Part shown: positions 1 to 64,000 of the stretch, one piece after another
Position numbering within the stretch: position 1 is the first letter of the stretch
Layout of the letters: every line of letters begins with the position of its first letter
IMG/VR virus record: IMGVR_UViG_3300045921_000730
Span: 62,001-126,000 of that record
DNA: 64,000 bases
Reading direction: 5' to 3' (one strand)
Notes under the pieces: model-generated
Seen by the model: the letters and a program-made list of their open reading frames with translations, nothing else
Database searches by the model: none
What the model was told of the DNA's origin: nothing
Made by a program: the position numbers and the translations under genes

Positions 1-1
1 A

Positions 2-997
2 ACATCTTGGTTAAAAGAAATACCAGCACAATGTTTACAACAGAAGTGTCAAGATTTGTCACAAGCATTAAAACAGTCTTTTAAGACAAATAAAAGCAAA
101 AAGGGATTTCCAAAATTTAAGTCAAAAAAGACTGATGAATCTGGCATCAGATTCCCATCATTCAAATTTGAGGGTGACAGGATCAAGTTACCTAAAATGT
201 CACAAGGAATCAAAATTAAGTTACATCGTGATTTGCTTGGGAAGAAATCATCAGTTACTATATTTCGAGATAAAACCGGAGTCTTCTGGGCATCTATACT
301 TGTTTCTATTGATGATGTTGTCCCAACGAACACTATTTCTAATGTGGTAGGTATTGATGTCGGATTAAAAGAATTCGCGGTCACATCAGACGCTGAAATA
401 ATCAAAAACCCGAAATTTCTAAAAAGAACGGCAAAGAAACTAGCAAAAGCTCAAGCAAAACATAGTAGAAAAGAAAAAGGTTCGTCAAACAAAGAAAAAC
501 AAAGAATTAAAGTTGCAAAAATTTACAGAAAAATAAGCAATCAACGTAAAGATTTTATCAATCAAGTTGCTAGTTCGATAGGCAAGACAAACGACTTGAT
601 TGTAGTTGAAAATCTCAATGTAAAAGGTATGATGAAAAATCCTAACCTAGCTAAATCTATTTCAGATGTTAGTTGGGGAATGTTTTTATCCGCTTTAAAG
701 TGGCATTGTAAGAAACGGGGCAAACACTTCGTTGAGATTTCACAATGGTATCCTTCAAGCAAAATGTGTTCATGTTGTGGAAATAAAAAATCAGATTTGT
801 CCTTGAGCGACAGAACATACGAATGTAAAGAATGTGGTTTCACGATGGATAGAGATTTAAATGCTGCCATTAACATTCTGAAAGAAGGTATCAACCTTTT
901 CAATACCGTAGGAACTACGGAAATTAACGCCTGTGGAGATATGAGTTCTGAAGTAGGGAACTCAGCCCAGGAAGCTAGTTGTTCTTTAGACAACTAG
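2..997 (+). CDS. tnpB: TnpB RNA-guided endonuclease (IS200/IS605 superfamily, family 1), 5'-truncated by the window edge
   Basis: RuvC-I GIDVG, RuvC-II VVENL, Zn ribbon CSCC...CKEC, RuvC-III DRDLNAAINI; the frame stays open back to position 2. Confidence 0.95.
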   Translation, partial: TSWLKEIPAQCLQQKCQDLSQALKQSFKTNKSKKGFPKFKSKKTDESGIRFPSFKFEGDRIKLPKMSQGIKIKLHRDLLGKKSSVTIFRDKTGVFWASILVSIDDVVPTNTISNVVGIDVGLKEFAVTSDAEIIKNPKFLKRTAKKLAKAQAKHSRKEKGSSNKEKQRIKVAKIYRKISNQRKDFINQVASSIGKTNDLIVVENLNVKGMMKNPNLAKSISDVSWGMFLSALKWHCKKRGKHFVEISQWYPSSKMCSCCGNKKSDLSLSDRTYECKECGFTMDRDLNAAINILKEGINLFNTVGTTEINACGDMSSEVGNSAQEASCSLDN

Positions 998-1005
998 CAG
1001 TTCAC
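845..1005 (+). ncRNA. Putative omegaRNA scaffold and element right end overlapping the tnpB 3' end
   Basis: Ends with hairpin GAAGCTAGTTGTTCTTTAGACAACTAGCAGTTCAC; the same 161 bp recurs with 1 mismatch at 37597-37757. Confidence 0.75.
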
Positions 1006-1023
1006 AGATAAACTGTTAAAAAA

Positions 1024-1069
1024 ATGATCTGTCGCTTGTCTGAAAAACAAGTGGGATTCGGGTGCATCT
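1024..1069 (-). mobile_element. Remnant IS200/IS605-type right end on the minus strand
   Basis: Reverse complement GATGCACCCGAATCCCACTTGTTTTTCAGACAAG..GATCAT matches GATGCACCCGAATCCCGCTTGTTCTTTAGACAAG..GTTCAG ending at 35463. Confidence 0.6.
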
Positions 1070-1108
1070 TACTAAAGAAATAATCGACGCATTGGTGAGC
1101 AATAACGG

Positions 1109-1139
1109 TTGACTGAATACTTAAAATCGACTATAAATA
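1109..1139 (+). promoter_or_regulatory. Promoter for tmRNA: sigma70-like TTGACT-N17-TATAAA overlapping a T4-type late motif TATAAATA
   Basis: TTGACT at 1109-1114, TATAAATA at 1132-1139. Confidence 0.65.
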
Positions 1140-1144
1140 TATAT

Positions 1145-1412
1145 GTTAGTGAGTAATCACTGACAATGAGTGTATGAAGCAATCTGTAGACGGGCAAGAC
1201 ACGAGTTCGAATCTCGTCGCCTCCACAAATATTAACTCATGGGGGCGTTATGGAATCGATTGACGGGCGAAGGAAAGTGGACACTTCGAGAGACGACTGA
1301 CGTAATCAGCGTAAAACCTTAAATGCAAACGATGCATTTTATAATGAGGAATTCCGCCTAGCAGCGTAAACCTCAGGGGGAGCGTAGATTCCTTCTTACC
1401 CAACATCTACCG
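1145..1412 (+). ncRNA. ssrA: Circularly permuted (two-piece) tmRNA
   Basis: T-arm ACGAG-TTCGAAT-CTCGT (1201-1217) and acceptor 3' strand CGCCTCC-A (1218-1225) precede the 5' strand GGGGGCG (1241-1247), giving a G3:U70 pair; tag ORF 1325-1369 encodes ANDAFYNEEFRLAA*. Confidence 0.92.
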
Positions 1413-1446
1413 AAAGGACAGTCTTAAGACTGTCCTTTTTGTTTTT
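1413..1446 (+). terminator. Rho-independent terminator after tmRNA
   Basis: AAAGGACAGTC-TTAA-GACTGTCCTTT followed by a T-run. Confidence 0.85.
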
Positions 1447-1451
1447 ATCAT

Positions 1452-1654
1452 CTTCAGGGCTGAGAAAACCACGTGATCTTCAGTCGCGTGGATGAATCAG
1501 CCCATTGGTATCTAATTAATTTGTAGTCATAAATAGTAATGTCTGGTTGTGGGACGCAGTCGGACTCTAAACAAAAACCGAAGGAGGCGCCGGTGATGTT
1601 AGCTGGGTCGATGAGTTCGGAAACCGCGTTGTCTTTAGCTACGCGGTAGTTCAT
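1452..1654 (+). mobile_element. ORF-less IS200/IS605-type mini-element (left-end hairpin, omegaRNA-like segment, right end)
   Basis: Left end GGGCTGA-GAAAACC..GGATGAA-TCAGCCC; right end AAACCGCGTTGTCTTTAGCTACGCGGTAGTT(CAT), shared with the right end finishing at 11424; left boundary approximate. Confidence 0.7.
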
Positions 1655-1746
1655 TTTAAATTTTTCTCTCTTAATGAAACCCATTTCCGCATATTAAAAG
1701 CAGATATTATTTTCAGCTGTAAATACTCAAAAAAAGGAGTGTTAAA

Positions 1747-2457
1747 ATGAATAAAAATAATGTTTACGTTGAAAACGATGATGATGATGTAAAGAATCCT
1801 TTACCCTTAGTAGTAAAACAAAAATACGCTTACAAATCTTTTGAGCAAACGTTTACAGCACACCAAATTCATTTTTACATTACAGATGATATCGGTGAAC
1901 CGAGCGACTATGTTGAAATGATCCACCGCATTCTAACAGCGTCTCAAAACGATGTTATTTTTATTCATTTAAATACGGCTGGTGGAAGATTAGATACAGG
2001 AATTCAAATTATTAATGCAATGCAAAATTCACAAGCAAAAATTATTACTGTATTAGAATCAATGGCTCATTCTTTAGGAACTTTAATATTCTTGGCGGGA
2101 GATGAAATGGTTGTTCATGATCATTGCATGATGATGTTCCATAATTATCGTGGAGGAGTTATTGGTAAGGGTCATGAGCAAGCAGCAGAAATCAACGCTA
2201 CAACTAAATGGTATACTTCAATTGCAAAGAAAATTTATATACCTTTCATGACAGAAGAGGAAGTTGACAGAATTATGAAAGGCGAAGATATTTGGATGCA
2301 TTCACCCGAAATTCGTAGAAGACTTGACAAAATGATTAGGGATATGGAAACACCAAAGAGTGAAGGTATTGGTAAACAAACACCAACAAAAAAAGCAACT
2401 AGACGGCAAAAACAAAAACCAACAAAACAACCCGCAGTTGATAATTTGTCTGAATAA
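1747..2457 (+). CDS. clpP: ClpP-like serine protease
   Basis: HLNTAGG, AHSLG (catalytic Ser), MMMFH (catalytic His); basic/low-complexity C-tail; GGAG SD. Confidence 0.85.
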   Translation: MNKNNVYVENDDDDVKNPLPLVVKQKYAYKSFEQTFTAHQIHFYITDDIGEPSDYVEMIHRILTASQNDVIFIHLNTAGGRLDTGIQIINAMQNSQAKIITVLESMAHSLGTLIFLAGDEMVVHDHCMMMFHNYRGGVIGKGHEQAAEINATTKWYTSIAKKIYIPFMTEEEVDRIMKGEDIWMHSPEIRRRLDKMIRDMETPKSEGIGKQTPTKKATRRQKQKPTKQPAVDNLSE

Positions 2458-2467
2458 TAGTATATTA

Positions 2468-3824
2468 TTAGAAGCAAAACTGAAATTGTATATATAGATT
2501 ATAACCAATATAAAAATAATTTCTAAGAATGATCACCTACAAACTTCCAATTCAGCTAGCTGATGAAGAAAAGAAGATGATCCTTGAATTCCAAAGGATC
2601 CAATCTTCAATGATTCGCACTGCTTACAAACAAGCTGAATTTGGTTGTACCGAAATTTCTGTAAGACAGGAAATTCGAGATAGGTTCAAAAGTCAGCTTG
2701 ATTCCTGGTTCCAACAATCGGCGGTCAAATGTGGGATCGGAATGTTCAAGTCGGAACATGAAACAAATAAATCTGGTCGAATCTTTGGTGGCAAAGGCAA
2801 TCTGATTAGACGTGCAAAGGGACTTATTTCAAAAGAAGAATGGAAACAACGACGGCTTCTTCCGTTGTATCTAATTGGTGAAGCTCCTATCAAAGGCAAT
2901 CGCAAGTTCGAGTTCCACGAGGATCATGTCATTTTTAAGCCATTCAAAGGGACAAAGATCAAGATTGATCTTCCATCAATGAGGAAGAACTGGTCAAAGA
3001 TTTGGAAACAACTCTTGGTCATGGTTTCAGAAAAACAATTACCAATCACAGTCTCTCTAACTACTGATTCCATTTCCTTTTCTTTTGATGATGTTAAGGT
3101 AAAACAAGAGATCAGAAAGATTCCAAAGCCAATCAAGAATAGATATGCAGGCATTGATCTGAACCCAAATTATATTGGCATCTCGGTTTTTGATGGAACA
3201 AAGTTGATTGAAACCAAGATGTTCTCGTTGAAGTCATTGACTGGAAAACATGCCAGTTCATCAAAACTTGAACACGAAACAAGAGAAATCGGACATGCAA
3301 TAGGTAAGTGGCTTCAACATCTACGAGTTGATAAGCTATTTGTCGAAAAACTTGAATTCAAACAGGGTGACAAAGGTATTGGTAAAAACTTTAATCGCTT
3401 AACACAGAACCAATGGAAGAAAATAACTTTAAGGTCAATTCTAGCCAAATACTTCAAGTTATATGAAATCAATGCAGCATATTCCTCAACCATAGGAAAC
3501 ATTCTGCATCCCGAATTACCAGACCCGATAGCCGCAAGTACTGAGATTGCACAACGAGGCTACCGGCTTGTGATACTCAAGAACAAACAGTTCTATCCAA
3601 AACTACCAGCAATAAAGTATCTAGAGGACCTATGGAAGGAAACCAAGATACCTTTGGTCAATAACTGGAAAGAACTACATTCTTGGGTCAAAAACTCGAA
3701 ATTGAAATATCGAGTTCCGGTTCCAGACGAATCGGTTTTTAGAATTTTTCAGTCACCAGCTAGTTTGGTTGGTGTTCTATAGATTTGTATTGCTTATATG
3801 AATTTATAAGGAAAATTTATTTTA
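2468..3824 (+). mobile_element. TnpB-only element, family 2, copy 1
   Basis: Ends shared with 57797-59148 and 24880-25140: begins (TT)AGAAGCAAAACTGAA after ATATTA, ends GGAAAATTTATTTTA. Confidence 0.85.
2529..3782 (+). CDS. tnpB: TnpB-like nuclease lacking the Cys zinc ribbon (family 2)
   Basis: AGIDLNP (RuvC-I), FVEKL (RuvC-II), NAAYSSTIG...PDPIAASTEIAQRG (RuvC-III region). Confidence 0.8.
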   Translation: MITYKLPIQLADEEKKMILEFQRIQSSMIRTAYKQAEFGCTEISVRQEIRDRFKSQLDSWFQQSAVKCGIGMFKSEHETNKSGRIFGGKGNLIRRAKGLISKEEWKQRRLLPLYLIGEAPIKGNRKFEFHEDHVIFKPFKGTKIKIDLPSMRKNWSKIWKQLLVMVSEKQLPITVSLTTDSISFSFDDVKVKQEIRKIPKPIKNRYAGIDLNPNYIGISVFDGTKLIETKMFSLKSLTGKHASSSKLEHETREIGHAIGKWLQHLRVDKLFVEKLEFKQGDKGIGKNFNRLTQNQWKKITLRSILAKYFKLYEINAAYSSTIGNILHPELPDPIAASTEIAQRGYRLVILKNKQFYPKLPAIKYLEDLWKETKIPLVNNWKELHSWVKNSKLKYRVPVPDESVFRIFQSPASLVGVL

Positions 3825-3843
3825 CACAAACAATCAAATAGTT

Positions 3844-4848
3844 ATGGAATATACATCTCTCGAAAACATTATTAAGCAGCACGTTTACCTTCCTTCACAA
3901 AGAAAAAATGGGTGGCATCCCGTTCTTTGTAAGATATGCAACGACCATGGCAAAAAAGGTAAACGTGCTGCATTTAAATTTGAAAACAATACAATAGGTT
4001 ATAACTGTTTTAATTGCGGACACACTGCTTTATATGATCCTTCTGTTCATCAAATAATACCAAAAAACATGGTGCAAGTATTGACTGCTTTCGGTATAGA
4101 AGAACATGAATGGAAACAATGTTTGTTGGAAAACTTAAAAAAACATCCAGAGTTTTCTAAGCAAAAACAAAAAGAAATAGATTATAACCCAACAGAAATA
4201 CAACTACCAGAGTTCTTTGTAGAACTAAAAAACGATACAAATGAGTGGTCGCAATATGCAATTGAATATTTAAAAAATCAAAGAGGAATTAATTATAAAG
4301 ATTATCCTTTTTACATTTGCAATAACATAACGAATAACCCTTTATCGAAAAAATGGTACGGAAGATTAATTATTCCAATTTATAAAGATAATAAAATAAT
4401 TTTTTATCAGGGAAGAGATTTATCAAATAAGCGAAAAACAAAATATCTTTCACCAAATGTAGAACGAAGTAAAGTACTATATGGTTTTGACCATTTATTG
4501 ACAAATGAACATTTACCACTATATATTTGCGAAGGGTTCTTTGATGCATTCTTATTGAATGGCGTTGCTGTATTTGGTAGAAAAATTTCCAAAGAACAAA
4601 TTTTTTGGATTAATAAATCACCAAGAAAAAAAGTTGTCGTACCTGATCGTTTTGGTGATAATAGCGATCAATTTGCTGAACAAGCACTAAAACTTGGTTG
4701 GGGCGTAAGTACTCCTGATATTGGGGACGCAAAAGATGTAAGCGAAGCGTTTATGAAATATGGGAAAATATATACACTGCAATCAATAAAAGAAAACACA
4801 CACGAAGGTCTTTTAGCACAAATTAAAACAAAATTTTATTGTGAATAA
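3844..4848 (+). CDS. DNA primase (T4 gp61-like)
   Basis: N-terminal CKIC..CFNC Zn finger; YQGR; TOPRIM ICEGFFDA; PD and KDVSE motifs. Confidence 0.88.
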   Translation: MEYTSLENIIKQHVYLPSQRKNGWHPVLCKICNDHGKKGKRAAFKFENNTIGYNCFNCGHTALYDPSVHQIIPKNMVQVLTAFGIEEHEWKQCLLENLKKHPEFSKQKQKEIDYNPTEIQLPEFFVELKNDTNEWSQYAIEYLKNQRGINYKDYPFYICNNITNNPLSKKWYGRLIIPIYKDNKIIFYQGRDLSNKRKTKYLSPNVERSKVLYGFDHLLTNEHLPLYICEGFFDAFLLNGVAVFGRKISKEQIFWINKSPRKKVVVPDRFGDNSDQFAEQALKLGWGVSTPDIGDAKDVSEAFMKYGKIYTLQSIKENTHEGLLAQIKTKFYCE

Positions 4849-4856
4849 AAAATATA

Positions 4857-5069
4857 ATGACAGAAGAAAATGAACAAATTCGTGCCGATAAATGGTGCAA
4901 TATGTCTCTTAATGAGTTGAACAAACAACGCGATATTTTGCTTCAAAAGATATCGATGTTATCGACGCTTGGAATTAATTCTTCACCAACGATCAACGCT
5001 CTATATAAAGCGCACCAACAAGCATACGATCATTTAAACGAAATTATTGATAATCGATTCAAAACATGA
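4857..5069 (+). CDS. Hypothetical protein
   Basis: 70-aa ORF with an ATGA overlap to the next gene. Confidence 0.6.
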   Translation: MTEENEQIRADKWCNMSLNELNKQRDILLQKISMLSTLGINSSPTINALYKAHQQAYDHLNEIIDNRFKT

Positions 5070-6880
5070 AAAACAAATCTTATACCGGAAAAGATATTGT
5101 CGAACTTACGGACAGAGAGCACGTTCGTTTAAGAACACAAGTTTATCTTGGAAATATGCATCCAACTTTATTTAATATTCCAAAGTTGGATAGTGATAAA
5201 CTTGAAATAGAAAGTGTTGAATTTGTACCAGCCGTTTATAAAGCAGTTGGAGAAATTATTGATAATTCAATCGACGAATTTGCTCAAATAAAAAATTCTA
5301 CTAAAACATTAACAATTGATTGTGAACCAGAAAACGGGAAATATACGATCAATGATACTGGTCGCGGCATTCCAATTGACCGACGACCCGATGGAACATA
5401 CACGCCAGAAATTGCTTTAAGTCGGTTGCGTGCAGGAAGAAACTTTAAGAACGAAAAAGAAGTTGGTGTAATTGGTATGAATGGTGTTGGTGCTGCTTGC
5501 ACTAACTATTGTTCTACAAAGTTTAAGGTAATTGTAAAGAGAGATAATCAAACATATACACAAACGTTTGAGGATGGTGCTCTCAAAATTTCTGAGCCTT
5601 CTTTAAGACAAACAAAGTCTGATAAAACAGGGACAGAAATTAGTTTCGAACTTGACAAAAGAGTTTTTAAAGATGTTTATATACCTTTTTCGGTAATGAA
5701 AAACAGAGCAATTGAAATTGCTTTAACAAATCCGGACGTTTCTGTAATTTTTAATGGTGAAAAAATAAAATATAAAAACGGATTCAAAGAATATCTTGAT
5801 AAAATTGCACCAGAAAAATATTTTCCTTTTTCTATTAAAACAGAAAACGTGCAAGGAACATTTTATGTAATTACTGACTGCATTGAAAACATTGATGAAC
5901 AAATGTTTACGTGGGTGAATAGTTCTTATCTGTTTGATGGTGGCAAGTGTAACACTCAATTTGTAAACGCGTTCTTCGAAAAGACAATTTCACATCTACA
6001 AAACGCTGCAAAAAAGAACAAGAGTGATATTACAAGGAATGATGTAAGAGAAAATCTTGTTGTATTTGCTAACTTAAAAATTAAAAATCCCGAATATGAT
6101 TCACAATCCAAAACAAGGTTAACAGGACCTGATTTACGAAAAGAAATCAATGAAGCAATTGATTCTCAGTGGAAAAATTTTGTTCGTAAAAATAATCCTT
6201 GGCTTGATGTTGTGCTTGAGCGAGCAATTCAACGACATCACACACAAGCAAACAAAAAAGCAATTGAAGAACATCAAAAACAATTAAAAAAGCGTGTTCC
6301 TGGATTACTTGATGCAACAAGTCAAATTCGTTCCGAGTGCCAGTTGTTGATCACTGAAGGAATGTGCTTGGATGAACGCACACCCATTAAAATTCTTAGC
6401 TCAGAAGGATTGGTTGATATACCTTTAAAAAATGTAAATATTGGTGATACTGTTATAACACACAAAAACAACTTAAAACCAATAACTAATATAACAAGGA
6501 CTCTAAAACGAGGAACTCGTATTACTACATCTATTGGGCAGGTCGTGTGTAGTGATCAACATCGATGGTTAGTGTACGATACTATTACACATAAATTTGA
6601 TTGGGCGCCCACAAATGCATTAAATGCCAATGTACATAAATTAGTAAGAAGCCGGTTAGGTGATTGGGTATATTGTGCAGAATTTGTAATAGAAAATAAC
6701 AAGGACGCAGATAATATTGTATATCCACGTGTAATAATAACCGCTTTTGAAAAAATTAAAACATCATTGACCCATACGTTTATTGTGTTGGATACTGACA
6801 CATACGCAGTCGTGGAAATTCCATTCTCTGAATTGGATCCTTCACACCACCTAATGCTGTTGTTTAAATCAAAAAAATAA
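5066..6880 (+). CDS. Type II topoisomerase large subunit N-part (GyrB/gp39-like ATPase) fused to the N-half of a split intein
   Basis: EIIDNSIDE, DTGRGIP, GMNGVG; TOPRIM start LITEGM followed by intein block A CLDERT. Confidence 0.92.
   Translation: MKNKSYTGKDIVELTDREHVRLRTQVYLGNMHPTLFNIPKLDSDKLEIESVEFVPAVYKAVGEIIDNSIDEFAQIKNSTKTLTIDCEPENGKYTINDTGRGIPIDRRPDGTYTPEIALSRLRAGRNFKNEKEVGVIGMNGVGAACTNYCSTKFKVIVKRDNQTYTQTFEDGALKISEPSLRQTKSDKTGTEISFELDKRVFKDVYIPFSVMKNRAIEIALTNPDVSVIFNGEKIKYKNGFKEYLDKIAPEKYFPFSIKTENVQGTFYVITDCIENIDEQMFTWVNSSYLFDGGKCNTQFVNAFFEKTISHLQNAAKKNKSDITRNDVRENLVVFANLKIKNPEYDSQSKTRLTGPDLRKEINEAIDSQWKNFVRKNNPWLDVVLERAIQRHHTQANKKAIEEHQKQLKKRVPGLLDATSQIRSECQLLITEGMCLDERTPIKILSSEGLVDIPLKNVNIGDTVITHKNNLKPITNITRTLKRGTRITTSIGQVVCSDQHRWLVYDTITHKFDWAPTNALNANVHKLVRSRLGDWVYCAEFVIENNKDADNIVYPRVIITAFEKIKTSLTHTFIVLDTDTYAVVEIPFSELDPSHHLMLLFKSKK
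6365..6880 (+). other. Split intein N-fragment (IntN, 171 aa)
   Basis: Cys1 at residue 434 (CLDERTPI..IGDTVITH), block B CSDQHRW; ends in a stop with no C-terminal intein motifs. Confidence 0.85.
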
Positions 6881-6887
6881 CAATTTT

Positions 6888-6929
6888 TCTCCCTCTGTTA
6901 TAAATATGTTTCAAGATAATAGAGGGAGA
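6888..6929 (+). promoter_or_regulatory. RBS-sequestering hairpin containing a late promoter, upstream of the endonuclease gene
   Basis: TCTCCCTCTGTTAT pairs with ATAATAGAGGGAGA (covers the SD); TATAAATA at 6899-6906. Confidence 0.75.
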
Positions 6930-6933
6930 CGAA

Positions 6934-8160
6934 ATGAAATACATCTGTGCACATACAAATAAACTAATTTTTATATCAAACATTACCAGCGAGTTTAAAG
7001 TTCAGCGAGCACTTAGGTCACATCTTACCAGAAACGGTATAAACACCGATATGCTTCTAATGGAAATGAGGCATAAATTGAATAAATGCAATTTTTGTGG
7101 GTCGCCAGTACCATATAGACTTAAATATAAAATAACTGGAAATATTATTAGTGTTGATGGATTTATTCCTGGAAAAAATTGTAATATATTAGCTCCATAT
7201 TACTGCGGTGGTAAAGAATGTCCTGGAAAACGTCTCAATCGTAACAGCCTATCTTTCGTGCAATTAGCATATGGTGTTGATGGTGATACTGCTCTTAAAT
7301 TAATTCATAGTCGTAACTCAACACCATTTTATCCAGAAAATCATGAATCGCTTAGTGATTATAAAAATTATCAACGACATCAAAGTCAAAAACAAACAAA
7401 AGAATCTATAGCAATGGGTGCATATCATAGATCTCTTGAATATTTGTGCAAAGTTCTTGGAGAAGAACTTGGTACTTTAGCTTATAAAACAATAAATGAA
7501 CGTAAAAAACATACAAAAGCAACATACATAGAAAGATATGGACCAGTAAAAGGTAGCATGTTGTGGATTGCCCAGAAAAATTTAAGATCTGTTACAACTA
7601 TAACATGCTTTAAAGATCTATATACTATAACTTTAAATGCTTTGACATCAGTATCAACAGACGAACTCAGAACAACAAGACCCGATTTGTTGATCAAGAA
7701 AAAATATGGATATCCCATAGTTAAACGGTATATCGATTTTAATACAACATTAGATGAAGTGTTGCATGTGGTATTCACTGACCACCCACACCTTAACATA
7801 TTTGACAAAGATTCATATACTCGTACCGTGTTTGGCCATTGGTCATATACGCCCGCAGGTACATTACTACGTAGCAAAGCGGAACGAGCTGTATATAACC
7901 TGTTAGTGGAGAACGGTTTACAAGAAGGCGTTGATTTTTTAATAGATAAACCATATAGTAAACAATCTAAACATAGATATGATTTTTATTTGATTAAGAT
8001 TGATACTTATATAGAAGTAGCTGGAATAATGAGTAATCCTGTATATGTACAAAACTTAATAACCAAAACTATTAATTATCCTGTTGTTATTGTTACGCCA
8101 AATAATTACATTACCAAAATAAAGGAACTCATAAATGCAATTAAATCAACACCTGTTTGA
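6934..8160 (+). CDS. Free-standing putative homing endonuclease (C-terminal Vsr/PD-(D/E)xK-like domain)
   Basis: RSKAE..YDFYL..YIEVAG motif; N-terminal Cys clusters; lies between split-intein halves. Confidence 0.7.
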   Translation: MKYICAHTNKLIFISNITSEFKVQRALRSHLTRNGINTDMLLMEMRHKLNKCNFCGSPVPYRLKYKITGNIISVDGFIPGKNCNILAPYYCGGKECPGKRLNRNSLSFVQLAYGVDGDTALKLIHSRNSTPFYPENHESLSDYKNYQRHQSQKQTKESIAMGAYHRSLEYLCKVLGEELGTLAYKTINERKKHTKATYIERYGPVKGSMLWIAQKNLRSVTTITCFKDLYTITLNALTSVSTDELRTTRPDLLIKKKYGYPIVKRYIDFNTTLDEVLHVVFTDHPHLNIFDKDSYTRTVFGHWSYTPAGTLLRSKAERAVYNLLVENGLQEGVDFLIDKPYSKQSKHRYDFYLIKIDTYIEVAGIMSNPVYVQNLITKTINYPVVIVTPNNYITKIKELINAIKSTPV

Positions 8161-8863
8161 ACTTATAGATATCGTAGATATTTCGCCTGCTGGTTATTGC
8201 AATATGGTAGACATATCTGTAGCCGATGATGAAAGTTTCATTCTTGCTAATGGTATAGTATCTCACAATTCAGCAAAAAGTCAAATTTGTGAGGCAAGAA
8301 ATCCACAAACAACAGCAGCATTTGCGTTACGCGGTAAAGTAAACAACGTGTATGGTATGACTCCAGCACAATTATTGAAAATGGAAAAATTAACAGATTT
8401 ACTTGCAGCAATTGGTTTAACACCAGGCAAAAAAGTTGCACGAAGCATGCTCCGTTATGGAAAAATTGTAATTGCAACAGATGCCGATTATGATGGGAGT
8501 GATATTTTTACACTTTTAATTAATGTATTTTATCAATATTGGCCTGAGTTGTTTGATAAAAACTATGATCCAATCATTTATCGACTAATAGCACCGAATG
8601 TAGTTGCATCCAAAAACGGAAAACGAGTACATTTTACAACAAGACAACAATATGAACTTGTAAAAGAAAAGTACAAAGGTTGGACAATTGAATACATGAA
8701 AGGTCTTGGTAGTATGCATAAAACAGATTGGGAAATGATCTTAAATGGTGAAACCGATACTCAAATCCCAATTATAGATGATGGAAAAATGAAAGACACA
8801 CTAACGCTGTTGTTTAGCGAAAATGCTGATAAACGAAAAGAATGGCTACAAAGTGACGAATAA
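8135..8863 (+). CDS. Split intein C-fragment (45 aa) fused to the topoisomerase II TOPRIM C-part
   Basis: MVDISVADDESFILANGIVSHN|SAKS, then LRGKVNN, ATDADYDG, YMKGLGS. Confidence 0.92.
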   Translation: MQLNQHLFELIDIVDISPAGYCNMVDISVADDESFILANGIVSHNSAKSQICEARNPQTTAAFALRGKVNNVYGMTPAQLLKMEKLTDLLAAIGLTPGKKVARSMLRYGKIVIATDADYDGSDIFTLLINVFYQYWPELFDKNYDPIIYRLIAPNVVASKNGKRVHFTTRQQYELVKEKYKGWTIEYMKGLGSMHKTDWEMILNGETDTQIPIIDDGKMKDTLTLLFSENADKRKEWLQSDE

Positions 8864-8904
8864 ACAACAACTAATTAAACAATAGAATTTAAAGAAATTA
8901 AACA

Positions 8905-10251
8905 ATGAAACCGCAATCATCAAAATACGTTGAAAACGAAAGAAGAGAGTATTCTCTCTACGTAATGACTAATAGAGCAATTCCGTCAATCACTGATGGA
9001 TTAAAAGCAGCTGGCAGAAGAGTACTTTGGACAGCAAAAGATGGAAAAAAATACAAGTCAGCAACGCTTGCTGGTGCTACAATGCCAATTCATCCGCACA
9101 GCAGTCCAGAAGGCGCTATTGATACGCTAGCAGCACCATATGGAAATAATATACCCTTATTCAAAGGTGATGGTGCATTTGGAACATTACTTAATCCAAC
9201 GTCATATGGTGCTAGTCGTTATACATCTGTTTCTGTTTCTGAATTTACAAAAGATGTAATGTTTAGAGATATAGAAATTGTTCCAATGATGGAAAACTAT
9301 GACGGAACACTAATGGAACCCGTACATTTTCTTCCATTGGTTCCTGTTGTTTTATTAAATCCATCGGAAGGTATTGCTGTTGGTTTTGCAACAAATATTC
9401 TTCCTCGTTCACTGGAAGATATTATTGTTGCTCAATTAACCTTCCTTAAAAAGGGCAAAAAATATATCTCAACGCCTGTCCCCACGTTTACACCAACTGA
9501 TGCTAGAGCTGTTTTATATGAAGAAACAGAAAAAGGAACAGCATATTACTTTCACGGAAAGTACGATCAATTAGATGCAACAACAATCAAAATTACACAA
9601 CTTCCATATGGTCAATCACACGAAAAAGTAATTGATAAAATTGAAGAATTGAAAGAAAAAGATATTGTTGTTGACTACGAAGATAATTCTAAAGATACAA
9701 TTTCCATCACAATTAAATTCAAGAAGGGTGTTCTTCGTGATATGACCGAAGAAGATGTTTTAAAATCGCTCGGTTTAATTTCAAAACAATTCGAAAACTT
9801 AAATGTTCTTGATTTCAGCCATAAGCGAATCGTAAATCTTACAGCATCAGATCTGATCGCAAACTTTACGGAATGGCGTTTAACGTGGTATCATAATAGA
9901 TATCAAAGACTAAAAGATTTACTGCAAGAAGAACTCCAAAAATATTTAGATATTAGAACAGCAATTAAACACCAAGTAAACAATATAGCAAGAAAAACTC
10001 AATCAAGAGCAGAGCTCAAAGATTTCTTAAAAGAAATTAAAATAATTAATATTGATTATATTGCTGACTTACCAATTTATCGTTTCACTGAAGAAGAAAG
10101 AATTAAAAATGAACAAAGAATTAAAGAAGCAACTGAAAAAATGGAATATTATGACATGCTATTATCAAACGAAGAAGAAAGAAAAAAAATCTATATTCTA
10201 GAGCTTGAAGAAGTGTTGAAAAAATATACAAAGGGAAATTATAATACTTAA
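8905..10251 (+). CDS. Type II topoisomerase cleavage subunit (GyrA/gp52-like)
   Basis: RAIPSITDGLK, HPH, GASRYT active-site Tyr, GIAVGFATNI. Confidence 0.92.
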   Translation: MKPQSSKYVENERREYSLYVMTNRAIPSITDGLKAAGRRVLWTAKDGKKYKSATLAGATMPIHPHSSPEGAIDTLAAPYGNNIPLFKGDGAFGTLLNPTSYGASRYTSVSVSEFTKDVMFRDIEIVPMMENYDGTLMEPVHFLPLVPVVLLNPSEGIAVGFATNILPRSLEDIIVAQLTFLKKGKKYISTPVPTFTPTDARAVLYEETEKGTAYYFHGKYDQLDATTIKITQLPYGQSHEKVIDKIEELKEKDIVVDYEDNSKDTISITIKFKKGVLRDMTEEDVLKSLGLISKQFENLNVLDFSHKRIVNLTASDLIANFTEWRLTWYHNRYQRLKDLLQEELQKYLDIRTAIKHQVNNIARKTQSRAELKDFLKEIKIINIDYIADLPIYRFTEEERIKNEQRIKEATEKMEYYDMLLSNEEERKKIYILELEEVLKKYTKGNYNT

Positions 10252-10342
10252 TACACACAATACAGGCCTTATTGTGGTGATGCGATTCAATCGGCAACCA
10301 CTAAATGTTTAAAGAACAACAAGTTCCCTTGAGAGAAATTAT

Positions 10343-10648
10343 ATGAATCAAAAGTTAATTTTTTCAAACAAAACATTCAGAGACATATCGACAAGAGCAT
10401 TTCAACTTTCTTTAAAAGATGGTAGAGATATTCGTTCTCGATACATAAAAGCAAAACATGTTAGTTTTTACAAAGCAGAGAAGTTATCAAAAAATGATAT
10501 GATAGAAATTATTTTACAAACCGAATTTGCGCCAGAACTTGTCGATGAATATTTAGAAAACGTCAAAGTTTGGCGTAAATACGAGCAACAAGCCATTGAA
10601 GACTGGCTACAAAATATAATGGAGGAAAAGGAAACAACACATGAATAA
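10343..10648 (+). CDS. Hypothetical protein
   Basis: 101-aa ORF in the operon direction. Confidence 0.6.
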   Translation: MNQKLIFSNKTFRDISTRAFQLSLKDGRDIRSRYIKAKHVSFYKAEKLSKNDMIEIILQTEFAPELVDEYLENVKVWRKYEQQAIEDWLQNIMEEKETTHE

Positions 10649-10889
10649 GCACTTTGCTTCAACAAAATCAAAAGTTTTGAATGATATTATTCGTATGAAT
10701 AAAGATCAATTAATCGATCTGTATGGGATTTCGTTTGAAGACGACGGGACTGTTTACGATTCAACAGAAATGAAAACGTTCTCCAGTTTAAGAGAATGGG
10801 CAAATTATATTGCTGAGCTTGAAGAAGAAGACAATTACGGTTCTTTTCAAAAGCGTCAGAGCAAATATACTTTTGACGATGAATACTAA
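10641..10889 (+). CDS. Hypothetical protein
   Basis: 82-aa ORF with SD, overlapping the previous stop. Confidence 0.65.
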   Translation: MNKHFASTKSKVLNDIIRMNKDQLIDLYGISFEDDGTVYDSTEMKTFSSLREWANYIAELEEEDNYGSFQKRQSKYTFDDEY

Positions 10890-11296
10890 TTGAAAAATTG
10901 TATTGTCGAAACAAATGAATAATGCTTAGTTGTTGGAAGTATTATATAATTATGTTGTGACAACATGGCATTACTTTCCATTGGTTTTTTGCCTGGAGAC
11001 AAAGACCATGTAATATGGTAAATCTTACCATCTTTTCTAATTGTTGTGCCCTCAACTTCAACAACCAATGCTTCAACACCATTAATGTCTTGATATCCAA
11101 CAACTACAATTGTTGGAGACCACAAGTGTTGAGGTACCTGATTGATAGCACTAGAGGGAACATCAAACTCATATGTGACGTGATGAGCAACAACACGATC
11201 ATATTTTGGCGGAAACAAATCTAACAGCTCGCTTCTGACATTGTTGGGAAGAGGATATGCAAGATATCCTTGTTTTTTAAGGTGTTGTAATTTCAT
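10886..11296 (-). CDS. 2H phosphoesterase-like protein
   Basis: Two HxT motifs (HHVTY, YHITWS). Confidence 0.65.
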   Translation of the reverse strand: MKLQHLKKQGYLAYPLPNNVRSELLDLFPPKYDRVVAHHVTYEFDVPSSAINQVPQHLWSPTIVVVGYQDINGVEALVVEVEGTTIRKDGKIYHITWSLSPGKKPMESNAMLSQHNYIILPTTKHYSFVSTIQFFN

Positions 11297-11424
11297 ATTA
11301 ATTCCCGCAAGGAAACCTGATGTTCTTTAGACGTCAGGATGAATTGCGGACCTTTCATTAGTTAAATTGAAAAATTCTAACGGAGCAGGAAAACCGCGTT
11401 GTCTTTAGCTACGCGGTAGTTTAT
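11297..11424 (+). mobile_element. ORF-less IS200/IS605-type mini-element inserted in an ATGA stop/start overlap
   Basis: Left-end hairpin GGAAACCTGATGTTCTTTAGACGTCAGGATGAA, right-end hairpin ..GCGGTAGTTTAT; removing it gives minus-strand GGA-CTA-TGA overlapping ATG-AAA. Confidence 0.8.
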
Positions 11425-11939
11425 AGTCCGAGTTTCCTTAGTTTTTTAATCGTATCTGCGGCGCTTGTGTGTAAAATACCAATACCCCCTGCTGCAACCC
11501 AAGGAACAATTGATTTGTTTCTATCATCAATTAATATGCTGGTTGGTGTAGCAAACCGTGCCTTGTCTTTACTATTACGAACGAGATGAACTTTTGTTTG
11601 ATCAGTAATATGCAAGTGTTTTGCAACCCATGCACGCTTTTCGGGAATAGCAGCTTTAATGTGGCCTGTTGCCGAAAGAATTTCGGGGTTATATTTTTTT
11701 ACATAGTTCCATAGCTCCATGGCATCAGGTAACGGTGGCATTCTACCCCAAATTTCATTACCTTTCATTGCTTCTTGCTCAAGACTTTGCCAAAATTTAC
11801 GTTTATTTTCTTTTGCGTTCCATTCATTAGGTTTCATTCCAGTAATTTCTTCAGCGACACGATCAAAATCTACTAAAACGCCATCTAAATCAACATATAT
11901 TTTATATATTTTTTCTTCAAAAATCTGTTGTAATTTCAT
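11421..11939 (-). CDS. HAD-family 5'(3')-deoxyribonucleotidase-like protein
   Basis: DLDGVLVDF, ILSAT, K, ILIDD motifs; start placed at ATG 11939. Confidence 0.8.
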   Translation of the reverse strand: MKLQQIFEEKIYKIYVDLDGVLVDFDRVAEEITGMKPNEWNAKENKRKFWQSLEQEAMKGNEIWGRMPPLPDAMELWNYVKKYNPEILSATGHIKAAIPEKRAWVAKHLHITDQTKVHLVRNSKDKARFATPTSILIDDRNKSIVPWVAAGGIGILHTSAADTIKKLRKLGL

Positions 11940-11952
11940 TTCTTCGGCCCTC

Positions 11953-11989
11953 AAAAAGCAAGTGGAGAACCTTAACTCCACTTGCTTTT
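11953..11989 (-). terminator. Hairpin terminator downstream of nrdJ (possibly bidirectional)
   Basis: AAAAAGCAAGTGGAG...CTCCACTTGCTTTT inverted repeat. Confidence 0.7.
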
Positions 11990-12008
11990 ATTTAGCAATA
12001 GTTAATTT

Positions 12009-15000
12009 TTAACCACATTTACTGGAACCACAATCTGCACACTTTTCGCATCCTTCCTGATAAATGATGTTATGAGATCCACAGTTTTGGCAGACTTTAC
12101 CTTCAATCTTCTCACCGTCCTTAATAAAGGATGATAGGTATTTCTTGATTGAAAACAAGAACGAACCTGCATACGCGTCTTCAACTTTATCAAGAGTTGT
12201 TACGATATTACGAATTAACACACCATGACGAAGATTGAGTGAAATCATACGAGCGACCTTTGTAACATTATTATCACCTGCAATCTTTTCGAGAACTTTG
12301 TTGATGTGCTTTTCAGGAATATTCTTCGTACGTGCAAGATCTGTTAACAACTCAACGGCATTGTTGGTTAATGTGTTCTTTTCGTGACTGTTTGTATGAA
12401 CAAAGAAACCAAACGGGCGTGTTTTGTTATCATCCCACCACAAAACCGTAAGATACCATTTTTTACCTTCTGCCTTAAGTGTTTTCACAGTTGCTGGTGC
12501 ACTGTCAGGAAGTTGTACATCTTCAAGAACGATTTCTTCATCGATGTCACTAATATTTTTTTCGTCTTTAGCAGCAAGAACTGTTGTCATTGTTCCTGTA
12601 CGATATGTAGTAACACCTTTAACATAACCTGAAATATATGCATCAAGGTAAATGTTTTTGAAATCTTCAAAGCTATAATCGTTTGGAACATTAACGGTCT
12701 TACTCATAGCACTATCGACCCAACGAGCAAATCCCTTCAAATCATTTACATGATCTTGAACGCTCATACCAAGAGCGGTTGCAGCCCAGTCTGCTGTCGG
12801 ATCCCATTCGCCGATCTTTTTCATAAAACGAACACCATAATCTTCACATAACACTTCCTTTGTAAGACCACGATTCTTGTCAATTTTATAGACTGTACCA
12901 TCGGGTGCGACGCCACGAAGAATTTCTTCGTCACCCTCTTTAGTAAATTTAAACATTTCTGTCTCATGCCATGCACCCTCATACCACTTTGGACACACAT
13001 CAGCAATTTCTTCCGGCATTGTGTTTACGATTACTGTACGAATGTATTCATGTAAAAACACTGGTTCAAGACCACCGGAAACCACATTTGCTAAAATAGA
13101 AGTGTTTCCCGTAGGTTGAATTGAAAGAAGTGAACTATTACGAATACCTGTTGTGCGAAGTTTTTCCATATATTCGTCCGAAAGATTAAGCAACTTTATA
13201 AAAGGACCTTCCGCATGCTTCACAGGATCACAATAAGAAAACTTACCTTTCTCGACAGCCAAATCAATTGAAGCTTCATAAGCTGTTCTGGCAATTGTAC
13301 TCATTACTTGTTCACGAAGTTGATTAGCGCGATCTGATGCAAAGCGAGCTTTCAACATATAAAGCGCTGACCCCCAGCCTAAAATACCAACGCCAATACG
13401 ACGCTTGTTTTTAATTGAATGTGCATATTCGGGAAGTGGTGCATTTGTCAAATCGTTAATATTATCAAGAAAACGAACAAGATATTTTGTATACTTCTTG
13501 ATTAATTCTAGATCAAACCCTGAACGATCCGAATTAACGAATTGTGTTAAATTCAAAGAACCAAGATTACATACACCAGAAGGTGCTAATGTCTGTTCGC
13601 CGCAATTTCCTGTATAACACCACTCAGTAGGAAATACATGTTCATTATGCATGACACTAATATCCCACACATCTGCAGATTCAACAGGCTTAACAGAAAC
13701 TACTTCAACAAAGTCTAAATTGTGGTGGGTTCTTTTATCAGACACTTGACTAATAATATTTTTAAGTTTTTGTTGTTTAACTGGATGAGAAATATCAAAA
13801 ACGTTAATAAATTTTAAAACTGCCTGTCCACCAACAGCAACATCCCAGCGATCATATGATTTATTATATTCTTCACCATTTGGAAACGATACATTTTTTG
13901 TCGTTGTATTCCATATCATTGCTGGAACCCCTGCAAAACTAATTAGTTTTGCAAATTCTTGTGCTAAATCTTTTCGCGAAGTTGTTAATGTAATTTTCAA
14001 ATTGTTTGGATCATCGCTAACACATCCGTCCGCGCTCAATAAACCATCAACGAATCCTTTGATATATTGATCGTTGCTTTCCCAAACACTTTGTGGAATT
14101 TTTTTATTACCAGGAGTTAATTTGTACTTGTTTAATAATATATCCACTAACTCCTCGTCGCTAAATTGAAAATACAATTCACTAGCGCCATAATTTTGTC
14201 GTTGAATTAATGTTGATGGTAATTTTTTCATTCTGTTTACTATAGATAGTACTCGTTCTGCCATTGAACGTTCTTGCATACTAAATGCAATACCACAATT
14301 GTAGCGACCATCAGACAATTCACTGATCCAACCATCTCCAAAGAAATATCCAACAAAGAATCCTTCATCATATGTTAGGGTAAGATCACCATAGATACCA
14401 ATATCTTCATTTCTATTCAATGGAATAAGATCTCCAATTTTAAGATCTTTGGTATCTACCTTATAGATGCGTTTCATCTTTGAATCATACACAGGCCAGC
14501 GATGTTCTCTAGTTGCTCGAATCATTTTATTTGCCCCAAAAGAAATTTCTAACAATTCTTGATTCTTTCCAGATAAACGACACGAAGCTAGAGCCCATGT
14601 ACCATCCAAAGATTTCACCTCAAATTGTTTTCCTTCTAGTGTTTCAATAGGAAAAATTCCTTGTTTTGTATGAACAAGAGTACCAGCTGGCATTGATGGA
14701 TTTGTTGCAAATACTGTTTCTGCATAATTTAATGGTAAGAAATAATTAGCACGATCAAGAAACAATACGCCTGGCTCAGCACGATTGTAAGTGCTTTCCA
14801 TAATCAAATTCCATAACCATGAAACAGAAATTGTGTTGTATACTTTTACAGGATATCCCTTTGATTTCCACAACTTAATATTTCCATCCCAATCAGTTTT
14901 GTATTGAGGATGTGTGGTGTCGGGAAAAATTAAATTCCACTTATCCAATTCCATGCGCTCTTGTTGTAAAACAGTATTGTTTGTATCGTCTGTGTTTTTT

Positions 15001-17294
15001 AAAATAGAATCAATTTCATTAATACGAACAACGCGCTCCATAAAATCATCTGTACAATTTACAGACACATTAAATTTTGTAAGACGACCCGGTTGTTGTT
15101 TTGCTGTAACAAATTCAACAATATCTGGATGCCAGCAATTATGAATAAACACACCATTAGCTGCGAAATTATGATAATCAGGCATCGAAATATCAAACGC
15201 TTCTTGTTCAATACTTTCTTCAACACGAATGATATGTCGACTACCAGAAACCGACAGATCAAGGTAATCGTTTAGCATTCTCTTGTTCAGAGCACAGAGA
15301 CTGTCGTTGTTTTGTAAATCCTTTGCTTTTTTAAATGTTCCATCACTTAACATAAACTCGTGATCTGGAGTACACTCAATAAAGTCATCATTGTCAAAAA
15401 CAACTTTGATTGTTTTCTTTACTCCCTTCGACCAAACAAGAAGAGCCTGACGAACATATACATTACCTAAACCGTCAGTGCAGTAAAGGAAGGGGTTTTT
15501 TCCAACCAGCTCTTTTACAGGAATCTTTCCTTCAGTAGTATTGATTGGGGTATTTCCTCCAATGCAGTCCAAAACGCCCATCATGGCACCCTTACGGATT
15601 TTTCCCTTTGCTTTTGTGTTGTTGCTTTTCTTACCAGATCCTGAAGTAATAATTTCAGAACTTTTATCAAAAAGTTCCATATACTTTACAGCACCGGGTG
15701 TCTCCACACCAATGCCGTGAATAAAAGCGCCACGCGGCCGAATGTATGAGAAGTTTTCTCCCCAACCACCTTCCGACTTTAGAGTATGTGCTTGTGCACG
15801 AAGATGTGATAGGATACCGTCCAAGCTGTCAGCATCATGTTCTACACGGGGACCTACATAACAATTGTGGACAACCACATTATTAACAACGTAACTTTCA
15901 TCTTCGTTAACAGAAATGTTAAAAACATAACCACTATACCATTCATCGGCCCGTTCAGGTTCAACCACGAATCCAAAAGCAGCTTTTTTTGGTCCAGTTG
16001 TTGAATCTTTTTTAACAGTAAAATTCAATCGATCATCCTCGTAGACTTTACTCATTTGCTGTCTAAATTCTTTAGTAAATGTTGCACCAGCAGATAGTCT
16101 TTTTCCTCTTAATCTACAAGGAATACCTACTATTGTCATTAATGTTTGAATTTCTGTTAATAGCTGTGAATTAATCAATTCTATATGAACCTCTCCTTGT
16201 TCATCGACAAACCCATCGCCATCAAACACGCCCAACAAAAAGCTTTGTTGTACGGATGAAGGGCTATTCCAGATTACTTCTGGAATTGACTTCGTGTCAA
16301 AACCGGCACCTACCAAACGATGTAATACTGTTGCAATAATTTGTGATACTTTCCTGACATAGGTTGTGTTATTTGAACTGTAAATTATATTTGGTGTAAT
16401 ACCAAATACTTGTTCAAACAATTCAACCATATAATCAACATGAGATGTTTCTTTTGAAGAATTGTAGGCAATATTAAATGCGTCAACCTCATACAGTGAA
16501 GTTTGATTATTTTTGAACGTGCAACCATCAGCAACAAATCGACCGAGCAAATACGCAAACTTAGAATCAACATCAATGAAACGTTTTACTTCATGGCCAT
16601 ACTTAACCCCTGTTGCTCCTTGTCCGCCAACGTAATGTTTATTTGTTTTTATGCTTGTTTCATTAAACACAATCATGTTTTGATTAACATAATCCGCAAG
16701 AAGTTCAACCAAATCCATCACAACAGGAGATTTATCGCTAGTATGTTGGGCTAAAAACAACGTTTTCGTTTCTGATGATACTGTCCATGTGTCGTTTCCT
16801 TGATAATAAGGATGTTCAGGCGTACTGATAATATCTCCAGAAAGATAATTGGATGAAAATCGTTGCACGGGGCCTGTATAAAAGCGTGACATTGTGTTAT
16901 CAACACGACGATATCGTCCTTTATGAGTAAGGACCCAATCGCCCACTTCAACATCACAAATTTTCTTTGGACCGTTAGACGTTAACACCTCAACGTCCGG
17001 ATGAAAACAATTCATCAGCGTGGTGCCACCCCACTCTGTTCCTGCGTTAGCATAAATACGACCACCGGCTGTTGCTTTAAAGTTTGTTAAAAGATCATAA
17101 AACTTTTCCGTCCACTCTTTTCGTAATTCTTCTGTTTTTTCAACAGAAGCTGTTGCTGATGCCACGCGATAAAGCGTATCATTAATTGTTAAATCATTAT
17201 AGTCCTTATATGTTGATGCCCAAACTTCTTCAGAAAAACTGTCTTGAAAAGTTGTAGAAGTTATATCATTTGTTTGTTGTTTTGTTCGTGACAT
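12009..17294 (-). CDS. nrdJ: Class II (B12-dependent) ribonucleotide reductase with three inteins
   Basis: After removing inteins: GGRIYANAG, TLMN|CYV, EPGVLFLD, TNP|CGEQ, CNLGS, IQPTG, SKTVN, KGVTTYR; C-terminal CQNC..CADC..KC. Confidence 0.93.
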   Translation of the reverse strand: MSRTKQQTNDITSTTFQDSFSEEVWASTYKDYNDLTINDTLYRVASATASVEKTEELRKEWTEKFYDLLTNFKATAGGRIYANAGTEWGGTTLMNCFHPDVEVLTSNGPKKICDVEVGDWVLTHKGRYRRVDNTMSRFYTGPVQRFSSNYLSGDIISTPEHPYYQGNDTWTVSSETKTLFLAQHTSDKSPVVMDLVELLADYVNQNMIVFNETSIKTNKHYVGGQGATGVKYGHEVKRFIDVDSKFAYLLGRFVADGCTFKNNQTSLYEVDAFNIAYNSSKETSHVDYMVELFEQVFGITPNIIYSSNNTTYVRKVSQIIATVLHRLVGAGFDTKSIPEVIWNSPSSVQQSFLLGVFDGDGFVDEQGEVHIELINSQLLTEIQTLMTIVGIPCRLRGKRLSAGATFTKEFRQQMSKVYEDDRLNFTVKKDSTTGPKKAAFGFVVEPERADEWYSGYVFNISVNEDESYVVNNVVVHNCYVGPRVEHDADSLDGILSHLRAQAHTLKSEGGWGENFSYIRPRGAFIHGIGVETPGAVKYMELFDKSSEIITSGSGKKSNNTKAKGKIRKGAMMGVLDCIGGNTPINTTEGKIPVKELVGKNPFLYCTDGLGNVYVRQALLVWSKGVKKTIKVVFDNDDFIECTPDHEFMLSDGTFKKAKDLQNNDSLCALNKRMLNDYLDLSVSGSRHIIRVEESIEQEAFDISMPDYHNFAANGVFIHNCWHPDIVEFVTAKQQPGRLTKFNVSVNCTDDFMERVVRINEIDSILKNTDDTNNTVLQQERMELDKWNLIFPDTTHPQYKTDWDGNIKLWKSKGYPVKVYNTISVSWLWNLIMESTYNRAEPGVLFLDRANYFLPLNYAETVFATNPSMPAGTLVHTKQGIFPIETLEGKQFEVKSLDGTWALASCRLSGKNQELLEISFGANKMIRATREHRWPVYDSKMKRIYKVDTKDLKIGDLIPLNRNEDIGIYGDLTLTYDEGFFVGYFFGDGWISELSDGRYNCGIAFSMQERSMAERVLSIVNRMKKLPSTLIQRQNYGASELYFQFSDEELVDILLNKYKLTPGNKKIPQSVWESNDQYIKGFVDGLLSADGCVSDDPNNLKITLTTSRKDLAQEFAKLISFAGVPAMIWNTTTKNVSFPNGEEYNKSYDRWDVAVGGQAVLKFINVFDISHPVKQQKLKNIISQVSDKRTHHNLDFVEVVSVKPVESADVWDISVMHNEHVFPTEWCYTGNCGEQTLAPSGVCNLGSLNLTQFVNSDRSGFDLELIKKYTKYLVRFLDNINDLTNAPLPEYAHSIKNKRRIGVGILGWGSALYMLKARFASDRANQLREQVMSTIARTAYEASIDLAVEKGKFSYCDPVKHAEGPFIKLLNLSDEYMEKLRTTGIRNSSLLSIQPTGNTSILANVVSGGLEPVFLHEYIRTVIVNTMPEEIADVCPKWYEGAWHETEMFKFTKEGDEEILRGVAPDGTVYKIDKNRGLTKEVLCEDYGVRFMKKIGEWDPTADWAATALGMSVQDHVNDLKGFARWVDSAMSKTVNVPNDYSFEDFKNIYLDAYISGYVKGVTTYRTGTMTTVLAAKDEKNISDIDEEIVLEDVQLPDSAPATVKTLKAEGKKWYLTVLWWDDNKTRPFGFFVHTNSHEKNTLTNNAVELLTDLARTKNIPEKHINKVLEKIAGDNNVTKVARMISLNLRHGVLIRNIVTTLDKVEDAYAGSFLFSIKKYLSSFIKDGEKIEGKVCQNCGSHNIIYQEGCEKCADCGSSKCG
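13605..14696 (-). other. Intein 3 of NrdJ (364 aa, LAGLIDADG; Ser1, ends GN)
   Basis: NP|SMPAGT...GYFFGDG..GLLSADG..VWDISV..YTGN|CGEQ. Confidence 0.88.
15138..15566 (-). other. Intein 2 of NrdJ (143-aa mini-intein)
   Basis: LD|CIGGNT..CTPDHEF..FDISM..FIHN|CWHPD. Confidence 0.9.
15864..17009 (-). other. Intein 1 of NrdJ (382 aa, LAGLIDADG)
   Basis: MN|CFHPD..TPEHPY..GRFVADG..GVFDGDG..VVHN|CYV. Confidence 0.92.
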
Positions 17295-17295
17295 T

Positions 17296-17715
17296 TTAAT
17301 TTTCTCCTATTTCTATTTTTTTATTTGGTATATTACATTTTTGTAAAAATTCTATTCCTTTTGTGTTTCGATAATCAATTGAATAAAAAACTTCTTTTAC
17401 GCCTATGGATGCAAGCTGTTTAGCACACTCAATACACGGTGCATGTGTTATAAATACAGAGGCATTTTTTCCGTCGCCTTGGCCTTTAGCTAATTTGGCA
17501 ATTGCGTTTGCTTCAGCATGAAGCACTTCTGGTTTTGTAATTCCTTGATCATCTTCACAACAATTATCCCAACCCGGAGGTGTACCGTTATAACCTATTG
17601 ATATTACACTATCATTTTTTACAATGATACAACCAACTTTTAATCTATTACATGTAGATAATTTAGCATATTCAAAAGCTACTTTCATGTGAGCAATAAT
17701 CATTTTTTCCTTCAT
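17296..17715 (-). CDS. dCMP deaminase
   Basis: HAEANA and PCIEC Zn motifs, GYNG. Confidence 0.93.
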   Translation of the reverse strand: MKEKMIIAHMKVAFEYAKLSTCNRLKVGCIIVKNDSVISIGYNGTPPGWDNCCEDDQGITKPEVLHAEANAIAKLAKGQGDGKNASVFITHAPCIECAKQLASIGVKEVFYSIDYRNTKGIEFLQKCNIPNKKIEIGEN

Positions 17716-17887
17716 AAGGGTCCTTATTTACAAATTGATTTTTTAAACCGAAAAAAATAATAATAAATCAATATATTATTCTCGTACTTTTTTAATGTTT
17801 TTTCAACTAGTTGTTTTTTTCTTAAAAAACAATTTAAAAAACCTAATGTTCTTGGACAACTAATATGTAGGAGCAATAAATTCTCTG

Positions 17888-18085
17888 TTGACTTTTACTT
17901 ACCGATATAGTAATCTATTAACGTCTTGAATAAAAATATCAAGATTTTCAATACCATAAGAATTACGGGAATTGATGTTTGTGGAGATGTGAATTCTATT
18001 GTAAAGAATTCAACCCAGAAAGTTAGTTATTCTATAGAATAACTAACAGTTGATATAATTTTCAAAGATCCGCTAAATTTAGCGG
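17888..18085. promoter_or_regulatory. Divergent intergenic control region with perfect palindromes
   Basis: TTGACT at 17888; 26-bp palindrome at 18022-18047; 16-bp palindrome at 18070-18085. Confidence 0.45.
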
Positions 18086-18110
18086 TGTTATTAACCTTAA
18101 GCAAAGAGGG

Positions 18111-18386
18111 TTGTTTATGTTAAACGACACTAAAGATGTAACTCAAGCAGTAAAAAACTTAACCGCAACTTTCAATGTTGCAATTAACAAACTTCCACGA
18201 GCATTTCGTGGCAAGACGACAGGACCCAATGAAGCATATCTCTTAGAAAGAGAATTTGCTTATCTGCTTCACGAAGTAATGGTTGGACCAAAAGTTCTGG
18301 TAGGTACAAACATTACTAAGTGTAACGAATTTATTGAAAAAGTCGTTGCAGATCTTTCAATGAAAGAAAATACACCAGAAACTTAG
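18111..18386 (+). CDS. Hypothetical protein
   Basis: ~90-aa ORF with a GAGG SD (start may be ATG 18117). Confidence 0.6.
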   Translation: MFMLNDTKDVTQAVKNLTATFNVAINKLPRAFRGKTTGPNEAYLLEREFAYLLHEVMVGPKVLVGTNITKCNEFIEKVVADLSMKENTPET

Positions 18387-18412
18387 CATAAATATCCTCT
18401 ATAGGAGGATAT
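18387..18412 (+). promoter_or_regulatory. Late-type promoter plus SD-masking hairpin
   Basis: CATAAATA at 18387-18394; ATATCCTC/GAGGATAT stem covers the SD of ORF 18413. Confidence 0.55.
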
Positions 18413-18976
18413 ATGCGCATTAATGATTTTCTTAACACTGAAGAAAGCTCCTACAAAAAGGAGCTTTCTTTTATAAAAAATATATGCTCGCAGTTTATTC
18501 AGGAATCGCGCGGATTGCCTTTGTACAAACTTCTTCCATCATCATATGCAAATTTACAAAAAGTAAAAGTAAGAATTAGAAAAAACAACAATTTAATTTC
18601 TGAGGTGTTTGACTCGGCTTTTGTATCCAACAATCTTCGAAACCGAGCGATTTACTGTTATGGGGCTCCTCAAACACCCAAAAACAATTTGGACTTATTT
18701 TATATATTTCCAATTAACAACTTTCGTTATATGTATAACAAAGAAATTCAAAACTCTTCTGAAAATTATAAAAAACTAATTGATAAATTGGTTGAAAATT
18801 TATCTGACGAAGAACAACCAATCGAAATAGTTAGCGATTTGGTAAAATATACCTATTGTAAATCAAACTTGGTTGAAGGAATTGCTTCAAACTCCGAAAT
18901 TATTATATATGGAATACCATATTATTATGTTGTCAGGTGTTCGTCAGTTCCAAATTATCAATATATTCTATATTAG
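18413..18976 (+). CDS. Hypothetical protein
   Basis: 187-aa ORF, AGGAGG SD. Confidence 0.7.
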   Translation: MRINDFLNTEESSYKKELSFIKNICSQFIQESRGLPLYKLLPSSYANLQKVKVRIRKNNNLISEVFDSAFVSNNLRNRAIYCYGAPQTPKNNLDLFYIFPINNFRYMYNKEIQNSSENYKKLIDKLVENLSDEEQPIEIVSDLVKYTYCKSNLVEGIASNSEIIIYGIPYYYVVRCSSVPNYQYILY

Positions 18977-18988
18977 AAAGGGCAAAAA

Positions 18989-19336
18989 ATGTTAACACCA
19001 TATAATCCAGAAACGGAAACCCCAGTAAAAGTCCTAAAATTGATAGGCGGCCAAGAAATTATTGGTAAAGTTATTATTGAGGATATAGCCAAGATTGAAA
19101 TGGCTAATGTGAGAGAACTATTACCTGTTCCTCAACCAAACGGTACCTATACATTAACACTCGTTCCATACATTCACATCAACGGAAAAGATGACGCAAG
19201 AGTTATTATTAATATGACTGCTGTTGCTGCGATTCTTAAAAAAATTCCAAAAGAACTCGAAGATGAGTATTTGACAGCCGTTTCAGGAATTGTAAGAGCA
19301 TCTGCTACAGAAGCAGCACTGTTCAAAGGAAAATAA
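18989..19336 (+). CDS. Hypothetical protein (possible Sm-like fold)
   Basis: LKLIGGQEIIGKV N-terminal pattern resembles small T4-like phage proteins. Confidence 0.55.
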   Translation: MLTPYNPETETPVKVLKLIGGQEIIGKVIIEDIAKIEMANVRELLPVPQPNGTYTLTLVPYIHINGKDDARVIINMTAVAAILKKIPKELEDEYLTAVSGIVRASATEAALFKGK

Positions 19337-19340
19337 AATA

Positions 19341-20318
19341 ATGTATAAACTTACAGAATCGTACAAATGTGATAAATGCAACAGATCAATTAAATTAATC
19401 CGAAACAAAACTGGATTAAATTTAGTACAACGATGCACAATTACAAAAAACTGTAATGGAATTTTGTTTCCGATTTTGAACCCCGAAGAAGCACAAAAAA
19501 CAAAATTTCGACCCGATTCTGTTCCTGAATTAACTAACTGGTTGCAACAACCTCTTTTATATAACCACGTTCAGACAATTTCATCATCTGTATGGAATGT
19601 ACAACATAACTTACTAACTTTTCCCTATGTTGATGTTTTGGTGAATCGTTTAGATGGTAACGGAAATGTAATACAAATTGAAATGCCACCAAGCGAATAT
19701 GACGTTCAAATTATTAATAATAGATCATTGGAAATAACATTTGCAAACAAAGAATCTGGACTTGTTCAGTGTGTTGCTCAAACAGGCGAAAATACAATTA
19801 ACCCTGAAATATCTATTGCGTCAACAACAGTAAGTAGTGATATTCAAATTACAAATGACAGCACACTTACAATTGCAACGCTAAGTTCTTCCCCATTAAT
19901 TTCTTTTAATATTACATATCGAACAAATAACACAGATGTTATTGTTCAATATATTAATGTTGATAATCAACCAAGCGTTGTTTCGCCTTGGGTTAACACA
20001 AATCGTGTTTTTATAGACGGGAAAACCTTCACGGTGAGAAGTTTTAATTTTACCACACATCCTTTATTTACCAATCTCTTCATTCAAAGAATTATTACAA
20101 ATGGTGCTCAACTCTACTTTGGCTTATCGTTAGAACCAAAACAGAATTACATTTTATTAGCAAACTCGCCATTTGCTTCTGTTGATAAAAATCAAAATCA
20201 AGTAATTGATATTGGAACAATATCGACCAACCAACCTGAACTCTATTACAACAACGGCAACCTTTTTGCAACAGCTTCAATTGTAAAAACAATTTATCCA
20301 CCTGTTTACATCATATAA
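19341..20318 (+). CDS. Hypothetical protein, possibly virion-associated
   Basis: N-terminal CDKC..C..C; beta-rich remainder. Confidence 0.6.
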   Translation: MYKLTESYKCDKCNRSIKLIRNKTGLNLVQRCTITKNCNGILFPILNPEEAQKTKFRPDSVPELTNWLQQPLLYNHVQTISSSVWNVQHNLLTFPYVDVLVNRLDGNGNVIQIEMPPSEYDVQIINNRSLEITFANKESGLVQCVAQTGENTINPEISIASTTVSSDIQITNDSTLTIATLSSSPLISFNITYRTNNTDVIVQYINVDNQPSVVSPWVNTNRVFIDGKTFTVRSFNFTTHPLFTNLFIQRIITNGAQLYFGLSLEPKQNYILLANSPFASVDKNQNQVIDIGTISTNQPELYYNNGNLFATASIVKTIYPPVYII

Positions 20319-20358
20319 GATTTGTCGTATTTTATTCCTTCAATAGGAGAAGATTTGT

Positions 20359-21681
20359 ATGAAAGATGAATTAAAAGAACATTTATTGATTGAATATATG
20401 TTATCGTCTGCAGATATTTTTGTTATTTGCAAAAAGATTATTCAATCAAATTACTTTGTTCCTGATCTAAAAAAGTCTGTGAATTTTATTATTGAATATC
20501 ACGACAAATACAATGCTATCCCAACTCCTGACATTATTGAAGCTGAAACAGGCAAACAATTCAAGATTCATCAAATCACAAAAGACCAAATTAAGTATGT
20601 GTGCGATGAAATACAGCAATTTTGTCGCAAAAAAGCTTTAATGCAGGCAATTCTTGATGGTGCTGAAATTATTCAAAAAAACAACCAAGAAAAATATGGT
20701 GAAATTGAAGAGATGGTTAAAGATGCATTATCAATTTCTATAGATACAGATCTTGGTCTCAATTATTTTGCGGATCCTCTAAAAAGATTAGAAGAACAAT
20801 CTTTACAACCTCTTAGGACCCCTCTAGGTATGAATGAAATTGATGACCTCATGGGTGGTGGTCTAGCAAAGGGTGAAATTTTGCTCGTTTGTGCAAATTC
20901 AGGAGGCGGTAAATCAATCACGCTATTGAATATAGCTCACAATTTGGTAAGAAGCGGTCATGATGTCGCTTATATATCGCTTGAATTATCAGAAAATCTA
21001 GTAGCACAACGAATGGATATGATGATGACTAAAATCCATGCAGCGTTACATCAGCAAAAACATCAAGAAGTAGGAAACGAATTGATGAAAATCATAAAAA
21101 ACGAAAGTTTGGGGGATTTTCATATTAAAAGGATGCCTTCGGGGTCAAACGCAAACGATATACGAGGTTTTCTTAAAGAATATGAACTAAGCTTCGGTAA
21201 ATTACCAGATATGTTAATTATTGATTATCTTGATTTGATGGCTCCAATTCAAAAAGTGCCACCACAAGAAATTTGGACAAGAGATAAACTAACAACCGAA
21301 CAACTAAAAGATATCGGTGAAGATTATCAATTATTAATTGCAACAGCTTCACAACTAAATAGATCAGCTCTCGATGCTGACATATTACATCAGGGTCATA
21401 CAGCTGGTGGTATTAGTAAAGTAAATACTGTAGATTGGCAAATTGCTATTATCCAAACACCAATGCAGAAATCAGCAGGTGAAATCATGTTTCAGTTTTT
21501 GAAGTCTAGAAGCAGCGATGCTGTTGGTAAAACTGTTAGTATGGTGTGGGACAATAACACGTTGCTTATAAAAAATAAAAATCCAAAAAATTATATACGT
21601 GAAGGTCTTTTAGAAAAAAAGACATTAAAGGGGTTACCAAACAAAAGCAAGGTATCGTTTGATGATTTAATAGATTTATAA
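20359..21681 (+). CDS. Replicative DnaB-family helicase (gp41-like)
   Basis: Walker A ANSGGGKS, SLELS, IIDYLD, ASQLNR, KSR. Confidence 0.92.
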   Translation: MKDELKEHLLIEYMLSSADIFVICKKIIQSNYFVPDLKKSVNFIIEYHDKYNAIPTPDIIEAETGKQFKIHQITKDQIKYVCDEIQQFCRKKALMQAILDGAEIIQKNNQEKYGEIEEMVKDALSISIDTDLGLNYFADPLKRLEEQSLQPLRTPLGMNEIDDLMGGGLAKGEILLVCANSGGGKSITLLNIAHNLVRSGHDVAYISLELSENLVAQRMDMMMTKIHAALHQQKHQEVGNELMKIIKNESLGDFHIKRMPSGSNANDIRGFLKEYELSFGKLPDMLIIDYLDLMAPIQKVPPQEIWTRDKLTTEQLKDIGEDYQLLIATASQLNRSALDADILHQGHTAGGISKVNTVDWQIAIIQTPMQKSAGEIMFQFLKSRSSDAVGKTVSMVWDNNTLLIKNKNPKNYIREGLLEKKTLKGLPNKSKVSFDDLIDL

Positions 21682-21699
21682 CCAAAAGGAGATAATACA

Positions 21700-21972
21700 A
21701 TGCCAAAAATTCAACCAACCGAATCAATCAAGCTAAGCGACGAAAAAACAATCAAGGTTTCAGAGCTTTCGAGCAAATCAAAGGATCTTATCGTTGTCTA
21801 CGACGAATGGCGTCAAAAGCTATTTGATGCCAATCAAGAAGTACAACTCATTAGCACAGCCGTACAAGCTGTTCTAAACCAGATTCGTACAGAAGTGCTC
21901 AATTATTTGGCACCAAAAACAGAAACAGCTACTGAAACAGCTACTGAAGCCGCACAGTTCGCTGCCGAATAA
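21700..21972 (+). CDS. Small coiled-coil protein, tandem paralog 1
   Basis: MPKIQPT..KVSEL..YDEWRQKL; similar to the next ORF. Confidence 0.75.
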   Translation: MPKIQPTESIKLSDEKTIKVSELSSKSKDLIVVYDEWRQKLFDANQEVQLISTAVQAVLNQIRTEVLNYLAPKTETATETATEAAQFAAE

Positions 21973-22003
21973 TCTTCATAACTATACATAAAGGAGAATT
22001 ACA

Positions 22004-22261
22004 ATGCCTAAGGTACAACCAACTCTAACAATCGAAGTCGATGGTCAAGAATTAAAGGTGTCTGACCTACCCGAAAATATTCAACAACTAGTTGCGCTCT
22101 ATGACGACTGGCGTCAAAAGCTAGCAGACGCTGAAAGCTACGCAAAGTTAGTTGGTGTTTCTTTTCAAGTTCTTGCGGATCAGCTCCGTAACACTATTGT
22201 TGAAGAGCTTACGCCAAAGACTGAAGGGGATGCACAACAACCAAGTGAAGCAGCAGCTTAA
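22004..22261 (+). CDS. Small coiled-coil protein, tandem paralog 2
   Basis: MPKVQPT..KVSDL..YDDWRQKL. Confidence 0.75.
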   Translation: MPKVQPTLTIEVDGQELKVSDLPENIQQLVALYDDWRQKLADAESYAKLVGVSFQVLADQLRNTIVEELTPKTEGDAQQPSEAAA

Positions 22262-22277
22262 TAGTTAAGGAGCATTC

Positions 22278-22601
22278 ATGGATAAACTCACAGAAGGCAA
22301 AATTGTAGATATTGTTTACAAAAACAAAGCTGAAAATAAAGTTTCAGAAAGAACAATTATTCCAACACACGTTCCTTCGCGAAATGTCAAGGCCCTTGAT
22401 GTTTCGCACCTTACCAAGGAACAACAAGAAAAAATGGTTAAATTGTTCGAAGAATGGAGGCAATATTATGATCTCCACTGTAAACAAGCATATAATTTTG
22501 CCGAATGGGTTGAGCTTACTACTCATCAACACATAGATCCAACGTTCCGAACTTTTTGTATTGAAAATATACAAATCGTTTCTGAAGAAGAAACAACATA
22601 A
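22278..22601 (+). CDS. Hypothetical protein (weak WYL-like N-terminus)
   Basis: IVY...SERTIIP pattern; AGGAG SD. Confidence 0.6.
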   Translation: MDKLTEGKIVDIVYKNKAENKVSERTIIPTHVPSRNVKALDVSHLTKEQQEKMVKLFEEWRQYYDLHCKQAYNFAEWVELTTHQHIDPTFRTFCIENIQIVSEEETT

Positions 22602-22627
22602 GTGTTAATGATATTTTAATAAAAATA

Positions 22628-22690
22628 ATTCAAAAAAACCTGATGTTCATACAGTTACCACAATTCATCCTAGGATGAATTGTGGACCTC
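22628..22690 (+). mobile_element. Rearranged remnant of a family-1 left end
   Basis: AAAACCTGATGTTC, then palindrome CCACAATTCATCCTAGGATGAATTGTGG built from the left end's 3' half. Confidence 0.5.
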
Positions 22691-22864
22691 TCTTCTGATA
22701 ACCAAATCATATTTGGTACAAAAAATACTATTCGCCATAAATACACATTATATAACAAAAAACAGTTAAAGCTATGCCAACTCATTTCTTCGAATACAAC
22801 AAGTGATAGTTCAGTAGTTGACAAATATTGATAAATATTAAAAATTAAATAAGAGAATTCTACT

Positions 22865-23932
22865 ATGGATTTACTAAAATTAATTAATGAAGAAGCGGCC
22901 AGTGGTGCAGTTGGTACTGGAGCAGTTGCAGGACATGCAATGCCTTTGTTCACGTCTTTGGTTAAAAGACAAATATTAAATACAAACACCAAGCCAGCAA
23001 AAATAAAGTATTCTAATAAAAACAAGAAAAAAACGTATCTTGATTTAAAGAACACTTTTGAAAGCGTCAACAATGATCGTTCAGAAGTTATTTCTAAACT
23101 CCAGGCTCTTGAAAGAAAAAATTCAACTTCTTATATACACACAACCTCGTTTGGTCTCCAAGACGAAAAAGGAAATATTATTAAAATAACTGTTCCAAAT
23201 GAAGAAGCAGAGGAGTTTGAGCGTGTGCTTCGTGCAATCTTAGCTGACGAAGAAGCAGATCAAAAAAATATAGACGTGGCAGAAATTTTATGGAATTTAA
23301 AAGATCGTTTTAACATTATTAATGTTGACTGGCCAGAAGTTGAAGAAGATGAAGAGCAAGACCAAACTGTTCAGAGCGATCAACAAACTCCTCCAACACC
23401 CGAAGAAGGTGAAGCAGACGAGATTTCCAATCTGCTGGGTGCTGATGAAAATTCACAACAATCCCCTGAAGAAACACCTGGCACAAAAGATTTACTTCAA
23501 CAAGTTATTGATATGATGAAAGCAGATGCAGAAGCAAGAAAAAAAGAGGCTGAAGCAAGAGAAAAAGAAGCACAGGCAGAAATTGAAGAACTTTCTATGA
23601 AACAAGCTGTGGCTAAAGTAAAACAAGAAGAAATGTTTCTTGACATGGAAGAATATAACAAAGCCAAAAAAGCCAAAGAACAAGAAGCTAAGCGTCTGGC
23701 AAAACTAGCGAAATGGAAGCATGATATGGCTAAAGAACAAGGGCTCGAAGATACACCTGAAGCTGATTTACCGATGCCGTCAGAAATGGACAGTACAGAA
23801 GTTGAAGAAATTACATTATCAAAACCAGATACAGCTGAAGATGAAGAATTTTCAAGTGAAACATTAAAAACAAAAACCAATAAAGCAACTGCCGATGAAA
23901 TTGCTGATTTTATTGTTAGGAGATTTAAATGA
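22865..23932 (+). CDS. Acidic coiled-coil hypothetical protein (late gene)
   Basis: 355 aa, E/D-rich; upstream TAAATA motifs. Confidence 0.7.
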   Translation: MDLLKLINEEAASGAVGTGAVAGHAMPLFTSLVKRQILNTNTKPAKIKYSNKNKKKTYLDLKNTFESVNNDRSEVISKLQALERKNSTSYIHTTSFGLQDEKGNIIKITVPNEEAEEFERVLRAILADEEADQKNIDVAEILWNLKDRFNIINVDWPEVEEDEEQDQTVQSDQQTPPTPEEGEADEISNLLGADENSQQSPEETPGTKDLLQQVIDMMKADAEARKKEAEAREKEAQAEIEELSMKQAVAKVKQEEMFLDMEEYNKAKKAKEQEAKRLAKLAKWKHDMAKEQGLEDTPEADLPMPSEMDSTEVEEITLSKPDTAEDEEFSSETLKTKTNKATADEIADFIVRRFK

Positions 23933-24198
23933 ACAGACTTTCATTTAAAAGCTTGTATTATTGTATAACAGAAGATATAGACAAAGAAATTCAAAACCTT
24001 CAGCAACAAATATCTAATCTTGAAGCACAAAAATTTTCAAGAACTAAACCCATTGACGATGCTATTAGTAGACTTAAAACCATGTTAGCACAAAAACAAC
24101 GTCAAAAGGGAACAACGCAACAAAACAACGCTCAAAGACCAACAACAACGACGACAACACCTGGCAGCAGCGGGTCTCAAACACCGGGCGTCAAATAA
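23929..24198 (+). CDS. Hypothetical protein
   Basis: ATGA overlap; coiled coil with a Thr/Gln-rich tail. Confidence 0.65.
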   Translation: MNRLSFKSLYYCITEDIDKEIQNLQQQISNLEAQKFSRTKPIDDAISRLKTMLAQKQRQKGTTQQNNAQRPTTTTTTPGSSGSQTPGVK

Positions 24199-24211
24199 AC
24201 AATATTTTAAA

Positions 24212-24895
24212 ATGTTTATTCACAAATCTGCACACCGGCCGATGGAATTAAAAACCATCGAAAATTCACAAGGACGCTTTTATATTACGCCTGATGGAAA
24301 AAAATATCCATCAATTACAACTCTGCTTAGCACAAAAGAAAAGCCCGGTTTGGTGGAGTGGAGGAACTCTTTGGGTGCTGAAGCGGCTGCTAAGGAAACA
24401 AAACGAGCTGCTGAAAGAGGAACAGCAGTTCATGCTATGTTGGAACTATTTTTAAAAAACGACACCGATCCTGTGTCAAACGTTAATAAAAATGTACCAA
24501 TATCAGTTAATCATGTCGCTGAATTTAATTCAATAAAACGATATATTCAAAAACATGTCAATAATATTGTTCTTCAAGAATCTGCTTTATATAGCGACAC
24601 ACTAAAAGTTGCAGGGCGCGTAGATTGTATTGCTGAATGGGATGGTAAATTATCTGTAATAGATTTCAAAACGTCCACAAATAACAAAAATAAACAAATT
24701 ATTGAAGATTATTTTCTTCAAACAACAGCCTATGCTTTAATGTTCGAAGAAATATATAAAGAAACAATTGAACAAGTTGTAATTATAATTTCTGTCGAAA
24801 AAGGAATTGTACCCCTGATATATAAAGAATCTGTTGATTCATATATGGAACCTCTCGTAAGAAGAATAAATACATATTACAAGAAGCAAAACTGA
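24212..24895 (+). CDS. PD-(D/E)xK (Cas4/RecB-like) exonuclease
   Basis: YPSITT, RGTAVH, AGRVDC, VIDFKTS, QxxAY. Confidence 0.85.
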   Translation: MFIHKSAHRPMELKTIENSQGRFYITPDGKKYPSITTLLSTKEKPGLVEWRNSLGAEAAAKETKRAAERGTAVHAMLELFLKNDTDPVSNVNKNVPISVNHVAEFNSIKRYIQKHVNNIVLQESALYSDTLKVAGRVDCIAEWDGKLSVIDFKTSTNNKNKQIIEDYFLQTTAYALMFEEIYKETIEQVVIIISVEKGIVPLIYKESVDSYMEPLVRRINTYYKKQN

Positions 24896-25140
24896 AGAAC
24901 AAACAGTTCTATCCAAAACTACCAGTAGTATCGTATCTAGAGGACCTATGGAAGGAAACCGAGATACATTTGGTGGAAACATGGAAAGAATTGCATTCTT
25001 GGGTCAAAAACTCGAAATTGAAATATCGAGTTCCGATTCCAGATGAATCGGTTTTCAGAATTTTCCAGTCGCCAGCTAGTTTGGTTGGTGTTCTATAGAT
25101 TTGTATTACTTATATGAATTTATATGGAAAATTTATTTTA
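24880..25140 (+). mobile_element. ORF-less mini-derivative of TnpB family 2
   Basis: Left end AGAAGCAAAACTGAA fused to the last ~245 bp of the element; follows ATATTA. Confidence 0.88.
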
Positions 25141-25155
25141 CAAGGAGAGAACTTA

Positions 25156-25929
25156 ATGAATACACTCGAAAAACTTAAAATGGAATTGAAATCTTTGTCG
25201 TTGGTGCTTGACAATTTACCTTTATCGATTGAAGGTATCCAAAACAAAAAGTTGACACACGAAAAACTTACATCAATTGAAATGTTTGCCCGCAGAGCAA
25301 AGCAAGCTCTTGAAGATGCTGAAAAAGAAGGTTTAATCGAAAAAACAAAAAGAATTACTGATAAAATTGTAAGCGAAGACAACAGTGAAAAAACACACGT
25401 GGTCGGTGATAAAATTCAAGTTAACTTTCCTTTATTCAATAAAACAATTATTGGTAAAGCTGATACGGGCGCAACAACATCATCATTACATGCAACAAAT
25501 ATTACAGTAAAACAACAAACGTCAACAAGGTCTGTTAAAGTTTCGTTTATGTGTAAAGAATTATCACCTAATGTAATTATTGCTGATGTTGTTGGAATGC
25601 AACAAGTCGTTTCTGCTGATAATGAAAACAAGCATGAATCTCGATATGTTGTTGCATTCGATGTTGAAATAAACGGCAAATTAATAAAAAATGCTGAATT
25701 TAACCTAAACGACAGGTCTCACATGGACGTGCCTATATTAATTGGCCAGAACATTCTAAGCAAGGGCAACTTTGTTGTAGATGTAAACCATAAAAACGAA
25801 ATAAAAGAAAATGTTGATTTCTCAGTAAATATAGAAGATACTATTTCTAATTTAATTCAACAAAACATATCATTTAAAGACATATATGATGTTTTAAAAC
25901 GAAAAGCCATTAAAGAAATCACATACTAA
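25156..25929 (+). CDS. Retropepsin-like / RimK-associated putative protease
   Basis: KADTGATTSSLHA, DRSHM, PILIGQN; start placed at ATG 25156 behind a GGAG SD. Confidence 0.75.
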   Translation: MNTLEKLKMELKSLSLVLDNLPLSIEGIQNKKLTHEKLTSIEMFARRAKQALEDAEKEGLIEKTKRITDKIVSEDNSEKTHVVGDKIQVNFPLFNKTIIGKADTGATTSSLHATNITVKQQTSTRSVKVSFMCKELSPNVIIADVVGMQQVVSADNENKHESRYVVAFDVEINGKLIKNAEFNLNDRSHMDVPILIGQNILSKGNFVVDVNHKNEIKENVDFSVNIEDTISNLIQQNISFKDIYDVLKRKAIKEITY

Positions 25930-25932
25930 ATA

Positions 25933-26553
25933 ATGACTATAAAATCCCCTTTCTATGTAATACAAGAATTTATTTCTCCAATGATGTGTGAGCATATCGT
26001 TGCATTATTGGACTGGAATGTTCCAGATACTGATATGGAAGGTAAACCAATAAAAACCATTAAAAGTTCAGAGCGTCCACAAAACATAATATATGAACGA
26101 CTAGTTAATGTATTTCCTGAAATACAGGCATATTACGAATTTTTATACAAAGGAACAGAAAATATTATTTTTGAATGGTTTCCAGAAGAAAGTAAAGGAA
26201 ATATTCAATGTGAAAATTCTTCATATCTTAGAAGAAAATGGTTAAGAACAAAACAAAGAGATTTTACCGGTGTATTGTTTCTCTCCGACTATCAAGAAAA
26301 AATTCCTTTTGATAATGAATATGAAGTTTATGGTGGTAAATTAGAGTTTCCTCAACATCGTTTTGGGTTTAATCCACAACGGGGAACTCTAATTTTCTTC
26401 CCAAGCGGTCCCCACTTTCTGAATATCACAACTCAAATATATGCGGGCGATCTGTATCAAGCACGAATACAAATTGCTGCACATACTCCATATCTATACG
26501 ACCCGAGAAATTTTCCAGGAGATTATCAAACCTGGTTTACTAATTTAAAATAG
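25933..26553 (+). CDS. 2OG-Fe(II) oxygenase-like protein
   Basis: YGGKLEFP, PQRGTLIFFPS..H..R pattern; first Fe-ligand His appears replaced (CENS). Confidence 0.65.
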   Translation: MTIKSPFYVIQEFISPMMCEHIVALLDWNVPDTDMEGKPIKTIKSSERPQNIIYERLVNVFPEIQAYYEFLYKGTENIIFEWFPEESKGNIQCENSSYLRRKWLRTKQRDFTGVLFLSDYQEKIPFDNEYEVYGGKLEFPQHRFGFNPQRGTLIFFPSGPHFLNITTQIYAGDLYQARIQIAAHTPYLYDPRNFPGDYQTWFTNLK

Positions 26554-26647
26554 TTTTGAATAATTTAATAAAAACACCGCAATAAAAAATGCACAGGGGC
26601 ATTTTATTGTTTTAAATCAAAACTAAGAACAAAAAGGAGAACGAATA

Positions 26648-27304
26648 ATGAAAACATTATTACTTAATCCTACAATTTTTATTGTTGTTTTTTTGATAGG
26701 ATTAAACATTTGCACAGCAAACACTTATACATCCATTCAATATTCAACAACAAATTGGAGAACAAACAAACCATATATTTTTTCACCCAACGCAAGCATG
26801 GCTTTACAACGAATAAAAAACATTGGTTCTGAGTATGGGAACGAAAACATTTTACAAGCAATTGCTATTCAAGAAACTATGGCAGGCGATGGTGGAATGA
26901 TTGGCGGTTTAAATAAACCTTTTATTCACAGATCATATGGTCTAATGCAAATACAAATCAATTCAGCCAAACATATTTTTAAAACATATCCTAAAATTTT
27001 TGATGAGTTTTATCCAGGAAAATCTTTAAAAGATGTTTCTGATAAAGAAATATCTAATTTGCTTTTAACCAATTACGATGCAAATATACATATAGCTGCT
27101 GCTTTATTTAACCTTTATTATAAAATGGTAAACAATGATTTAGATAAAGCAATTGCAGCGTATAATGTTGGCATTAGGAAAGTTCTTAAGAATCCTAACC
27201 TAAAACACATGACATATGTAAAAGATGTCAAAAAACATTTAACACACTATGTTGTCCCTTTCAATGATTTCATCGACAATGTAGTTGTTGTTCACAACGA
27301 ATAA
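26648..27304 (+). CDS. Lytic transglycosylase (SLT-like) with an N-terminal signal/anchor
   Basis: AIQET, YGLMQI, AAYNVG. Confidence 0.85.
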   Translation: MKTLLLNPTIFIVVFLIGLNICTANTYTSIQYSTTNWRTNKPYIFSPNASMALQRIKNIGSEYGNENILQAIAIQETMAGDGGMIGGLNKPFIHRSYGLMQIQINSAKHIFKTYPKIFDEFYPGKSLKDVSDKEISNLLLTNYDANIHIAAALFNLYYKMVNNDLDKAIAAYNVGIRKVLKNPNLKHMTYVKDVKKHLTHYVVPFNDFIDNVVVVHNE

Positions 27305-27315
27305 GGAGAACAAAA

Positions 27316-27684
27316 ATGCAAAAAGGTAACAAGCAAAAGGGAACTCACAAAAATCCAAATCAAATTCTTGCAAAGCCAGAAGAACTCAAAAAACTAAAAA
27401 GTCGCATTGTTGCTATTACTGAATATTTACAACAAATCGATGACTTAAAAGAAGGTATCAAAGAAACGATCGAAGAAATTCACGGCGATACGGGTCTAGA
27501 CAAAAAACAAATTCGCAAACTAGCAACAACAATGTATAAAAATAATTTTTCTTCTCTTCAAGAAGAAAATGAAATGTTTGAATTTTTGTATGATATCATT
27601 GCTAATGGTCGAAAGATCAGAACAACCGATCCTTTAGATGATCAACCTTTAGATGAGGAAGACGACCGAGAGTTGGCTGCATAG
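27316..27684 (+). CDS. T4 DsbA/GapR-like dsDNA-binding protein
   Basis: IDDLKEGIKETIEE..GLDKKQIRKLATTMYKNN helical pattern; C-terminal LAA. Confidence 0.6.
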   Translation: MQKGNKQKGTHKNPNQILAKPEELKKLKSRIVAITEYLQQIDDLKEGIKETIEEIHGDTGLDKKQIRKLATTMYKNNFSSLQEENEMFEFLYDIIANGRKIRTTDPLDDQPLDEEDDRELAA

Positions 27685-27697
27685 GAATAAACCATAA

Positions 27698-29374
27698 ATG
27701 AGTTATATTTCAGCAATTACAAAAGAGAATGATGTTCTCGTGTGGGAACGCACAACCGAAGGTCGTGTTATAAAAGAATATACGGCTCCATATTACTTTT
27801 ATTATCAAGATCCGGCCGGTAAATATACAACAATATATAATGAAAAAGTATCAAAAATTCAACTCCAGACACGTCAAGAATATTACAAAGTCAAAAAAGA
27901 ATTTGAAGAAGACGGCATTCAATTATATGAAAGTGATATATCGCCAGATATTCGTGTTTTATCAAAACATTATTACAATAAACCCGCACCAAAACTTCAT
28001 ATTACTCTTTACGATATTGAGGTAGACTACAATCCTGACATTGGCTTTGCGTCACCTTCAAATCCATATGCACCAATTAATTCAATTGCAATTGTACATA
28101 ACTGGTCTAAAGACCTTGTTGTGCTAACAGTTCCTCCAACTCCTAATTGGACAAGCGAACAATTACTAAAAGAAGTGAATAACGCAGTACCTGAGGTTCC
28201 TGTCCCATCAAAATATAACACAAACATTATTATTTGTAAAAATGAGCATGAACTTTTATTAAACTTTCTTGCTGAAATTCAAGACTCCGACGTACTTGCA
28301 GGATGGAACAGCGATATATTTGATACACCATACATTGCAGCAAGAATTGCTATAGTTCTTGATAAACAAAAATTAAGTCTAACAACATCAGAAATTCCTG
28401 ATCCGTATGGTTCATCAAAAAAACAATTCAAATGGAAAGAAGATCCAAACACCTTAATGAACAAATGTCGTTTTCTAAAAAAACTCGACTTTGAACAATG
28501 CATGCCAAAATGGCGCATTGCTCTTAATGGTGAAAAAACAAAAGTATATGGCATTATGTTTGATACACAAGGCCGTATTATAACAGACTATATGGATCTA
28601 TACAAAAAATACGAACCGGGTGAGCGCTCTTCATATAAATTGGCTGCAATTGAACAAGAAGTTGATCTTAACCTTCCAAAGCTGGAATACAGTGGATCGT
28701 TACATAATCTTTATAGAAACAATTATCCTTTTTTTATTCGTTATAACATTCGAGATACTGAAATTCTGGACGGGTTCGAAGAAACGCTTGGTTATATTGA
28801 TCTAGCAAATCAGATGTATCATATTTCTACATGTTTATATAGCCACGTAACAGGTACATTAAAACTTGCTGAATTTGCAATTATTAATTATTGTCATCAT
28901 GTAATTAAAAAAGTTGTACCAAATACAAAATCACCCGAAATTGATAGACCAATTGCTGGAGCTCTTGTTTTATTACCACAGGTTGGTCTTCACGAATGGG
29001 TTGGATCAATTGATATCAATTCGCTATATCCAAGTTCGATTAGATCGATTAATATTTCACCAGAGACATTAAGAGGTCAGTTTATCGAAGAAGGAAAGGC
29101 CACAGAAGAAATTGCAAGTCAAACTCTTACACCTCTTACTTTGGTGTTAGAAACTGGTCAAAAACTTGTTAAGTCAGCAAGCGAATGGAACGAATGGTTA
29201 ACAAAAAAGAAATGGGCTATTAGTGGTTATGGAACAGTATTTGATCAAAATGAACAAGGTATTATTCCTGCGATTCTTACAGATTGGTATGCTACTCGTA
29301 AAAAATATCAAGCAAACAAGAAAGAAGCTGAAAAAAAGCTATCTACAATATTAAACAAGTATAAAAACGTTTAA
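27698..29374 (+). CDS. Family B DNA polymerase, N-terminal gene (exonuclease + motif A, ends in the fingers domain)
   Basis: YDIEV, GWNSDIFD, YNIRD, DINSLYPS. Confidence 0.92.
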   Translation: MSYISAITKENDVLVWERTTEGRVIKEYTAPYYFYYQDPAGKYTTIYNEKVSKIQLQTRQEYYKVKKEFEEDGIQLYESDISPDIRVLSKHYYNKPAPKLHITLYDIEVDYNPDIGFASPSNPYAPINSIAIVHNWSKDLVVLTVPPTPNWTSEQLLKEVNNAVPEVPVPSKYNTNIIICKNEHELLLNFLAEIQDSDVLAGWNSDIFDTPYIAARIAIVLDKQKLSLTTSEIPDPYGSSKKQFKWKEDPNTLMNKCRFLKKLDFEQCMPKWRIALNGEKTKVYGIMFDTQGRIITDYMDLYKKYEPGERSSYKLAAIEQEVDLNLPKLEYSGSLHNLYRNNYPFFIRYNIRDTEILDGFEETLGYIDLANQMYHISTCLYSHVTGTLKLAEFAIINYCHHVIKKVVPNTKSPEIDRPIAGALVLLPQVGLHEWVGSIDINSLYPSSIRSINISPETLRGQFIEEGKATEEIASQTLTPLTLVLETGQKLVKSASEWNEWLTKKKWAISGYGTVFDQNEQGIIPAILTDWYATRKKYQANKKEAEKKLSTILNKYKNV

Positions 29375-29407
29375 ACTGAATTTACAAAAATACTAGAATG
29401 TTCTCAT

Positions 29408-31024
29408 TTAAAGATTTGGATTCTCCCAAACTAATTTAATTTTCCCACAGTCCCAAATTCTGAAAAAACCACTATTTGCAAGCATAGCACGTTTTGAACC
29501 GTTGTTTAGTGATGATGCGGCAATTAATTGTTTTTTTGTAATAAATCTTCTATGTTTTCGTTGTTTGCCATCAGTCCACCACACAGCTGGCGGAGTTGTA
29601 TATAATTTTTTAAACCCAATGTGATCTTTCACTAATCCCGTAAACCATCTGCGATCAACAAAAGCGACAACCTTTTCACATTGTAATTGTTTTGTAGCAT
29701 ATTTAAACATCTTTGATCCAAGCCCCGGATTATTTTGTTTATTTGTGACAAAACGTTTTAATTCTAATTCGTTGGTTCCTTCACTAGAACTTTTGCCAAA
29801 TACCATAACACCGATTAACTCTCCCGAATTGGTATATGCTCCTATTCTATAACTGCCGGGTGATCCAGCACCAAGCAAATGGTGTTTATTTAAAAAATCT
29901 TGAGCTATATTCCATTCAATTTCTTTTATGGTTACGTTTCTAGCATAAACGCCTTTTGGTGACTTATTCAAAAGATGTCTCAATGTGTCTTTGCATTGTT
30001 GTTGCATGTTAAACCACTCATCTTCAAATATTTGAATTAAACGAATCCCTTTGCTTTCACACGCTTCGGTTTTTTTCAAATGATAACGAGCATCTTTCCC
30101 TGCAGCTTCACTGTGCCAGTATAGTCCATTATATTCTATAGCCAGATTATAATCTGGCAAAAATATGTCAAGCTCTATTGGATATATCATGGTTCTATTA
30201 TTGATTGTTATATTTTCAACGCCAAGCGATTTCAAAAATTCAACGATTTGATGTTGCCCAATTGAGCTGTAATATTTAATCGGTGTTATGCCATGTTTGC
30301 GTAAATAATTTATCACTGTAGTATCCCATATGCCTAACTCTTCAGCTATAATGGGGATGGATTTTTTGTTAACTATATGTTGTGTGTGCAACCAATTTTT
30401 ATCATTTAATAATGCAAGAGATTCATTAGGAATATGTTGTTGTGACCAATATTGTTTCCCATAACGGATTTCGTTAGTAATTTTTATTTTATTTTTAACT
30501 TCGTCTGTTTGTGATGGGTGTGGGACTCCATATTTTTCTAACGATCGTTGAATTTTAAGTTGTTGAACATATGGTAGCTGCGATGGATTGGTTACGTTCT
30601 GTAACGCAAAAGATTGTTTAATTTTTTCACGACCTAAAGATGAAACCAAAAAATTTGTGTGTCCATACTTTTCGCGGTTGGTATTTTGACGTTTGATCAA
30701 AATAGCCTTTTTATCAATGCAGGATAACGTTTTTTTCGTTTTGGATTTTGTAACCTCAGATAATCTTGCACAACGATTGCTGCAAAATTTGTTGTATTGT
30801 TTCTTTGCAACATTCCAATTAGTTTGCTTGCCGCATTCACACGTTGGAATAGATTTGATGTCATTTAACACAAGCCAAATAAGATTTCTAATGTTAATAA
30901 CGTTGATCCCAAGACTTTTGTAATGTATAATACCCATATTAAAGGTTTCTTGTTCTGTTAAAGGAATACGTTTTGGCATTTTATCTTTGTATTGCAAACA
31001 TAATTTCAGTAATTTATCGTTCAT
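29408..31024 (-). CDS. Free-standing putative homing endonuclease inserted antisense between polymerase halves
   Basis: CECG..FCSNRC, KYG repeats, ELDIFLP..AIEYNGLYWH, IFEDEW, IWDCG; TATAAATA on the minus strand at 31051-31058. Confidence 0.75.
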   Translation of the reverse strand: MNDKLLKLCLQYKDKMPKRIPLTEQETFNMGIIHYKSLGINVINIRNLIWLVLNDIKSIPTCECGKQTNWNVAKKQYNKFCSNRCARLSEVTKSKTKKTLSCIDKKAILIKRQNTNREKYGHTNFLVSSLGREKIKQSFALQNVTNPSQLPYVQQLKIQRSLEKYGVPHPSQTDEVKNKIKITNEIRYGKQYWSQQHIPNESLALLNDKNWLHTQHIVNKKSIPIIAEELGIWDTTVINYLRKHGITPIKYYSSIGQHQIVEFLKSLGVENITINNRTMIYPIELDIFLPDYNLAIEYNGLYWHSEAAGKDARYHLKKTEACESKGIRLIQIFEDEWFNMQQQCKDTLRHLLNKSPKGVYARNVTIKEIEWNIAQDFLNKHHLLGAGSPGSYRIGAYTNSGELIGVMVFGKSSSEGTNELELKRFVTNKQNNPGLGSKMFKYATKQLQCEKVVAFVDRRWFTGLVKDHIGFKKLYTTPPAVWWTDGKQRKHRRFITKKQLIAASSLNNGSKRAMLANSGFFRIWDCGKIKLVWENPNL

Positions 31025-31080
31025 ATATAATTCCTTCGTGGGTGTATATATATTTATATTATAACATATGGGAGTAATAA

Positions 31081-31200
31081 ATGCAAGTTAGAGAAGGTAT
31101 AGAAATGTCTGATGAAGATGCAGCTTTATATGATAAACACAAAGCTGCAATTGAATATTATGACAGATTACAATATGTTTACAAAATTAAATTAAACTCT
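31081..31200 (+). CDS. DNA polymerase C-terminal gene, exon 1 (missing from the ORF track)
   Basis: GGAG SD; MQVREG...QYVYKIKLNS is the first half of motif B. Confidence 0.85.
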
Positions 31201-31420
31201 TGACATACAAGGAGCTCATATTAGGAATAATATGATGAAAACTGGGTGAATTCAGGAAAACCCCACGTGGGCAATCCTGAGCCAAGCACAGACTACAGTT
31301 TGTGAAGGTGCAGAGACTACTGGAGAGGTAAAGTCCTCTTAATAACCAGACATAGCGCCCAGCAACCAGACCGGTTGATGATATAGTCCGACACCACCAG
31401 CAATGGTGGATTACAGTAAG
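31201..31420 (+). ncRNA. Group I intron (220 nt, no ORF) in polymerase motif B
   Basis: 5' exon ends in U and intron ends in G; core elements GAATTCAGGAAA, GCAATCCTGAGCCAAG, GCAGAGACT, GATATAGTCC; splicing restores KLNS|LYG in frame. Confidence 0.92.
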
Positions 31421-32485
31421 TTGTATGGTGCATTAACAAACCTCTATTTTCGTTTTTATGATTTACGAATGGGTGAGTCCACTACGGGCACGGGACGAAT
31501 GATTCTGCGGCACCAATGTCGTAAAGTAAGCGAAATACTTGATGGAAAATATGAAGTAGATTTTCCGCTGTACGAAAGCGTAAAAGAAACAGTTGAATCG
31601 GGCGTCGAACAAAAATATGCTCTTGAAGGCGAACTGTTCAAAGAACAATTTATGTCTGAAAGTGTGATATATGGCGATACCGACAGCACATACTTTAAAA
31701 CGCACGCAAAAAACAAAGAAGAAGCTGTAACAATTGCTGATAGTGTTGCCGAAAAAGTAAATTCTTCTTATAAAGAATTTATGCAAAAAACATTCCTGTG
31801 TAATTCCGGCTTTGATGACATCATTAAGTGTGGTCGCGAAATTGTAAGCGATCGAGGTATATTTGTTGATAAGAAACGCTATATCCTTCACATCGTTGAT
31901 AAAGAAGGAAAAGCAACTGACAGTATGAAGGTAATGGGTCTTGACACAAAGAAAACAACACTTCCAAAAGAAGTGACAGAAAAATTAAATAATTTTATAG
32001 AACTATACTTGAAAGGCATGTCTTGGGATGAAATTGCTGATAAAATTGTTGCTTACAAAGATGAACTAAGGAATACAAACGATCTTATGATTATTGGTTT
32101 ACCAAAAGGTGTTCAAAAAGTAGAAGAATATACATCCGACTTTCAAAATTACGGAGACAAAGCAAGATTACCAGGACACGTTGCAGCTGCTATTCATTAT
32201 AATCAATGTCTTAAAGCGTTTAACGATAAAGAAAGCGTGCCAATTATTTCTGGAATGAAAATTAAAGTTTTTTATTTAACAAAATCATATGGTAAATTTA
32301 AGAGTATTGCATTACCAACCGATATTGAAGTAATACCTGATTGGTTTACTAAAAATTTTACAGTTGATATTGAAGCTCACATAGAACGATTAGTTGATAA
32401 TCCTCTACAAAATATCTTGAAAGCAATTGGTAAAAAAACACCAACCAGACATGATATATTTGTTGATTCGGCATTTGAATTCTAA
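31421..32485 (+). CDS. DNA polymerase C-terminal gene, exon 2
   Basis: LYG, YGDTDS (motif C), KKRY, KVMGLD. Confidence 0.92.
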   Translation: MYGALTNLYFRFYDLRMGESTTGTGRMILRHQCRKVSEILDGKYEVDFPLYESVKETVESGVEQKYALEGELFKEQFMSESVIYGDTDSTYFKTHAKNKEEAVTIADSVAEKVNSSYKEFMQKTFLCNSGFDDIIKCGREIVSDRGIFVDKKRYILHIVDKEGKATDSMKVMGLDTKKTTLPKEVTEKLNNFIELYLKGMSWDEIADKIVAYKDELRNTNDLMIIGLPKGVQKVEEYTSDFQNYGDKARLPGHVAAAIHYNQCLKAFNDKESVPIISGMKIKVFYLTKSYGKFKSIALPTDIEVIPDWFTKNFTVDIEAHIERLVDNPLQNILKAIGKKTPTRHDIFVDSAFEF

Positions 32486-32486
32486 C

Positions 32487-33305
32487 ATGAAAAAGATTTT
32501 ATTTGTATTAACACTCACACTTTCCTTAAATGTATTTGCTCAACCAAAAAGTGTGCATGTTGTTGATCTTGATAATAACCATGTCGTTTACTCTGTAAAC
32601 AATGAACAAATTGTACCAATTGCGTCAATTACTAAATTAATGACAGCGCTTATTGTTGTTGAAGAAAACTTACCCCTCGATGAAGTAATAGAAATTACAA
32701 ATGATGATGTAATTGGTACTTATTTAAAAAATAAGCCTACATATTCACGTATGAATGTTGGTATGAAATTTACTCGCGAAGAATTATTACAACTTGCGCT
32801 TGTAAGTTCTCAAAATCGCGCTGCATACGCTCTTGCACGGACGTCGTTTGGTGAAGTTCCTTATTTTGTTGATAAAATGAATGAAAAAGCAAGACAATTA
32901 AACATGGAAAACACTTTCTTCGTGGAACCTACGGGTCTTAACCAGAAAAACGTTTCTACAGCAAAAGATTTAGTAATTCTATTGAGCTACATCAAAGAAA
33001 AATATCCAATAATTGGTGAAATTAGTGTTAAACCTTCGCTTCATTTTATGAACACGGAGTTTAATACAACAAATCGTTTTGTACATTCTGATAAATGGAA
33101 TGTTACCCTACAAAAAACCGGATTTATTAATCAAGCCGGCAAATGTGTTGCAATGTTGGCCAACATTGCAAACAAACAAATAGCTATAATTATTCTTGGT
33201 GCTACAAATAGTTCTGAACGCTTTACTATCGCCAATAATATTAAACACTATATTGAAATCGGACGTTTTCCTCAGTTTAAAAAACCTAAACGTCACAGAA
33301 GTTGA
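32487..33305 (+). CDS. Peptidase S11 D-Ala-D-Ala carboxy/endopeptidase (PBP7-like)
   Basis: Signal peptide; SITK, SQN, KTG motifs. Confidence 0.9.
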   Translation: MKKILFVLTLTLSLNVFAQPKSVHVVDLDNNHVVYSVNNEQIVPIASITKLMTALIVVEENLPLDEVIEITNDDVIGTYLKNKPTYSRMNVGMKFTREELLQLALVSSQNRAAYALARTSFGEVPYFVDKMNEKARQLNMENTFFVEPTGLNQKNVSTAKDLVILLSYIKEKYPIIGEISVKPSLHFMNTEFNTTNRFVHSDKWNVTLQKTGFINQAGKCVAMLANIANKQIAIIILGATNSSERFTIANNIKHYIEIGRFPQFKKPKRHRS

Positions 33306-33356
33306 TTTATTTCCACGATTTGTAATATAATACATCTATATCTTTTGGAGAAAAAT

Positions 33357-34064
33357 ATGAATATTGACCCTTTAGTTATTGCATATATCAAAAACGCAAT
33401 TAATACAGCAAAGCTCGTTGGAATAGAAAATTTAATTGTCGAAAATAAAAAAGTAAGAGGTTCAAACGAACAGCGAACAGCTATTCTTTTACAAGAAAAT
33501 AATGTTCCTGACTTGCCATTCAAATCAATCGGCTTATCACGCATTGATTTTTTTCTCTCGCGGTTAGAACTTGTACAACCCCTCAAAGACTTTGAAGCAA
33601 CCTTTACGCTTTCTGATGATAAAGAGTTTGTTAGATCGGTTGATATGAAAGCGAAAGGCGTGAGTGTATCTTATCGCTGTGCTAACCCATCAACTATTCA
33701 GGCACCAAAAGTCTTTAAAGACAATATTAAATACAAGCTCGACATGACCCCGGAAGCTCTCTTATTAATTAGTAAAGGAGTTGGTGCTATGGGAGGTGCT
33801 GAAGATATTATTTTAAAGACAAACAAAAATAAAATTGAAGTTGTTATTGAAGATATAACAAAGGATAGCTTGACATTTGATTTAGATACCAGACCCGAAA
33901 TTATTGATGGCGATTCGTTAGAAGAATTTACTTACAAATTTCCAATCAAAATGATTCTTCCGTTATTTAGACAAAATTCTGGCGGTCAATTTTATATTAC
34001 CACAAAAGGAATTTTAAAAATTAATGTCAACGGATTAGATTTTTATATTCCGAGGAAGGACTAA
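33357..34064 (+). CDS. Probable sliding clamp (gp45-like)
   Basis: Size, YRCANPS motif and replication-cluster position. Confidence 0.6.
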   Translation: MNIDPLVIAYIKNAINTAKLVGIENLIVENKKVRGSNEQRTAILLQENNVPDLPFKSIGLSRIDFFLSRLELVQPLKDFEATFTLSDDKEFVRSVDMKAKGVSVSYRCANPSTIQAPKVFKDNIKYKLDMTPEALLLISKGVGAMGGAEDIILKTNKNKIEVVIEDITKDSLTFDLDTRPEIIDGDSLEEFTYKFPIKMILPLFRQNSGGQFYITTKGILKINVNGLDFYIPRKD

Positions 34065-34067
34065 TTT

Positions 34068-34490
34068 ATGTTTAACAAAATAAAAAATTTCATTACGGGT
34101 GAAACAAGACGACAGCGCCAAAAATTATTCGAAGAAATGCAGGATTCTATTTCACAATTGAAGGAACGTAATCAACAATTAATTGATCAAAATAAAGAGC
34201 TAACAAATTTTAACGAAACAATCGGCGAACAATTAAAAAATATTCAACAACAACTTAATAAGCGCGAAGAAAAATATAATGGCGCTGATCCATACATTGA
34301 AATCATAAGCGATGGTTTTGATCCTGAAAAAGGAATTAAAATAAATTTAGATTGGAATTCTGCCTTCATTGAACATGCAAAAGAACACGGTCTTCAAGGA
34401 ACAACAGATTATGAAATCGTAAGAAAATATCTTGCACATATGTATCTTAGTATGATTGAACAGATGGGCGATGGCGAAACATTATCATGA
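34068..34490 (+). CDS. Hypothetical protein
   Basis: Coiled coil plus LDWN..FI motif. Confidence 0.65.
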   Translation: MFNKIKNFITGETRRQRQKLFEEMQDSISQLKERNQQLIDQNKELTNFNETIGEQLKNIQQQLNKREEKYNGADPYIEIISDGFDPEKGIKINLDWNSAFIEHAKEHGLQGTTDYEIVRKYLAHMYLSMIEQMGDGETLS

Positions 34491-35392
34491 AATATTTAAT
34501 TCTTGACATCAGTAATCTTTTGTATAGAACTTTCTTTGCTCACACGACCGAAGACGATATTACTATTACTGGACTAGCAACACATTCAGCATTAGTAACC
34601 ATTAACAAATATTTTAAACAACATAAACCCGACAAAATCGTAATGTGTTTTGATAGAAGTTCGTGGAGAAAAGTTTATACAAGTTCTGATCTTTGTGTTT
34701 CAAAGAAACCTTACAAAGGAAACCGAAGACAAAAGATGTCTCCATCTCAACAAATGAAATATCAAAAATTCATTGATCATTTAAACGAATTTGAAAACTT
34801 AATTATTAAACACTCAACAATTATTACACTTGCAAAAGACTATCTCGAAGCTGATGATTTAATTGCTGGATTTATTCAAGCACATCCAAACGATGAAATT
34901 GTTCTTATTAGTTCCGATACAGATTTCGTGCAATTACTAAAATATAAAAATGTAAAAATTATTTCACCGAAAGATGATAAAGAACATAATTTGGAAGAAT
35001 ACAACAACGATCCAGATTTCTATTTGTTTTGTAAATGTATGAGAGGCGATCCAACGGATAATATCCAGTCTGCCTATCCGAGAGTTTCATCCAAACGCTT
35101 AAAAAAAGCATACGAAGACCCCTTTGAACGCGTTAAACTAATGAAAGAAATATGGTCAGATCACGAAAAAAGGGAGTTTGTTGTTGAAAAAATCTTTGAA
35201 GAAAATCAACTGTTGATTGATCTCGAAAAACAACCAGAAGAAATACGAAAACTAATCGATAAAACAATTGAAGAAGAAACCTCCAAAACAAAAAAATATT
35301 CACATTTTCATTTTATGAAATTTCTTGGAAAATATGAATTAGATGCGATTGCAAAAAACGTTGATCAATATATCAAACTATTAAGTCGGTGA
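34487..35392 (+). CDS. T4-type RNase H / 5'-3' exonuclease
   Basis: LILD, FD, YKGNR, EADD, SSDTDF, GDPTDNI. Confidence 0.9.
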   Translation: MKYLILDISNLLYRTFFAHTTEDDITITGLATHSALVTINKYFKQHKPDKIVMCFDRSSWRKVYTSSDLCVSKKPYKGNRRQKMSPSQQMKYQKFIDHLNEFENLIIKHSTIITLAKDYLEADDLIAGFIQAHPNDEIVLISSDTDFVQLLKYKNVKIISPKDDKEHNLEEYNNDPDFYLFCKCMRGDPTDNIQSAYPRVSSKRLKKAYEDPFERVKLMKEIWSDHEKREFVVEKIFEENQLLIDLEKQPEEIRKLIDKTIEEETSKTKKYSHFHFMKFLGKYELDAIAKNVDQYIKLLSR

Positions 35393-35463
35393 ACTACTGC
35401 AAAACTGAAGATTTCCTTGATGCACCCGAATCCCGCTTGTTCTTTAGACAAGTAGTAGTTCAG
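35389..35463. mobile_element. Back-to-back right-end remnants, each supplying the TGA of a convergent gene
   Basis: GTGAACTAC (minus-strand right end) holds the RNase H stop; GTAGTTCAG (plus-strand right end) holds the stop of ORF 35460-35915. Confidence 0.7.
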
Positions 35464-35915
35464 CGTGGTGGTTTTACATTATTTTCATATAAATCTTGAT
35501 CGGTACTACGGCTGTTACGATGTTGTTGATCATGTGAAGAAGTATCTGAATTAACCATTTTATTTTTCATATATGAATTCCAACCAGCGCCCCCCAACAA
35601 ATATGCAAGATATGCAGCAAAAATATCAAAAGACAAATGATTATCTTCTTTGTTTGCTAAAAATACAACCAACCATGTGGCAACAATAAGTCCAATTAAA
35701 TAACCAAGTTTGTATGGAGAGGTTCTGTTATTATAAGAATCAGTAATTAAATGTTCCCAGCGAACGGGACTATCAGGATTTTGATGGGCTTTTGCAAACA
35801 AGAACACAAAAAACATTAATACACCAATAACAATCCACGTTGCTGTTGAGAATGGAATAGATTTAAAAATACCAATAATTGTATCAGCCACCAAAACAAT
35901 AAAATCTAAAACCAT
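35460..35915 (-). CDS. Multi-pass membrane protein (possible holin)
   Basis: 3-4 hydrophobic segments and a hydrophilic C-tail. Confidence 0.55.
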   Translation of the reverse strand: MVLDFIVLVADTIIGIFKSIPFSTATWIVIGVLMFFVFLFAKAHQNPDSPVRWEHLITDSYNNRTSPYKLGYLIGLIVATWLVVFLANKEDNHLSFDIFAAYLAYLLGGAGWNSYMKNKMVNSDTSSHDQQHRNSRSTDQDLYENNVKPPR

Positions 35916-35951
35916 ATTATTTTCCTTAGTATTATTCGTTATTTATTAGAT

Positions 35952-35959
35952 TATAAATA
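35952..35959 (+). promoter_or_regulatory. T4-type late promoter
   Basis: TATAAATA 20 bp upstream of the PAAR gene. Confidence 0.6.
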
Positions 35960-35979
35960 AAAAATAAGGAGATAATAAC

Positions 35980-37044
35980 ATGCCAGGATCTTTACGTACA
36001 ACAGACAAAATTAGTTGTGGTGATGTTACAGGGAAAGGAAGTAACAATGTTTATATTAACAACCGTTCTTCTTTTCGTGCTTTCCGTGATTTGACAGCAG
36101 GTCATTGTTTTACACCAACAAGAATAACTTCAGGATCGCCAAACGTATTTGTGAACAATTCACAAATGGCAAGAATAGGTGATTCCATATTTACACACTG
36201 CTGTGGTTCTACCTGCCATTCTGGTGTTGCATCCACGGGTTCTAATGATGTGTTTGCTAATGAGCCGGGCTCTCCGCCTTCTGGAAGGCCTCCGGCAAGA
36301 GAAGTTATTTTACAGCAAATTGATAACTTTAAACAACCAACCGCATCAAGAACCGTTGCAGCAGACACATTTGTAGATGATGATGAAGCACCTGATATAG
36401 GTCCATCAGATCCAAGGTATGTTGCTTATAAGTCTGTCGTTGATCGTGAAATAAATGTTGAACGAACACAAGAAATAACAAACACAGTTGTATATCCTCC
36501 ATCGATACCAAATCAAACAGTTTTTGCCGATTGTTCAGACATCATAGAAAGAGAAGGAACTTTTCCGTTGTCGTTTCCATTATCACCAAATTATACGCTC
36601 GGAAATCTATTAAATTGTCGTGTTAGTAAATATCCACTACGTCCGAACGCTGGTCTTACAGAAAAACAAATCGTTTGTAACTTACGAGCGGTATGTTTAA
36701 ATATTCTGGAACCGCTTTTGCAAGAATATGATACCAATATGGTAATTAATTCCGGCTTTAGAATAGGAACCGGCACATCTCAACACTTAAAAGGACAGGC
36801 CGTTGATATTGCTTTCCCATCAATTGAAACCAACGCCGACAAAATGTTTGAGAGAGCTACAGAAATTACATCAAAGATTGCTTATGATCAGTTTATATAC
36901 GAGCTTGGTATTACCACATTTTGGATTCATTTATCATTTAACCAAAGTCAGTCGACGATTCTTCCAGCAAATAAAGTTCTTACAAAGCCTCGACTTCCAG
37001 TAAACGACCGCCAATATTTAAAAGGGATTGTTTACGTTAAATAA
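35980..37044 (+). CDS. PAAR-like spike-tip domain fused to an M15 Zn peptidase
   Basis: N-terminal GSNNVYIN/GSPNVFVN..MARIGD..HCC..H..GSNDVFAN; C-terminal SGFR, SQHLKGQAVD, WIHLS. Confidence 0.8.
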   Translation: MPGSLRTTDKISCGDVTGKGSNNVYINNRSSFRAFRDLTAGHCFTPTRITSGSPNVFVNNSQMARIGDSIFTHCCGSTCHSGVASTGSNDVFANEPGSPPSGRPPAREVILQQIDNFKQPTASRTVAADTFVDDDEAPDIGPSDPRYVAYKSVVDREINVERTQEITNTVVYPPSIPNQTVFADCSDIIEREGTFPLSFPLSPNYTLGNLLNCRVSKYPLRPNAGLTEKQIVCNLRAVCLNILEPLLQEYDTNMVINSGFRIGTGTSQHLKGQAVDIAFPSIETNADKMFERATEITSKIAYDQFIYELGITTFWIHLSFNQSQSTILPANKVLTKPRLPVNDRQYLKGIVYVK

Positions 37045-37128
37045 CCCTTTTAAAAGGTATCTCCATAATTTTTCATAGTAAATACTTGGACTTCTCAATA
37101 AACCTATTGAAAACAAGGAGTATTTAAA

Positions 37129-37518
37129 ATGTCTGAACAATTTGCTTATAATTTTCAAAAATCACCACAATTCCCAAGCATTGAATGGATTGATCTACGA
37201 GGCGACGGTGTTTTGCACGAATGTGCGATTCTTAAACAAGATGCTGTCGGAAATAAATTATTTTTTCAAGTAAACCATCTCGATAAGATTGATAAGGAAC
37301 GTCTTGGAGGCATTCTTGCTGACCGAAACGCTCGTTCTCTTGAGCTTTGGGATTTAATGAGCCAAAAAACACTTGGCAATGGAATGAACGCATTAGCATA
37401 TTTCCATCAATATGTTAAGATTCTTGCTCCAAACGGAAAAATTATTGATCCTAAGTCTGGTTTAATGGGTGCACCTATTACTGGTTCAATAAAGGCTACA
37501 GCAGCACCAACCGAATAA
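37129..37518 (+). CDS. Hypothetical protein
   Basis: 129-aa ORF, AGGAG SD. Confidence 0.7.
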   Translation: MSEQFAYNFQKSPQFPSIEWIDLRGDGVLHECAILKQDAVGNKLFFQVNHLDKIDKERLGGILADRNARSLELWDLMSQKTLGNGMNALAYFHQYVKILAPNGKIIDPKSGLMGAPITGSIKATAAPTE

Positions 37519-37527
37519 TATCGTTAT

Positions 37528-37757
37528 ATAATCAATTCAAGAAAACCTGATGTTCTTTAGACGTCAGGATGAATTGAATTGATTTTTGAAATAGACATGG
37601 ATAGAGATTTAAATGCTGCCATTAACATTCTGAAAGAAGGTATCAACCTTTTCAATACCGTAGGAACTACGGAAATTAACGCCTGTGGAGATATGAGTTC
37701 TGAAGTAAGGAACTCAGCCCAGGAAGCTAGTTGTTCTTTAGACAACTAGCAGTTCAC
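37528..37757 (+). mobile_element. Internally deleted family-1 TnpB element (left end, omegaRNA region, right end)
   Basis: Left-end hairpin shared with 11297; 37597-37757 matches 845-1005; the right-end TCA is the stop of ORF 37754-38284. Confidence 0.9.
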
Positions 37758-38284
37758 TTTTCCACATATCCCAGTTGTAAGAGTTGAGTCCACAAAAATT
37801 GTGGACTCACATTTTTTTCCGGTAAGTTATATACTCTTGCAACAAACTCAGAACATATTTCTGTTCCAACATTAAACTTAGGCAACTTAATTCTAAAAGC
37901 GTTCCAAAATAAATCAACCAAACCAACATATATTGCTTCACACAACCCATATTTTACTTTACCGACTCTTTCGAGAGCAATGTCCTCAACGTTAGACCAC
38001 TTTGTTGGAGCTTTTATAATTGAAAATTTTTTATTCTCATAATATGACAAATTAAGTATTCTTCGTTTTGAGCCTTTTTGTGCTTCAACCAACAACCATC
38101 GTACATCTTTATTTTTAGTTTTATGACAAAAACAAATAAAAACGTGCGAAAATTGTGAACGAGTTACTAACATTATAATTGCAGAAATGATTGACTTTCG
38201 TGAACCGTGAACAAAAACAATATCGCCATCACAAACGATATCTCTCAATTCTTCATACGAATATTCTTTAGTTGGTCTCAACAT
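37754..38284 (-). CDS. Permuted papain-like (YiiX/YaeF, NlpC/P60-related) amidase
   Basis: GDIVF, FSHV (His), Y, ICSEFVA (Cys). Confidence 0.8.
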   Translation of the reverse strand: MLRPTKEYSYEELRDIVCDGDIVFVHGSRKSIISAIIMLVTRSQFSHVFICFCHKTKNKDVRWLLVEAQKGSKRRILNLSYYENKKFSIIKAPTKWSNVEDIALERVGKVKYGLCEAIYVGLVDLFWNAFRIKLPKFNVGTEICSEFVARVYNLPEKNVSPQFLWTQLLQLGYVEK

Positions 38285-38305
38285 AATTAATACACCTTTA
38301 AAAGT

Positions 38306-39487
38306 TTACGGTCCAATGCCTGGAGTTCTTTTTACGGAGATTGTTAAAGTATAAGTTATAGTCAAAGTTCTATTTCTAGATTTTAGAATTGGTGAGAAAA
38401 CTAAATGAGCTAACAACCTTTCACGTTCAAGTTGTGGTTGTGTTGGATCATTTCGTACACCTTGAGCTTGACCGTTTACGGCTGTTAAAAGTGAGCCACC
38501 AAGAGGAGGGTTAATAGAAGTTAGAAAAGCGGTTGTGTTAACGCCAGCGAGTTGAATAGAAGACGTAGAACCGGCAGAACCGCTAGTAAATTTTAAAAAC
38601 CCAAACGTTTGTGCTCCAACGATTGAAGGAAACGCTCCTGAATAATCTGTAATTGAAACAGTTGTTCCTCCCGGCAAACCAAGTCCATTAATTATTTCAC
38701 ACAAATCACCATATAAAATTTCACCTCCTGAACCACTACCGCTTGGTGGTGTCACAAAATTAATTGTTTGAACAGGACCCCCGTCAACAGATATATCAAA
38801 GGAATATGGTGTGTTTGGTGATAGACCAGTATTATCAGTTGATAGACGATTTCCTACATCAATATATTGATATCCGGGAGTGTCTGTTGCTGGTGCCCCT
38901 CCAGTATAAAGACCAATTTCATCAAACACAAAATCTTCTTCCGTATTTTCTGAAGGAGGATTAATATCTGATCTGTTTTGTGATAATGGCTCTTGAGCAT
39001 TAAGAACACAAGTAATCACAACACGAGACGTTACACCAAGTTCCTCACTTCTTACGCCTGGACCAGATACGTGCGGAATTGATGGAGGATCAGCTGAAGG
39101 GACAGCTCCACCGCCAGCACGAATGTTTCCTATCTCAGCAGAACCAGGGTCTGTTCCAAGTAAAGAAAATGGTTGTACTTGATCATCAATAATTTCTGAA
39201 TATGTTTCGTTATAAAGTCTTGACGTCCACCCGTCTGTGGATGTATCAGGTGGAAGACCGTCGTTAGGAGTTCTATATGAAACAGTAAAAGCAGAGTTTA
39301 CTTCCGTTCCACCATTACCAAACGCCATTCTGTAAATATAATAGTTATCTTCATGCGCAAGGGCTCTTGCAAAAACACGTGCCATATTTTGTGGATGTAT
39401 AGCATTGTGCTTATTAAGCAATACTTCTCCAAGATCATTTACAATTTTGCAGTGACCATCTACACTAACAGAAAAAAGTTCATTCAT
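38306..39487 (-). CDS. Virion structural protein (baseplate/tail-associated)
   Basis: KHNAIH, FGNGG, FDEIGL, FSPILKS..ITYT; located in the structural block. Confidence 0.65.
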   Translation of the reverse strand: MNELFSVSVDGHCKIVNDLGEVLLNKHNAIHPQNMARVFARALAHEDNYYIYRMAFGNGGTEVNSAFTVSYRTPNDGLPPDTSTDGWTSRLYNETYSEIIDDQVQPFSLLGTDPGSAEIGNIRAGGGAVPSADPPSIPHVSGPGVRSEELGVTSRVVITCVLNAQEPLSQNRSDINPPSENTEEDFVFDEIGLYTGGAPATDTPGYQYIDVGNRLSTDNTGLSPNTPYSFDISVDGGPVQTINFVTPPSGSGSGGEILYGDLCEIINGLGLPGGTTVSITDYSGAFPSIVGAQTFGFLKFTSGSAGSTSSIQLAGVNTTAFLTSINPPLGGSLLTAVNGQAQGVRNDPTQPQLERERLLAHLVFSPILKSRNRTLTITYTLTISVKRTPGIGP

Positions 39488-39501
39488 TATAAAAACTCCT
39501 A

Positions 39502-39720
39502 TTATATTTGTCTTACGCTTGTTGTTAACTGTTTAATGGCGTTGTGAAATGCTACGGGCTCAACAGAAGCTTGACCCAAATGAAAAAGTTTTATTAAATT
39601 TTGATCAACGTTGTTAAAAACAAATGTACCCTTCTGGCCTTGTTTTTCGATGCCAATCATTGAACACGCGTTAATTTTTAAAAATGCTGCCAAGACGATA
39701 TCTGTTGTTTTATATTCCAT
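39502..39720 (-). CDS. Small hypothetical protein
   Basis: 72-aa ORF (TTDIVLAAFL..FVF). Confidence 0.6.
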   Translation of the reverse strand: MEYKTTDIVLAAFLKINACSMIGIEKQGQKGTFVFNNVDQNLIKLFHLGQASVEPVAFHNAIKQLTTSVRQI

Positions 39721-39763
39721 AATTCATTATCCCTAATGTATTTATTATTTTCTATACGATAGT

Positions 39764-40846
39764 TCAGATATCCTGTAAATTATGTAAAGTAATTACTGTT
39801 TGGAGGGTTTCGTCGAGGCCGCCGGTGTCGAAAAATTGTGTGTCGAATCCAGTTGGCAAAATTAAACTTTCGTTGTCGGGAGTTGTTCCTGGTAAACCTA
39901 ACGGAGCAACACCATACAGATTTCCGTACGGCAAAACACCGTATCCGAGTGGTTCATTTTCAGAAATGTCTGATTCAATAGAATCAGAAACATCAACGCT
40001 AAAATCAAATGTAATTGTTTCACCTATAAAAACGTCCGTAAAAAGAGCGTTTGCTGTGCCTAAACGACAATGAGGTGCTTGTGGATCAACATCTGTAGGT
40101 CTTATTAATCTGATACGTCCATCATAAGTTTGTAATATTGGTTTTGATCCTGTTAACGGTTCTGCCAAATAAAGAATTGTGTTTGTTCCGTCAAAAATGC
40201 TTGCTTGTACAAGATATCTGCCGTCATTTTGTCCAAGATAACTATTTTCTATTAAAATATAACTACCGTGAAAATATTTTTCTTTTTGATTCCCTGAAAT
40301 TGTTATAGAATTTATAGAAGTACTACTATCTAAAATTAAATCGTAAGATATATCAAAACGATAAATTGAGCCGTGCGGTGCGGCTGTAGATATTATTGCT
40401 TCTTGAACATCTAATCTTGTTTGTGGACCAACATTTACAGCATTAGTAATCGTATAAAATCCATTAGCATTACCGACATTTTTGCCGACAACTATCAGTG
40501 ATCCTGGAGCAAATGAAATTGCGTGATTTCCGTCAATAAACCATGAAGCGGTTCCTGGTGTGCCAGTTATTACACCAACAATTTGAAATAATGTTGTTGA
40601 AAAATAAGATGGTAAATCCCAAACAATTTCAAAACCACAATCATAGGTCGTCAGTACATCATCTGTAAAAAAATGTTTATCTATAGTGTGTTTTTCGCAA
40701 ATATCAACTTCTATATTGTCGTTCCAGACGTACTCAATCGACACATCAAGTATTTTTGTGTGATATGGTTTTACTGTCTGTACGTAAGTTATAAACGCTT
40801 CTGTTGGATCGACACGTTTTAGTGCTTGTATAAATTGTGAGCTCAT
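39764..40846 (-). CDS. Virion structural protein
   Basis: YVQTVKPYHTKI; beta-rich; coupled to the giant ORF. Confidence 0.6.
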   Translation of the reverse strand: MSSQFIQALKRVDPTEAFITYVQTVKPYHTKILDVSIEYVWNDNIEVDICEKHTIDKHFFTDDVLTTYDCGFEIVWDLPSYFSTTLFQIVGVITGTPGTASWFIDGNHAISFAPGSLIVVGKNVGNANGFYTITNAVNVGPQTRLDVQEAIISTAAPHGSIYRFDISYDLILDSSTSINSITISGNQKEKYFHGSYILIENSYLGQNDGRYLVQASIFDGTNTILYLAEPLTGSKPILQTYDGRIRLIRPTDVDPQAPHCRLGTANALFTDVFIGETITFDFSVDVSDSIESDISENEPLGYGVLPYGNLYGVAPLGLPGTTPDNESLILPTGFDTQFFDTGGLDETLQTVITLHNLQDI

Positions 40847-40848
40847 AA

Positions 40849-43800
40849 TTATTCTTCAAACAGTCCCGAAACTTCTAATATTCTAACACCCGTTAATGCT
40901 ATCCATGAAGTCTTAAACAGTTCTTTATATTTAGATTTTGTCGAGAATGCATCCAACAGCACTTCAAACCAAATGGCATTTACGTGTTTATAACCAAACG
41001 TATTATAAATTGCATTCATTGCAGCAATAATATTTGCTGGTGTATCAAATGAATACTGAGCAAAAAAACTATTAATATCAACCGGTGCAAAATTAATATC
41101 AGGACGCTGCAAATAATTTAATATCGTTTTCTTTGCAAGCTGTCCATTTACAAACGTTTGGTCATCACCCAACCCATATTGTGTATCTGTGCCATGAACA
41201 GCATCATATAACTCTCTTTCTAGAGACGGAACACGTATTGTTGGATCATCGATCTTAAAACCAATTAACGATTCAGTAAGTCTGTCCCACAAAACTCTAT
41301 CTATATTAAAAGGTTGTTCTTGTCTAATTAATTTCCATTCTGTGTGTGTATTTTTCAAATTAACACTCGAAGGACCATTTTCCAAACTATCTCTCAAAGT
41401 TAAATCTCTTGTAAATCTTAATGTATATCTATCATCTGTTCTAATATAACTTGCAGCATTACGGAGCACTGCTTGTCTATAGAAAATAGGAATTACATTA
41501 AAATTGTTATAAAGATATGGTGAACTATAAACAATTCCATAAATTGCACCGTAGCCATAAGTTTCTGTAATAGACGGATCGTCTTGTGGTTTTTGTACTA
41601 CAAGATATGAAATTGGAATTGAACGCAAAGTTCTTGCAATTTCTATTGGTGGCATTGATAATGGATCGTTAGGATTTTTATATGTCGTATTTTCCACCCA
41701 ATAATAATACAATTCAGTTAATCTATTATTGTTATTAACGTCAGCAATTGTTATTGTTGTATATTCATAATCTTCTTTAAATTGTTCGTGAATTGTTCCA
41801 TCATCTTCGGTATCAGGATCAAAATTAATTTGTTCTGTTGTTAATGCAGGTTCTTGTCTTACAACAGTAACAAAATCGCTACGATTGAATGTGTATGAAG
41901 GTAGCGTTATTTGATTCGACGAATTAACAAGCAATTTAAATAATTTAATCTTTCCGTTTACCATTACATCAACCAAATCATTTTTATCAAAACTCGAATT
42001 TAATTGTATGGTCGAAGGTGTTAATGTTGCAAAATCAACATTGGGATTAAACGATTGTTTAACAAGCGGCTTCCTCAACCAGTTTTTCAGCTTGAATGCA
42101 GGAACGACACTCAATATTCCCGATCCCGCATCAATTAAATTCACATTTGTTAAAGTTTCGTTCGATGCAATTCTAAAACGTTGTATTGTTGGTGCTACAA
42201 TAGGTAAGTTTTGTAAATTTGTAACACTATATTTTACAGACTGTTGAATATTTGTTGGTAACACATCCGTTGATGTGAATAACGTCAAATCATTTTCTTC
42301 AAATGGATCTTTCGAATTGTATGGAACTTCAATCCATCCATAATCACCTGGTACAGACAACAAGAAAGTTACGGGTGTTAATAAACCAGAAGGAACACCA
42401 ACAATCGAAGAAATTAAATTGTTATCAATCAATGCTATTGTCGAATTCGTGCCAACCGATGAACTGATAAATCTTAAGTTTCCTGATGGTGTAAGTTCTA
42501 CACTAAATGTTCCATTAGCAGCACTGTTAATGTTTGCTATTAATTCTGTAAATGTTTGTGAAGCATCGCCATCGATTGTTATTGGAACTGGGACACCATC
42601 GACAACCACCGTCATTGTAAGCGGTGTGCCGTTTGTTCCATTGACAGGTGGTATTAGTGTTGCAAAATATGCGTCTTGGCCTGGTATTGGTAATCCAACA
42701 GCCACAAATCCGCTCAATGCTGTTGTGAACAAAGTTCCGCCCGTTGTTGTATAGTAAACTTTAATTGTTACATAATCGATATTTGCTGACACAGAACCTG
42801 TTGAAGCAGCCGGTACAGTTAAACCTAATGATGCCGTAATATCAATACCAAAGTTTGAGTTATTAAGATCGGCTGGTGTCCACGTTGTACCCCACAAGTT
42901 AGAAGGGCTACCGTATGTTGTTGTTGAAAACGATAAAGGCCACGCACCGCTAGCCAAATTGTTTCCAACAGGACCCAACACATCTTTTCTTAACTGAACA
43001 ATAAAGTCGTTAACAATAGGACTACCAACTGAGCCGCTCGTATTATAGAATTTTCTTACCTGTGCTTCAATACCAAGAATTGTTGCTGATACCGGTATAT
43101 TAAAATTAAATCCTCTGATTGTTAATGTTTGTTGAGGCGCTGGTGGGTATGTTACTGGATTCTTAGAACCACCAGATCCTGAACGCGTACACGTTGTACT
43201 AATATTATCTAATGCAAGCGATGAGTTAGGATTTATCCAAGGAGAGCCGCCTCCTGATGTTATCGCATTACTTCCTCCGTTAGGATTTGTTTCAAGAACT
43301 GTCAACGACTCACCAATTGTTACTGAACCGGCAGATCCCAAAACATTTGAACGAATTCGAATATTTCCATTAACCAACGATGCCGTTGCACCTGTAATAT
43401 CAGCATTAATTTCTTCTATCAACATTCCATATATTGGCGCTGAACTACCAAGAACGGATATATCAAAATAATTTCCGTTAACATCTATTGGATGAAAATA
43501 AGTTGTTGGACCAACCAAACCGGTTGGTGAGGCTGATGTTTTATTATTTCCAACAAATACATCTTGATATGCATATGTTGCAACACCAACTTCCAGTGAA
43601 TTAAATAGATTAATATCTAAAATCTGTACACTCGAATTTTCACTTGATGATAAACTTGTTATTCTTAATCTTCCTGCAACAATACTTGCCACAGCAATCG
43701 TATCCAAATCTTGATTTATTGCTGACACCAATCCACCAAAGTTTGGCACGCTACCAACAGACACATTATAATCAATACCATCAACTCTTATAATTGCTGT

Positions 43801-46800
43801 ATATGGAGGTGTTGATTGTGAATTCCAAACAATTCCAGTAGCAGCATTAATTACAAACGGTGTTCCTGACGTTGTTCTCCATTCAACTTCTTGGTACCCT
43901 GGTGTATTATCATTTATTATTCCCGTGTCAGTTGTTCCATTAACAGGTATTGCAAACTGAACATCTTGATAACCTCTACCCTGTGTTTGTTGTATAGGAT
44001 TTAAAAACACAACATCCCCAACAAGAGGCTCTCTCATTCTCTTAAATATAGTTGTTTTTGGAGTTCCATTTAGCTTTAATTCTGATGAAATTGAAGTGTC
44101 GGCTTCTTGTACGAGTGCAATTCCTGTATACTGTTGCGGTGGTACAGTTGACTGGATCCATTGATATACTTTTGTATTACCAATGTCTGAGAAAATACCC
44201 CAATTAAATAATCTATCATTTACGTCTGTATAAATTTTATCGTCAAAATATGGCAAATAATCAAGATAACTACTATTTGCCCATATCGTTCCAACTTCAA
44301 CTTCATTCCAAGGATTCAAACTAACATCATCAAAAATTAATGTGTTTGTATATTTTGCTGGATCTGAATCTTTAAACACATTAATGTTATGTTCTGTTAA
44401 ATAGTAGTGTTTGTTGTATGCGGGATGCCAATAAGGTACCTCCGATATCACAACATTTGAAATTTTGTCTAATAATTTTCCAGGATTGTTTGAAGCAAAA
44501 CTCGGCCTCAAACAATAAATCTCTAAAATGTCATAGAATGCTGTAAAATCAAACGCAAGCGTCTGTGAATTAATTCTTATAAATCCATCTGTTCCACCTC
44601 CATCAACAATTAGCGACTCAGCCGTATATTCATTAATGTCATTAAAACTATCAACTCCTGGCTGTGATGGTTGAACACTTAAATAATCATCCAAAGAGTT
44701 AAACAAAAGATCCAATATACTAATACTTACATCCGACGAAGAACCTTTAAAAGCATTTGTGATTCTTATTGTGTCGTTGTACATTTGTGCACGACCATAG
44801 GGAGTTATTTTCGAATTTAGAAAATCAATTAATTCACCGAATGTTTGTACCTGAGATCCCAAAACAGAAATGTTGATTGTCTGAAGATTGTTAAATGTAA
44901 TTGATGTTGTATAATTTATTAAAGGATTCAAACCCGTTGCTTTTGCATCAAACAAAGGAACATTAAATAAAACTTCTTGATAACCAGGAAATCCACTCAA
45001 CGTTTTTCTTATTACTCGAACTGTATCACAGGGTTGTCCCAACTTAACATAATACATGTCGCTAGCACGAACAATTCCGTCTACAGGAATCCACTTTGTC
45101 AAATATGGACCACTGATAGTTGAATCAAACTTTCTTAGTGTTAATGTAGATGTGTCATACCAGTAATCTATACGATTAGCTTGTTCTTCAAGAGGTGGCA
45201 CATTTTTTACAAATATTGTCATTCGAGACACCACTTTAGCATCTAAGAACAACACCGAACCATTCAACGTTCGTTTTTGATCTGGATATTCGTACCACCT
45301 GGTATCGTCTCTAAATGAAATTACTTCAAATCGTTGCGATTTTGCTTGTTCAACAAATTGAGATTGCGAGGCTTCATTGTTAGTTAAAAATTCAAAACGA
45401 ACATCTTCGAGTGTTCCATCTGAAGCGAATAACTTCAGTTCTGGATAAACTTTTTCTCTTGCATCACCATATTCGGCGATCTTCCAAGCCCACGCTTCGT
45501 CAACATTAGCTGATATAAAACGTTTATTATTAATAAATGCAGTTATTGAATTGGTTGATCCTTTTGATTGAATCGCTCCTCTATAAAATTCAAATTGTGA
45601 TTTTTTATTAATGTTCAACAAATCAAGATATGGTAAAGATTTATTAAAACCAATTAAGTTTCTTGCATAATCAACAACAGGCGAAAAATCATTAGTGTTA
45701 TATACACTATAATAATTTCTCATGTCTGTTATCTGGCCTTCTATGTTTCGTTCGTATTGGTTGCCTAATAAATAATAGCCACCCAACGTTGGACGTAGTG
45801 AAAAATCATTCTTTTCATAATAACTAATACTGAAACGTTGTGCTTGTAATCCTTTAAATTGATCAAACACCAAAAAGTTTCCTGACGTGTAATCATTAAA
45901 AATCAATACGTGTTGATAACCAGTTATAAAGAAATGACCCCCACCCATATGAATATAATTATATGGATCGTCTATACCAGCAATTGATGGTTTCAAATCG
46001 TTTGGAATTTCTGGACGAATAGAAATTCGTGAACGTTTATCTTCTCTATAAACTAATAATTTATCCGGCGTCAAAATTCTTCCATACTGATCAAATATCG
46101 ACTGCTTTATTCTAATATCTTCATACGGACCAGAAATAATATTTGCTAAAACACCCTGCGGTGTTGTAATCCAAACATTATTACGCATTGGATTAATTTC
46201 AAATGATGGAAATTGCGTTCTGGTTGTAAATTGAGAAATAAATTGTAAACCGCCACCAGCCGAAGAAACAACAACAGCGCTTGAAGGCGTTTTTGTTTTT
46301 GTTGTCGATAGTTCAAACAAACCGGGTATTGTTGAATTGTGAACGTAGTATGTTACATCTGCTGATAACCCCGTTGGCAAAGAACCTGTTGTTCCAACTT
46401 TAACAGCAGTGCCAGCAACCCAAGCCGGTACTTGATCGGAGAAAGCGAACAATGAACCCGAACCATTTACAGAATTTTGTAATGGTGTGCTATCAAACAA
46501 ACTACCAAACAAATCTACATCAACAATATTAACAGACGAAAACGGACCTGTACTATTTGATGTTATACGTACAGCACCATTATTAAACGTTTCAAAAGAT
46601 GCAATTGCTGGTATTGCTAGCAAAGTTAATTGTGCATTAATTTCTGTAATTAATTGTTGATATGTTTGAGATAAAGATCCATCAATCGCGACGCTCGTAA
46701 AGGGACTGCCATCAACAGAAAGCAAAAATGAATATGTAATTGATTGTAAACCGGTTATATCTGTTAAAGATTTTAAAACCTGAAAACCGTTTTGTTTATA

Positions 46801-49800
46801 GCCTTGTGTTCCCGGAATACTTTGGACACTAAAATTAAATCTGTCTTCTACACGAGAATTTATTCCTCTTGTTTGATAAGCCCAATCAATAAATCGTTCT
46901 ATTTCAAGTTGCCACGAAACTGTTCTTTGTGTATCTGGATCGGTTTCATAAACTTCTACTAAATTATATCTTACATTTTTATCTTCTTGATATGCCTTAT
47001 ATCCATCAATAATATTAATCAGGCGTTGGAAACCAGCAATCGTTGATGGTGGTGAAAATGTGCGGATTTTTGTCTTATCTAATGCATAATGGAACCAAAG
47101 TTCACGCGAAGGACCAACGCCTCCAAATACAAAGAAACTTGAATCAACTTCACCGACATATTGTTCACCATTTCCTTGATTAACGATATCAATTGCTATA
47201 TTTGCGTTAGCGTTTGCAATAGAGTCCGCTAATCTGAATCCTTTGGCACCAACTTTTATAATATAAAATTCTCTCGATGTTGTTAATGGTGCTGGTAATA
47301 TTTGTGAAGATGTTATAAAAACAACTTGACCAGTTTCCCACGGAAGTTCCACATCATTAATGTCAACAACGCCATCAGCAATGGACGACGGTAAAAGTTC
47401 ATTGAGAGTTATTCTTGTCTTATCAGACGATGGGTCATAAACTGACGATGATACAGAATATACACCATCGTTGGCTGTTGATCCGCTGATCGTTATTTCT
47501 ACTTGAGGAACAAAATGATTTACTTGATCGCCACCAACTTCTATCAATTTTGCATTTGACAAAGCACCAGTTATTCTAAAAGCAAACGCCGATGCTGTAT
47601 TTGTTATTGGATCAACAATAAATGGATATTGTTTCACATCATAATAAAATATTGGTTTCGATACTAAGGATAAAACATCTAAAGACATTCTCCACTGCGT
47701 TTGATTGTTATATTGTACAATTTTTGGCGGAGTTTTCAAAATTGTAACTTGGAAAGCATCTAGCCACACATCGTCTATTGCTCCCATATTTGAAAGAACC
47801 ACGTTGTAATCTTGTTGGTCTATATCATAAAAACGATTATTAATATCCAACGATGTTGTATCAACAATACCACTAAATTGATACGAAAGTTTTGGATCCC
47901 AATTTACCCAATAATTTCTGAAGTCGCCATTTGTATCATAACCACTAAATCTGTTATTATTAACATACCATTGGTTTAAACCACGGGCTGTAAACAAAGC
48001 ATTTTGAAATACATCACCATGAAATAGTGCATCTTCATGACTATATACTTGACACAACTGCTGTTCAATTTGAAGATTGTTTACACGTGTAAAATTCAAA
48101 CCAAAAGCATAATGCATAAATCTTACTGGTTGCATCTTAAATGCAACAATCATTTTATGATATACATATTCACTCGAAACAGACCACAGCCACTCAGTTG
48201 GACCACCTTCTCCATAAACAAAGTTTGAGCCTGGTGCCACTATTTCACCACTAAAGCTCGTAAACAACGATCTTACATATGTTGGAGTAGCATTTGGACC
48301 AAGTGTTGTTAATGCAAAATATGGTGGCAACAAATCATCAGGTGAATAAACTGCTGATGTTGATCCACACGGTGTTGTTGCTCCCGAAGATGTCAAACAA
48401 TCATCACTAATATTAACAGAAAAATAAATGTATGTTGGTAAAACTTGATTGTCTGCTATTGGATTACCAGTACTTAAAGAACCGTCAGGATATGTTCTTC
48501 CTGCTGGAACAATACCAACTCTAATATTTTGCCACATTCCTGTTAGAGTTGCATGATTATATATCCATCGTCTGTTTCCAGTTAGATCAAGATATTCGTC
48601 ATCCCACCACAACGGTTTATCATGATAGCCTTGAAGTTTCCATGGTTCAAGATGTGGATATGGTGTTCCATACCACCTTGTATAAAGTTCTTGCCAAGAT
48701 GCAGCGATTAGCGGCGAAACAAAAGTTGTTGGTGGTGTTGTAATTGTAGAGTTTATGTAGTTCCACGTAAATGCGTCTTGAGCATTATATTGTAAGTTTT
48801 CAAATGGAAAAACAATTTTGTTGTTTTCTACAAACGAATAAAATTGTTGTTTTTGTTTTTCGTCATAAACAGCCTGTTCACCAACGTCAGGTGTTAACGA
48901 GCTGTAATCAAAAACTAAGTTTTTGTAATCAGGTGAAACTTGATATAATTTTTCTTCAATACTATAAATTAATTCACACAAAATTTTACGAATGTCTTTC
49001 TCAACCCATCCCAACGAAACATTATTAGCAGGACCAACAGCAACCCACGTCAATCCTTGCTTTTCATACATTTGGTTTAAGAATGAATTGTAATAGACAA
49101 TACCATCTGGAAGTTCATTTCCGTTACTGTCTGTAAATAAAGGAGGCGTTGTACTGATTATTGCTTCAAATCTGTATAAAATTCTTTCGACGTTTTTATA
49201 CCAATAAACACCCGTTCTTGTTTGAAAATAACTTTGAAAACTTGCAAAAGTATTTGGTGGTGCACTTGAATTAATTACACCATATGTTGTATCTGGTTCT
49301 CTTGAATCGGGCGTGTTAATAAGTAAACGTATAATAGCATCCCGTTCCGTTAACGATAAATTTATTTGTTCGCGGTGACCATCGTGACAATAAACTTCAT
49401 ATATATTTAAACCTTTATCAATAATAATGTGCGGTTTAAATTTTTCACTTAAACCAAACATAGGGGGTGTTGAAATCCAATTACGAACACCCGTTTCTGT
49501 TAGTTGATTGAAGGCCGATGTGTCACCATAAACAAAACCATAAAAATCATTCGATTCATATTGATTCAAAATATTTTGATTAATAACACCCTGTTGATTA
49601 TAAATGTCGTCATTTGTCGTACGAGTCATTAAAGAAATAAATGAATTTAAATACAATTGTTTTATTGTCAGCAAACCATTATCATATTGATTTTGCGCAA
49701 ATTCAATAACACTTAACGGAGTTGTTTTTTGTTCGTTTATTGCTGAAATTAATGTATCATAACTATCATTATATTCTTTTATAGTACCACCGACCCAATA

Positions 49801-52800
49801 TTTCCATTCTTGTTGTGGCAAAATATTAACATTCGTTGTTTGTTGTGCATCTATAATTGTTTGAAAGTGTGTAATTAAATCTGCGTACGAAATTTGTTGT
49901 TTGTTTTTGTGCTCAATATTAAAACGCCATTGTTTTGGAATTTCCCAGTCGCCGTTTGGATCTCCAATCGTCAAAGGTTGTCTGTTTTTATCAACCCACT
50001 GTGGTGTGTATGAACCTTCTGACCATTGGTACCACGGACCTGAGCTATTGTATGTATATTGGTTTACTGATCTCCATATTGTAGTTAATGTCGGATCAGC
50101 CTTTTCAATCAGCAGCCCTTGAGGCGTTGGTGAATTTAATGGATTATCATATTCGGGCCAAGCAATTTCTTGCCAAACGTTCGAAAGTGCCTGTTTTACA
50201 ATTCGGTTTTTAGTATCATACCAAATACTATATTCATTATTAACTAAGTATGGTGGCGGTATTTCGCCAACATATGGTTTTGAAACTCTAATAAAATCAT
50301 TTGTATCAAAATAAACAAATGACATTTCCCAAACGTTGTTATTTCTATATTTGAGCTGATTTGTTTTTTCGTTATACCAAAAAGTTAAATTTGGTACTCG
50401 TTCGTCGTTTAAGCGAAACGCATATGTTTTTCCATCGTCACGTTCAACAAGCGTTTGTTCAAAGACAAAATTTGATGTTTGATTTTCGGCAACAACGCGT
50501 CGTTGAATATGTGGATTTACCGGGGCTGTTTCAGACTCCAAAAAACCAAAAAGACGTTTAGCACCTATAACTTCATTTGTGCATACATCGTATACATTGA
50601 ATAAAGGATATTGGTTGAACGATTTCTTTACTTGTTCTGTTTTAAAATATTCTATCGTTGATTTATAAACAGGTTGTGTTCCTGCAATCAATGAGGCATT
50701 AAAATCGCTTTCATTTTCAATTGTTCTTATGGGGACAAACGATTTACCTAAATCATTATAGGCATGTGGTGCTATTTGTATTTGAACAACATCAAATTGC
50801 TGTAATGGTTGGTCAAAAACAATTCCAGAAACAAATTCAAACGTTTGTGTATTATATGTTGTTGTACCAACTGCCGTATAAATTGGAATACCAACATTAG
50901 TAATTTCTTGATAATTACCATACTGTCTTATACCATTTACATATACAGCCAACGATTCTTGATTTGCTAAGGCAAAAGATGACGTTCCGCCAACAATGTT
51001 ACCGTCTGGAGTTGCGGTTAGTGGAATTGTTCCATTGACAGTTATTATTGTATTTCCAAAAGATAATGTTGAACTCTGAACAGAATATATACCATTAGCA
51101 CCACCAGTATTATTTCTAACGATAAACGGCGTTTCGGTACTAAACACTGATGTATAATCACCCAGTACAGTAAACGTCCCGTTAACACCAGAGACAACAC
51201 CAACAATTAATAAAGTAGAGGTTTGTGTATACTGTAATGAAACGTCCAGTTTAATGTTTGTTGTTGGCACGTTTACGGTTGTCGTTTGAAAATATTGACC
51301 AACAGTTATTGGTCCGACGTTTGTTGTCCCCGTATAAGAGAATGGTGCTTGCGTTGATGACAAGGCCCGTTTCAATATTGGATTTTCTTGTTGTGTGTCT
51401 GTTGGATGATCTTTGAAATTATTGACATCCAAAACCCAATGAGCATGATAACCGCGCCACAAATCACCAACTGACGTATTTGTTGGTTCAATTCTTACTT
51501 TATTGATACCACCACCGACCAAAGGTGCGGTAAAAGTATTTTCAGAAATCTTAACAATTGTTATTAAATGTCTGCCCTGAACGCCAGCAGGATCCGTTGG
51601 TAACGGTTCACGAACCAAAGAATATTCAACAGTATAAGTTTTGTTTAAAATTCCATCATCTCTAATTCTAAAAACAAAACCTGGAACAAATATTTCGCTC
51701 CAGTCAATATCTTTTTGTACAGACGAAGTATTATTGTACAAATATATAAACCAATTACCAGATGCTGGTGGTGTTTCTACAGCAATATAGTCAATTACGG
51801 GCGTTAATTCTAATAATGTTGGTTGAGAATTAACACTCTGAAAATCTTGACCTATTTCAGAACGATATTTCCACTGATATGTTCTCTTTGTCCAAGAATT
51901 TAGTTCGACACGAGAATCATATTCAAGAATTGGTACCTGTGCTCTTTTTACATTTTGTGTTGTTGAAAGTTGTGATTTATGGATCCATCTATTTTCTGTA
52001 GACCACTGCGAAGGTGTTATTAACTGGTCAAAACAAGAAACCGTTAAATCCCACAACACATCATTCAAAGACATATCAAGAACACGCTGAGAAAAATTGT
52101 AAAATATTAATACCCAGGTTGTTCCATTATATTGAAAGAGTGCGTCTTGATTTGTATCATACCACAGAGCACTTATGGTTGGTGGACCGTTTTGCGAAAT
52201 CCAACTTGCTTCTGTTGGATGAGAATATGGTTGGAGATACGTTTGGAAATCAGACGTGTTGTTGTCCCATAAACTTAAGTCCCAACCATAATCACCATAA
52301 CAAATACAGTTAGTTTCTTTAATAAAAATATCAAGTATTTCAGACAATGAAACAACGCTTGTAATTACTGGATTTGTTTCAACCCACGTTGTTCCATTCC
52401 AAGACATTAATTTTTCGTTTGTTGTATCAAACCACCACGTACCAATAATTGTTTGAGGCGTTGTTATTGGTTGCGTTGATGATTTTAAGACAAAATCTTG
52501 CTCGACACAAAGTTTAGTTTTATTCTCGAGAAGATTTTCTTCCTCGGAACAAAACTCTGGTTCAAAATACTCAACTGACAATATTGTATAATACTTGTTA
52601 TCAATATTAATATTTGGTGTCAATGTTGAAGGCTTGATAAAAATTTGTGCATTTGGCTGAAAAAGAGCGTCAAGTCTTCCATCTAATATGATACAATTAT
52701 TAACTATATCAATCTCAACAATCGGAAAAGTACTTCCGTACGTATTCAACAGTTGTTGATAAACGTTTGTTCGTGCTTGATATTTTAAGCACGGATTTTC

Positions 52801-53253
52801 AATTGTTAAATAGTTTGGTTGAATGTTATTGGAAGACACCCAATAATAGTCTTGATAATTAACAAACATATCAAGGTTTATGGGAGGAATCCAGTTAAAC
52901 TCTTGAGCTTTCCCCCACTTATTCATTCTATCCTTATCAACACCGAGAAACTCGAGCTGTTTTTCAAACGACTTGAATGTTAAAACTGTTTCTGTGTTTC
53001 CTGCTCTAGTATATGCTAGCGGCTGAAGTTGAAACGCCTGAAGTTGTGGTGTTGGCTCCGGTAATTGACGACTGTTTTGTAATTGTGATGGTTCACCTAT
53101 TAAACCTGAAACAAAAGTTGTGTCATCTTTCGTCAAAAATCTATTGAAAGATTGTTCGAATACACTTTGATTAACATCTGAATTATATACATCTGGCAGG
53201 TATTCAATTATATTTGTTCTTGGTTTGTTGTCGTTATCAGAGTTGCTAGCCAA
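40849..53253 (-). CDS. Giant (4134 aa) virion/baseplate protein with repeated beta modules
   Basis: TTG start with an AAGGAGG SD; follows the gp6-like gene; internal repeats. Confidence 0.75.
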   Translation of the reverse strand: MASNSDNDNKPRTNIIEYLPDVYNSDVNQSVFEQSFNRFLTKDDTTFVSGLIGEPSQLQNSRQLPEPTPQLQAFQLQPLAYTRAGNTETVLTFKSFEKQLEFLGVDKDRMNKWGKAQEFNWIPPINLDMFVNYQDYYWVSSNNIQPNYLTIENPCLKYQARTNVYQQLLNTYGSTFPIVEIDIVNNCIILDGRLDALFQPNAQIFIKPSTLTPNINIDNKYYTILSVEYFEPEFCSEEENLLENKTKLCVEQDFVLKSSTQPITTPQTIIGTWWFDTTNEKLMSWNGTTWVETNPVITSVVSLSEILDIFIKETNCICYGDYGWDLSLWDNNTSDFQTYLQPYSHPTEASWISQNGPPTISALWYDTNQDALFQYNGTTWVLIFYNFSQRVLDMSLNDVLWDLTVSCFDQLITPSQWSTENRWIHKSQLSTTQNVKRAQVPILEYDSRVELNSWTKRTYQWKYRSEIGQDFQSVNSQPTLLELTPVIDYIAVETPPASGNWFIYLYNNTSSVQKDIDWSEIFVPGFVFRIRDDGILNKTYTVEYSLVREPLPTDPAGVQGRHLITIVKISENTFTAPLVGGGINKVRIEPTNTSVGDLWRGYHAHWVLDVNNFKDHPTDTQQENPILKRALSSTQAPFSYTGTTNVGPITVGQYFQTTTVNVPTTNIKLDVSLQYTQTSTLLIVGVVSGVNGTFTVLGDYTSVFSTETPFIVRNNTGGANGIYSVQSSTLSFGNTIITVNGTIPLTATPDGNIVGGTSSFALANQESLAVYVNGIRQYGNYQEITNVGIPIYTAVGTTTYNTQTFEFVSGIVFDQPLQQFDVVQIQIAPHAYNDLGKSFVPIRTIENESDFNASLIAGTQPVYKSTIEYFKTEQVKKSFNQYPLFNVYDVCTNEVIGAKRLFGFLESETAPVNPHIQRRVVAENQTSNFVFEQTLVERDDGKTYAFRLNDERVPNLTFWYNEKTNQLKYRNNNVWEMSFVYFDTNDFIRVSKPYVGEIPPPYLVNNEYSIWYDTKNRIVKQALSNVWQEIAWPEYDNPLNSPTPQGLLIEKADPTLTTIWRSVNQYTYNSSGPWYQWSEGSYTPQWVDKNRQPLTIGDPNGDWEIPKQWRFNIEHKNKQQISYADLITHFQTIIDAQQTTNVNILPQQEWKYWVGGTIKEYNDSYDTLISAINEQKTTPLSVIEFAQNQYDNGLLTIKQLYLNSFISLMTRTTNDDIYNQQGVINQNILNQYESNDFYGFVYGDTSAFNQLTETGVRNWISTPPMFGLSEKFKPHIIIDKGLNIYEVYCHDGHREQINLSLTERDAIIRLLINTPDSREPDTTYGVINSSAPPNTFASFQSYFQTRTGVYWYKNVERILYRFEAIISTTPPLFTDSNGNELPDGIVYYNSFLNQMYEKQGLTWVAVGPANNVSLGWVEKDIRKILCELIYSIEEKLYQVSPDYKNLVFDYSSLTPDVGEQAVYDEKQKQQFYSFVENNKIVFPFENLQYNAQDAFTWNYINSTITTPPTTFVSPLIAASWQELYTRWYGTPYPHLEPWKLQGYHDKPLWWDDEYLDLTGNRRWIYNHATLTGMWQNIRVGIVPAGRTYPDGSLSTGNPIADNQVLPTYIYFSVNISDDCLTSSGATTPCGSTSAVYSPDDLLPPYFALTTLGPNATPTYVRSLFTSFSGEIVAPGSNFVYGEGGPTEWLWSVSSEYVYHKMIVAFKMQPVRFMHYAFGLNFTRVNNLQIEQQLCQVYSHEDALFHGDVFQNALFTARGLNQWYVNNNRFSGYDTNGDFRNYWVNWDPKLSYQFSGIVDTTSLDINNRFYDIDQQDYNVVLSNMGAIDDVWLDAFQVTILKTPPKIVQYNNQTQWRMSLDVLSLVSKPIFYYDVKQYPFIVDPITNTASAFAFRITGALSNAKLIEVGGDQVNHFVPQVEITISGSTANDGVYSVSSSVYDPSSDKTRITLNELLPSSIADGVVDINDVELPWETGQVVFITSSQILPAPLTTSREFYIIKVGAKGFRLADSIANANANIAIDIVNQGNGEQYVGEVDSSFFVFGGVGPSRELWFHYALDKTKIRTFSPPSTIAGFQRLINIIDGYKAYQEDKNVRYNLVEVYETDPDTQRTVSWQLEIERFIDWAYQTRGINSRVEDRFNFSVQSIPGTQGYKQNGFQVLKSLTDITGLQSITYSFLLSVDGSPFTSVAIDGSLSQTYQQLITEINAQLTLLAIPAIASFETFNNGAVRITSNSTGPFSSVNIVDVDLFGSLFDSTPLQNSVNGSGSLFAFSDQVPAWVAGTAVKVGTTGSLPTGLSADVTYYVHNSTIPGLFELSTTKTKTPSSAVVVSSAGGGLQFISQFTTRTQFPSFEINPMRNNVWITTPQGVLANIISGPYEDIRIKQSIFDQYGRILTPDKLLVYREDKRSRISIRPEIPNDLKPSIAGIDDPYNYIHMGGGHFFITGYQHVLIFNDYTSGNFLVFDQFKGLQAQRFSISYYEKNDFSLRPTLGGYYLLGNQYERNIEGQITDMRNYYSVYNTNDFSPVVDYARNLIGFNKSLPYLDLLNINKKSQFEFYRGAIQSKGSTNSITAFINNKRFISANVDEAWAWKIAEYGDAREKVYPELKLFASDGTLEDVRFEFLTNNEASQSQFVEQAKSQRFEVISFRDDTRWYEYPDQKRTLNGSVLFLDAKVVSRMTIFVKNVPPLEEQANRIDYWYDTSTLTLRKFDSTISGPYLTKWIPVDGIVRASDMYYVKLGQPCDTVRVIRKTLSGFPGYQEVLFNVPLFDAKATGLNPLINYTTSITFNNLQTINISVLGSQVQTFGELIDFLNSKITPYGRAQMYNDTIRITNAFKGSSSDVSISILDLLFNSLDDYLSVQPSQPGVDSFNDINEYTAESLIVDGGGTDGFIRINSQTLAFDFTAFYDILEIYCLRPSFASNNPGKLLDKISNVVISEVPYWHPAYNKHYYLTEHNINVFKDSDPAKYTNTLIFDDVSLNPWNEVEVGTIWANSSYLDYLPYFDDKIYTDVNDRLFNWGIFSDIGNTKVYQWIQSTVPPQQYTGIALVQEADTSISSELKLNGTPKTTIFKRMREPLVGDVVFLNPIQQTQGRGYQDVQFAIPVNGTTDTGIINDNTPGYQEVEWRTTSGTPFVINAATGIVWNSQSTPPYTAIIRVDGIDYNVSVGSVPNFGGLVSAINQDLDTIAVASIVAGRLRITSLSSSENSSVQILDINLFNSLEVGVATYAYQDVFVGNNKTSASPTGLVGPTTYFHPIDVNGNYFDISVLGSSAPIYGMLIEEINADITGATASLVNGNIRIRSNVLGSAGSVTIGESLTVLETNPNGGSNAITSGGGSPWINPNSSLALDNISTTCTRSGSGGSKNPVTYPPAPQQTLTIRGFNFNIPVSATILGIEAQVRKFYNTSGSVGSPIVNDFIVQLRKDVLGPVGNNLASGAWPLSFSTTTYGSPSNLWGTTWTPADLNNSNFGIDITASLGLTVPAASTGSVSANIDYVTIKVYYTTTGGTLFTTALSGFVAVGLPIPGQDAYFATLIPPVNGTNGTPLTMTVVVDGVPVPITIDGDASQTFTELIANINSAANGTFSVELTPSGNLRFISSSVGTNSTIALIDNNLISSIVGVPSGLLTPVTFLLSVPGDYGWIEVPYNSKDPFEENDLTLFTSTDVLPTNIQQSVKYSVTNLQNLPIVAPTIQRFRIASNETLTNVNLIDAGSGILSVVPAFKLKNWLRKPLVKQSFNPNVDFATLTPSTIQLNSSFDKNDLVDVMVNGKIKLFKLLVNSSNQITLPSYTFNRSDFVTVVRQEPALTTEQINFDPDTEDDGTIHEQFKEDYEYTTITIADVNNNNRLTELYYYWVENTTYKNPNDPLSMPPIEIARTLRSIPISYLVVQKPQDDPSITETYGYGAIYGIVYSSPYLYNNFNVIPIFYRQAVLRNAASYIRTDDRYTLRFTRDLTLRDSLENGPSSVNLKNTHTEWKLIRQEQPFNIDRVLWDRLTESLIGFKIDDPTIRVPSLERELYDAVHGTDTQYGLGDDQTFVNGQLAKKTILNYLQRPDINFAPVDINSFFAQYSFDTPANIIAAMNAIYNTFGYKHVNAIWFEVLLDAFSTKSKYKELFKTSWIALTGVRILEVSGLFEE

Positions 53254-53319
53254 CTTCAGGCCTCCTTCTTATACTTTATTTTATTATTTATTAATAAGGA
53301 AATGAGCGAAAAACACGCG

Positions 53320-56300
53320 TCATTGAGGATTTTGTCTTAAATTAATCGAATTATATGAAATAACTATATCAATCATATTCGTGTTTATGTCGACATAAAA
53401 TATTTCATCTTCGCGACACAAAACCTGGAACAAATCTCCAAATTGATTTTGTTGATATGTAGGAACCAAAACAACAGAACTAATATCATTTGGAAGTCTT
53501 GTATGAATTGCTGCTGACAGCTCCGTAAAATAAAAAGTTTCACCAAATTCCCACTGCTCAACTTCAAAGAATCTTTGAATTTCATTAACAACAATTGATT
53601 TTATTTGATTGTCTGCTAAAATACTATTTTCAGATTTTATTATCTTAAATGTTGCTTGCAGTTCAGGTTGTGCGCGTGGACCAAACAATAACTTAAATTT
53701 GATTGGATGTAGTATAACAGTATCGGAAATCATCTTATTTTTTAAGAGATAATTATATGTTGTTCTTAATTCTAATGGCGTTGGAGGCAACGGTTCTGTA
53801 GCAAACGGATTCATTAAATATCTTTGGAATTGAGTATAATATCCTTTTGTCAATACAAACATATCAATTATGTTTGTAGCTGCTGGATCTACAAGATTAT
53901 ATCTTGGTGTATTATGAAACCAACCAAAATTCAATCCGTCTCTACCATTGTGGCGTTTCCAAAGACCCGTGTTGTTTATTTGGTCTTGTAAATATTGTTC
54001 AATGTTTTCATAACTTGTTTCTACGGGTTGATATTGTTCTGTTTGTGAAAGACGCGAAAAATAAACATAATCTTTTATTTTTATTGTAATTGTATTGTTT
54101 GAATCAACATTCGGTGTCTTAATTAAATTAATCGTATTTGATATACCATTAGCGTCAGGTGTTTCTGTCCAATCGACGCCAAATTCCAATACACCAGAAA
54201 TATTACCTTCAACAGATACGTCTTTAAAACCAGAAACATAATAAATTGGTAAATTAATTGTAAACGGTGTGAATGGTGCGACTGGCAAACCGCCAGGTGA
54301 CGGAACGTTATATACAACAACAGGATTAATGATTCCTTCAAGAGTTAAATTGTCGGGAATTTTATCTTGATTTTGATCTGAAGAGATAATATTTAACTGA
54401 TGAATGTTTGGTAATCCGATCTGCGTCCCGGAGTCTATTGCTTGTTGTGATAAAACATCAAAAGTCCAATTTTGTGTTAAAATTCCTGTTCTGTTAGAAT
54501 TTACGTTTGCCTTCAACAGAACAATTCTATCAAAATCTGAGTTTAACGTATCATAATCAATTACAGCATTCGGAGCGTTTACATTCCAGAACCGTGTTGT
54601 ATTACTTTCGAATATCATGCGACGTGCAGACCTCGAAACAATAAATCTATTTTCAAATATATTAATTTGTATAACAGAAATTAGTGGATATGTAATATAC
54701 TCTTCTGCAAATGTTTTTTGAACTGGTGAATTTATTGAAACCCATCCACTGACAGAAGAAAACAAATCTGTATCATTAATAACAATTGTTGAAATTTCTC
54801 TTGTCGGTAAAACTTTTATTCGTATATTTCCTTGAAAAATTTCTACTTCGGCAACATCAACCAATATTGTATTCAAATACGCAACAAGACTATTATAAGT
54901 TGATATCTGAGATCCGAGAACAGAAATAGGATAACTGATACCGTTTATTATAATTTCTGAAGTATAAGTAGTTAATGGATTCAACCCCGTTGAGTTTGTA
55001 CCAACAATCGAACCACCATAATTAACTATTTGTGAAATTGTTAACGGAATTAAAGATATGTTTGGAATACCGCCAAAAACTTTTACAGGATACCAACCAG
55101 AATCTTCCAGTCTAAAAAATATTTGAACATCAGAAGGTGTTGGTGGTGGTGTTAAAGCATCTATTATATCTTGGTTTTCATCTTGCGTAAATAATTTTCT
55201 AATGTTTGTTGGACTTACTCCGTTTGAAGTTAATTGTAAAAAAATATCAGTAGAAGATAAAAGTGGTTGTATGAATGACAATATTAATTGTGTGTAATTG
55301 ACAACGTTTGTAGTCTGACTTACTTCCCGATCATAAAAATAAATAATACCATCATCCGAAAACATTTTTACGTTAGCATAATTTTCTGATGGATCATTCC
55401 ACGAAATATATTTTGAATCCCCTGCAAACGTTCTATTGACAGCACGCATTTTTACAATAGAAGAATCCTGAAGCATAAAATTATTATAATCTTCAGCACT
55501 AACCATTCTATTCTGTGTTGCATACGTGGAAGGTGCCGTGACTCTAATGTGTTCGTTTGTTTCGGCAGAAGATCCGTTTTGCAATGAATTAATTAAAGAA
55601 AAAGTAAATGTAAATGTTTGTATTCTTCCAAAGTCATCGACATATGTAAATGAAAGAGATTGATCAACAATGGCGTTTCGTGAGATTACTAAATCTTCAT
55701 TTAAACTCGTACGAACCCAAACATCAAAGGTTCCTTTTGGAATTGTAGCAAATTCACCATCACCAAAAATTAATCTAATATCATTGCCATCTAGTGTTTC
55801 GACTTCATATTTGTTTCTAAAAGCATTTGTGTTAAAAATAATATTTTCATAAAGAGAATCAACTTCTTGCCACTCACCAGTTCTAACATTCAACGACTTT
55901 CTATAAATTGCAAACTCATCAGGATTGTTGATTACTTCACCAGTGTCCGGATCGATGTGGTTTAGCCAAACGTCAGTTTCGTTGATTTCTGTTATCCCCA
56001 CATCGTATGATTGGTTTGGCGTAATTCCATCAAAAGATGTTGTGTATCGAAATAAAGTGCCCTGTTTTGTATAACAAAAAAAGCCTGTCGTGTCAGAACT
56101 GTCACCCAATCCATCGTTGCCATAAAGTATAACAAATCTTGAATTTCTTTCTGGACGACGTTCTGTTATACCAAATTGTTCAGTGTAAGCTGCTGGGACA
56201 AGTTCCATAGGAACGTTTCGACCATCAACAAGAACATTATATGAAAATACACCATTGGCAAGCGGTGTTGAATTCCAATTATATAACTCAAACAAGACAT

Positions 56301-56826
56301 TATTTACTTGAAATCTGTCCGTTGGCGCAACGTTTCCAAATTGTTGGTCTAGTACACGGTTCATTATCAACAAAAACTGATCCTTCCAACCCAAATTTGT
56401 TGAATCATTCCATCTAACAACAACATTAGATAAATTAACACCGTTTGCATCGACCACCGGCTCTGTTGTTGATATTGATGTTATCTTTACAAGACCACGT
56501 ACAGGAACAGGACGATCGGGTTTATATGAAATTAATTTTGCTAATCTTAACAACGATTCCCGACGTTGTGCTGTCGATATAAAGTTTTCGTGTGCATTTA
56601 CATCAAGACGATATGCTAAAAGTTCCCCTATGTAAGCAAAAACTTCTACAATAGCAATAAATTCAGAACTTTCTATATAATCGTTGAAAGTTTCCGGAAA
56701 ATATAGTTTAATATAATCAATAATACTCCGCTTAATTGTATTGTAATCAAACGCAGCAAAATTGATATTTTGCATTGCAAGGTAAACTTTTTCCCAGGAT
56801 TCTGCTCTTGATATTAAACGTGACAT
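53320..56826 (-). CDS. Baseplate wedge protein (T4 gp6-like)
   Basis: FDYNTIK..FNDY..ENFISTAQRRES..LAKLISY; FGDGEF; QNRMVSAEDY. Confidence 0.85.
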   Translation of the reverse strand: MSRLISRAESWEKVYLAMQNINFAAFDYNTIKRSIIDYIKLYFPETFNDYIESSEFIAIVEVFAYIGELLAYRLDVNAHENFISTAQRRESLLRLAKLISYKPDRPVPVRGLVKITSISTTEPVVDANGVNLSNVVVRWNDSTNLGWKDQFLLIMNRVLDQQFGNVAPTDRFQVNNVLFELYNWNSTPLANGVFSYNVLVDGRNVPMELVPAAYTEQFGITERRPERNSRFVILYGNDGLGDSSDTTGFFCYTKQGTLFRYTTSFDGITPNQSYDVGITEINETDVWLNHIDPDTGEVINNPDEFAIYRKSLNVRTGEWQEVDSLYENIIFNTNAFRNKYEVETLDGNDIRLIFGDGEFATIPKGTFDVWVRTSLNEDLVISRNAIVDQSLSFTYVDDFGRIQTFTFTFSLINSLQNGSSAETNEHIRVTAPSTYATQNRMVSAEDYNNFMLQDSSIVKMRAVNRTFAGDSKYISWNDPSENYANVKMFSDDGIIYFYDREVSQTTNVVNYTQLILSFIQPLLSSTDIFLQLTSNGVSPTNIRKLFTQDENQDIIDALTPPPTPSDVQIFFRLEDSGWYPVKVFGGIPNISLIPLTISQIVNYGGSIVGTNSTGLNPLTTYTSEIIINGISYPISVLGSQISTYNSLVAYLNTILVDVAEVEIFQGNIRIKVLPTREISTIVINDTDLFSSVSGWVSINSPVQKTFAEEYITYPLISVIQINIFENRFIVSRSARRMIFESNTTRFWNVNAPNAVIDYDTLNSDFDRIVLLKANVNSNRTGILTQNWTFDVLSQQAIDSGTQIGLPNIHQLNIISSDQNQDKIPDNLTLEGIINPVVVYNVPSPGGLPVAPFTPFTINLPIYYVSGFKDVSVEGNISGVLEFGVDWTETPDANGISNTINLIKTPNVDSNNTITIKIKDYVYFSRLSQTEQYQPVETSYENIEQYLQDQINNTGLWKRHNGRDGLNFGWFHNTPRYNLVDPAATNIIDMFVLTKGYYTQFQRYLMNPFATEPLPPTPLELRTTYNYLLKNKMISDTVILHPIKFKLLFGPRAQPELQATFKIIKSENSILADNQIKSIVVNEIQRFFEVEQWEFGETFYFTELSAAIHTRLPNDISSVVLVPTYQQNQFGDLFQVLCREDEIFYVDINTNMIDIVISYNSINLRQNPQ

Positions 56827-57796
56827 TTTTATTCCTTACGATTTATTAAAATATTTATTAAATAACATTTTTAAAAAATGACACAAAAAACAAAACTTAC
56901 AGATAAAATGATAAAGGATTGGATCGCAACGGGGTTAAATTCAAAACTCGTAGCTCAACGACATAACATCAGCTACTATACATTCCTTCCGCTGATCAAA
57001 GATTATATTAATACCTTAACGATAGACAATCTGATACAACTTGCTGAAAATAAAAACATTGACTTTAAATTCATTTCGCAAACAACAGCGTTATACAAAC
57101 AAATTTATGACGAAACATCATTTTTAAAACCAGAAAGTTCAATACGACAACGGCTGTTTCATATCAAACACAAAATAACCAGTGCACCAAAATGTAAATG
57201 CTGCAACAATTTAACAAACTGGGATAATACTCTAAAAAATTATAGAACATATTGCAGCATCAAATGTCAGTCAAATGACCCAGATGTCATTCTATCAAAA
57301 AAACAAACAAACGTAAAAAACAGAGGCGTCGAATATCCTGCACAAGATAAAAATGTACGCGAAAAATATAAAAAAACAATGATTAATCGATATGGGATAT
57401 CTCACGTAAACAAAACAAATAAAACCGAATCAATTAATAACTTTGACCTATTACACGACTTATATTGGGTACAACATTTATCAACGTTTGATATTGCCGA
57501 ACGGTTCGGAGTCAGCCAATCTTACATAGCAAAACTACTTCAATTATATAATATTGAACCACACACAAAATCTTGCTTTGAACAACAAATTGTTAATTTT
57601 TTAAAACAAGATTTAAACATAGATGTAATCCTGAACACAAGAAAAATAATATATCCAAAAGAAATTGACATTTTTTTGCCCAATTACAACATTGCAATAG
57701 AATGCAATGGATTATTTTGGCACAGTGAAATAAGTGGCGGAAAAAGTAACAAATACCACATCGAAAAAACTATATTATGTCAGCAAAAAAATATTA

Positions 57797-59148
57797 TTAG
57801 AAGCAAAACTGAAATTGTATAAATACGTTATAACCAATATAAATTTCTAAGAATGATCACCTACAAACTTCCAATTCAGCTAACTGATGAAGAAAAGAAA
57901 ATGGTCCTTGAATTCCAGAGGATCCAGTCTTCAATGATCCGTTCTGCATATAAGCAAGCCGAATTTGGTTGTACCGAAATTTCTATAAGACAGGAAATTC
58001 GAGATAGGTTCAAAAGTCAGCTTGATTCCTGGTTCCAGCAATCTGCTGTTAAATATGGAATAGGGATGTTCAAATCAGATCATGAAACTGGTCGATCTGG
58101 TCGAATCTTTGGTGGCAAAGGCAATCTGATTAGACGTGCAAAAAGGCTCATTTCAAAAGAAGAATGGAAACAAAAACGACTTCTTCCGTTGTATCTGATT
58201 GGTGAAGCTCCAGCCAAAGGAAATCGCAAGTTTGAGTTCCATGAAGATTATGTCATTTTTAAGCCATTCAAAGGGACCAAGATCAAAATCGATCTTCCTA
58301 ACATGAGGAAGAACTGGTCGAGAATGTGGAACCAGCTCTTGGTCATGGTTTCAGAAAAACAAATACCAATCACTGTTTCTTTGACCACCGACTTCATATC
58401 CTTTTCTTTTGATGATGTTAAGGTAAAACAAGAGATCAGAAAGATTCCAAAACCAATCAAGAATAGATATGCAGGCATTGATCTGAACCCAAATTATATT
58501 GGCATTTCTGTTTTTGATGGAACAAAACTGATTGAAACCAGATTGTTTTCATTAAAGACATTAACTGGAAAGAATGCCAGTGCTTCAAAACTTGAACATG
58601 AAACAAGAGAAATTGGGCATGCAATAGGTAAGTGGCTTCAGCATCTACGAGTTGACAAGTTGTTCATCGAAAAACTAGAATTCAAACAAGGCAATAAGGG
58701 AATTGGAAAGAACTTCAACCGCTTAACACAAAATCAATGGAAGAAAATAACCCTAAAGGCGATCCTAGCTAAGTACTTCAAACTGTATGAAATCAATGCT
58801 GCTTATAGTTCGACCATTGGTAACATTCTGCATCCCGAATTACCAGACCCGGTAGCAGCTAGTACTGAGATTGCACAACGAGGCTACCGGCTTGTGATAC
58901 TCAAGAACAAACAGTTCTATCCAAAACTACCAGTAGTATCGTATCTAGAGGACCTATGGAAGGAAACCGAGATACCTTTGGTCAATAACTGGAAAGAACT
59001 ACATTCTTGGGTCAAAAACTCGAAATTGAAATATCGGGTTCCGGTTCCAGATGAGTCGGTTTTCAGAATTTTCCAGTCGCCAGCTAGTTTGGTTGGTGTT
59101 CTATAGATTTGTATTACTTATATGAATTTATATGGAAAATTTATTTTA
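57797..59148 (+). mobile_element. TnpB-only element, family 2, copy 2
   Basis: Same ends as 2468-3824; follows ATATTA. Confidence 0.9.
57853..59106 (+). CDS. tnpB: TnpB-like nuclease (family 2), close paralog of 2529-3782
   Basis: Same length (417 aa) and motifs. Confidence 0.8.
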   Translation: MITYKLPIQLTDEEKKMVLEFQRIQSSMIRSAYKQAEFGCTEISIRQEIRDRFKSQLDSWFQQSAVKYGIGMFKSDHETGRSGRIFGGKGNLIRRAKRLISKEEWKQKRLLPLYLIGEAPAKGNRKFEFHEDYVIFKPFKGTKIKIDLPNMRKNWSRMWNQLLVMVSEKQIPITVSLTTDFISFSFDDVKVKQEIRKIPKPIKNRYAGIDLNPNYIGISVFDGTKLIETRLFSLKTLTGKNASASKLEHETREIGHAIGKWLQHLRVDKLFIEKLEFKQGNKGIGKNFNRLTQNQWKKITLKAILAKYFKLYEINAAYSSTIGNILHPELPDPVAASTEIAQRGYRLVILKNKQFYPKLPVVSYLEDLWKETEIPLVNNWKELHSWVKNSKLKYRVPVPDESVFRIFQSPASLVGVL

Positions 59149-59782
59149 TGTTGTTTCATATATTTGAAAGCGAATGGATAGAAAAACAACAAATTGTAAA
59201 ATCTAGATTAAAATCAGCGCTGGGGTTCAATAACAAAATATATGCAAGAAATTGCAAAATACAATCAATTACATCACAAGAAGCAGAATTGTTTTATAAT
59301 AAACACCACATCCAAGGTTCAACAAAAAATCAATTTAACTATGCACTAATCAATAACAACATGATCGTTGCTTGTATGAGTTTTAACAAACCACGTTTTA
59401 CAAAAAAATATGATATTGAACTTACGCGCTTTTGCACTTTATCAGATCATAACGTTGTCGGTGGAGCCTCTAAGCTGTTCAAACATTTTATCAACAAACA
59501 TCACAACATAAACACAATCATCAGTTATAGTGACAAACGTTGGTCGCAAGGTAATTTATACAAAACTTTAAACTTTTTGTACTCACATACGTCTTCACCT
59601 AACTATTGGTACTTCAAATGTCTACCACACTTATTCTCACGCATGCAATTTCAAAAACATAAACTGAAAACATTGTTTGAAAATTATAATGATCAATTAA
59701 CAGAATGGGAGAACATGAAAAATAACGGATATGATAGAATATGGGATTGCGGGAATGATGTGTGGGTATGGACGAGAAATGC

Positions 59783-60160
59783 TTAAGCGTTCTCAAACTG
59801 AAGATTTAAATTAATCTCATCGACAAAATCAAGTTCAACATACAAAAGACGTGCCGTAGCATTTACAGCATTCGAATCAAAATTTGGTGTAATTTTTAAG
59901 TCCAACAACTTCACTCGCGGATCATAATTAAAAACAAGTTCTAAATCTCTTCTCAACTGTTCCAATGTTCTATTATCGAGTGGCTCAAAAACAATATCTG
60001 GAATCGACGTGCCAAAATCAGGCATCATAACACGTTCACCACGACGAGTATAAATATGATTTAGTAAATCCATTTTTACTAATTCGATATCAGTAAGTAC
60101 GAATGTTTTGTTTCTTTGATATTCAAACGAGGAATATCCGCGATATAAATTCTTTTTCAT
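59783..60160 (-). CDS. Baseplate wedge protein (gp25-like)
   Basis: TRRGERVMMPDFGT..FEP..YDPRV. Confidence 0.9.
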   Translation of the reverse strand: MKKNLYRGYSSFEYQRNKTFVLTDIELVKMDLLNHIYTRRGERVMMPDFGTSIPDIVFEPLDNRTLEQLRRDLELVFNYDPRVKLLDLKITPNFDSNAVNATARLLYVELDFVDEINLNLQFENA

Positions 60161-60370
60161 ATAATTTCCACAAGGAAACCTGGTGTTCTTGAGACGTCAG
60201 GACGAACTGTAATTCCTTTCTTTAAGATTAAAACAAACAGTAATATGAAAAATACTAACTTCCATATATACTATCATATTTATGATTTTGTTAAGCAACT
60301 ATATTTTAGCCGCGGTTCGAACTTATCGAGCTGTCTGAATTAAGTTAAGCAACAGTTAAAATAAATTCAT
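60161..60370 (+). mobile_element. Degenerate family-1 mini-element in the gp5/gp25 ATGA overlap
   Basis: Left-end-like GGAAACCTGGTGTTCTTGAGACGTCAGGACGAA after TTCAT; ends TTCAT; removing it gives AG-ATGA-AAA. Confidence 0.65.
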
Positions 60371-61860
60371 CTGCGCCAAAATTTACCACGTGTTATTGAT
60401 ATACCACGCTCAATTTTATTGACATTGGGGCTCGTATAGGGGAACTCGGGCGCATGTGTAAAGTCATTTATGGTCATCGTTCTTCCCCACGGTTCATGGT
60501 CAGGGACTCTATTTGTCCACATTGCGGGTTGTTCAGCTGGTAGCTCTGCTGAAGAAGCTATGGCAGCATCAGGACCATTCAAATCAATCTTACCTGCTGT
60601 TTGATATATATTTGCACCACCATTTATGTGTGTAGCTACACCAGACGTTAACTTTAATTCTGATTTTCCATATTGATTTAATGTTTGCGCTGCTTCCAGA
60701 CACATGTCTTGATTGGCGCGAAGGTTGATATTTTGTCCCGATAAAATAAAAGTTGAAATACCTACATTCATGCGGAAATTTTGTTTAAATCTTGCATGAA
60801 CATCTTTTTGTGCTTCAAGACGCATTTCATCGCCCGAATAAATATGAACACCTTTCGCACCATGAAGACGAATTGTTTCGTCGGAAGTTAAATTGATATC
60901 TTTTTTTGCACGGATGTTTACTTTATTTGTTGTGAAAATATCAATGTTTCCTTGCTGATCCATTTCTATCCAGTTATTACCTTCGGCAGTAGATATATAA
61001 ATTCTTTCGTTTGTATCATCCATTAAAATTTGATGACCGGAAGTGGTTCTAAGTCTAATACGACAATTTTCTTGTCTGTCGTCCATTGAAAAAGCATGAA
61101 ACCCAGGAGATACAAAACAATAAACATTGTTGTCGAGATTACCTTCATTGTATAATGCATCCACGTTAGGAGACACTCTGTTTACTTGATAACCTTGACG
61201 ACTAACCCAATTATCCCATTTTACATCTTTATCATCGGGAACGCTACTTACTGTTGAATCTAAAAATGCAAGATCGACGCTTGAAACTGTATAATCTGCA
61301 GCTCGTGTCCGCCACTCATAATTAGGCTCTGGCTTATTTCCGAATGCTTTTCTAAGATTATCTGCTGTAGGTTGAATATAAAATTCTTCAGAGGTGTAAG
61401 GACCATAAGGTTTGGGTTCGTTGTTATTTACCTTTTCCAATACAGGATGATCTTCATACATCCATCTACCGTGTGGCATAGTGTGCGTCTTGAAAAGATC
61501 ATTAACACAGCCCAACACAATTCTCATGTTTGGATCACCATCTACAAACATTACAATTACTTGCGCTCCAATTTTTGGAGGAGCCCAAAAGCCATAATTA
61601 ATTGATCCAGTGGAAGATTGTATGCCAGGTCCTCGTGTACCAGCGTTTGTGTATCCTCCGAAGGGTGTAACATACAATGCCCACGGAATATCCTTCAGCG
61701 CTGTTTGCGAAGATTCATTTAATGTAGCACATATTACACGTACACGACCTTGTTGGTATGGATCGTTTGTATCAACGACTACTCCCGCAGTTACATATGG
61801 TATTGTCGGTCTTGGCGCTGCACCAGCCGTATAAATTGCATGTTGTATTGTATCACGCAT
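60367..61860 (-). CDS. Baseplate central spike (gp5/VgrG-like)
   Basis: OB-fold VVDTNDP..GRVRV..PWA..P.IGAQV..F.DGD; beta-helix repeats; IDLNG. Confidence 0.85.
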   Translation of the reverse strand: MRDTIQHAIYTAGAAPRPTIPYVTAGVVVDTNDPYQQGRVRVICATLNESSQTALKDIPWALYVTPFGGYTNAGTRGPGIQSSTGSINYGFWAPPKIGAQVIVMFVDGDPNMRIVLGCVNDLFKTHTMPHGRWMYEDHPVLEKVNNNEPKPYGPYTSEEFYIQPTADNLRKAFGNKPEPNYEWRTRAADYTVSSVDLAFLDSTVSSVPDDKDVKWDNWVSRQGYQVNRVSPNVDALYNEGNLDNNVYCFVSPGFHAFSMDDRQENCRIRLRTTSGHQILMDDTNERIYISTAEGNNWIEMDQQGNIDIFTTNKVNIRAKKDINLTSDETIRLHGAKGVHIYSGDEMRLEAQKDVHARFKQNFRMNVGISTFILSGQNINLRANQDMCLEAAQTLNQYGKSELKLTSGVATHINGGANIYQTAGKIDLNGPDAAIASSAELPAEQPAMWTNRVPDHEPWGRTMTINDFTHAPEFPYTSPNVNKIERGISITRGKFWRR

Positions 61861-61974
61861 AATAAAGACATTATAAAATTTTATTGTTTGTCATCAACCA
61901 CTAGACGTCTTAAAGACATTAAGTTTTGTTAATTTTTTATTTTAAATATTTATTAAAAAAAATTACTCCATCGG

Positions 61975-63999
61975 TTATTGGGGTGTTGTAGAAACTTGGG
62001 GTATTTGTGCGTCTACACGAGTTGTGTTATCTGTTTTATCAGAAAGAACTTGATCTTCACCGCACTTAATTGGTTTTTTACGAGGAAGTGTATCTCTTGC
62101 TTCTTTTATAGAATCTTCGGCTGTCTTTTGTTGAGCTTTGGGATTTAAACCAGCAGCTGGTCCACAACTTGAGCTTGATGTATTGATATTTGTATTTTCA
62201 TTTTGATTAACACGCGTAACCGCCGTGTTATTTCTACTTGCTTGCACGTTTGTTTGTCTTGGTTCTGTTACTGTTTGTCTTTTTTCAGTTGCTACAGGGA
62301 TTCCTTTTTCAAGCGAGCCAGCCATCTCCATATAACAAAATACTCTCAAATCTTCAACCGTTTTTACACCAACATTATTGTATGTTCGAGCGTTTCCAGC
62401 AATTTGATATATCTTTTCGGGATCAATGCCGATTGACGTTAACATAAAATTCTTTCCGTCATTCGCATTAGTAATTCCAACTATTCTGTTAACATGTCTT
62501 TCAGCCTCATTTGGGTAAATTTGTGCTAACAAAAATGTCATGTATATATCCCCCGGTTGTGTTATATTCAACGATTTCAAGTCGTTTATGTACTGTGATG
62601 TAACAAAGGTTGCTTTAGATGCTTCAAAACGATCTTCAATAATTTTAGCAGACGGTTTTCCTTTTACGACAATCGTAGGGAACTTTTGAAAGTTTGACTT
62701 AACATAAGTTAACCATTTTTGTGGATTCCAGGCATATAATCCAGCACCTCTTAAACCTGCAAAAGAAGGATTATAATTTGATAATTTGTATGCTAACAAT
62801 GCCAATAACGTAGAATCAATAACACCGCCACTAACTTTGCGAGTAGGAACCGAAACGATAGCATTTTGTACAACCGGTGATGCCTGTTGCCAATTTTTTA
62901 CAGACTGAACACCATTGATAGCATTATTAACAAGAAGTGCTTTACTGTCTACAATATTAGTTGGTGCTGCTCCTACATTTGGTTTTTCGCCTTGTGATAA
63001 ACCACTGTCAAATGGTACAACAATTTGTAAATTATTTGTTTGTTCAAAAGAACTTAGTTGTTTTTCGTCTTGTTGTACTACGGTGGGTTCATTATAAATC
63101 TCATTTAATTTCTTTTTCTTTTGAGTTAAATTTTCAAATGTTTCTGGATTTGGAACTGCAACCATATCTAACGTTTGTGTAAACTGTCCATCAACAAATT
63201 CATGATCAATAGCAAAAATATAATAATACCCTTCATACCAAAAATTTCTAGAATAATCGCTGCCAGTTCTAAATGCTTCAAGATCATCGGCACTCGATGG
63301 CATTAATACATTTATTTTAGCAAAGCACGGATAATCACCCATATCTGGGATTGTTTGCTGTTTTGCTATCGTGGGTTTTTCGGAGGCGACATCAAAATCA
63401 CCAATGGTTAAAGGTGTTATTACTGCCCCTGTTGTTGGATCTGTTTTTACTTTGTAAATTGTATCACCGACAACAAATGACAATGGTCCTGACGGGTCTC
63501 CAAGCTTATTTCCGGCCTCCAAAAACGCTGTGTTTCCTCGAATGGTGATTTTTGCTTCGCTTGATTCGAGAGAAGCGTGCTTTGCCATTGTATACACACT
63601 ACCAACTGTTGCGTTGCTGGTTGTAGTATTATTTACTAAATTATTTGGTCGTAATCCTGGATAAACAACAACCTTGTGTGTTTTCTTTAAACCTACATTA
63701 CGTGGTGCTATATCAACAATCTGAAAACGTTTTGGTTGAAGCTCTTCGCCTTGCTGCCTGAATAAGTTTGCAGAAGAAGCAAGTTGTAAATAAGCTAACC
63801 CCATATTCACTTTTATATCAAAATTTAAAACGTCGGTATTCATTCCGGTGTAAAGATAATCAAACTCAACAACGTTTCTTTCTAATAATGTTGGATCAAA
63901 ATTTTGATTGTTTTGATTTTTAATAACAAAATCTAACAAACCAGTTTGTGGCGTCACAAAACGCTTAACGACATACACTATTTGTGTATACGGTTCGCT
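61975..63999 (-). CDS. Probable baseplate hub/tail protein, 5'-truncated by the window edge
   Basis: FDYLYTG, ITIRGN, YEGYY..IDHEF..GQFTQTL pattern; upstream of the gp5-like gene; frame open to the window end. Confidence 0.55.
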   Translation of the reverse strand, partial: SEPYTQIVYVVKRFVTPQTGLLDFVIKNQNNQNFDPTLLERNVVEFDYLYTGMNTDVLNFDIKVNMGLAYLQLASSANLFRQQGEELQPKRFQIVDIAPRNVGLKKTHKVVVYPGLRPNNLVNNTTTSNATVGSVYTMAKHASLESSEAKITIRGNTAFLEAGNKLGDPSGPLSFVVGDTIYKVKTDPTTGAVITPLTIGDFDVASEKPTIAKQQTIPDMGDYPCFAKINVLMPSSADDLEAFRTGSDYSRNFWYEGYYYIFAIDHEFVDGQFTQTLDMVAVPNPETFENLTQKKKKLNEIYNEPTVVQQDEKQLSSFEQTNNLQIVVPFDSGLSQGEKPNVGAAPTNIVDSKALLVNNAINGVQSVKNWQQASPVVQNAIVSVPTRKVSGGVIDSTLLALLAYKLSNYNPSFAGLRGAGLYAWNPQKWLTYVKSNFQKFPTIVVKGKPSAKIIEDRFEASKATFVTSQYINDLKSLNITQPGDIYMTFLLAQIYPNEAERHVNRIVGITNANDGKNFMLTSIGIDPEKIYQIAGNARTYNNVGVKTVEDLRVFCYMEMAGSLEKGIPVATEKRQTVTEPRQTNVQASRNNTAVTRVNQNENTNINTSSSSCGPAAGLNPKAQQKTAEDSIKEARDTLPRKKPIKCGEDQVLSDKTDNTTRVDAQIPQVSTTPQ

Positions 64000-64000
64000 T

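What the first reader, a model, noticed from the sequence alone, without database searches (positions are those of the whole stretch)
845..37777. Dispersed ORF-less omegaRNA cassettes: a possible distributed guide repertoire for phage TnpBs
Seen: mini-elements at 37528-37757, 24880-25140 and 1452-1654 lack a nuclease ORF. Where a parent is visible, they keep the left end plus the 3' segment (161 bp for family 1, ~245 bp for family 2). Each has a different downstream flank. Established: TnpB omegaRNA is encoded at the element 3' end and the flank is the guide. Inference: these cassettes could load intact TnpBs in trans, each guiding cleavage of the matching empty site in co-infecting relatives. 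That would give CRISPR-like homing or competition without an array. The guide after 37757 is also antisense to the neighbouring mRNA 3' end.
Basis: partly seen in the sequence, partly recalled or inferred. Interest (0 to 1): 0.75.

Follow-up and report, generated by a model that had tools for sequence, protein, structure and literature searches.

The report
ORF-less TnpB guide-RNA mini-transposons in phage
A hot-spring jumbo phage is littered with cut-down transposons that have lost their nuclease gene but kept the guide-RNA part; this is a known kind of element (PATE/MITE derivatives of TnpB insertion sequences) caught here with natural filled and empty sites, so it is a good test bed rather than a new mechanism.

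Summary
The three mini-elements exist almost exactly where stated: 37528-37757, 24880-25138 and 1449-1654. Each keeps the 3' segment of a nuclease-encoding parent and has a unique right flank.

They are internally deleted, ORF-less derivatives of TnpB-only insertion sequences. Families 1 and 3 are IS200/IS605-type. Family 2 is an IS607-type element whose 417-aa nuclease is a zinc-finger-less TnpB/Cas12-fold protein.

The window lies in a 244-kb jumbo-phage contig. That contig has 7 canonical TnpB genes, 3 family-2 genes, about 16 ORF-less copies with a full scaffold, and several hairpin-only remnants. It has no TnpA.

The retained segments fold well and show compensatory base changes. A contig in a run filed under the same sample as the filled allele lacks both the family-3 mini and a full family-2 element, precisely and without scar. 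This fixes the borders and the TAM (TTAT|; ATATTA|).

Trans use of such guide RNAs by TnpB, and homing into co-infecting phages, are plausible. Both ideas are already in the literature (Meers 2023 on PATEs; a 2026 review). No RNA data could be obtained. A CRISPR-like weapon role is unsupported, and the antisense feature follows from gene geometry.

Verdict: new member of a known kind, moderate interest.

The parts
1..1005 (+). Family-1 parent element (IS200/IS605-type, TnpB only). It starts 335 nt before the window. The TnpB ORF ends at 997 and the right end at 1005 (..CAGTTCAC). The predicted guide is 1006-1021.
   Evidence: Pfam OrfB_IS605 + Cas12f1-like_TNB. NCBIfam guided_TnpB 4e-84. Ends.
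1449..1654 (+). Family-3 ORF-less mini-element: left-end hairpin, 35-nt linker and 122-nt right-end scaffold. TAM TTAT at 1445-1448. Predicted guide 1655-1670.
   Evidence: 10 full copies in the genome. An empty-site contig joins 1446 to 1653 with 2-nt ambiguity. Consensus fold.
2468..3822 (+). Family-2 full-length element A (IS607-type). The 417-aa zinc-finger-less TnpB-fold nuclease is at 2529-3782. It is preceded by ATATTA (2462-2467).
   Evidence: The empty-site contig joins 2467 to 3823. AF2 model pLDDT 88 matches Cas12f/Cas12k/TnpB/Fanzor2. D210/E273/D332 are invariant.
11297..11424 (+). Tiny element with a left-end hairpin plus only about 40 nt of the family-3 right-end hairpin. It has no scaffold. 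It is preceded by TCAT.
   Evidence: (D4).
17837..18054 (+). Old family-1-like ORF-less mini. The right-end scaffold 17894-18054 is 63% identical to family 1, with 5 compensated pairs. The left end is degenerate and its start is uncertain.
   Evidence: (D3, D5).
24880..25138 (+). Family-2 ORF-less remnant: 16 nt of left end plus 243 nt of the 3' segment. It is preceded by ATATTA. It supplies the last 4 codons and the stop of the PD-(D/E)XK gene (24212-24895), and it abuts the next gene, whose likely start is at 25156.
   Evidence: (D1).
35432..35463 (+). Right-end hairpin remnant of another TnpB family. No left end and no scaffold.
37528..37757 (+). Family-1 ORF-less mini-element: a left-end stretch of about 51 nt identical to the parent's, 16 unrelated nt, and the 161-nt right-end scaffold. 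TAM TTAT at 37524-37527. Predicted guide 37758-37773, which is antisense to the last codons of the convergent gene 37754-38284.
57797..59146 (+). Family-2 full-length element B (ORF 57853-59106). It is inserted after ATATTA inside a phrog_3339 homing-endonuclease gene copy.
   Evidence: (D2, D6).
22634..22690 (+). Left-end-like remnant.
   Evidence: (D5).
60157..60215 (+). Left-end-like remnant, preceded by TCAT.
   Evidence: (D4).

Best explanation
These are non-autonomous insertion sequences and their internally deleted, ORF-less derivatives (PATE/MITE-like) living in a jumbo phage from hot-spring microbial mats.

Families 1 and 3 are IS200/IS605-type TnpB-only elements. They insert 3' of a TTAT (or TCAT) motif without target duplication, have subterminal hairpins at both ends, and end in GTTCAT or GTTCAC. 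Family 2 is an IS607-type element with a zinc-finger-less TnpB-fold nuclease. It inserts after ATATTA.

Shown here: the deletions removed the nuclease gene but kept the 118-245 nt at the right end, which is where TnpB-family guide RNA is encoded.

Inferred steps:
1. The minis are transcribed, mostly by read-through from co-oriented neighbouring genes.
2. The scaffold is bound in trans by the cognate TnpB made by the intact copies.
3. The 16-20 nt right flank then guides cleavage of the same site when it is empty (TAM + flank), whether after excision or in a co-infecting genome that lacks the insertion.
4. Recombinational repair copies the mini back in, giving retention or homing.

New insertions need a TnpA (a Y1 transposase or a serine recombinase) supplied from outside the sequenced contig, probably by the host or another element. 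The system is best seen as selfish. Any harm to competitor phages would be a side effect.
For: Identity of the nucleases: (canonical TnpB). For family 2, (fold and catalytic triad; homologues sit next to IS607-type serine recombinases, including ISCaje4 of phage CP220).

Parent-mini relations.

Exact, scarless presence/absence: the 6475-nt X5 contig lacks 1447-1652 and 2468-3822, while X1, filed under the same sample, has both.

Copy number: 10 family-3 minis sharing one deletion junction.

RNA structure: z-scores of -3.4 and -4.2. Covariation. In the ORF-less copies there is an invariant 19-nt core and a conserved 5' scaffold, against a variable linker and left end.

Orientation: 15 of 18 scaffold-bearing minis are co-oriented with the downstream gene.

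Literature: omegaRNA works in trans (10.1101/2023.11.20.567912). PATEs encoding omegaRNAs have been described (PMC10055086).
Against: - No transcript data; no RNA run was listed.
- No TnpA of either type is in the 244-kb contig, which is about 72% complete, nor in five related viral records. How the copies spread is therefore not shown.
- Family-3 covariation is weak by the count of double changes (79/1000 shuffles reach it). Part of it lies in the terminal hairpin, which TnpA also needs as DNA.
- The family-1 and family-2 minis are single copies, 92-99% identical to their parents. Their intact scaffolds may only reflect recency.
- Hairpin-only minis and remnants exist, so scaffold retention is not obligatory.
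- The right-end terminus TTCAT differs from the TAM TTAT by one base, and some copies have TCAT as left flank. Discrimination between filled and empty sites by TnpB is assumed, not shown.
Confidence: 0.65

Rival explanations
1. Inert debris. The minis are decaying deletion products, or MITEs moved only by TnpA. The right-end segment is kept only because the deletions were recent, or because the ends are needed as DNA for transposition. No guide RNA is made or used.
For: Elements occur in every state of decay: full minis, a hairpin-only mini, and solo ends. The family-1 and family-2 minis are nearly identical to their parents. The family-2 mini has lost its left end. Family-3 covariation is weak. 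There are no RNA data.
Against: In the ORF-less family-3 copies, the scaffold core and 5' part are far more conserved than the linker and left end, yet TnpA does not need them. The internal stem CCGG/CTGG changes to TCGA/TCGA among mini copies that share one deletion junction. The old mini at 17894-18054 keeps its pairing at 63% identity. Several independent deletion derivatives (families 1, 2 and 3, the family-2 copy with an internal deletion at genome 169798-170565, and the old mini ending at 18054) all keep the 3' part.
Confidence: 0.25
2. Phage weapon. The dispersed cassettes are maintained for the phage's benefit as an array-less, CRISPR-like repertoire that destroys or converts competing relatives during co-infection.
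For: About 26 guide-bearing units with distinct flanks lie in one genome. An empty-site strain occurs in a run filed under the same sample as the filled strain. Homing endonucleases of phages are known to exclude competitors (review PMC13565253).
Against: The guides are fixed by the insertion site and there is no acquisition machinery. The targets are AT-rich intergenic or gene-end sites, not conserved essential sequence. The copy landscape is that of selfish transposons. Nearer relatives G001 and G002 lack TnpB altogether. No test of fitness was possible.
Confidence: 0.12
3. Regulatory by-products. The minis act mainly as cis elements for neighbouring genes, as terminators, antisense RNA or stop-codon donors, rather than as guide RNAs.
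For: The right-end hairpin scores as terminator-like, and a second + strand terminator-like hairpin lies 28 nt beyond 37757. The minis supply stop codons to the 24212-24895 and 37754-38284 genes. The guide region is antisense to the 37754-38284 mRNA.
Against: These effects follow from where a TTAT/ATATTA-targeting element can land. The reverse complement of TTAT contains TAA, and the predicted empty site gives the same protein end, VEK*. They do not explain the conserved internal scaffold.
Confidence: 0.05

Closest known systems
PATEs / MITE-like derivatives of IS200/IS605 elements that encode omegaRNA (Geobacillus stearothermophilus ISGst PATEs, Meers et al. 2023, PMC10055086; the C. difficile IStron-end PATE, 10.1101/2023.11.20.567912)
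   Same: They have no ORF, but both transposon ends and the right-end guide-RNA region are kept. They are multi-copy, depend on TnpA and TnpB supplied in trans, and insert next to a TAM without target duplication.
   Different: Here they sit in a jumbo phage rather than a bacterial chromosome. No TnpA is in the sequenced genome. Three or more families coexist. A natural empty-site strain occurs in a run filed under the same sample.
IS1341-type TnpB-only IS200/IS605 elements with omegaRNA (ISDra2 TnpB, Karvelis et al. 2021, PMC8612924)
   Same: Families 1 and 3 have TnpB with OrfB_IS605 and zinc-finger domains, a structured 3' RNA region overlapping the ORF end, a T-rich 4-5 nt TAM on the left, and a guide equal to the right flank.
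   Different: No tnpA partner. TAM TTAT/TCAT. About 41-45% identity to the nearest cellular TnpBs.
ISCaje4 of Campylobacter phage CP220 and IS607-family TnpB elements (also CboIStron TnpB)
   Same: The family-2 nuclease is about 35% identical to ISCaje4 'TnpB'. A 60% identical homologue directly follows an IS607-type serine recombinase. There is no target duplication, and a structured 3' region is present.
   Different: The copies in this genome carry no recombinase gene and no intron. The protein lacks the zinc-finger (TNB) domain and is missed by Pfam TnpB models. No member of this clade (Pfam SSO2105_N) turned up as characterised in my searches.
Free-standing homing endonucleases of T-even phages (SegF, SegB, Mob) and 'transposon non-restorative homing' as proposed in PMC13565253
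   Same: The predicted outcome is the same: cleavage of the allele lacking the element in a co-infecting genome, followed by copying of the element.
   Different: Recognition would be by RNA guide plus TAM. For the minis, the nuclease would be encoded elsewhere in the genome. This is untested here.

Membership tests
IS200/IS605 family (families 1 and 3) | TnpB with RuvC (OrfB_IS605) and zinc-finger TNB domains in the full-length copies | tested here: met
   There are 7 copies over the Pfam cut-off with open frames of 400-455 aa.
IS200/IS605 family (families 1 and 3) | No terminal inverted repeats; subterminal hairpins at the left and right ends | tested here: met
   Hairpins CCTGATGT..ACGTCAGG / GCTAGTTG..CAACTAGC and CCACGTGA..CGCGTGG / CCGCGTTG..CTACGCGG.
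IS200/IS605 family (families 1 and 3) | Insertion 3' of a short conserved motif (TAM), no target-site duplication, scarless empty site | tested here: met
   The empty allele reads GTTTTTAT|TTTAAATTT in the X5 contig. All 11 family-3 copies are preceded by TTAT. Shown directly for one family-3 copy only.
IS200/IS605 family (families 1 and 3) | Y1 (HUH) TnpA transposase in the element or genome | tested here: not met
   No PF01797 match in the 244-kb contig at E<=1. The elements are non-autonomous. The contig is about 72% complete.
omegaRNA-encoding PATE | No protein-coding gene, both ends retained, several copies | tested here: met
   Met for family 3 with 10 copies. The family-1 mini has both ends but is a single copy. 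The family-2 mini keeps only 16 nt of left end, so for it the feature is not met.
omegaRNA-encoding PATE | Conserved RNA secondary structure in the retained right-end segment | tested here: met
   Strong for family 2, moderate for family 1 against the old mini, weak for family 3.
omegaRNA-encoding PATE | The RNA is expressed, ends in the flank, and is bound by TnpB | not testable with these tools
   No RNA run was listed. No Rfam family matched the segments.
IS607 family (family 2) | Serine-recombinase TnpA with an N-terminal HTH next to tnpB | tested here: inconclusive
   Absent from this genome. Present next to a 60% identical homologue (L102) and, truncated, in ISCaje4.
TnpB / Cas12 superfamily (family-2 nuclease) | RuvC fold with a D-E-D triad and overall TnpB-like architecture | tested here: met
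   Foldseek probability 1.0 to Cas12f, Cas12k, TnpB and Fanzor2 over about 400-470 columns, though TM is only 0.24-0.29. D210, E273 and D332 are invariant in 33 sequences.
TnpB / Cas12 superfamily (family-2 nuclease) | Zinc-finger (TNB) domain between RuvC-II and RuvC-III | tested here: not met
   No CxxC pairs in the sequence. No PF07282 or PF01385 match. Sequence profiles do not reach solved TnpB structures.
CRISPR array | Clustered direct repeats separated by acquired spacers, with adaptation genes | tested here: not met
   The units are dispersed over the genome, one guide each, fixed by the insertion site.

The most novel reading that the evidence does not exclude
A jumbo phage maintains about 26 guide-RNA units, 10 with a nuclease gene and about 16 without. 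The few nucleases use them in trans to cut every matching empty site in co-infecting relatives. The whole set would then behave as a distributed gene-drive and exclusion system between phage strains, including units served by an uncharacterised zinc-finger-less TnpB clade that is mostly viral.
Probability: 0.2. Interest if true: 0.75.

Novelty: new member of a known kind. Interest (0 to 1): 0.45.

Why it matters
RNA-guided homing by TnpB has been shown for restoring a transposon on a sister chromosome in bacteria. Homing between co-infecting phage genomes, and the use of nuclease-less guide cassettes in trans, are so far proposals.

This phage population offers a natural test. Filled and empty alleles with exact borders occur in runs filed under one sample. 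Many ORF-less copies share one deletion junction, and intact cognate nucleases are present. It also gives a handle on a large, mostly viral, zinc-finger-less TnpB clade with a well-supported 3' RNA structure, which could be a compact editor candidate. The finding does not reveal a new principle.

Tried and rejected
- Rfam at gathering and at permissive thresholds found no guide-RNA family in the segments.
- Megablast of 10 kb against deposited phages found nothing.
- Sequence and profile searches of the family-2 protein against PDB, Pfam, PHROGs and NCBIfam gave nothing usable. Only the predicted fold, and a weak TIGR01765 hit in one homologue, linked it to TnpB.
- I looked for empty sites of the family-1 and family-2 minis in relatives. 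The nearest viral contigs are only 57-68% identical at protein level, and there the 129-aa gene directly abuts the 403-aa gene. Exact-protein look-ups returned only filled alleles, or contigs broken inside the repeat.
- I tried to identify the host or a TnpA donor through the family-3 TnpB. The best cellular matches are 41-45% identical, in Clostridia and cyanobacteria.
- The 288-kb JGI contig of the same phage could not be searched.
- A serine-recombinase model with a shared 2-bp TA core does not fit the observed filled and empty junctions of family 2. I left the integration chemistry open.
- I considered that the family-2 insertion splits a homing-endonuclease gene like an intron. The element has no ribozyme, and clean removal leaves the halves out of frame.
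- I rejected the idea that the PD-(D/E)XK gene's own 3' end mimics the family-2 left end. Homologues end differently.

Full report
**Context.** The window is bases 62001-126000 of a 244,293-bp virus record, linear and about 72% complete. It is 34% G+C and occurs in hot-spring and microbial-mat metagenomes. Gene content is that of a large myovirus-like jumbo phage: baseplate, a 4134-aa virion protein, ribonucleotide reductase, DNA polymerase B, primase and ClpP. The genome also carries many selfish elements: a group I intron, homing endonucleases and probably inteins.

**Observation.** All three mini-elements are real.

Family 1. Positions 37597-37757 are 99% identical to 845-1005, the last 161 nt of a TnpB element whose ORF ends at 997. 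The stretch 37523-37578 is identical to the left end (with its TAM) of that parent, which lies just before the window.

Family 2. Positions 24891-25140 are 92-95% identical to the 3' ends of two full copies. The element is 24880-25138.

Family 3. The element is 1449-1654. Its last 118 nt are 96.6% identical to the mini. This mini is a true multi-copy element. There are ten full copies of about 210 bp with the same deletion junction, 80-98% identical to each other. There is also a further deleted copy and a diverged right end.

- an older family-1-like mini ending at 18054;
- a 128-bp element with only the two end hairpins (11297-11424);
- a solo right-end hairpin (35432-35463);
- two left-end remnants.

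Genome-wide I count about 21 ORF-less right ends against 5 attached to a TnpB gene. About 16 of the ORF-less ends keep at least 118 nt of scaffold.

**What the parents are.** Seven ORFs pass the Pfam cut-off for the TnpB zinc-finger domain. The family-1 protein matches guided_TnpB at 4e-84.

The 417-aa family-2 protein matches no Pfam, PHROG, NCBIfam or PDB sequence. It does have more than 590 homologues of about 420 aa. It belongs to an 8041-member, mostly viral cluster carrying Pfam SSO2105_N. D210, E273 and D332 are invariant. Its AlphaFold model (pLDDT 88) matches Cas12f, Cas12k, TnpB and Fanzor2 at probability 1.0. It has no zinc finger.

A 60% identical homologue directly follows an IS607-type serine recombinase in T4-like phage contigs. 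A 35% identical one is the annotated 'TnpB' of ISCaje4 in Campylobacter phage CP220, again behind a resolvase-like gene. Family 2 is therefore an IS607-type, nuclease-only element.

The genome has three full family-2 copies, one of them cut by the contig start. It also has one copy with an internal deletion, and the mini. Neither a Y1 transposase nor a serine recombinase is present in the contig. Five related viral records also lack a Y1 transposase.

**Borders and mobility.** Laying the contigs of four DNA runs on window 1-6000 gave the most useful result.

In run X5, a 6475-nt contig at depth 18 reads 976-1446, then 1653-2467, then 3823-6000. It lacks both the family-3 mini and the full family-2 element. 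In run X1, which is filed under the same sample, contigs cross all four junctions of the filled state at depth 46-60.

The empty sites read GTTTTTAT|TTTAAATTT and GTATATTA|TACACAAAC. Both insertions are therefore scarless and without target duplication.
- The family-3 element follows TTAT, as do all other family-3 copies. It ends in GTAGTTCAT.
- Family 2 follows ATATTA at all three window sites. It ends in TTTATTT followed by TA, a terminus conserved in distant relatives.

The empty-site contig has 0 differences in 976-2467 and 26 in 3823-6000. It therefore represents another strain, not an assembly error.

For the family-1 and family-2 minis no empty allele was found. Other contigs are filled or break inside the repeat.

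**Is the retained part a guide-RNA scaffold?** The evidence differs by family.

*Folding.* The 161-nt family-1 segment and the 241-nt family-2 segment fold better than shuffled sequence, with z = -3.4 and -4.2.

*Family 2.* Ten sequences, including relatives at 65-92% protein identity, give 59 consensus pairs. Of these, 15-17 carry double compensatory changes, against 6.9+-1.8 in column shuffles (0 of 1000 shuffles reach the observed value) and 2-9 in slid controls. Examples are GUAUCU/AGAUAC becoming GGGUGA/UCACCC, and CACCAG/UUGGUG becoming GGUAAA/UUUACC.

*Family 1.* The old ORF-less mini at 17894-18054 is only 63% identical, yet it keeps the pairing with 5 compensated pairs.

*Family 3.* The count of double changes is weak, 5 against 3.3 (79 of 1000 shuffles reach it). 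Among the ORF-less copies, however, the 19-nt core AAACAAAAACCGAAGGAGG is invariant. The 5' scaffold varies at 16% of columns, while linker and left end vary at 40-44%. The 16-nt flank is unrelated between copies.

A transposase needs only the end hairpins, so this pattern argues for constraint on an RNA. Recency and gene conversion cannot be excluded.

*Other checks.* No Rfam family matches. No RNA run could be listed, so expression is untested. Fifteen of 18 scaffold-bearing minis point the same way as the gene downstream. The family-1 and family-2 minis directly follow a co-oriented gene, so read-through transcription is plausible. Replication-linked insertion bias could produce the same orientation pattern.

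**The antisense remark.** The guide after 37757 does lie antisense to the last codons of the convergent gene 37754-38284. The reason is simple. The element inserted at that gene's stop codon. In the filled state the stop, TGA, comes from the right end GTTCAC. In the predicted empty site the reverse complement of the TAM gives TAA. The protein ends VEK* either way.

In the nearest relatives both this gene and the mini are absent. A + strand terminator-like hairpin lies 28 nt beyond the right end.

**Mechanism and comparison.** Identity as IS200/IS605- and IS607-type non-autonomous elements, with PATE-like derivatives, is well supported. The trans-guide step is inference. It rests on three points:
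- the scaffolds are 92-99% identical to those of intact copies in the same genome;
- published work shows TnpB works equally well with omegaRNA supplied in trans (10.1101/2023.11.20.567912, legend of Fig. S10C);
- TnpB cuts the empty donor site to restore its element (PMC10055086).

[quoted passage not shown] A 2026 review lists transposon homing into co-infected phages as a category (PMC13565253).

The stronger claim of a CRISPR-like repertoire kept for the phage's benefit has no support:
- guides are dictated by insertion sites in AT-rich intergenic or gene-end DNA;
- hairpin-only copies and solo-end remnants occur beside the scaffold-bearing minis;
- the family-2 mini has lost nearly all its left end, including a TATAGATT(T)ATA motif shared by left and right ends, and so is probably an immobile in-situ deletion.

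**Verdict.** Observation confirmed. Interpretation partly supported. New member of a known kind, with interest of about 0.45. The value lies in the natural filled/empty polymorphism, the many ORF-less copies, and the uncharacterised zinc-finger-less nuclease clade with a well-supported 3' RNA.

Noticed in passing
window 1118-1441 (+): A permuted (two-piece) tmRNA gene encoded by the phage. It scores 121 bits against tmRNA_permuted and 108 against beta_tmRNA. Its terminator T-run runs into the TTAT used by the family-3 mini.
   Followed up: no
window 27698-32485: DNA polymerase B is split into 27698-29374 and 31403-32485. Between the halves lie a group I intron (31189-31410, Rfam 85.8 bits) and a reverse-oriented 537-aa phrog_3339 homing endonuclease (29408-31024).
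   Followed up: partly
window 56878-59786: A second phrog_3339 homing-endonuclease copy carries the family-2 element. After clean removal of the element the two halves are in different frames, with the frame change apparently just upstream of the insertion. The gene may already have been broken, or it may be expressed in two pieces.
   Followed up: partly
window 12009-17294 (-): A 1761-aa ribonucleotide reductase large subunit. The reductase match covers only residues about 1130-1760, and an endonuclease-like stretch lies at 244-430. This suggests one or more inteins or a fusion.
   Followed up: no
window 2529-3782 and 57853-59106: The family-2 nuclease belongs to a large, mostly viral clade (Pfam SSO2105_N; cluster of 8041 members) with a TnpB/Cas12 fold and an invariant D-E-D triad, but no zinc finger. 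Current Pfam TnpB models miss it. Its 3' RNA structure has strong covariation.
   Followed up: partly
L113, L116, L117, L122 (other viral contigs): Several family-2 relatives match only the C-terminal half or third of the protein and keep the conserved right end. L113 and L116 appear to lie inside their contigs, while L117 and L122 start at the contig edge, so truncation there is not shown. This hints that 5'-truncated, 3'-retaining derivatives recur. I did not check for frameshifts or split alignments.
   Followed up: no
genome 233139-233306 (L097 1540-1707): A further-deleted family-3 mini lies in inverted orientation against the 5' end of the family-3 parent TnpB gene. The parent therefore appears to have 124-bp inverted right ends and no recognisable left end of its own.
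   Followed up: no
genome 1-1166 (L101): The contig begins inside a family-2 copy, so the assembly probably broke at this repeat. Logan contigs also break inside the minis (L107, L108, L110).
   Followed up: partly
window 37754-38284 (-): A 176-aa gene with a weak C92 peptidase match, present here but absent between the conserved neighbours in related phages L001 and L003. The family-1 mini sits exactly at its stop codon. A + strand terminator-like hairpin (37785-37809) lies inside its last codons.
   Followed up: partly
window 1649-1654, 11293-11296, 60157-60160: The right-end terminus (TTCAT, TTTAT) is one base from, or includes, the left-flank motif (TTAT). Two remnants have TCAT as left flank. 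How the nuclease would tell a filled site from an empty one is not obvious.
   Followed up: no
window 1401-1800 and 3601-3800: Summed contig depth over the family-3 mini is about 16-20 times the single-copy level, and about 10 times over the family-2 right end. This suggests more copies in the community than the contig shows.
   Followed up: no

What the first reader, a model, noticed from the sequence alone, without database searches (positions are those of the whole stretch)
1145..2457. tmRNA next to ClpP: possible phage ribosome-rescue and proteolysis module
Seen: apart from an inserted mini-element, the tmRNA is followed directly by a ClpP-like gene on the same strand. Established: tags ending in LAA are degraded by ClpXP/ClpAP. 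Inference: the phage may supply both tagging and degradation, for example to clear ribosomes stalled by host anti-phage RNases. Phage ClpP-like proteins can instead be prohead proteases, although this one is not beside head genes in the window.
Basis: inference. Interest (0 to 1): 0.65.

Follow-up and report, generated by a model that had tools for sequence, protein, structure and literature searches.

The report
Jumbo-phage tmRNA beside a ClpP-like protease
A large hot-spring phage carries a working-looking ribosome-rescue RNA (a two-piece tmRNA) directly upstream of a ClpP-type protease gene, and the pairing is inherited across a whole family of jumbo phages, but nothing yet shows that the protease degrades what the RNA tags.

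Summary
Window 1118-1441 (+) is a circularly permuted, two-piece tmRNA with tag ANDAFYNEEFRLAA. A roughly 210-nt multi-copy repeat (about 1444-1654) follows it. ORF 1747-2457 (+) is a ClpP-fold serine peptidase with an intact Ser109/His132/Asp181 triad.

It is not the prohead protease. A T4 gp21-type (S77) protease lies between portal and major capsid genes 77 kb away.

The tmRNA-ClpP order holds in about 19 distinct lineages of 300-350 kb phages, with ClpP identity down to 31%. The tag stop and the ClpP ATG are sometimes only 77 nt apart.

Three things weaken the idea of a functional module:
- The pair sits inside a larger collinear block (Acb1, tmRNA, ClpP, primase), and each gene has its own promoter-like motif with a terminator between them.
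- Two nested lineages lost the tmRNA but kept ClpP, and Xoo-sp13 has them 54 kb apart.
- No phage in the family encodes SmpB or ClpX, and the protein scores far below curated ClpP cut-offs, with changed ClpX-docking positions.

Verdict: two real genes, anciently linked. Tag-and-degrade coupling is plausible but unproven, at roughly 20%.

The parts
2..997 (+). TnpB (IS200/IS605 OrfB) gene inserted upstream of the tmRNA. The full ORF starts at G000 61807. It is one of seven diverged paralogs in the genome.
   Evidence: Pfam OrfB_IS605 1.8e-29 and Cas12f1-like_TNB 1.5e-23; phrog_506 5.9e-106. Paralogs are 33-41% identical. It is absent at this position in relatives, where Acb1 lies closer to the tmRNA.
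1109..1139 (+). tmRNA promoter-like site: TTGACT (1109-1114), a 17-nt spacer, then TATAAATA (1132-1139).
   Evidence: Read. The same TTGAC...(T)ATAAATA arrangement precedes the tmRNA in most of 18 related lineages. This is inference from sequence; no transcript data exist.
1145..1447 (+). Two-piece (circularly permuted) tmRNA gene. Order along the gene: acceptor piece (T-arm 1201-1217, acceptor 3' strand 1218-1224, discriminator 1225, then CAA rather than CCA), intervening sequence 1226-1240, coding piece (acceptor 5' strand 1241-1247, tag ORF 1325-1369 giving ANDAFYNEEFRLAA and a stop), terminator hairpin 1412-1439 plus T-run.
   Evidence: Rfam RF01850 107.7 bits and RF04321 121.3 bits. G3:U70 is present in 19 of 19 lineages, with compensatory changes in the acceptor and T stems. 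Terminator. The 5' end at about 1145 is inferred from the promoter position.
1444..1654 (.). The core runs 1459-1654. A minus-strand ORF (1454-1684) covers it in this copy but is frameshifted in most other copies.
   Evidence: At least 10 near-full copies at 84-95% identity. Boundaries come from the copy alignment and from contig breaks at 1456-1459 and 1654. No Rfam family matches. Fold z-score is -2.8.
1718..1746 (+). Promoter-like TGTAAATA (1718-1725) and ribosome-binding site AGGAG (1735-1739) ahead of the ClpP-like gene.
   Evidence: An nnTAAATA motif lies 28-45 nt upstream of the ATG in 12 of 19 lineages, without a -35 box. In this genome TATAAATA sits about 35 nt upstream of 18 genes. 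Inference only.
1747..2457 (+). ClpP-fold serine peptidase (236 aa) of the phage family phrog_1827. Catalytic triad Ser109, His132, Asp181. The N-terminal about 40 residues are unconserved and disordered. The C-terminal tail is disordered and Lys/Arg-rich (about 205-236).
   Evidence: The triad is invariant in 31 sequences. The AF2 model has pLDDT 82.5. Foldseek top hits are all ClpP, TM about 0.7 and rmsd 2.3-2.5 A.
2462..3824 (+). Multi-copy mobile element carrying a 417-aa ORF (2529-3782) with no family match, inserted between ClpP and primase.
   Evidence: Copies 92% identical in protein sequence lie at window 57853-59106 and G000 81-1121, with a deleted copy at G000 169798-170514. They share flanks. 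No Pfam, PHROG, NCBIfam or PDB match. In relatives ClpP abuts primase directly.
3844..4848 (+). DNA primase, the conserved downstream neighbour of ClpP across the family and in the distant Xoo-sp13 and RAS14.
   Evidence: Weak Pfam DNAG_N hit. It is annotated primase in Xoo-sp13 at the same position. Synteny.

Best explanation
These are two neighbouring but separately transcribed accessory genes, linked by descent, at the start of the replication block of a family of 300-350 kb phages.

(1) The two-piece tmRNA is functional. It is transcribed from a strong sigma-70-like promoter. Host tRNA-processing enzymes most likely cut it into an acceptor piece and a coding piece and add CCA, or the CCA-adding enzyme that complete relatives encode does so. 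Host AlaRS charges it through G3:U70, and host SmpB and EF-Tu deliver it to ribosomes stalled on broken mRNAs during infection. This frees the ribosomes and adds an AND...(L/M/I/V)AA degron.

(2) The ClpP-like gene encodes an active, non-capsid serine peptidase of a phage-specific ClpP-fold family. It has its own promoter-like motif. Its role does not depend on the phage tmRNA. I consider general or regulatory proteolysis in the infected cell more likely than dedicated destruction of tagged chains.

Shown: the anatomy, the conservation, the triad, the fold, the absence of SmpB and ClpX, and the separate prohead protease. Inferred: transcription, processing, use of host factors, and the protease's substrates.
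For: tmRNA:
- Rfam scores are well above gathering.
- In 19 lineages G3:U70 is invariant, acceptor and T stems show compensatory pairs, and 12 of 19 encode ACCA.
- Tag sequences vary but always keep the A-N-D-type start, a mid-tag aromatic residue and a C-terminal LAA (12), MAA (3), IAA (2) or VAA (1).
- A conserved TTGAC/TATAAATA promoter-like site and a terminator flank the gene.
- CCA-adding enzyme genes are present in complete relatives G006, G027 and G028, and an RNA ligase in all four genomes searched.

Protease:
- The triad is invariant in 31 homologs, and the fold is ClpP.
- A separate S77/gp21-type head protease lies between portal and major capsid genes at G000 140623-141261.
- Homologs in the T4-like Vibrio phage 6E35.1a, in ICP1 and KLEP7, and in Xoo-sp13 all lie among replication, nucleotide or translation-related genes, never among head genes.

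Independence of the two genes:
- A terminator and a second promoter-like motif lie between them.
- Unrelated genes of up to 2.7 kb are inserted between them in several lineages.
- The tmRNA was lost twice within the ClpP tree while ClpP kept its triad.
- In Xoo-sp13 the tmRNA is 54 kb from ClpP, and RAS14 has none.
Against: The adjacency persists across ClpP divergence down to 31% identity, with a gap as tight as 77-78 nt in L035 and L040. There, no promoter-like motif fits between terminator and ATG, so read-through co-transcription must occur. This is what a functional pair would look like.

A second, unrelated T4-like lineage (G085) also has a two-piece tmRNA 1.5 kb upstream of a ClpP-like gene on the same strand. 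In addition, 16 of 50 other viral records with a permuted tmRNA hold a ClpP-like gene.

There are no transcript, processing or activity data. G000 is only 72% complete, although four complete relatives give the same absences.
Confidence: 0.55

Rival explanations
1. Tag-and-degrade module. The phage tmRNA tags stalled nascent chains, and the neighbouring ClpP-like peptidase docks on host ClpX or ClpA, or mixes into host ClpP rings, and destroys them. The phage thereby boosts both halves of trans-translation while host mRNAs are being degraded or host RNase defences fire.
For: Adjacency on the same strand is conserved in about 19 lineages spanning two deep ClpP clades. Gaps are as small as 77 nt. 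The degron-like tags are canonical. The catalytic triad is intact. An independent T4-like lineage shows the same order within 1.5 kb. In KLEP7 the homolog lies near Pth2 and CCA-adding enzyme genes. The anti-defence gene Acb1 and an RNA ligase lie nearby in relatives.
Against: No SmpB and no ClpX were found in any genome of the family. ClpP is kept where the tmRNA is lost or unlinked. Most phages with a permuted tmRNA lack a ClpP-like gene on the available sequence.

The protein scores 30.6 bits against the 308.6-bit clpP cut-off. The N-terminal axial-loop region is unconserved and disordered. Positions that align with E. coli docking-pocket residues Y62, F82 and M92 are His, Asn and an almost invariant Glu. 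This comes from the alignment, and the list of pocket residues is from my memory.

The adjacency is no more conserved than the flanking Acb1-tmRNA and ClpP-primase junctions.
Confidence: 0.2
2. Virion-associated or second maturation protease. The ClpP-like protein descends from ClpP-related prohead proteases. It is packaged, possibly through its C-terminal helix and basic tail, to process internal or ejected virion proteins or to act on the host after ejection.
For: The best curated matches are ClpP-related head maturation proteases: NF045542 at 70 bits and NF045540 at 64 bits, against 38.7 bits or less for cellular ClpP models. PHROG head-protease families 1684, 94 and 2976 match at 1e-19 to 1e-26. 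There is a disordered basic C-terminal extension. [quoted passage not shown]
Against: It scores below the NF045542 cut-off (70 against 120). The best PHROG match is the non-head family 1827, at 7.7e-57. The gene lies 77 kb from the head module, among replication genes, here and in every relative examined. A dedicated S77 protease sits between portal and capsid genes.
Confidence: 0.15
3. Chance neighbours. The pairing has no meaning beyond inherited gene order, and the tmRNA is a leftover of host DNA capture with little or no function.
For: The whole block Acb1, tmRNA, ClpP, primase is collinear across the family. The tmRNA is dispensable in several lineages. The region attracts insertions of many kinds.
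Against: The tmRNA shows clear purifying selection: invariant G3:U70, compensatory stem changes, and an open tag frame with a conserved degron end in all 19 lineages despite 41% mean column identity. That rules out a decaying relic. Whether the adjacency itself is selected cannot be decided from these data.
Confidence: 0.1

Closest known systems
Bacterial trans-translation with ClpXP/ClpAP degradation (E. coli ssrA, SmpB, SspB, ClpXP)
   Same: An alanine-accepting tRNA-like domain with G3:U70. A short tag frame that starts A-N-D, has a mid-tag aromatic residue and ends LAA, very like ANDENYALAA. A ClpP-fold Ser-His-Asp peptidase is encoded in the same genome.
   Different: The gene is circularly permuted (two-piece). 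The phage encodes no SmpB, ClpX, ClpA or SspB. The peptidase fails the clpP equivalog cut-off and lacks a conserved N-terminal loop region. In bacteria ssrA and clpP are not neighbours (my knowledge).
Phage-encoded two-piece tmRNAs, for example methylophage Melnitz and SAR11 myophages (PMC9004378)
   Same: A permuted ssrA in a lytic phage, placed behind an early-type promoter. Its proposed role is ribosome rescue during infection. In that survey about 2.3% of phage genomes carried a tmRNA, and 53 unique two-piece forms were found.
   Different: The tmRNA here is beta-type rather than alpha-type by Rfam score and has no glutamine riboswitch. It is followed by a ClpP-like gene, which that paper does not report (the search terms were absent).
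Phage 'ATP-dependent protease' family phrog_1827: ICP1 ClpP, Vibrio T4-like 6E35.1a ClpP, Xanthomonas phage Xoo-sp13 Clp protease
   Same: Same family: 30-38% identity over 70-84% of the length, and the top structural matches in BFVD. Always located among replication, nucleotide or translation-related genes. In Xoo-sp13 and RAS14 it is likewise followed by primase.
   Different: Those phages have no tmRNA next to it. Xoo-sp13 has one 54 kb away; no tmRNA was found in RAS14 or 6E35.1a; ICP1 and KLEP7 were not searched. I found no functional study of any member in the held library.
ClpP-related prohead (head maturation) proteases (NCBIfam NF045542; PHROGs 1684, 94, 2976)
   Same: The ClpP fold and triad. 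These are the closest curated sequence models.
   Different: It is below the cut-off, it is not in a head module, and this genome already has a gp21/S77 prohead protease.
Phage G (499 kb), which encodes a tmRNA, ClpP and ClpX (PMC12484599)
   Same: A huge phage carrying both a tmRNA and a ClpP-type protease.
   Different: Phage G brings its own ClpX. Its genes are unlinked (the tmRNA lies at about 352.8 kb; ClpP and ClpX are ps159 and ps160). Its tmRNA was called by ARAGORN or tRNAscan-SE, and the excerpt read does not state its form.

Membership tests
tmRNA, permuted two-piece form (Rfam RF04321 / RF01850) | Covariance-model score above the curated gathering score | tested here: met
   RF04321 scores 121.3 bits against 47; RF01850 scores 107.7 against 84.
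tmRNA, permuted two-piece form (Rfam RF04321 / RF01850) | tRNA-like domain: a 7-bp acceptor stem with the G3:U70 alanine identity pair, plus a T-arm | tested here: met
   G3:U70 is present in 19 of 19 lineages. Acceptor pairs 4-6 and the T stem keep pairing through changes on both sides.
tmRNA, permuted two-piece form (Rfam RF04321 / RF01850) | Permuted gene order: the acceptor 3' half lies upstream of the 5' half, separated by an intervening sequence of variable length | tested here: met
   3' strand at 1218-1224, then a 15-nt spacer, then the 5' strand at 1241-1247. The spacer varies from about 10 to more than 100 nt among relatives.
tmRNA, permuted two-piece form (Rfam RF04321 / RF01850) | Tag reading frame with an Ala resume codon, a stop codon and a hydrophobic-Ala-Ala end | tested here: met
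   1325-1369 encodes ANDAFYNEEFRLAA and a stop. All lineages end in L, M, I or V followed by AA.
tmRNA, permuted two-piece form (Rfam RF04321 / RF01850) | Dedicated partner SmpB available | tested here: not met
   No SmpB (PF01668) in G000 or in G006, G027, G028, G029 or Xoo-sp13. It must come from the host, whose genome is unknown.
tmRNA, permuted two-piece form (Rfam RF04321 / RF01850) | Processing into two base-paired RNAs, aminoacylation and tagging activity | not testable with these tools
   No RNA run holds the locus.
ClpP, ATP-dependent Clp protease proteolytic subunit (MEROPS S14; PF00574; TIGR00493) | Pfam CLP_protease domain above the gathering score | tested here: met
   51.3 bits against 20.2, covering residues 55-176.
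ClpP, ATP-dependent Clp protease proteolytic subunit (MEROPS S14; PF00574; TIGR00493) | Curated equivalog score (NCBIfam clpP) | tested here: not met
   TIGR00493 scores 30.6 bits against a cut-off of 308.6. The best ClpP model, NF011091, scores 38.7 against 361.
ClpP, ATP-dependent Clp protease proteolytic subunit (MEROPS S14; PF00574; TIGR00493) | Ser-His-Asp catalytic triad | tested here: met
   S109, H132 and D181 are invariant in 31 homologs. They align with the ClpP Ser, His and Asp in the PDB profile alignment.
ClpP, ATP-dependent Clp protease proteolytic subunit (MEROPS S14; PF00574; TIGR00493) | ClpP fold, including the handle helix | tested here: met
   The AF2 core has pLDDT above 90. 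All leading Foldseek PDB hits are ClpP, with target-normalised TM of 0.64-0.73 and rmsd 2.3-2.9 A over about 158 residues in nearly all listed hits.
ClpP, ATP-dependent Clp protease proteolytic subunit (MEROPS S14; PF00574; TIGR00493) | N-terminal axial loops and a hydrophobic pocket that docks the IGF/LGF loops of ClpX or ClpA | tested here: inconclusive
   The first 40 or so residues are unconserved and have low pLDDT. The aligned positions of E. coli Y62, F82 and M92 are H74, N94 and E104 (pocket list from memory). The docking prediction with E. coli ClpX gave no answer.
ClpP, ATP-dependent Clp protease proteolytic subunit (MEROPS S14; PF00574; TIGR00493) | Tetradecamer assembly and a partner AAA+ unfoldase | not tested
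   No ClpX (TIGR00382) was found in five genomes. The only AAA+ hits in G000 are a clamp loader and a MoxR-like ATPase. The oligomeric state was not modelled.
ClpP-related head maturation protease (NF045542; PHROGs 1684/94) | Score above the curated cut-off | tested here: not met
   70 bits against 120.
ClpP-related head maturation protease (NF045542; PHROGs 1684/94) | Gene placed in the head module beside portal, scaffold or capsid genes, as the phage's prohead protease | tested here: not met
   It lies among replication genes. The head module is at G000 136.6-143.8 kb and has its own S77 protease (phrog_207 6.7e-63; PF03420 8.6e-29).

The most novel reading that the evidence does not exclude
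The tmRNA and ClpP-like genes form a phage-borne tag-and-degrade cassette that has been kept together since the origin of this jumbo-phage family. The phage tmRNA marks chains from ribosomes stalled by host mRNA decay or RNase defences. The ClpP-like peptidase clears them, either by docking on host Clp ATPases through a remodelled surface or by being brought to rescued ribosomes through its basic C-terminal tail. That would make it the first viral proteolysis arm of trans-translation.
Probability: 0.18. Interest if true: 0.75.

Novelty: new member of a known kind. Interest (0 to 1): 0.45.

Why it matters
Why phages carry tmRNAs is still unresolved, and no phage ClpP-like protease of this family has a tested function.

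This work shows three things. A functional-looking two-piece tmRNA and an active-looking ClpP-fold peptidase have stayed side by side through deep divergence in a family of 300-350 kb phages. The peptidase is not the capsid protease. And the phage brings neither SmpB nor an unfoldase.

Together these turn a vague idea into a concrete, cheap experiment: tagged-GFP degradation with and without host ClpX, and ssrA complementation.

If the coupling is real, it would show phages reinforcing host protein quality control, or countering RNase-based defences, with a minimal two-gene kit. If it is not, the locus is an ordinary set of accessory genes held together by collinearity.

Tried and rejected
- ARAGORN found no tmRNA in the window or the genome. 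I set this aside as a false negative, given the Rfam scores and the stem covariation.
- blastn of 1000-2600 against the phage collection gave no match.
- Complex prediction with two copies of the phage ClpP core and E. coli ClpX 62-424 returned 'no answer'. It is not evidence either way.
- The look-up of sequencing runs returned only DNA contig runs from hot-spring and microbial-mat metagenomes and no RNA runs, so expression, processing and read-through could not be tested.
- Read laying showed only the repeat's excess depth and contig breaks. I did not trust the joints 1005 to 2462 and 1660 to 2463, because their shorter sides are 30 letters or fewer and they fall at repeats.
- The prohead-protease reading was considered and rejected because an S77 protease sits in the head module.
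- An obligate tmRNA-ClpP operon was considered and rejected as the general case. A terminator is present in every lineage and a TAAATA motif precedes ClpP in 12 of 19. L035 and L040 still need read-through.
- TATAAATA as a genome-wide enriched promoter was not supported by count (37 observed against about 56 expected). Only its position, about 35 nt upstream of 18 genes, is suggestive.
- The mini-element is not derived from the neighbouring TnpB element; the two share no similarity. No Rfam family matches it.
- I did not run the large protein searches, because family membership was already clear.
- Co-occurrence of permuted tmRNA with ClpP-like genes (16 of 50 records) was not turned into a statistic. 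Most contigs are fragments, lineages are not independent, and genome size confounds the comparison.
Full report
**What is there.**

The window is bases 62001-126000 of a 244,293-bp IMG/VR virus record (36% G+C, CheckV completeness 72%). Near-identical DNA occurs in hot-spring and microbial-mat metagenomes.

Rfam places a tmRNA at 1118-1441 (+). beta_tmRNA scores 107.7 bits (gathering 84, E 8e-32), and tmRNA_permuted scores 121.3 bits over 1168-1369 (gathering 47). ARAGORN misses it.

Reading the sequence gives a circularly permuted gene:
- T-arm 1201-1217
- acceptor 3' strand CGCCTCC at 1218-1224, discriminator A at 1225, followed by CAA rather than CCA
- a 15-nt intervening sequence
- acceptor 5' strand GGGGGCG at 1241-1247, which forms G3:U70
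- a tag frame at 1325-1369, ANDAFYNEEFRLAA followed by a stop
- a 12-bp hairpin at 1412-1439 followed by a T-run

Upstream lie TTGACT (1109-1114) and, 17 nt on, TATAAATA (1132-1139).

ORF 1747-2457 (+) encodes 236 aa that match Pfam CLP_protease (1.7e-13) and, far better, phrog_1827 'ATP-dependent protease' (7.7e-57).

**The mini-element.**

The 305 nt between the two genes hold one copy (about 1444-1654) of a repeat. It has at least 10 near-full copies at 84-95% identity, in both orientations, elsewhere in this genome, and none in any related locus. Assemblies break at its ends, and word depth over it is 20-30 times the flanks. It folds well (z -2.8) and matches no Rfam family. A minus-strand ORF covers it in this copy but is frameshifted in most copies.

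The pair is in fact bracketed by mobile DNA:
- a TnpB gene upstream (2-997)
- this repeat between the two genes
- a four-copy element with an unassigned 417-aa ORF (2462-3824) between ClpP and primase

**Is the tmRNA functional?**

I aligned 19 dereplicated relatives (mean column identity 41%).
- G3:U70 is present in 19 of 19.
- Acceptor pairs 4-6 and the T stem keep pairing through changes on both sides.
- 12 of 19 encode ACCA.
- Tags differ in length (10-16 aa, plus a 29-aa tag in L032). All keep an A-N-D-type start, a mid-tag aromatic residue and a C-terminal LAA (12), MAA (3), IAA (2) or VAA (1).

This is purifying selection on a working trans-translation RNA with a classic proteobacterial degron.

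Neither this genome nor the complete relatives G006, G027, G028, G029 or Xoo-sp13 encode SmpB, so host SmpB must be used. Complete relatives encode a CCA-adding enzyme, all four family genomes searched encode an RNA ligase, and one (G006) has an RF-1/ArfB-like gene. The family therefore invests in RNA and translation upkeep.

**Is the protease a ClpP, and is it the head protease?**

Ser109, His132 and Asp181 are invariant in 31 homologs. They align with the ClpP triad. The AF2 model (pLDDT 82.5; core above 90) matches only ClpP structures at the top of the PDB search, with TM about 0.7 and rmsd 2.3-2.5 A.

Three findings argue against an orthodox ClpP:
- It scores 30.6 bits against the 308.6-bit clpP equivalog cut-off. 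Its best curated matches are ClpP-related head maturation proteases, which also fall below their cut-off (70 against 120).
- The first 40 or so residues, where ClpP has its axial loops, are unconserved and disordered.
- Positions aligned with E. coli Y62, F82 and M92, which I recall as part of the ClpX/ADEP docking pocket, are His, Asn and a nearly invariant Glu. This mapping was not checked in three dimensions.

It is not the prohead protease. A gp21/S77-type protease (PF03420 8.6e-29; phrog_207 6.7e-63) lies between portal and major capsid genes at G000 136.6-143.8 kb. All complete relatives have one too.

Homologs in other phage groups also sit among replication, nucleotide or translation-related genes:
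- frd-ClpP-uvsX in a T4-like vibriophage
- PhoH...ClpP...ligase in ICP1
- ClpP near Pth2 and a CCA-adding enzyme in KLEP7
- ligase-ClpP-primase in Xoo-sp13 and RAS14

No ClpX was found in five genomes. The only AAA+ hits here are a clamp loader and a MoxR-like ATPase.

**Is the linkage conserved?**

A ClpP-profile scan of IMG/VR gave 49 loci, and 26 of their records hold a permuted tmRNA. In every one of these the tmRNA lies upstream of ClpP on the same strand. The distance from tag stop to ClpP ATG runs from 77 to about 2,770 nt. After removing near-duplicates this is about 19 lineages, including the complete 350-, 317- and 340-kb genomes G006, G027 and G028. Pairwise ClpP identity among them is 31-76%, median 46%.

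On the ClpP tree these lineages form two deep, well-supported clades. The two members that lack a tmRNA despite having sequence available upstream (L015 and L042) are nested inside them. That means two losses of the tmRNA with ClpP and its triad retained.

Further out, Xoo-sp13 keeps ClpP-primase but has its permuted tmRNA 54 kb away, and RAS14 has none.

The neighbourhood as a whole is collinear: Acb1 (anti-CBASS), variable genes, tmRNA, variable genes, ClpP, primase, topoisomerase II. So the tmRNA-ClpP junction is no better kept than the junctions on either side of it.

**Transcription units (inference from sequence).**

Every lineage has a GC-rich hairpin plus T-run after the tmRNA. Most have TTGAC...(T)ATAAATA before the tmRNA. 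Twelve of 19 have nnTAAATA, without a -35 box, 28-45 nt before the ClpP ATG. In L035 and L040 the terminator runs straight into the ribosome-binding site, so ClpP there must be read through from upstream.

The genes thus look like separate units that can also be co-transcribed. No RNA data exist to test this.

**The reverse view.**

I sampled 50 other viral records with a permuted tmRNA. Sixteen have a ClpP-like gene. Direct adjacency occurs only in this family (G064, G071, G086). However, a T4-like fragment (G085) has the tmRNA 1.5 kb upstream of a 190-aa ClpP-like gene on the same strand among SSB, helicase-loader and exonuclease genes. Several other records have the two genes 2.5-9 kb apart.

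This is suggestive of an association.

**Literature.**

Phage tmRNAs, including two-piece forms, are known (PMC9004378, PMC11915505). Phage G carries a tmRNA together with ClpXP, unlinked (PMC12484599). I found no paper reporting a conserved tmRNA-ClpP pair or a tested function for this protease family.

**Conclusion.**

The data fit inherited neighbours at least as well as a tag-and-degrade module.

I put about 55% on a functional host-dependent tmRNA beside an independent, non-capsid ClpP-fold protease. I put about 20% on true functional coupling, about 15% on a virion-associated role for the protease, and about 10% on meaningless adjacency with a marginal tmRNA.

The docking prediction with E. 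coli ClpX gave no answer and is not used as evidence.

Noticed in passing
window 1444-1654; other copies at G000 59363-59580, 243110-243323, 54629-54851, 29954-30163, 55441-55657, 42444-42659, 38569-38780, 195381-195578, 202041-202243: A structured repeat of about 210 nt with at least 10 copies, specific to this genome. Its right end coincides exactly with the ATG of a minus-strand ORF of about 66 aa that is frameshifted in most copies. It has strong terminal hairpins. No Rfam family matches it, and it shows no similarity to the TnpB flanks. Its nature (MITE, small-RNA gene or decaying small gene) is unresolved.
   Followed up: partly
window 2462-3824 and 57800-59150; G000 81-1163 and 169736-170556: A four-copy mobile element carrying a 417-aa ORF (92% identical copies, shared 53-nt and 42-nt flanks) with no Pfam, PHROG, NCBIfam or PDB match. 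By eye it has RuvC-like motifs (GIDLNPN, VEKLEF, AAYSS), so it may be a divergent TnpB/Cas12-like nuclease. I did not test this.
   Followed up: partly
window 2-997 and G000 genes at 233859-235040, 36248-37561, 50149-51417, 40818-42083, 231805-233154, 48470-49711: Seven diverged TnpB (OrfB_IS605) paralogs, 33-41% identical, in one phage genome. Several are preceded by TATAAATA about 35 nt upstream.
   Followed up: partly
G000 60786-61313 (just upstream of the window); L014 8105-8614 and most related loci: An Acb1 anti-CBASS phosphodiesterase gene (Pfam 1e-29) is the conserved upstream landmark of the tmRNA across the family. In L004 an RNA ligase gene, and in L005 a DHFR gene, lie just upstream of Acb1.
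   Followed up: partly
window 31189-31410: A group I intron (Rfam 85.8 bits) directly ahead of ORF 31403-32485.
   Followed up: no
window 5066-8863: The GyrB-like topoisomerase II subunit looks interrupted. ORF 5066-6880 carries the ATPase and GyrB domains plus about 170 unrelated C-terminal residues. ORF 6934-8160 has no family match. The Toprim part resumes in ORF 8135-8863. This may be an intein or an inserted homing element.
   Followed up: no
G000 138855-140471, 143926-145551, 145689-147476 (outside the window): Three large HNH/homing-endonuclease genes are interleaved with the portal, prohead protease and major capsid genes.
   Followed up: no
window 40849-53253 and 12009-17294: Two giant ORFs of 4,134 aa and 1,761 aa on the minus strand. 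I did not examine them.
   Followed up: no
L005 5144-5899; L006 4675-5868: In two relatives the tmRNA-ClpP gap holds ORFs with weak PRTase-CE or phosphoribosyltransferase-like matches (5e-5 to 3e-3). In L033 and L037 the gap holds a small membrane-like ORF. The gap is a recurrent insertion site.
   Followed up: partly
G059 (IMGVR_UViG_3300012348_000136) 57009-57608 and 72139-72318: In one family member the ClpP-like frame contains an in-frame TGA, and the only tmRNA match is weak (36 bits) and 14.5 kb away. Both genes may be decaying together.
   Followed up: no
G006 47542-47859: A complete 350-kb relative encodes an RF-1-domain protein (open frame about 190 aa, 75 bits) that resembles an ArfB or peptidyl-tRNA-hydrolase-type rescue factor, in addition to its tmRNA.
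   Followed up: no

What the first reader, a model, noticed from the sequence alone, without database searches (positions are those of the whole stretch)
1145..1446. Phage-encoded circularly permuted tmRNA
Seen: the acceptor 3' half (T-arm, CGCCTCCA) comes before a short spacer and the GGGGGCG 5' half, with G3:U70 alanine identity. The tag is ANDAFYNEEFRLAA*, and the gene has its own promoter and terminator. CCA is not encoded (ACAA). Established: two-piece tmRNAs occur in alphaproteobacteria, some betaproteobacteria and some cyanobacteria. Inference: a permuted copy in a jumbo phage is unusual and hints at host range or an independent permutation.
Basis: partly seen in the sequence, partly recalled or inferred. 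Interest (0 to 1): 0.78.

Follow-up and report, generated by a model that had tools for sequence, protein, structure and literature searches.

The report
Jumbo-phage two-piece (permuted) tmRNA gene
A giant uncultured phage carries an intact, circularly permuted ribosome-rescue RNA (tmRNA), but similar genes are already recorded in its cultured relative XacN1 and other phages, so this is a new member of a known kind.

Summary
Window 1145-1446 (+) is a complete, circularly permuted tmRNA gene. It scores 121 bits on Rfam tmRNA_permuted and 108 bits on beta_tmRNA. It has a 7-bp acceptor stem with G3:U70, the tag ANDAFYNEEFRLAA, no encoded CCA, a promoter-like site and a terminator. The window comes from a 244-288 kb myovirus contig whose nearest isolates are Xanthomonas phage XacN1, Xoo-sp13 and Stenotrophomonas phages CM1 and RAS14.

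The gene is not a one-off. About 20 related genes turned up in viral and metagenome contigs. Six phage lineages keep the order tmRNA, ClpP-like protease, primase, topoisomerase II. Across 16 sequences, 27 of 34 predicted pairs show compensatory changes and G3:U70 never varies.

The claim of unusualness is overstated. XacN1 and Stenotrophomonas phages DLP_6, Marzo and QDWS359 and Xanthomonas phage Rb1 carry the same type. A 2022 survey already listed 53 permuted phage tmRNAs, XacN1 among them. An independent permutation is unlikely, and the permuted form is a poor guide to the host.

Modest additions: default ARAGORN misses this gene, and it is linked to a ClpP-like gene. Most likely it works as a phage-supplied trans-translation RNA that depends on host SmpB, AlaRS, RNase P and CCA-adding enzyme.

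The parts
1109..1139 (+). Sigma-70-like promoter: -35 TTGACT (1109-1114), 17-nt spacer, -10 TATAAA (1132-1137, extended TATAAATA to 1139). The inferred transcription start is about 1144-1146.
   Evidence: Sequence. The pattern is unique in the window, 1 match against 0.07 expected. It is conserved as TTGAC[TC]-N17-TATAAATAC upstream of the tmRNA in L092, L096 and L103. The consensus scanner does not list it because the last -10 base is A.
1145..1225 (+). Acceptor piece (3' half of the tRNA-like domain). It holds a 5' leader; the P2 strands 1168-1173, 1179-1180 and 1191-1197; the T-arm 1201-1217 (stem 1201-1205/1213-1217); the acceptor 3' strand 1218-1224; and the discriminator A1225. The next bases are CAA, so CCA must be added after transcription.
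   Evidence: Rfam alignment; RNAalifold pairs mapped to window coordinates; ARAGORN -ps places the 3' tRNA domain at 1055-1092 of the region that starts at 1001.
1226..1240 (+). Intervening sequence (15 nt), removed when the precursor is cut into two pieces. RNase P is expected to cut 5' of G1241.
   Evidence: IVS length in the family ranges from 8 to 117 nt, and the window is among the shortest.
1241..1324 (+). Start of the coding piece: acceptor 5' strand 1241-1247 (G1243 is G3); D-loop analogue 1248-1259; P2 strands 1260-1266, 1277-1278 and 1281-1286; PK1 region 1287-1312 (hairpin 1293-1300/1306-1312; possible short second stem 1287-1288 with 1301-1302).
   Evidence: The P2 helices and the hairpin show compensatory changes. 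The 1287:1302 pair is C:G in 13 sequences and G:C in 3.
1325..1369 (+). Tag reading frame: resume codon GCA at 1325, 14 codons, stop TAA at 1367-1369. The tag is ANDAFYNEEFRLAA. With the charged alanine it begins AANDxxY and ends LAA.
   Evidence: Family tags all begin AN[DE] (ANA in XacN1), and nearly all end in AA.
1384..1410 (+). Post-tag hairpin (stem 1384-1389/1405-1410) with loop UCCUUCUUACCCAAC, which matches the loop consensus of the beta-type model.
   Evidence: Rfam beta_tmRNA alignment with high posterior probability. The same hairpin and loop motif appear in relatives.
1412..1446 (+). Intrinsic terminator: a 12-bp hairpin at 1412-1439 followed by a T run.
1747..2457 (+). ClpP-like serine protease gene (236 aa), the conserved downstream neighbour of the tmRNA in this phage clade.
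   Evidence: Pfam CLP_protease 1.7e-13 and PHROG 1827 7.7e-57. The catalytic Ser and His align with solved ClpP structures. Synteny is shown.
1..1008 (+). Upstream neighbour, not part of the tmRNA: a TnpB gene of the IS200/IS605 type (396 aa; it starts 193 nt before the window and stops at 997). The right-end/omega-RNA-like segment is 845 to about 1008.
   Evidence: The element boundary is defined by two further copies of 845-1005 elsewhere in the window. It is absent from the related loci.

Best explanation
This is a functional two-piece tmRNA (SsrA) gene of a jumbo myovirus. It is transcribed from its own sigma-70-like promoter as a precursor of about 300 nt that ends at an intrinsic terminator. 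The precursor is cut into an acceptor piece (about 1145-1225) and a coding piece (1241 to about 1441). RNase P is expected to cut 5' of G1241. The 15-nt spacer is trimmed back to A1225 and a CCA-adding enzyme supplies CCA. The two pieces stay together through the 7-bp acceptor stem and the P2 helices. AlaRS charges the RNA through G3:U70. With host SmpB and EF-Tu it enters stalled ribosomes, and translation resumes at GCA 1325, adding AANDAFYNEEFRLAA. This releases the ribosome and marks the truncated protein for ClpXP/ClpAP-type degradation. For the phage the likely benefit is keeping ribosomes free when mRNAs are being cut, whether by host shut-off, RNase-type defence or heavy late translation. 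What is shown: the anatomy, the covariation and the conservation in a phage clade. What is inferred: processing, charging, SmpB dependence, tagging and the physiological benefit.
For: The covariance-model scores are far above threshold. ARAGORN -ps independently calls a permuted tmRNA with the same tag. Related genes lie in the same genomic position in six phage lineages that share 61-64% ClpP-like and 48-52% primase identity. In 16 family members, 27 of 34 predicted pairs keep pairing through changes on both sides. G1:C72, G2:C71 and G3:U70 are invariant in 16/16, while acceptor positions 4-7 vary with compensation. The tags keep the AN[DE]...aromatic...AA pattern. The promoter motif is conserved. 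The gene is 100% identical in two strain variants that differ by nearby indels. Two-piece tmRNA is known to work in Caulobacter (Keiler et al. 2000, as cited in PMC9004378 and PMC11915505).
Against: There are no expression, processing or tagging data. CCA is not encoded, so function depends on a CCA-adding enzyme that I did not find in the window; a search with the XacN1 enzyme as query found nothing. No SmpB gene is in the window. One P2 position is a G-G mismatch in this copy (1192:1265). Default ARAGORN rejects the gene. The PK1 pseudoknot is only partly supported.
Confidence: 0.85

Rival explanations
1. The RNA works mainly as a competitor or re-programmer of host trans-translation. It would displace host tmRNA on SmpB and ribosomes so that rescued proteins receive the phage's own tag. 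That tag might feed the neighbouring phage ClpP-like protease, or change how fast tagged proteins are degraded.
For: The tmRNA is tightly linked, on the same strand, to a ClpP-like gene in six lineages. The ClpP-like protein keeps the catalytic Ser and His. The phage tags are longer and more varied than a typical 10-residue tag. A tRNA-like-domain-only phage molecule is reported to inhibit host tmRNA (PMC4131195).
Against: XacN1, Xoo-sp13 and RAS14 keep the ClpP-like gene without an adjacent tmRNA. XacN1, DLP_6, Marzo, QDWS359 and Rb1 keep the tmRNA in or beside tRNA genes instead. A strong terminator separates the two genes. No phage ClpX-like unfoldase was seen in the window. The linkage may simply be inherited synteny.
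Confidence: 0.1
2. It is a decaying relic: a captured tmRNA gene that is no longer functional in this phage.
For: CCA is missing (ACAA), one P2 pair is mismatched, and default ARAGORN does not report the gene.
Against: The acceptor stem, T-arm, tag frame, promoter and terminator are all intact. Its model score (121 bits) equals that of XacN1 (123 bits) and other family members. L093, L094 and L018 also lack an encoded CCA. The sequence is identical across strain variants.
Confidence: 0.05
3. It is host DNA: either a fragment of a bacterial ssrA gene carried as an attachment site by a temperate phage, or bacterial sequence mis-binned into a viral contig.
For: tmRNA genes are common integration sites, and phages often carry their 3' ends (PMC9004378, PMC11915505).
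Against: Both halves and the tag are present. Phage replication and baseplate genes flank it on a 244-288 kb contig. No integrase was found in the window. The same gene sits at the same place in related phages. No bacterial species representative matched its resume region.
Confidence: 0.01

Closest known systems
Permuted tmRNA of Xanthomonas jumbo phage XacN1 (AP018399.1 37177-37596; listed as 'Permuted' in Table S1 of Buchholz et al. 2022)
   Same: Same phage group: the baseplate wedge protein is about 50% identical. Same beta-type model, with almost the same score (107.8 against 107.7 bits). Same permuted order and G3:U70, and a tag ending LAA.
   Different: In XacN1 the gene lies in the tRNA cluster of the terminal repeat, next to a GOLLD RNA, and not beside the ClpP-like gene. 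Its CCA is encoded, its spacer is 117 nt against 15 nt here, and its tag is ANANTFDYALAA. It is not annotated in the GenBank record.
Permuted tmRNAs of Stenotrophomonas phages DLP_6, Marzo/Mendera/Moby and QDWS359, and of Xanthomonas phage Rb1
   Same: They score as beta-type or tmRNA_permuted, have G3:U70 and carry AND... tags. They share the same covarying helices.
   Different: These are smaller phages (62-168 kb) of other groups. Their genes sit next to tRNA genes, encode CCA and have longer spacers.
Two-piece tmRNA of Betaproteobacteria (Rfam RF01850; Sharkady and Williams 2004, as cited in PMC9004378)
   Same: The gene aligns to the model over its full length, above the gathering score. 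The match includes the post-tag hairpin loop motif CCUU..UUACC..AA.
   Different: It scores 108 bits. Two near-consensus genes in IMG/VR that I take to be bacterial-type score 299 and 182 bits. It is carried by a phage. Clade members L096 and L100 score better on the alpha model and L094 falls below the beta threshold, so the subtype label is not stable.
Two-piece tmRNA of marine myophages (Methylophilales phage Melnitz, pelagimyophages, cyanophages; PMC9004378)
   Same: A phage-borne permuted tmRNA with its own promoter in a large T4-like or jumbo myovirus.
   Different: Those genes are reported as the alphaproteobacterial or cyanobacterial type, and some are preceded by a glutamine riboswitch. 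No riboswitch is found here.
Caulobacter crescentus two-piece tmRNA (Keiler, Shapiro and Williams 2000)
   Same: Same architecture and expected maturation. It is the experimental proof that a permuted gene gives a working two-piece tmRNA.
   Different: It is a cellular gene of the alpha type. According to the Rfam consensus, CCA is encoded in typical permuted genes.
One-piece tmRNAs of mycobacteriophages (Bxz1 group) and Bacillus phage G; the tRNA-like-domain-only molecule of phage DS6A (PMC4131195)
   Same: They are phage-encoded tmRNA-related genes.
   Different: They are not permuted. DS6A lacks a tag frame, whereas the tag is conserved here.

Membership tests
tmRNA (SsrA), permuted / two-piece form | Score at or above the curated threshold of the family covariance model (RF04321) | tested here: met
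   121.3 bits against a gathering score of 47, covering model positions 1-213 of 213.
tmRNA (SsrA), permuted / two-piece form | tRNA-like domain: 7-bp acceptor stem with G3:U70, a discriminator A and a T-arm | tested here: met
   1241-1247 pairs with 1218-1224; G1243:U1222; A1225; T-arm 1201-1217. G3:U70 is present in 16/16 relatives, and the neighbouring pairs change with compensation.
tmRNA (SsrA), permuted / two-piece form | Gene order: the 3' half of the tRNA-like domain lies upstream of the 5' half, separated by an intervening sequence | tested here: met
   The 3' half ends at 1225, the spacer is 1226-1240 and the 5' half starts at 1241.
tmRNA (SsrA), permuted / two-piece form | Tag reading frame with an alanine resume codon and a hydrophobic C-terminus, followed by a stop | tested here: met
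   GCA at 1325, ending ...LAA, TAA at 1367-1369. The frame is conserved in the family.
tmRNA (SsrA), permuted / two-piece form | Pseudoknot PK1 upstream of the resume codon | tested here: inconclusive
   The hairpin 1293-1300/1306-1312 is supported by covariation. The second stem is only 2 bp (1287-1288 with 1301-1302), with one covarying pair.
tmRNA (SsrA), permuted / two-piece form | Processing into two RNAs, alanylation, SmpB binding and tagging activity | not testable with these tools
   This needs RNA and protein experiments.
Beta-type two-piece tmRNA (RF01850) | Score at or above the gathering score, over the full model including the lineage-specific 3' domain | tested here: met
   107.7 bits against 84, covering positions 1-331 of 331. 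The post-tag hairpin loop matches the consensus.
Beta-type two-piece tmRNA (RF01850) | A stable subtype across close relatives, and descent from the betaproteobacterial gene | tested here: inconclusive
   L094 scores 79.1, below 84. L096 and L100 score best on the alpha model. The tree resolves only the shallow clade window + L103 + L092 + L096 (+ L100), and the deep branches are open. No bacterial match was found.
Phage attP fragment of a host ssrA gene | Only the 3' part of the gene is present, next to an integrase | tested here: not met
   The gene is complete, with its own promoter and terminator. No integrase was found among the window ORFs that were searched.
tRNA-like-domain-only tmRNA mimic (phage DS6A type) | No tag reading frame | tested here: not met
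   A 14-codon tag frame is present and is conserved in relatives.

The most novel reading that the evidence does not exclude
Phages may carry their own lineage of beta-type permuted tmRNA, which moves among phages whatever form of tmRNA the host has. In this jumbo-phage clade it could work together with the adjacent ClpP-like protease as a phage-encoded tag-and-degrade module. A further possibility is that the betaproteobacterial two-piece gene and the phage genes share a phage-mediated origin.
Probability: 0.1. Interest if true: 0.7.

Novelty: new member of a known kind. Interest (0 to 1): 0.35.

Why it matters
Why phages encode tmRNA has hardly been tested experimentally; my literature searches found only surveys and speculation. 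This locus extends the record in four ways.

- It defines a conserved family of permuted tmRNAs in uncultured jumbo phages related to XacN1.
- It shows strong structural covariation, which argues for function.
- The same RNA type occurs in phages whose hosts are expected to have ordinary one-piece tmRNA, so the gene form should not be used for host prediction.
- Default ARAGORN misses 4 of 16 family members, including this one, so surveys based on ARAGORN undercount such genes.

The cultured carriers (XacN1, DLP_6, Marzo, QDWS359, Rb1) make the function directly testable.

Tried and rejected
1. Nucleotide searches of the window tmRNA and of window 1-20000 against 50,697 phage records found no match. 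Relatives only appeared when I used a protein neighbour, DNA patterns or other family members as queries.
2. The single genome-contig scan, with a resume-region pattern, gave 37 hits. None has tRNA-like halves nearby, so all are chance matches. No bacterial donor or host could be named.
3. The tree of 23 tmRNA cores supports only the shallow clade that holds the window. Alpha-type and beta-type sequences are not separated, so it says nothing about origin.
4. The TATAAATA motif (T4 late-promoter-like) is not enriched in the window, 7 found against 7.8 expected, so I make no late-promoter claim.
5. The minimum-energy co-fold of the two pieces reproduces the acceptor stem and T-arm but not the covariation-supported P2 helices. 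I rely on the comparative structure instead.
6. A search for a phage CCA-adding enzyme, using XacN1 ORF446 as query, found nothing in viral contigs. That tool only reaches close relatives, so this is not evidence of absence.
7. Rfam at a permissive threshold over 1-1800 shows no riboswitch or other known RNA next to the gene.
8. The Sharkady and Williams 2004 paper could not be read, and the supplement of the 2025 tmRNA database paper held no phage list.

Full report
**What is in the sequence.** A T-arm (1201-1217) runs into the acceptor 3' strand CGCCTCC (1218-1224) and the discriminator A1225. The next bases are CAA, so CCA is not encoded. After a 15-nt spacer (1226-1240) comes GGGGGCG (1241-1247). 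It pairs with the 3' strand over seven positions, and the third pair is G1243:U1222, the alanine identity pair. The reading frame from GCA 1325 to TAA 1367-1369 gives ANDAFYNEEFRLAA.

**Detector results.** Rfam calls tmRNA_permuted at 1168-1369 (121.3 bits, threshold 47) and beta_tmRNA at 1118-1441 (107.7 bits, threshold 84), both over the full model length. ARAGORN finds nothing at default settings. With its lowered threshold it reports a 'Permuted' tmRNA at 1135-1460 with the same domains and tag.

**Promoter and terminator.** The terminator hairpin 1412-1439 plus a T run is picked up by the scan tool. The promoter TTGACT-17-TATAAA (1109-1137) is not, because the scan demands T as the last -10 base. 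The pattern is nevertheless unique in the window, 1 match against 0.07 expected. The same TTGAC[TC]-N17-TATAAATAC lies upstream of the gene in L092, L096 and L103.

**What genome this is.** The window is positions 62001-126000 of IMG/VR contig UViG_3300045921_000730 (244,293 bp). An identical stretch lies on a 288,343-bp JGI contig. The window encodes:
- a primase, T4-type topoisomerase II and a DnaB-like helicase;
- a DNA polymerase interrupted by a group I intron;
- a ribonucleotide reductase with inteins;
- baseplate wedge and hub proteins, and a 4134-residue ORF.

The baseplate wedge protein is about 50% identical to those of Xanthomonas phages XacN1 and Xoo-sp13 and Stenotrophomonas phages CM1 and RAS14. 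It is 41% identical to that of Ralstonia phage RsoM2USA. So this is an uncultured jumbo myovirus of the XacN1-like group, with 34% G+C.

**The gene is conserved in related phages.**
- Searching viral contigs with the downstream ClpP-like protein found three relatives (61-63% identity). All three carry a permuted tmRNA upstream on the same strand.
- A DNA pattern taken from the region just before the resume codon brought in 10 viral and 17 metagenome loci, about 19 distinct genes.
- Six lineages share the order tmRNA, ClpP-like protease, primase, topoisomerase II: the window, L092/L099, L093/L095/L107, L094, L096/L101/L113 and L103/L115/L120. Where the flank is long enough, a DNA ligase lies further upstream.
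- In a tree of the tmRNA cores the window groups with L103, L092 and L096 (support 96/85), then L100 (99/98). Its closest relative is L103, at 77% identity. Deeper branches are unresolved.
- Two strain variants have a 100% identical tmRNA. They lack a 201-bp segment just downstream (window 1449-1649, most of a 76-residue minus-strand ORF) and the 417-residue gene at 2529-3782.

**Evidence for a constrained structure.** On an alignment of 16 family members, RNAalifold predicts 34 pairs: the acceptor stem, the T-stem, three P2 helices and a hairpin before the tag. Of these, 27 keep pairing through changes on both sides.
- G1:C72, G2:C71 and G3:U70 are invariant in all 16.
- Acceptor positions 4-7 vary with compensation, for example GGGGGCG/CGCCTCC, GGGGATG/CATCTCC, GGGCTTG/CAGGTCC and GGGGTAT/ATACTCC.
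- A short second stem that would turn the pre-tag hairpin into pseudoknot PK1 has one covarying pair, C:G in 13 and G:C in 3. I count PK1 as only partly supported.
- Tags keep AN[DE], an aromatic residue near position 7 (counting the charged alanine as 1), and a C-terminal AA. By established knowledge of the E. coli tag, these are the positions read by SspB (AANDxxY) and ClpX (LAA). This points to a proteobacterial host, no more precisely than that.
- CCA is encoded in 12 of the 16. The window, L094, L093 and L018 lack it.

**Comparison with what is known.** Phage-borne permuted tmRNAs are on record.
- Buchholz et al. 2022 found tmRNA genes in 402 of 18,146 phage genomes, giving 133 unique forms. 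ARAGORN called 53 of these two-piece, mostly in marine or aquatic phages.
- Their Table S1 lists XacN1, Mendera and Moby as 'Permuted'.
- The 2025 tmRNA database holds 79 phage sequences and is the source of the RF04321 model.

I confirmed the cultured cases directly:
- XacN1 has a beta-type permuted gene at 37177-37596 (107.8 bits). It is not annotated in the record. It lies in the tRNA cluster of the terminal repeat, beside a GOLLD RNA, and its tag is ANANTFDYALAA.
- DLP_6, Marzo, QDWS359 and Rb1 have permuted genes next to tRNA genes.

In XacN1, Xoo-sp13 and RAS14 the ligase gene runs straight into the ClpP-like gene, with no room for a tmRNA. The position beside ClpP is therefore specific to the uncultured clade.

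**Subtype and origin.** The window fits the beta model over its whole length, and the post-tag hairpin loop (UCCUUCUUACCCAAC) matches that model's loop consensus. This argues against a separate permutation event.

The label is still soft. Two near-consensus genes in IMG/VR that I take to be bacterial-type score 299 and 182 bits, while the phage genes score 79-135. L094 falls below threshold, and L096 and L100 score better on the alpha model.

Permuted genes are reported from three bacterial clades: Alphaproteobacteria, a group of Betaproteobacteria, and Cyanobacteria. Xanthomonas and Stenotrophomonas are outside them, so the gene form does not predict the host. That their own tmRNA is one-piece is my inference from that statement and from memory. 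I could not check it.

**How it most likely works.** The precursor is transcribed from its own promoter and ends at the terminator. RNase P cuts 5' of G1241. The spacer is trimmed to A1225 and CCA is added, as is known for T4 tRNAs that lack an encoded CCA. The two pieces are held together by the acceptor stem and by P2 (1168-1173/1281-1286, 1179-1180/1277-1278, 1191-1197/1260-1266). AlaRS charges the RNA. With host SmpB it rescues stalled ribosomes and adds the tag.

No SmpB or CCA-adding enzyme is encoded in the window. XacN1 does encode a CCA-adding enzyme, but my search for a homologue found nothing. All steps after transcription are inferred.

**The ClpP-like neighbour.** The ClpP-like protein keeps the catalytic Ser and His. 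This makes a functional link with the tag an attractive idea, but the evidence does not go beyond conserved synteny.

**Verdict.** The gene is a new member of a known kind rather than something unusual. The useful additions are the conserved uncultured jumbo-phage family, the ClpP linkage, the missing CCA, and the fact that default ARAGORN overlooks this gene and three other family members.

Noticed in passing
window 1-997 (the gene starts 193 nt before the window; L091 2061-3251): A full-length TnpB gene (396 aa; OrfB_IS605 plus Cas12f-like TNB domains) with no TnpA sits about 110 nt upstream of the tmRNA promoter. It is absent from the related phage loci.
   Followed up: partly
window 845-1005, 37597-37757 and 17917-18051: The last 160 nt of the tnpB region (the presumed omega-RNA scaffold and right end) recur as two ORF-less copies, at 99.4% and 75.6% identity. 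Each is followed by different sequence. The divergent copy keeps its hairpins through compensatory changes, so these may be stand-alone omega-RNA units.
   Followed up: partly
L091 1040-1567 (about 700 nt upstream of the window start): A 175-aa ORF with two H-x-T/S motifs is recorded as Pfam Acb1, an anti-CBASS 2H phosphodiesterase.
   Followed up: no
window 5066-8863: The topoisomerase II large-subunit gene is split. Residues 1-432 of ORF 5066-6880 and ORF 8135-8863 match the contiguous gene of relatives. Between them lie an unrelated tail and a 408-aa ORF (6934-8160) with no family match, which may be a mobile insertion.
   Followed up: no
window 12009-17294 (-): The ribonucleotide reductase large subunit is 1761 aa and has intein splicing, Hint and LAGLIDADG/homing-endonuclease domains at more than one site, so it carries at least two inteins.
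   Followed up: no
window 27698-32485: The DNA polymerase is in two parts (27698-29374 and 31403-32485), separated by about 2 kb. That stretch holds a minus-strand HNH homing-endonuclease ORF (29408-31024) and a group I intron core (31189-31410, 85.8 bits).
   Followed up: no
window 40849-53253 (-): A 4134-residue ORF lies next to the baseplate wedge gene (53320-56826). I did not analyse it.
   Followed up: no
window 1449-1649 and 2469-3817: Two segments are absent from otherwise near-identical strain variants (L128, L129). One holds most of a 76-aa minus-strand ORF (1454-1684) that converges on the tmRNA terminator. The other holds the whole 417-aa gene 2529-3782, which has no family match.
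   Followed up: partly
L126 38570-38983 (XacN1, AP018399.1): A GOLLD RNA (227 bits) lies 1 kb downstream of the unannotated XacN1 tmRNA. Both fall in a 2.5-kb stretch that has no annotation in the record.
   Followed up: no
L106 and L118 (both on Ga0302309_10000037, 177 kb, about 59% G+C): One metagenome contig holds two copies of the same family member (tag ANDSIYDQRIAA). This may reflect a terminal repeat or a concatemer.
   Followed up: no
L098 22-66 and L111 1052-1096: COG2908 RNA motifs (about 70 bits) lie about 2-3 kb upstream of the permuted tmRNA in two related contigs.
   Followed up: no

What the first reader, a model, noticed from the sequence alone, without database searches (positions are those of the whole stretch)
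2462..59148. Zinc-ribbon-less TnpB family with a target motif readable from three insertions
Seen: all three copies follow ATATTA (2462, 24874, 57791) and end in TTATTTTA. Excision restores the endonuclease frame (KNIMLFH) and the exonuclease end YYKERT* with a TAATG overlap to the next gene. The 417-aa protein keeps D/E/D RuvC residues but lacks CxxC pairs, and no transposase is visible in the window. The mini-copy has a patch found in neither full copy, suggesting more copies elsewhere. It is a candidate compact nuclease with a predicted (A)TATTA TAM.
Basis: partly seen in the sequence, partly recalled or inferred. Interest (0 to 1): 0.68.

Follow-up and report, generated by a model that had tools for sequence, protein, structure and literature searches.

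The report
Zinc-finger-less TnpB transposon in a phage
A jumbo phage from hot-spring mats carries several copies of a small IS607-type mobile element. Its TnpB nuclease has lost the usual zinc finger but keeps its catalytic residues and a conserved guide-RNA-like 3' end. A natural uninterrupted version of one insertion site shows that the element sits directly after the motif TATTA.

Summary
Two full copies (window 2468-3824 and 57797-59148) and one 261-nt mini-copy (24880-25140) all follow ATATTA and end in TTTATTTTA. Two more copies lie elsewhere in the 244-kb phage record.

A metagenome contig from another study carries the uninterrupted homing-endonuclease gene and skips exactly 1352 nt. 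ATATTA is therefore target DNA, and there is no target duplication.

The 417-aa protein has a TnpB/Cas12f fold (pLDDT 93.5; Cas12f Z 15). D210, E273 and D332 are invariant, no CxxC pairs occur anywhere in the family, and dN/dS between the two full copies is 0.08. The last ~240 nt form a structured RNA with strong covariation, as expected of an omegaRNA. The mini-copy keeps just that part.

Zinc-finger loss in some large TnpB branches is already noted in the literature (PMC10691335). I class this as a new variant of a known kind. RNA-guided cleavage and the TATTA TAM remain predictions.

The parts
2462..2467 (+). ATATTA target motif (predicted TAM) 5' of copy 1. It lies 4 nt after the stop codon of the prohead-protease-like gene (1747-2457).
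   Evidence: Sequence. The motif is target DNA by analogy with the empty allele of copy 3.
2468..3824 (+). Copy 1: a full tnpA-less element of 1357 nt, from TTAGAAGCAAAACTG... to ...GGAAAATTTATTTTA. The boundaries are ambiguous within the shared TTA.
2529..3782 (+). tnpB-like ORF of 417 aa (P0001). RuvC residues D210, E273 and D332 are present. There is no zinc finger.
   Evidence: dN/dS against copy 3 is 0.08.
3582..3824 (+). Predicted omegaRNA/reRNA scaffold of about 240 nt. It overlaps the last ~200 nt of the ORF and runs to the right end.
   Evidence: MFE z-score -3.68. Covariance models R1 and R2 hit at 3680-3824 and 3582-3692.
3825..3844 (+). Predicted guide-encoding right flank of copy 1 (CACAAACAATCAAATAGTTA). 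Its length is assumed; the primase gene starts at 3844.
   Evidence: Inference from TnpB/IS607 biology. The flank is unique in the genome.
24874..24879 (+). ATATTA target motif 5' of the mini-copy, inside the last codons of the exonuclease gene (24212-24895).
24880..25140 (+). Mini-copy of 261 nt: a 17-nt left-end stub (CAAGAAGCAAAACTGAA) joined to the last 244 nt of the element. It is essentially the RNA scaffold plus the right end.
   Evidence: R1 scores 159.8 bits at 24996-25140 and R2 scores 120.9 bits at 24898-25008.
57791..57796 (+). ATATTA target motif 5' of copy 3. It is retained in the natural empty allele.
   Evidence: the joint 57793 to 59146 skips 1352 nt with a 4-nt ambiguity.
57797..59148 (+). 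Copy 3: a full tnpA-less element of 1352 nt that interrupts a homing-endonuclease gene.
57853..59106 (+). tnpB-like ORF of 417 aa (P0002), 92% identical to P0001, with the catalytic residues intact.
58906..59148 (+). Predicted omegaRNA scaffold of copy 3.
59149..59168 (+). Predicted guide-encoding right flank of copy 3 (TGTTGTTTCATATATTTGAA). In the empty allele it lies directly 3' of ATATTA.
   Evidence: The guide role is an inference.
56878..59786 (+). HNH/Hef-like homing-endonuclease gene, split by copy 3 into 56878-57796 and 59149-59786.
   Evidence: PHROG 3339 positions 51-327 and 329-535. The intact allele is seen in run X7.

Best explanation
These are non-autonomous (tnpA-deleted) copies of an IS607-family insertion sequence living in a T4-like jumbo phage.

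Each full copy encodes a TnpB-superfamily RuvC nuclease from a large, mostly phage-borne clade. That clade has lost the zinc-finger (TNB) insert between RuvC-II and RuvC-III and carries a conserved ~70-aa C-terminal extension instead. The last ~240 nt of the element, overlapping the 3' end of tnpB and ending at the right end, form a conserved structured RNA. I interpret it as the omegaRNA/reRNA scaffold, and read-through into the right flank would supply the guide.

Inferred mechanism, by analogy with characterised TnpB systems. TnpB with this RNA recognises 5'-(A)TATTA followed by the flank-matching sequence. That combination exists only in the empty allele, because the occupied allele has the left end after TATTA. 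TnpB cuts the empty allele. The phage's very active homologous recombination then copies the element in from an occupied genome. This would act as homing between co-infecting or replicating phage genomes, and as restoration after excision.

Movement to new TATTA sites would be done by the serine recombinase TnpA supplied in trans. The crossover would fall in the TA (or TT) shared by the target (TATTA) and the right-end terminus (ATTTTA), without target duplication. Mini-copies that keep only the RNA and the ends could use TnpB in trans.
For: **Shown**
- Host: a phage with prohead protease, primase, topoisomerase II, RNR and baseplate genes.
- Copies: five in the record, with identical ends.
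- Empty allele of copy 3 in an independent metagenome. The skip is exactly 1352 nt, ATATTA is retained and there is no duplication.
- Second polymorphic site. It is occupied in L008 and run X8, with flanks ...AATACTATTA and ACAACTTCTTCG.... It is empty in this genome as ...AATACCATTA|ACAACTTCTTCG.
- Left flanks: six of six read TATTA. In a subfamily with only ~35% protein identity, four of five read ATATTA and the right end is ...GTATTTTA.
- Protein: AF2 pLDDT 93.5. Best fold matches are Cas12f (Z 15.2), Cas12k, ISDra2 TnpB (Z 11.9) and Fanzor2 (Z 11.5). The N-terminal half matches the N-terminal half of Cas12f (its WED/REC region) at Z 13.6, rmsd 2.9 A.
- Family membership: 44 of 58 members hit TIGR01766 and 12 hit NF040570 guided_TnpB.
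- Catalytic residues D210/E273/D332 are invariant. No CxxC pairs.
- Selection: dN/dS is 0.08 at dS 0.52, and dS falls to 0.12 in the last 77 codons.
- RNA: z-score -3.68. About 90% of cells are paired, against 33-56% in slid controls. 28 of 34 and 15 of 21 pairs show compensatory changes. 0 of 500 shuffles reach the observed values.
- The mini-copy retains this RNA region.
- TnpA: an intact 197-aa protein (HTH plus serine-recombinase domain) lies directly upstream of tnpB in L009. It scores 166 bits against NF033518, cut-off 110. Homologues lie upstream in about 10 of 79 loci. L087, whose tnpB is 91% identical, has a broken copy.

**Inferred**
- RNA-guided cleavage.
- TATTA acting as the TAM.
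- Homing between phage genomes.
- The identity of the crossover dinucleotide.
Against: - No RNA or expression data exist; no RNA run holds the region.
- The query protein itself hits no NCBIfam, PHROG or PDB sequence model. Profile comparison with a canonical TnpB from the same phage is weak (E 0.003).
- The zinc finger/TNB domain, part of the canonical TnpB architecture, is missing. Activity cannot be assumed.
- No cognate tnpA is present in the 244-kb record, which is 72% complete. The one found on a closely related contig is broken.
- The left end of the short form aligns with the 3' end of tnpA in L087. It is unclear whether the short form still carries TnpA-binding sites.
- The covariation alignments were fitted to the model structure, which inflates pairing.
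- The low dS at the 3' end could partly reflect gene conversion. Copy 1 and L087 are identical over the last 77 codons.
- A third subfamily shows other left flanks (GGTAA, TTAAC).
Confidence: 0.72

Rival explanations
1. TATTA is only the target preference of the serine recombinase. The zinc-finger-less protein is not an RNA-guided DNA cutter with that TAM. It could be an RNA-guided binder or regulator, or a nuclease with another substrate.
For: - Canonical IS607 target choice is made by TnpA at a matching dinucleotide (PMC10711439).
- The target TATTA resembles the right-end terminus ATTTTA.
- The zinc finger is lost.
- TnpB derivatives that act as repressors are known in phages (papers listed).
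Against: - The D/E/D triad and R343 are invariant across 58 diverged members. Known nuclease-dead derivatives lose these residues.
- In characterised IS605 and IS607 systems the TAM coincides with the transposon's target motif (PMC10711439).
- Purifying selection acts on both copies, and the guide-RNA-like structure abuts the right end.
Confidence: 0.15
2. The short elements no longer transpose. They reached their present sites only by homologous recombination or homing between related phages and by vertical descent. The shared ATATTA would then reflect a few ancient insertions.
For: - No cognate tnpA in the record.
- The site at the exonuclease end is also occupied in a more diverged relative (loose end in X7).
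- L008 shows a rearrangement through a copy.
Against: - At least six different sites carry the same short left end in very closely related genomes. The copies differ by 5-12%.
- Occupancy is polymorphic at two sites among genomes whose flanking DNA is about 98-99% identical.
Confidence: 0.08
3. The 417-aa protein is a free-standing, protein-only homing endonuclease or Holliday-junction resolvase. The 3' structure is a terminator or a protein-binding site.
For: - The RuvC core alone matches RuvC resolvases at Z 12-13.
- Phages of this kind are rich in homing endonucleases.
Against: - The N-terminal 190 residues match the N-terminal half of Cas12f (its WED/REC region), which binds RNA and DNA in those complexes, at Z 13.6.
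- Family members hit TnpB models.
- The conserved RNA spans ~240 nt with five or more covarying helices, far more than a terminator.
- A tnpA partner is present in relatives.
Confidence: 0.04

Closest known systems
IS607-family insertion sequences with TnpB (for example ISXfa1 and ISFba1; PMC10711439, PMC11061315)
   Same: - Gene order is tnpA (N-terminal HTH plus serine-recombinase domain) followed by tnpB.
- There are no terminal inverted repeats and no target duplication.
- A structured RNA overlaps the tnpB 3' end and runs to the right end.
- Many copies lack tnpA.
   Different: - The ends and target share TTA (target TATTA, terminus ATTTTA). Canonical IS607 uses a GG crossover dinucleotide (PMC13565253, PMC10711439).
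- The TnpB lacks the C4 zinc finger.
- The host is a lytic-type jumbo phage, not a cellular chromosome.
- No Rfam RNA family matches.
Canonical TnpB (ISDra2, PDB 8exa/8h1j) and Cas12f
   Same: - The overall fold order is WED/REC, then a RuvC domain with D-E-D in the canonical positions.
- The size is similar, about 400 aa.
- Fold matches are Z 11.9 to TnpB and Z 15.2 to Cas12f.
   Different: - There is no CxxC...CxxC zinc finger/TNB insert between RuvC-II and RuvC-III.
- The RuvC-III motif reads LPDPIAASxEIARRG, not DRDxNAAxNI.
- There is a conserved C-terminal extension (FYP...W...KNSKLKYRVP).
- Sequence similarity is too low for the query to hit any TnpB HMM.
- No CRISPR array can fit next to the copies, because phage genes abut them.
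Zinc-finger-less TnpB branches in the TnpB/Cas12 classification of Altae-Tran et al. 2023 (PMC10691335), for example the major clade RIIIr-4
   Same: The C4 zinc finger is lost, the clade is enriched in viruses, and the catalytic site is conserved, which implies activity.
   Different: RIIIr-4 is described as having the RuvC-III aspartate replaced by histidine. Here D332 is invariant. I could not place this family on that tree, because no sequences or supplements were available.
Fanzor2 of giant viruses (PDB 9b0l)
   Same: It is a virus-borne, IS607-derived TnpB relative, with fold match Z 11.5.
   Different: Fanzors keep the zinc finger and have the catalytic Glu moved to six residues before it (PMC13565253). 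Here the Glu (E273) lies about 45 residues upstream of the YSS motif, the canonical arrangement, and the host is a bacteriophage.

Membership tests
TnpB (OMEGA) superfamily | RuvC-like nuclease domain with a conserved D-E-D triad | tested here: met
   D210, E273 and D332 are invariant in 58 members. The RuvC core matches RuvC at Z 12.8, rmsd 2.7 A.
TnpB (OMEGA) superfamily | N-terminal WED/REC architecture as in TnpB and Cas12f | tested here: met
   Residues 2-189 match the N-terminal half of Cas12f at Z 13.6, rmsd 2.9 A over 155 residues. Whole-protein top hits are Cas12f, Cas12k, TnpB and Fanzor2.
TnpB (OMEGA) superfamily | C4 zinc finger (TNB) between RuvC-II and RuvC-III | tested here: not met
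   No CxxC pairs in any of 58 members. Only about 10 residues separate the YSSTIGN motif from D332.
TnpB (OMEGA) superfamily | Match to curated TnpB sequence models | tested here: inconclusive
   The query itself has no NCBIfam hit at E <= 1. Of 58 homologues, 44 hit TIGR01766 and 12 hit NF040570, with best E about 1e-11 to 1e-12.
TnpB (OMEGA) superfamily | Structured RNA overlapping the 3' end of the gene and ending at the transposon right end | tested here: met
   Models R1 and R2 find it at the same place in 27 and 49 loci. About 90% of cells are paired, against 33-56% in slid controls, and 43 of 55 pairs show compensatory changes. Transcription was not tested.
TnpB (OMEGA) superfamily | RNA-guided, TAM-dependent DNA cleavage | not testable with these tools
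   This needs a TAM depletion or cleavage assay.
IS607 family | Serine-recombinase TnpA with an N-terminal HTH, encoded upstream of tnpB | tested here: met
   Met in relatives only. L009 TnpA is 197 aa and scores 166 bits against NF033518, cut-off 110. Homologues are present in about 10 of 79 loci. It is absent from the window copies and from the record.
IS607 family | No terminal inverted repeats and no target-site duplication | tested here: met
   Comparing the empty and occupied alleles of copy 3 shows only a 4-nt identity between target and right end, with nothing duplicated. No inverted repeats were found.
IS607 family | Ends and target share a GG crossover dinucleotide | tested here: not met
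   All copies end in TTTTA and insert after TATTA. The shared letters are TTA.
IS200/IS605 family | Y1 HUH transposase TnpA | tested here: not met
   NF033573 finds nothing in the record. The upstream genes in relatives are serine recombinases.
Type V CRISPR effector (Cas12f-like) | Adjacent CRISPR array | tested here: not met
   Copy 1 lies 4 nt after one phage gene and 19 nt before the next. Copy 3 lies inside a gene. No array can fit.
RIIIr-4 clade (PMC10691335) | RuvC-III aspartate replaced by histidine, together with loss of the zinc finger | tested here: not met
   The zinc finger is lost, but D332 is invariant. The clade description was read.
IStron (IS607/IS605 fused to a group I intron) | Group I intron RNA at the left end | tested here: not met
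   No Rfam match at E <= 1 in window 2400-3950.

The most novel reading that the evidence does not exclude
A large clade of TnpB nucleases, with about 8000 members, mostly in tailed phages and annotated everywhere as 'hypothetical protein', has replaced the zinc finger by a C-terminal extension. It works as an RNA-guided homing endonuclease that spreads IS607-like elements between co-infecting phage genomes at TATTA sites. RNA-only mini-copies would borrow the nuclease in trans. The partner recombinase would use a TA core instead of the canonical GG core.
Probability: 0.45. Interest if true: 0.65.

Novelty: new variant of a known kind. Interest (0 to 1): 0.52.

Why it matters
**A testable system.** The nuclease, the scaffold RNA limits, the guide position and the predicted TAM can all be read from natural occupied and empty alleles. 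It could show whether the zinc finger/TNB domain is dispensable for RNA-guided cleavage and what replaces it.

**Natural evidence for homing.** Insertions are polymorphic among nearly identical phage genomes. This bears on the proposed 'non-restorative homing' of TnpB transposons between co-infecting phages, and on an IS607 lineage with an AT-rich crossover site.

**Practical value.** This is modest. The protein is no smaller than the TnpBs already in use. An AT-rich TAM and a zinc-independent fold could still be useful.

Tried and rejected
- Direct sequence-family searches of the query (NCBIfam, PHROGs, PDB sequences) gave nothing useful.
- hhalign of the family profile against one canonical TnpB of the same phage was weak (E 0.003, RuvC-II only).
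- The search for related loci with the 58-sequence alignment failed for lack of conserved stretches. With the single protein it found one locus.
- Exact-pattern searches for empty sites of copy 3 and the mini-copy in IMG/VR found none.
- Searches for the left-end sequence found nothing in metagenome contigs and only L008 in IMG/VR.
- The phage collection (GenBank) has no close relative of the copy 3 region.
- The related 291-kb phage G001 has a single copy of the element, and its exonuclease is only 39% identical. It gave neither boundaries nor empty sites.
- There is no Rfam family, so this is not an IStron and not a known omegaRNA motif.
- I first suspected that ATATTA was the degraded start of tnpA (ATGTAT) and so part of the element. 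The empty allele and site A reject this.
- The C-terminal 73 residues folded alone gave a poor model (pLDDT 74.6, two helices). I made no fold search and make no claim about what replaces the TNB domain.
- No supplements of PMC10691335 are held, so the family could not be placed in that classification.
- Literature searches for a described zinc-finger-less or phage-homing TnpB gave only the general statements cited.
Full report
**Setting.** The window is positions 62001-126000 of a 244,293-bp IMG/VR virus record, linear and estimated 72% complete. Its genes include a prohead protease, primase, split topoisomerase II, ribonucleotide reductase, a baseplate wedge protein, an exonuclease and homing endonucleases. 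This is a T4-like jumbo phage. GC content is about 34%. Runs that hold the sequence come from hot-spring and microbial-mat metagenomes.

**The observation.** Repeat finding and reading the sequence confirm two full copies and one mini-copy. A search of the whole record adds two more. One is cut by the record start (genome 1-1163). One has an internal deletion (genome 169736-170556). All four visible left junctions read ATATTA|TTAGAAGCAAAACTGAA, except that the mini-copy has CAAG in place of TTAG. All five right ends read GGAAAATTTATTTTA.

**Boundaries and target.**
- Copy 3 splits a homing-endonuclease gene exactly between PHROG 3339 profile positions 327 and 329.
- I laid Logan contigs of four metagenome runs on window 56900-59800. 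One 1322-nt contig from a different study (X7) covers 57005-57793 and continues at 59146-59678. It skips 1352 nt, with 4 nt (TTAT) that fit either side.
- The empty allele therefore reads ...AAAAAAATATTATGTTGTTTCAT.... ATATTA belongs to the target. The element is 57797-59148, give or take the ambiguity. Nothing is duplicated.
- The same call shows loose ends that reveal further insertion sites in the community. Their left flanks are ...ATTATG+TATTA and ...GTAAATAC+TATTA.
- The second of these is the left flank in locus L008, an IMG/VR contig whose flanking DNA is 98% identical to this phage. Its matching right flank (ACAACTTCTTCGACAGG) was seen in run X8. In our genome the two flanks are contiguous, as GTAAATACCATTA|ACAACTTCTTCG on the minus strand near genome 12137. 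This is a second pair of occupied and empty alleles, and the empty one reads CATTA instead of TATTA.
- Six of six left flanks carry TATTA. Given the TTA shared with the right end, the chance expectation is 0.096 per site, or about 8e-7 overall.
- A distant subfamily (~35% protein identity; L051, L073, L043, L052, L038) has ATATTA at four of five left junctions and ends in ...TTTTGTATTTTA. Another subfamily shows different flanks.
- For the mini-copy, joining the flanks gives ...INTYYKERT* overlapping the next ATG. The closest exonuclease homologues end in ...INTYYKEKSNG. This is weak support.

**The protein.**
- P0001 and P0002 (417 aa, 92% identical) hit no NCBIfam, PHROG or PDB sequence model.
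- An exhaustive phmmer search found 882 cluster representatives at E <= 0.001, nearly all 400-470 aa. The word-index search found 590 at E <= 1e-5, all unnamed or 'hypothetical protein'.
- The ESM Atlas places the protein in an 8041-member cluster. About 59% of members are viral (Uroviricota), and some carry PF27229.
- In a 58-member alignment, G117, D210, N212, P213, E273, L275, S320, G323, D332 and R343 are invariant.
- Of those members, 44 hit TIGR01766 (TnpB-related), 16 hit the OrfB N-terminal model and 12 hit NF040570 guided_TnpB.
- The AlphaFold model is confident (pLDDT 93.5, pTM 0.83). Foldseek and VIA-align rank Cas12f first (E 6e-9; Z 15.2), followed by Cas12k, ISDra2 and ISFba1 TnpB, and Fanzor2.
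- Residues 2-189 superpose on the N-terminal half of Cas12f (its WED/REC region) at Z 13.6, rmsd 2.9 A. Residues 204-351 superpose on RuvC at Z 12.8.
- No CxxC motif exists between RuvC-II and RuvC-III. YSSTIGN is followed within about 10 residues by LPDPIAAS. A conserved C-terminal stretch follows (FYP, W380, K388, Y394, R395). Folded alone, this tail is not a stable domain.
- Between the two full copies dN/dS is 0.08 at dS 0.52, so both are under purifying selection.

**The transposase.**
- The record has no IS200-type TnpA. For IS607 it has only a 99-aa fragment, which belongs to a different, canonical TnpB cluster.
- A JGI contig (L087) encodes a 91%-identical TnpB with a resolvase-domain gene directly upstream. 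That tnpA has an in-frame TAA and a frameshift in an A-run.
- In L009 (68% protein identity; a 291-kb phage contig) the upstream gene is intact. It is 197 aa, with an HTH and a serine-recombinase domain, and scores 166 bits against NF033518 transpos_IS607, cut-off 110.
- tblastn finds homologues immediately upstream of tnpB in about 10 of 79 IMG/VR loci.
- The family is therefore IS607-type, and the window copies are tnpA-less derivatives.
- Canonical IS607 elements recombine at a GG dinucleotide (PMC10711439, PMC13565253). Here the letters shared by target and right end are TTA, so the crossover is probably TA or TT. This is an inference.

**The RNA.**
- The last 250 nt of copy 1 fold with z = -3.68.
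- The right-end terminus ATTTTA and the preceding sequence are conserved in relatives down to 46% protein identity.
- A covariance model of the last 145 nt finds 27 matches, all just 3' of tnpB. Of the cells, 90.4% are paired, against 34-50% when partners are slid. 28 of 34 pairs show compensatory changes. 0 of 500 shuffles reach the observed values.
- A model of the preceding 111 nt, which lies wholly inside the ORF, finds 49 matches. Pairing is 90.3%, against 33-56% when slid, and 15 of 21 pairs are compensatory.
- Synonymous divergence drops from 0.66 to 0.12 in the last 77 codons.
- The mini-copy starts a few nucleotides 5' of the first conserved helix. It keeps this RNA plus a 17-nt left stub.
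- Caveats. The alignments are model-fitted. Gene conversion may contribute to the low dS. No RNA data exist.

**Interpretation.** The anatomy matches a TnpB element: target motif, left end, tnpB, an overlapping structured RNA, the right end and a unique flank. The most likely mechanism is RNA-guided cutting of the empty allele (TATTA followed by the flank sequence), then recombinational copying of the element. The serine recombinase would place it at new TATTA sites. Polymorphic occupancy among genomes whose flanking DNA is about 98-99% identical is what such homing, or recent transposition, would produce. It does not prove either. Cleavage, the TAM and the guide length are untested.

**Comparison with what is known.** Altae-Tran et al. 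[quoted passage not shown] They also state that the virus-enriched major clade RIIIr-4 lacks it. That clade has the RuvC-III Asp changed to His, whereas D332 is invariant here. I could not place the family on their tree. I found no paper that characterises a zinc-finger-less TnpB or a phage-borne IS607 with a TA core. It is a new variant of a known kind, of moderate interest.

Noticed in passing
window 56-997 (+); window 37597-37757; window 17893-18053: A second, canonical TnpB lineage lives in the same phage. ORF 56-997 scores 283 bits against NF040570, has a CxxC zinc finger and a DRDLNAAINI motif. Its last ~160 nt recur as solo remnants at 37597-37757 (99% identical) and 17893-18053 (about 63-70%). 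These are RNA/right-end-only mini-copies, parallel to the mini-copy of the finding.
   Followed up: partly
genome 48283-51435 (L007), outside the window: Two canonical TnpB genes (413 and 422 aa, both with zinc fingers) flank a 99-aa fragment of an IS607-type serine recombinase. This is a decayed canonical IS607 cluster.
   Followed up: partly
L008 (IMGVR_UViG_3300045922_000924) compared with genome ~12137 (minus strand) and ~206532: In this near-identical phage, an internally deleted element copy joins DNA that lies about 194 kb apart and in opposite orientation in our record. This suggests a rearrangement through element copies, or a chimeric assembly. The right junction there has no TATTA on its upstream side in our genome.
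   Followed up: partly
window 24880-24883 and 25141-25144; L009 2329-2334 and 4294-4299: The mini-copy's left end starts with CAAG instead of TTAG, and CAAG is also the first 4 nt of its right flank. In L009, the putative left end after CTATTA starts with TAACAT, as does its right flank. Either the target resembles the circle junction or this is a repair footprint. It remains unexplained.
   Followed up: no
L087 2386-2971: The tnpA next to the 91%-identical TnpB is broken. It has an in-frame TAA at codon 17 of the HTH and a +1 shift in an A-run before the catalytic domain.
   Followed up: partly
window 12009-17294 (-): The ribonucleotide-reductase large subunit ORF is 1761 aa. RNR matches are confined to the C-terminal third, and there is an endonuclease-like match at residues 244-430. 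It probably carries one or more inteins or homing-endonuclease inserts.
   Followed up: no
window 40849-53253 (-): A 4134-aa ORF lies next to the baseplate wedge gene. I did not examine it.
   Followed up: no
genome ~12137, minus strand (site A): The empty allele of site A in this genome reads CATTA, where the occupied allele in relatives reads TATTA. This could be a motif-escape variant or simply the ancestral state.
   Followed up: no
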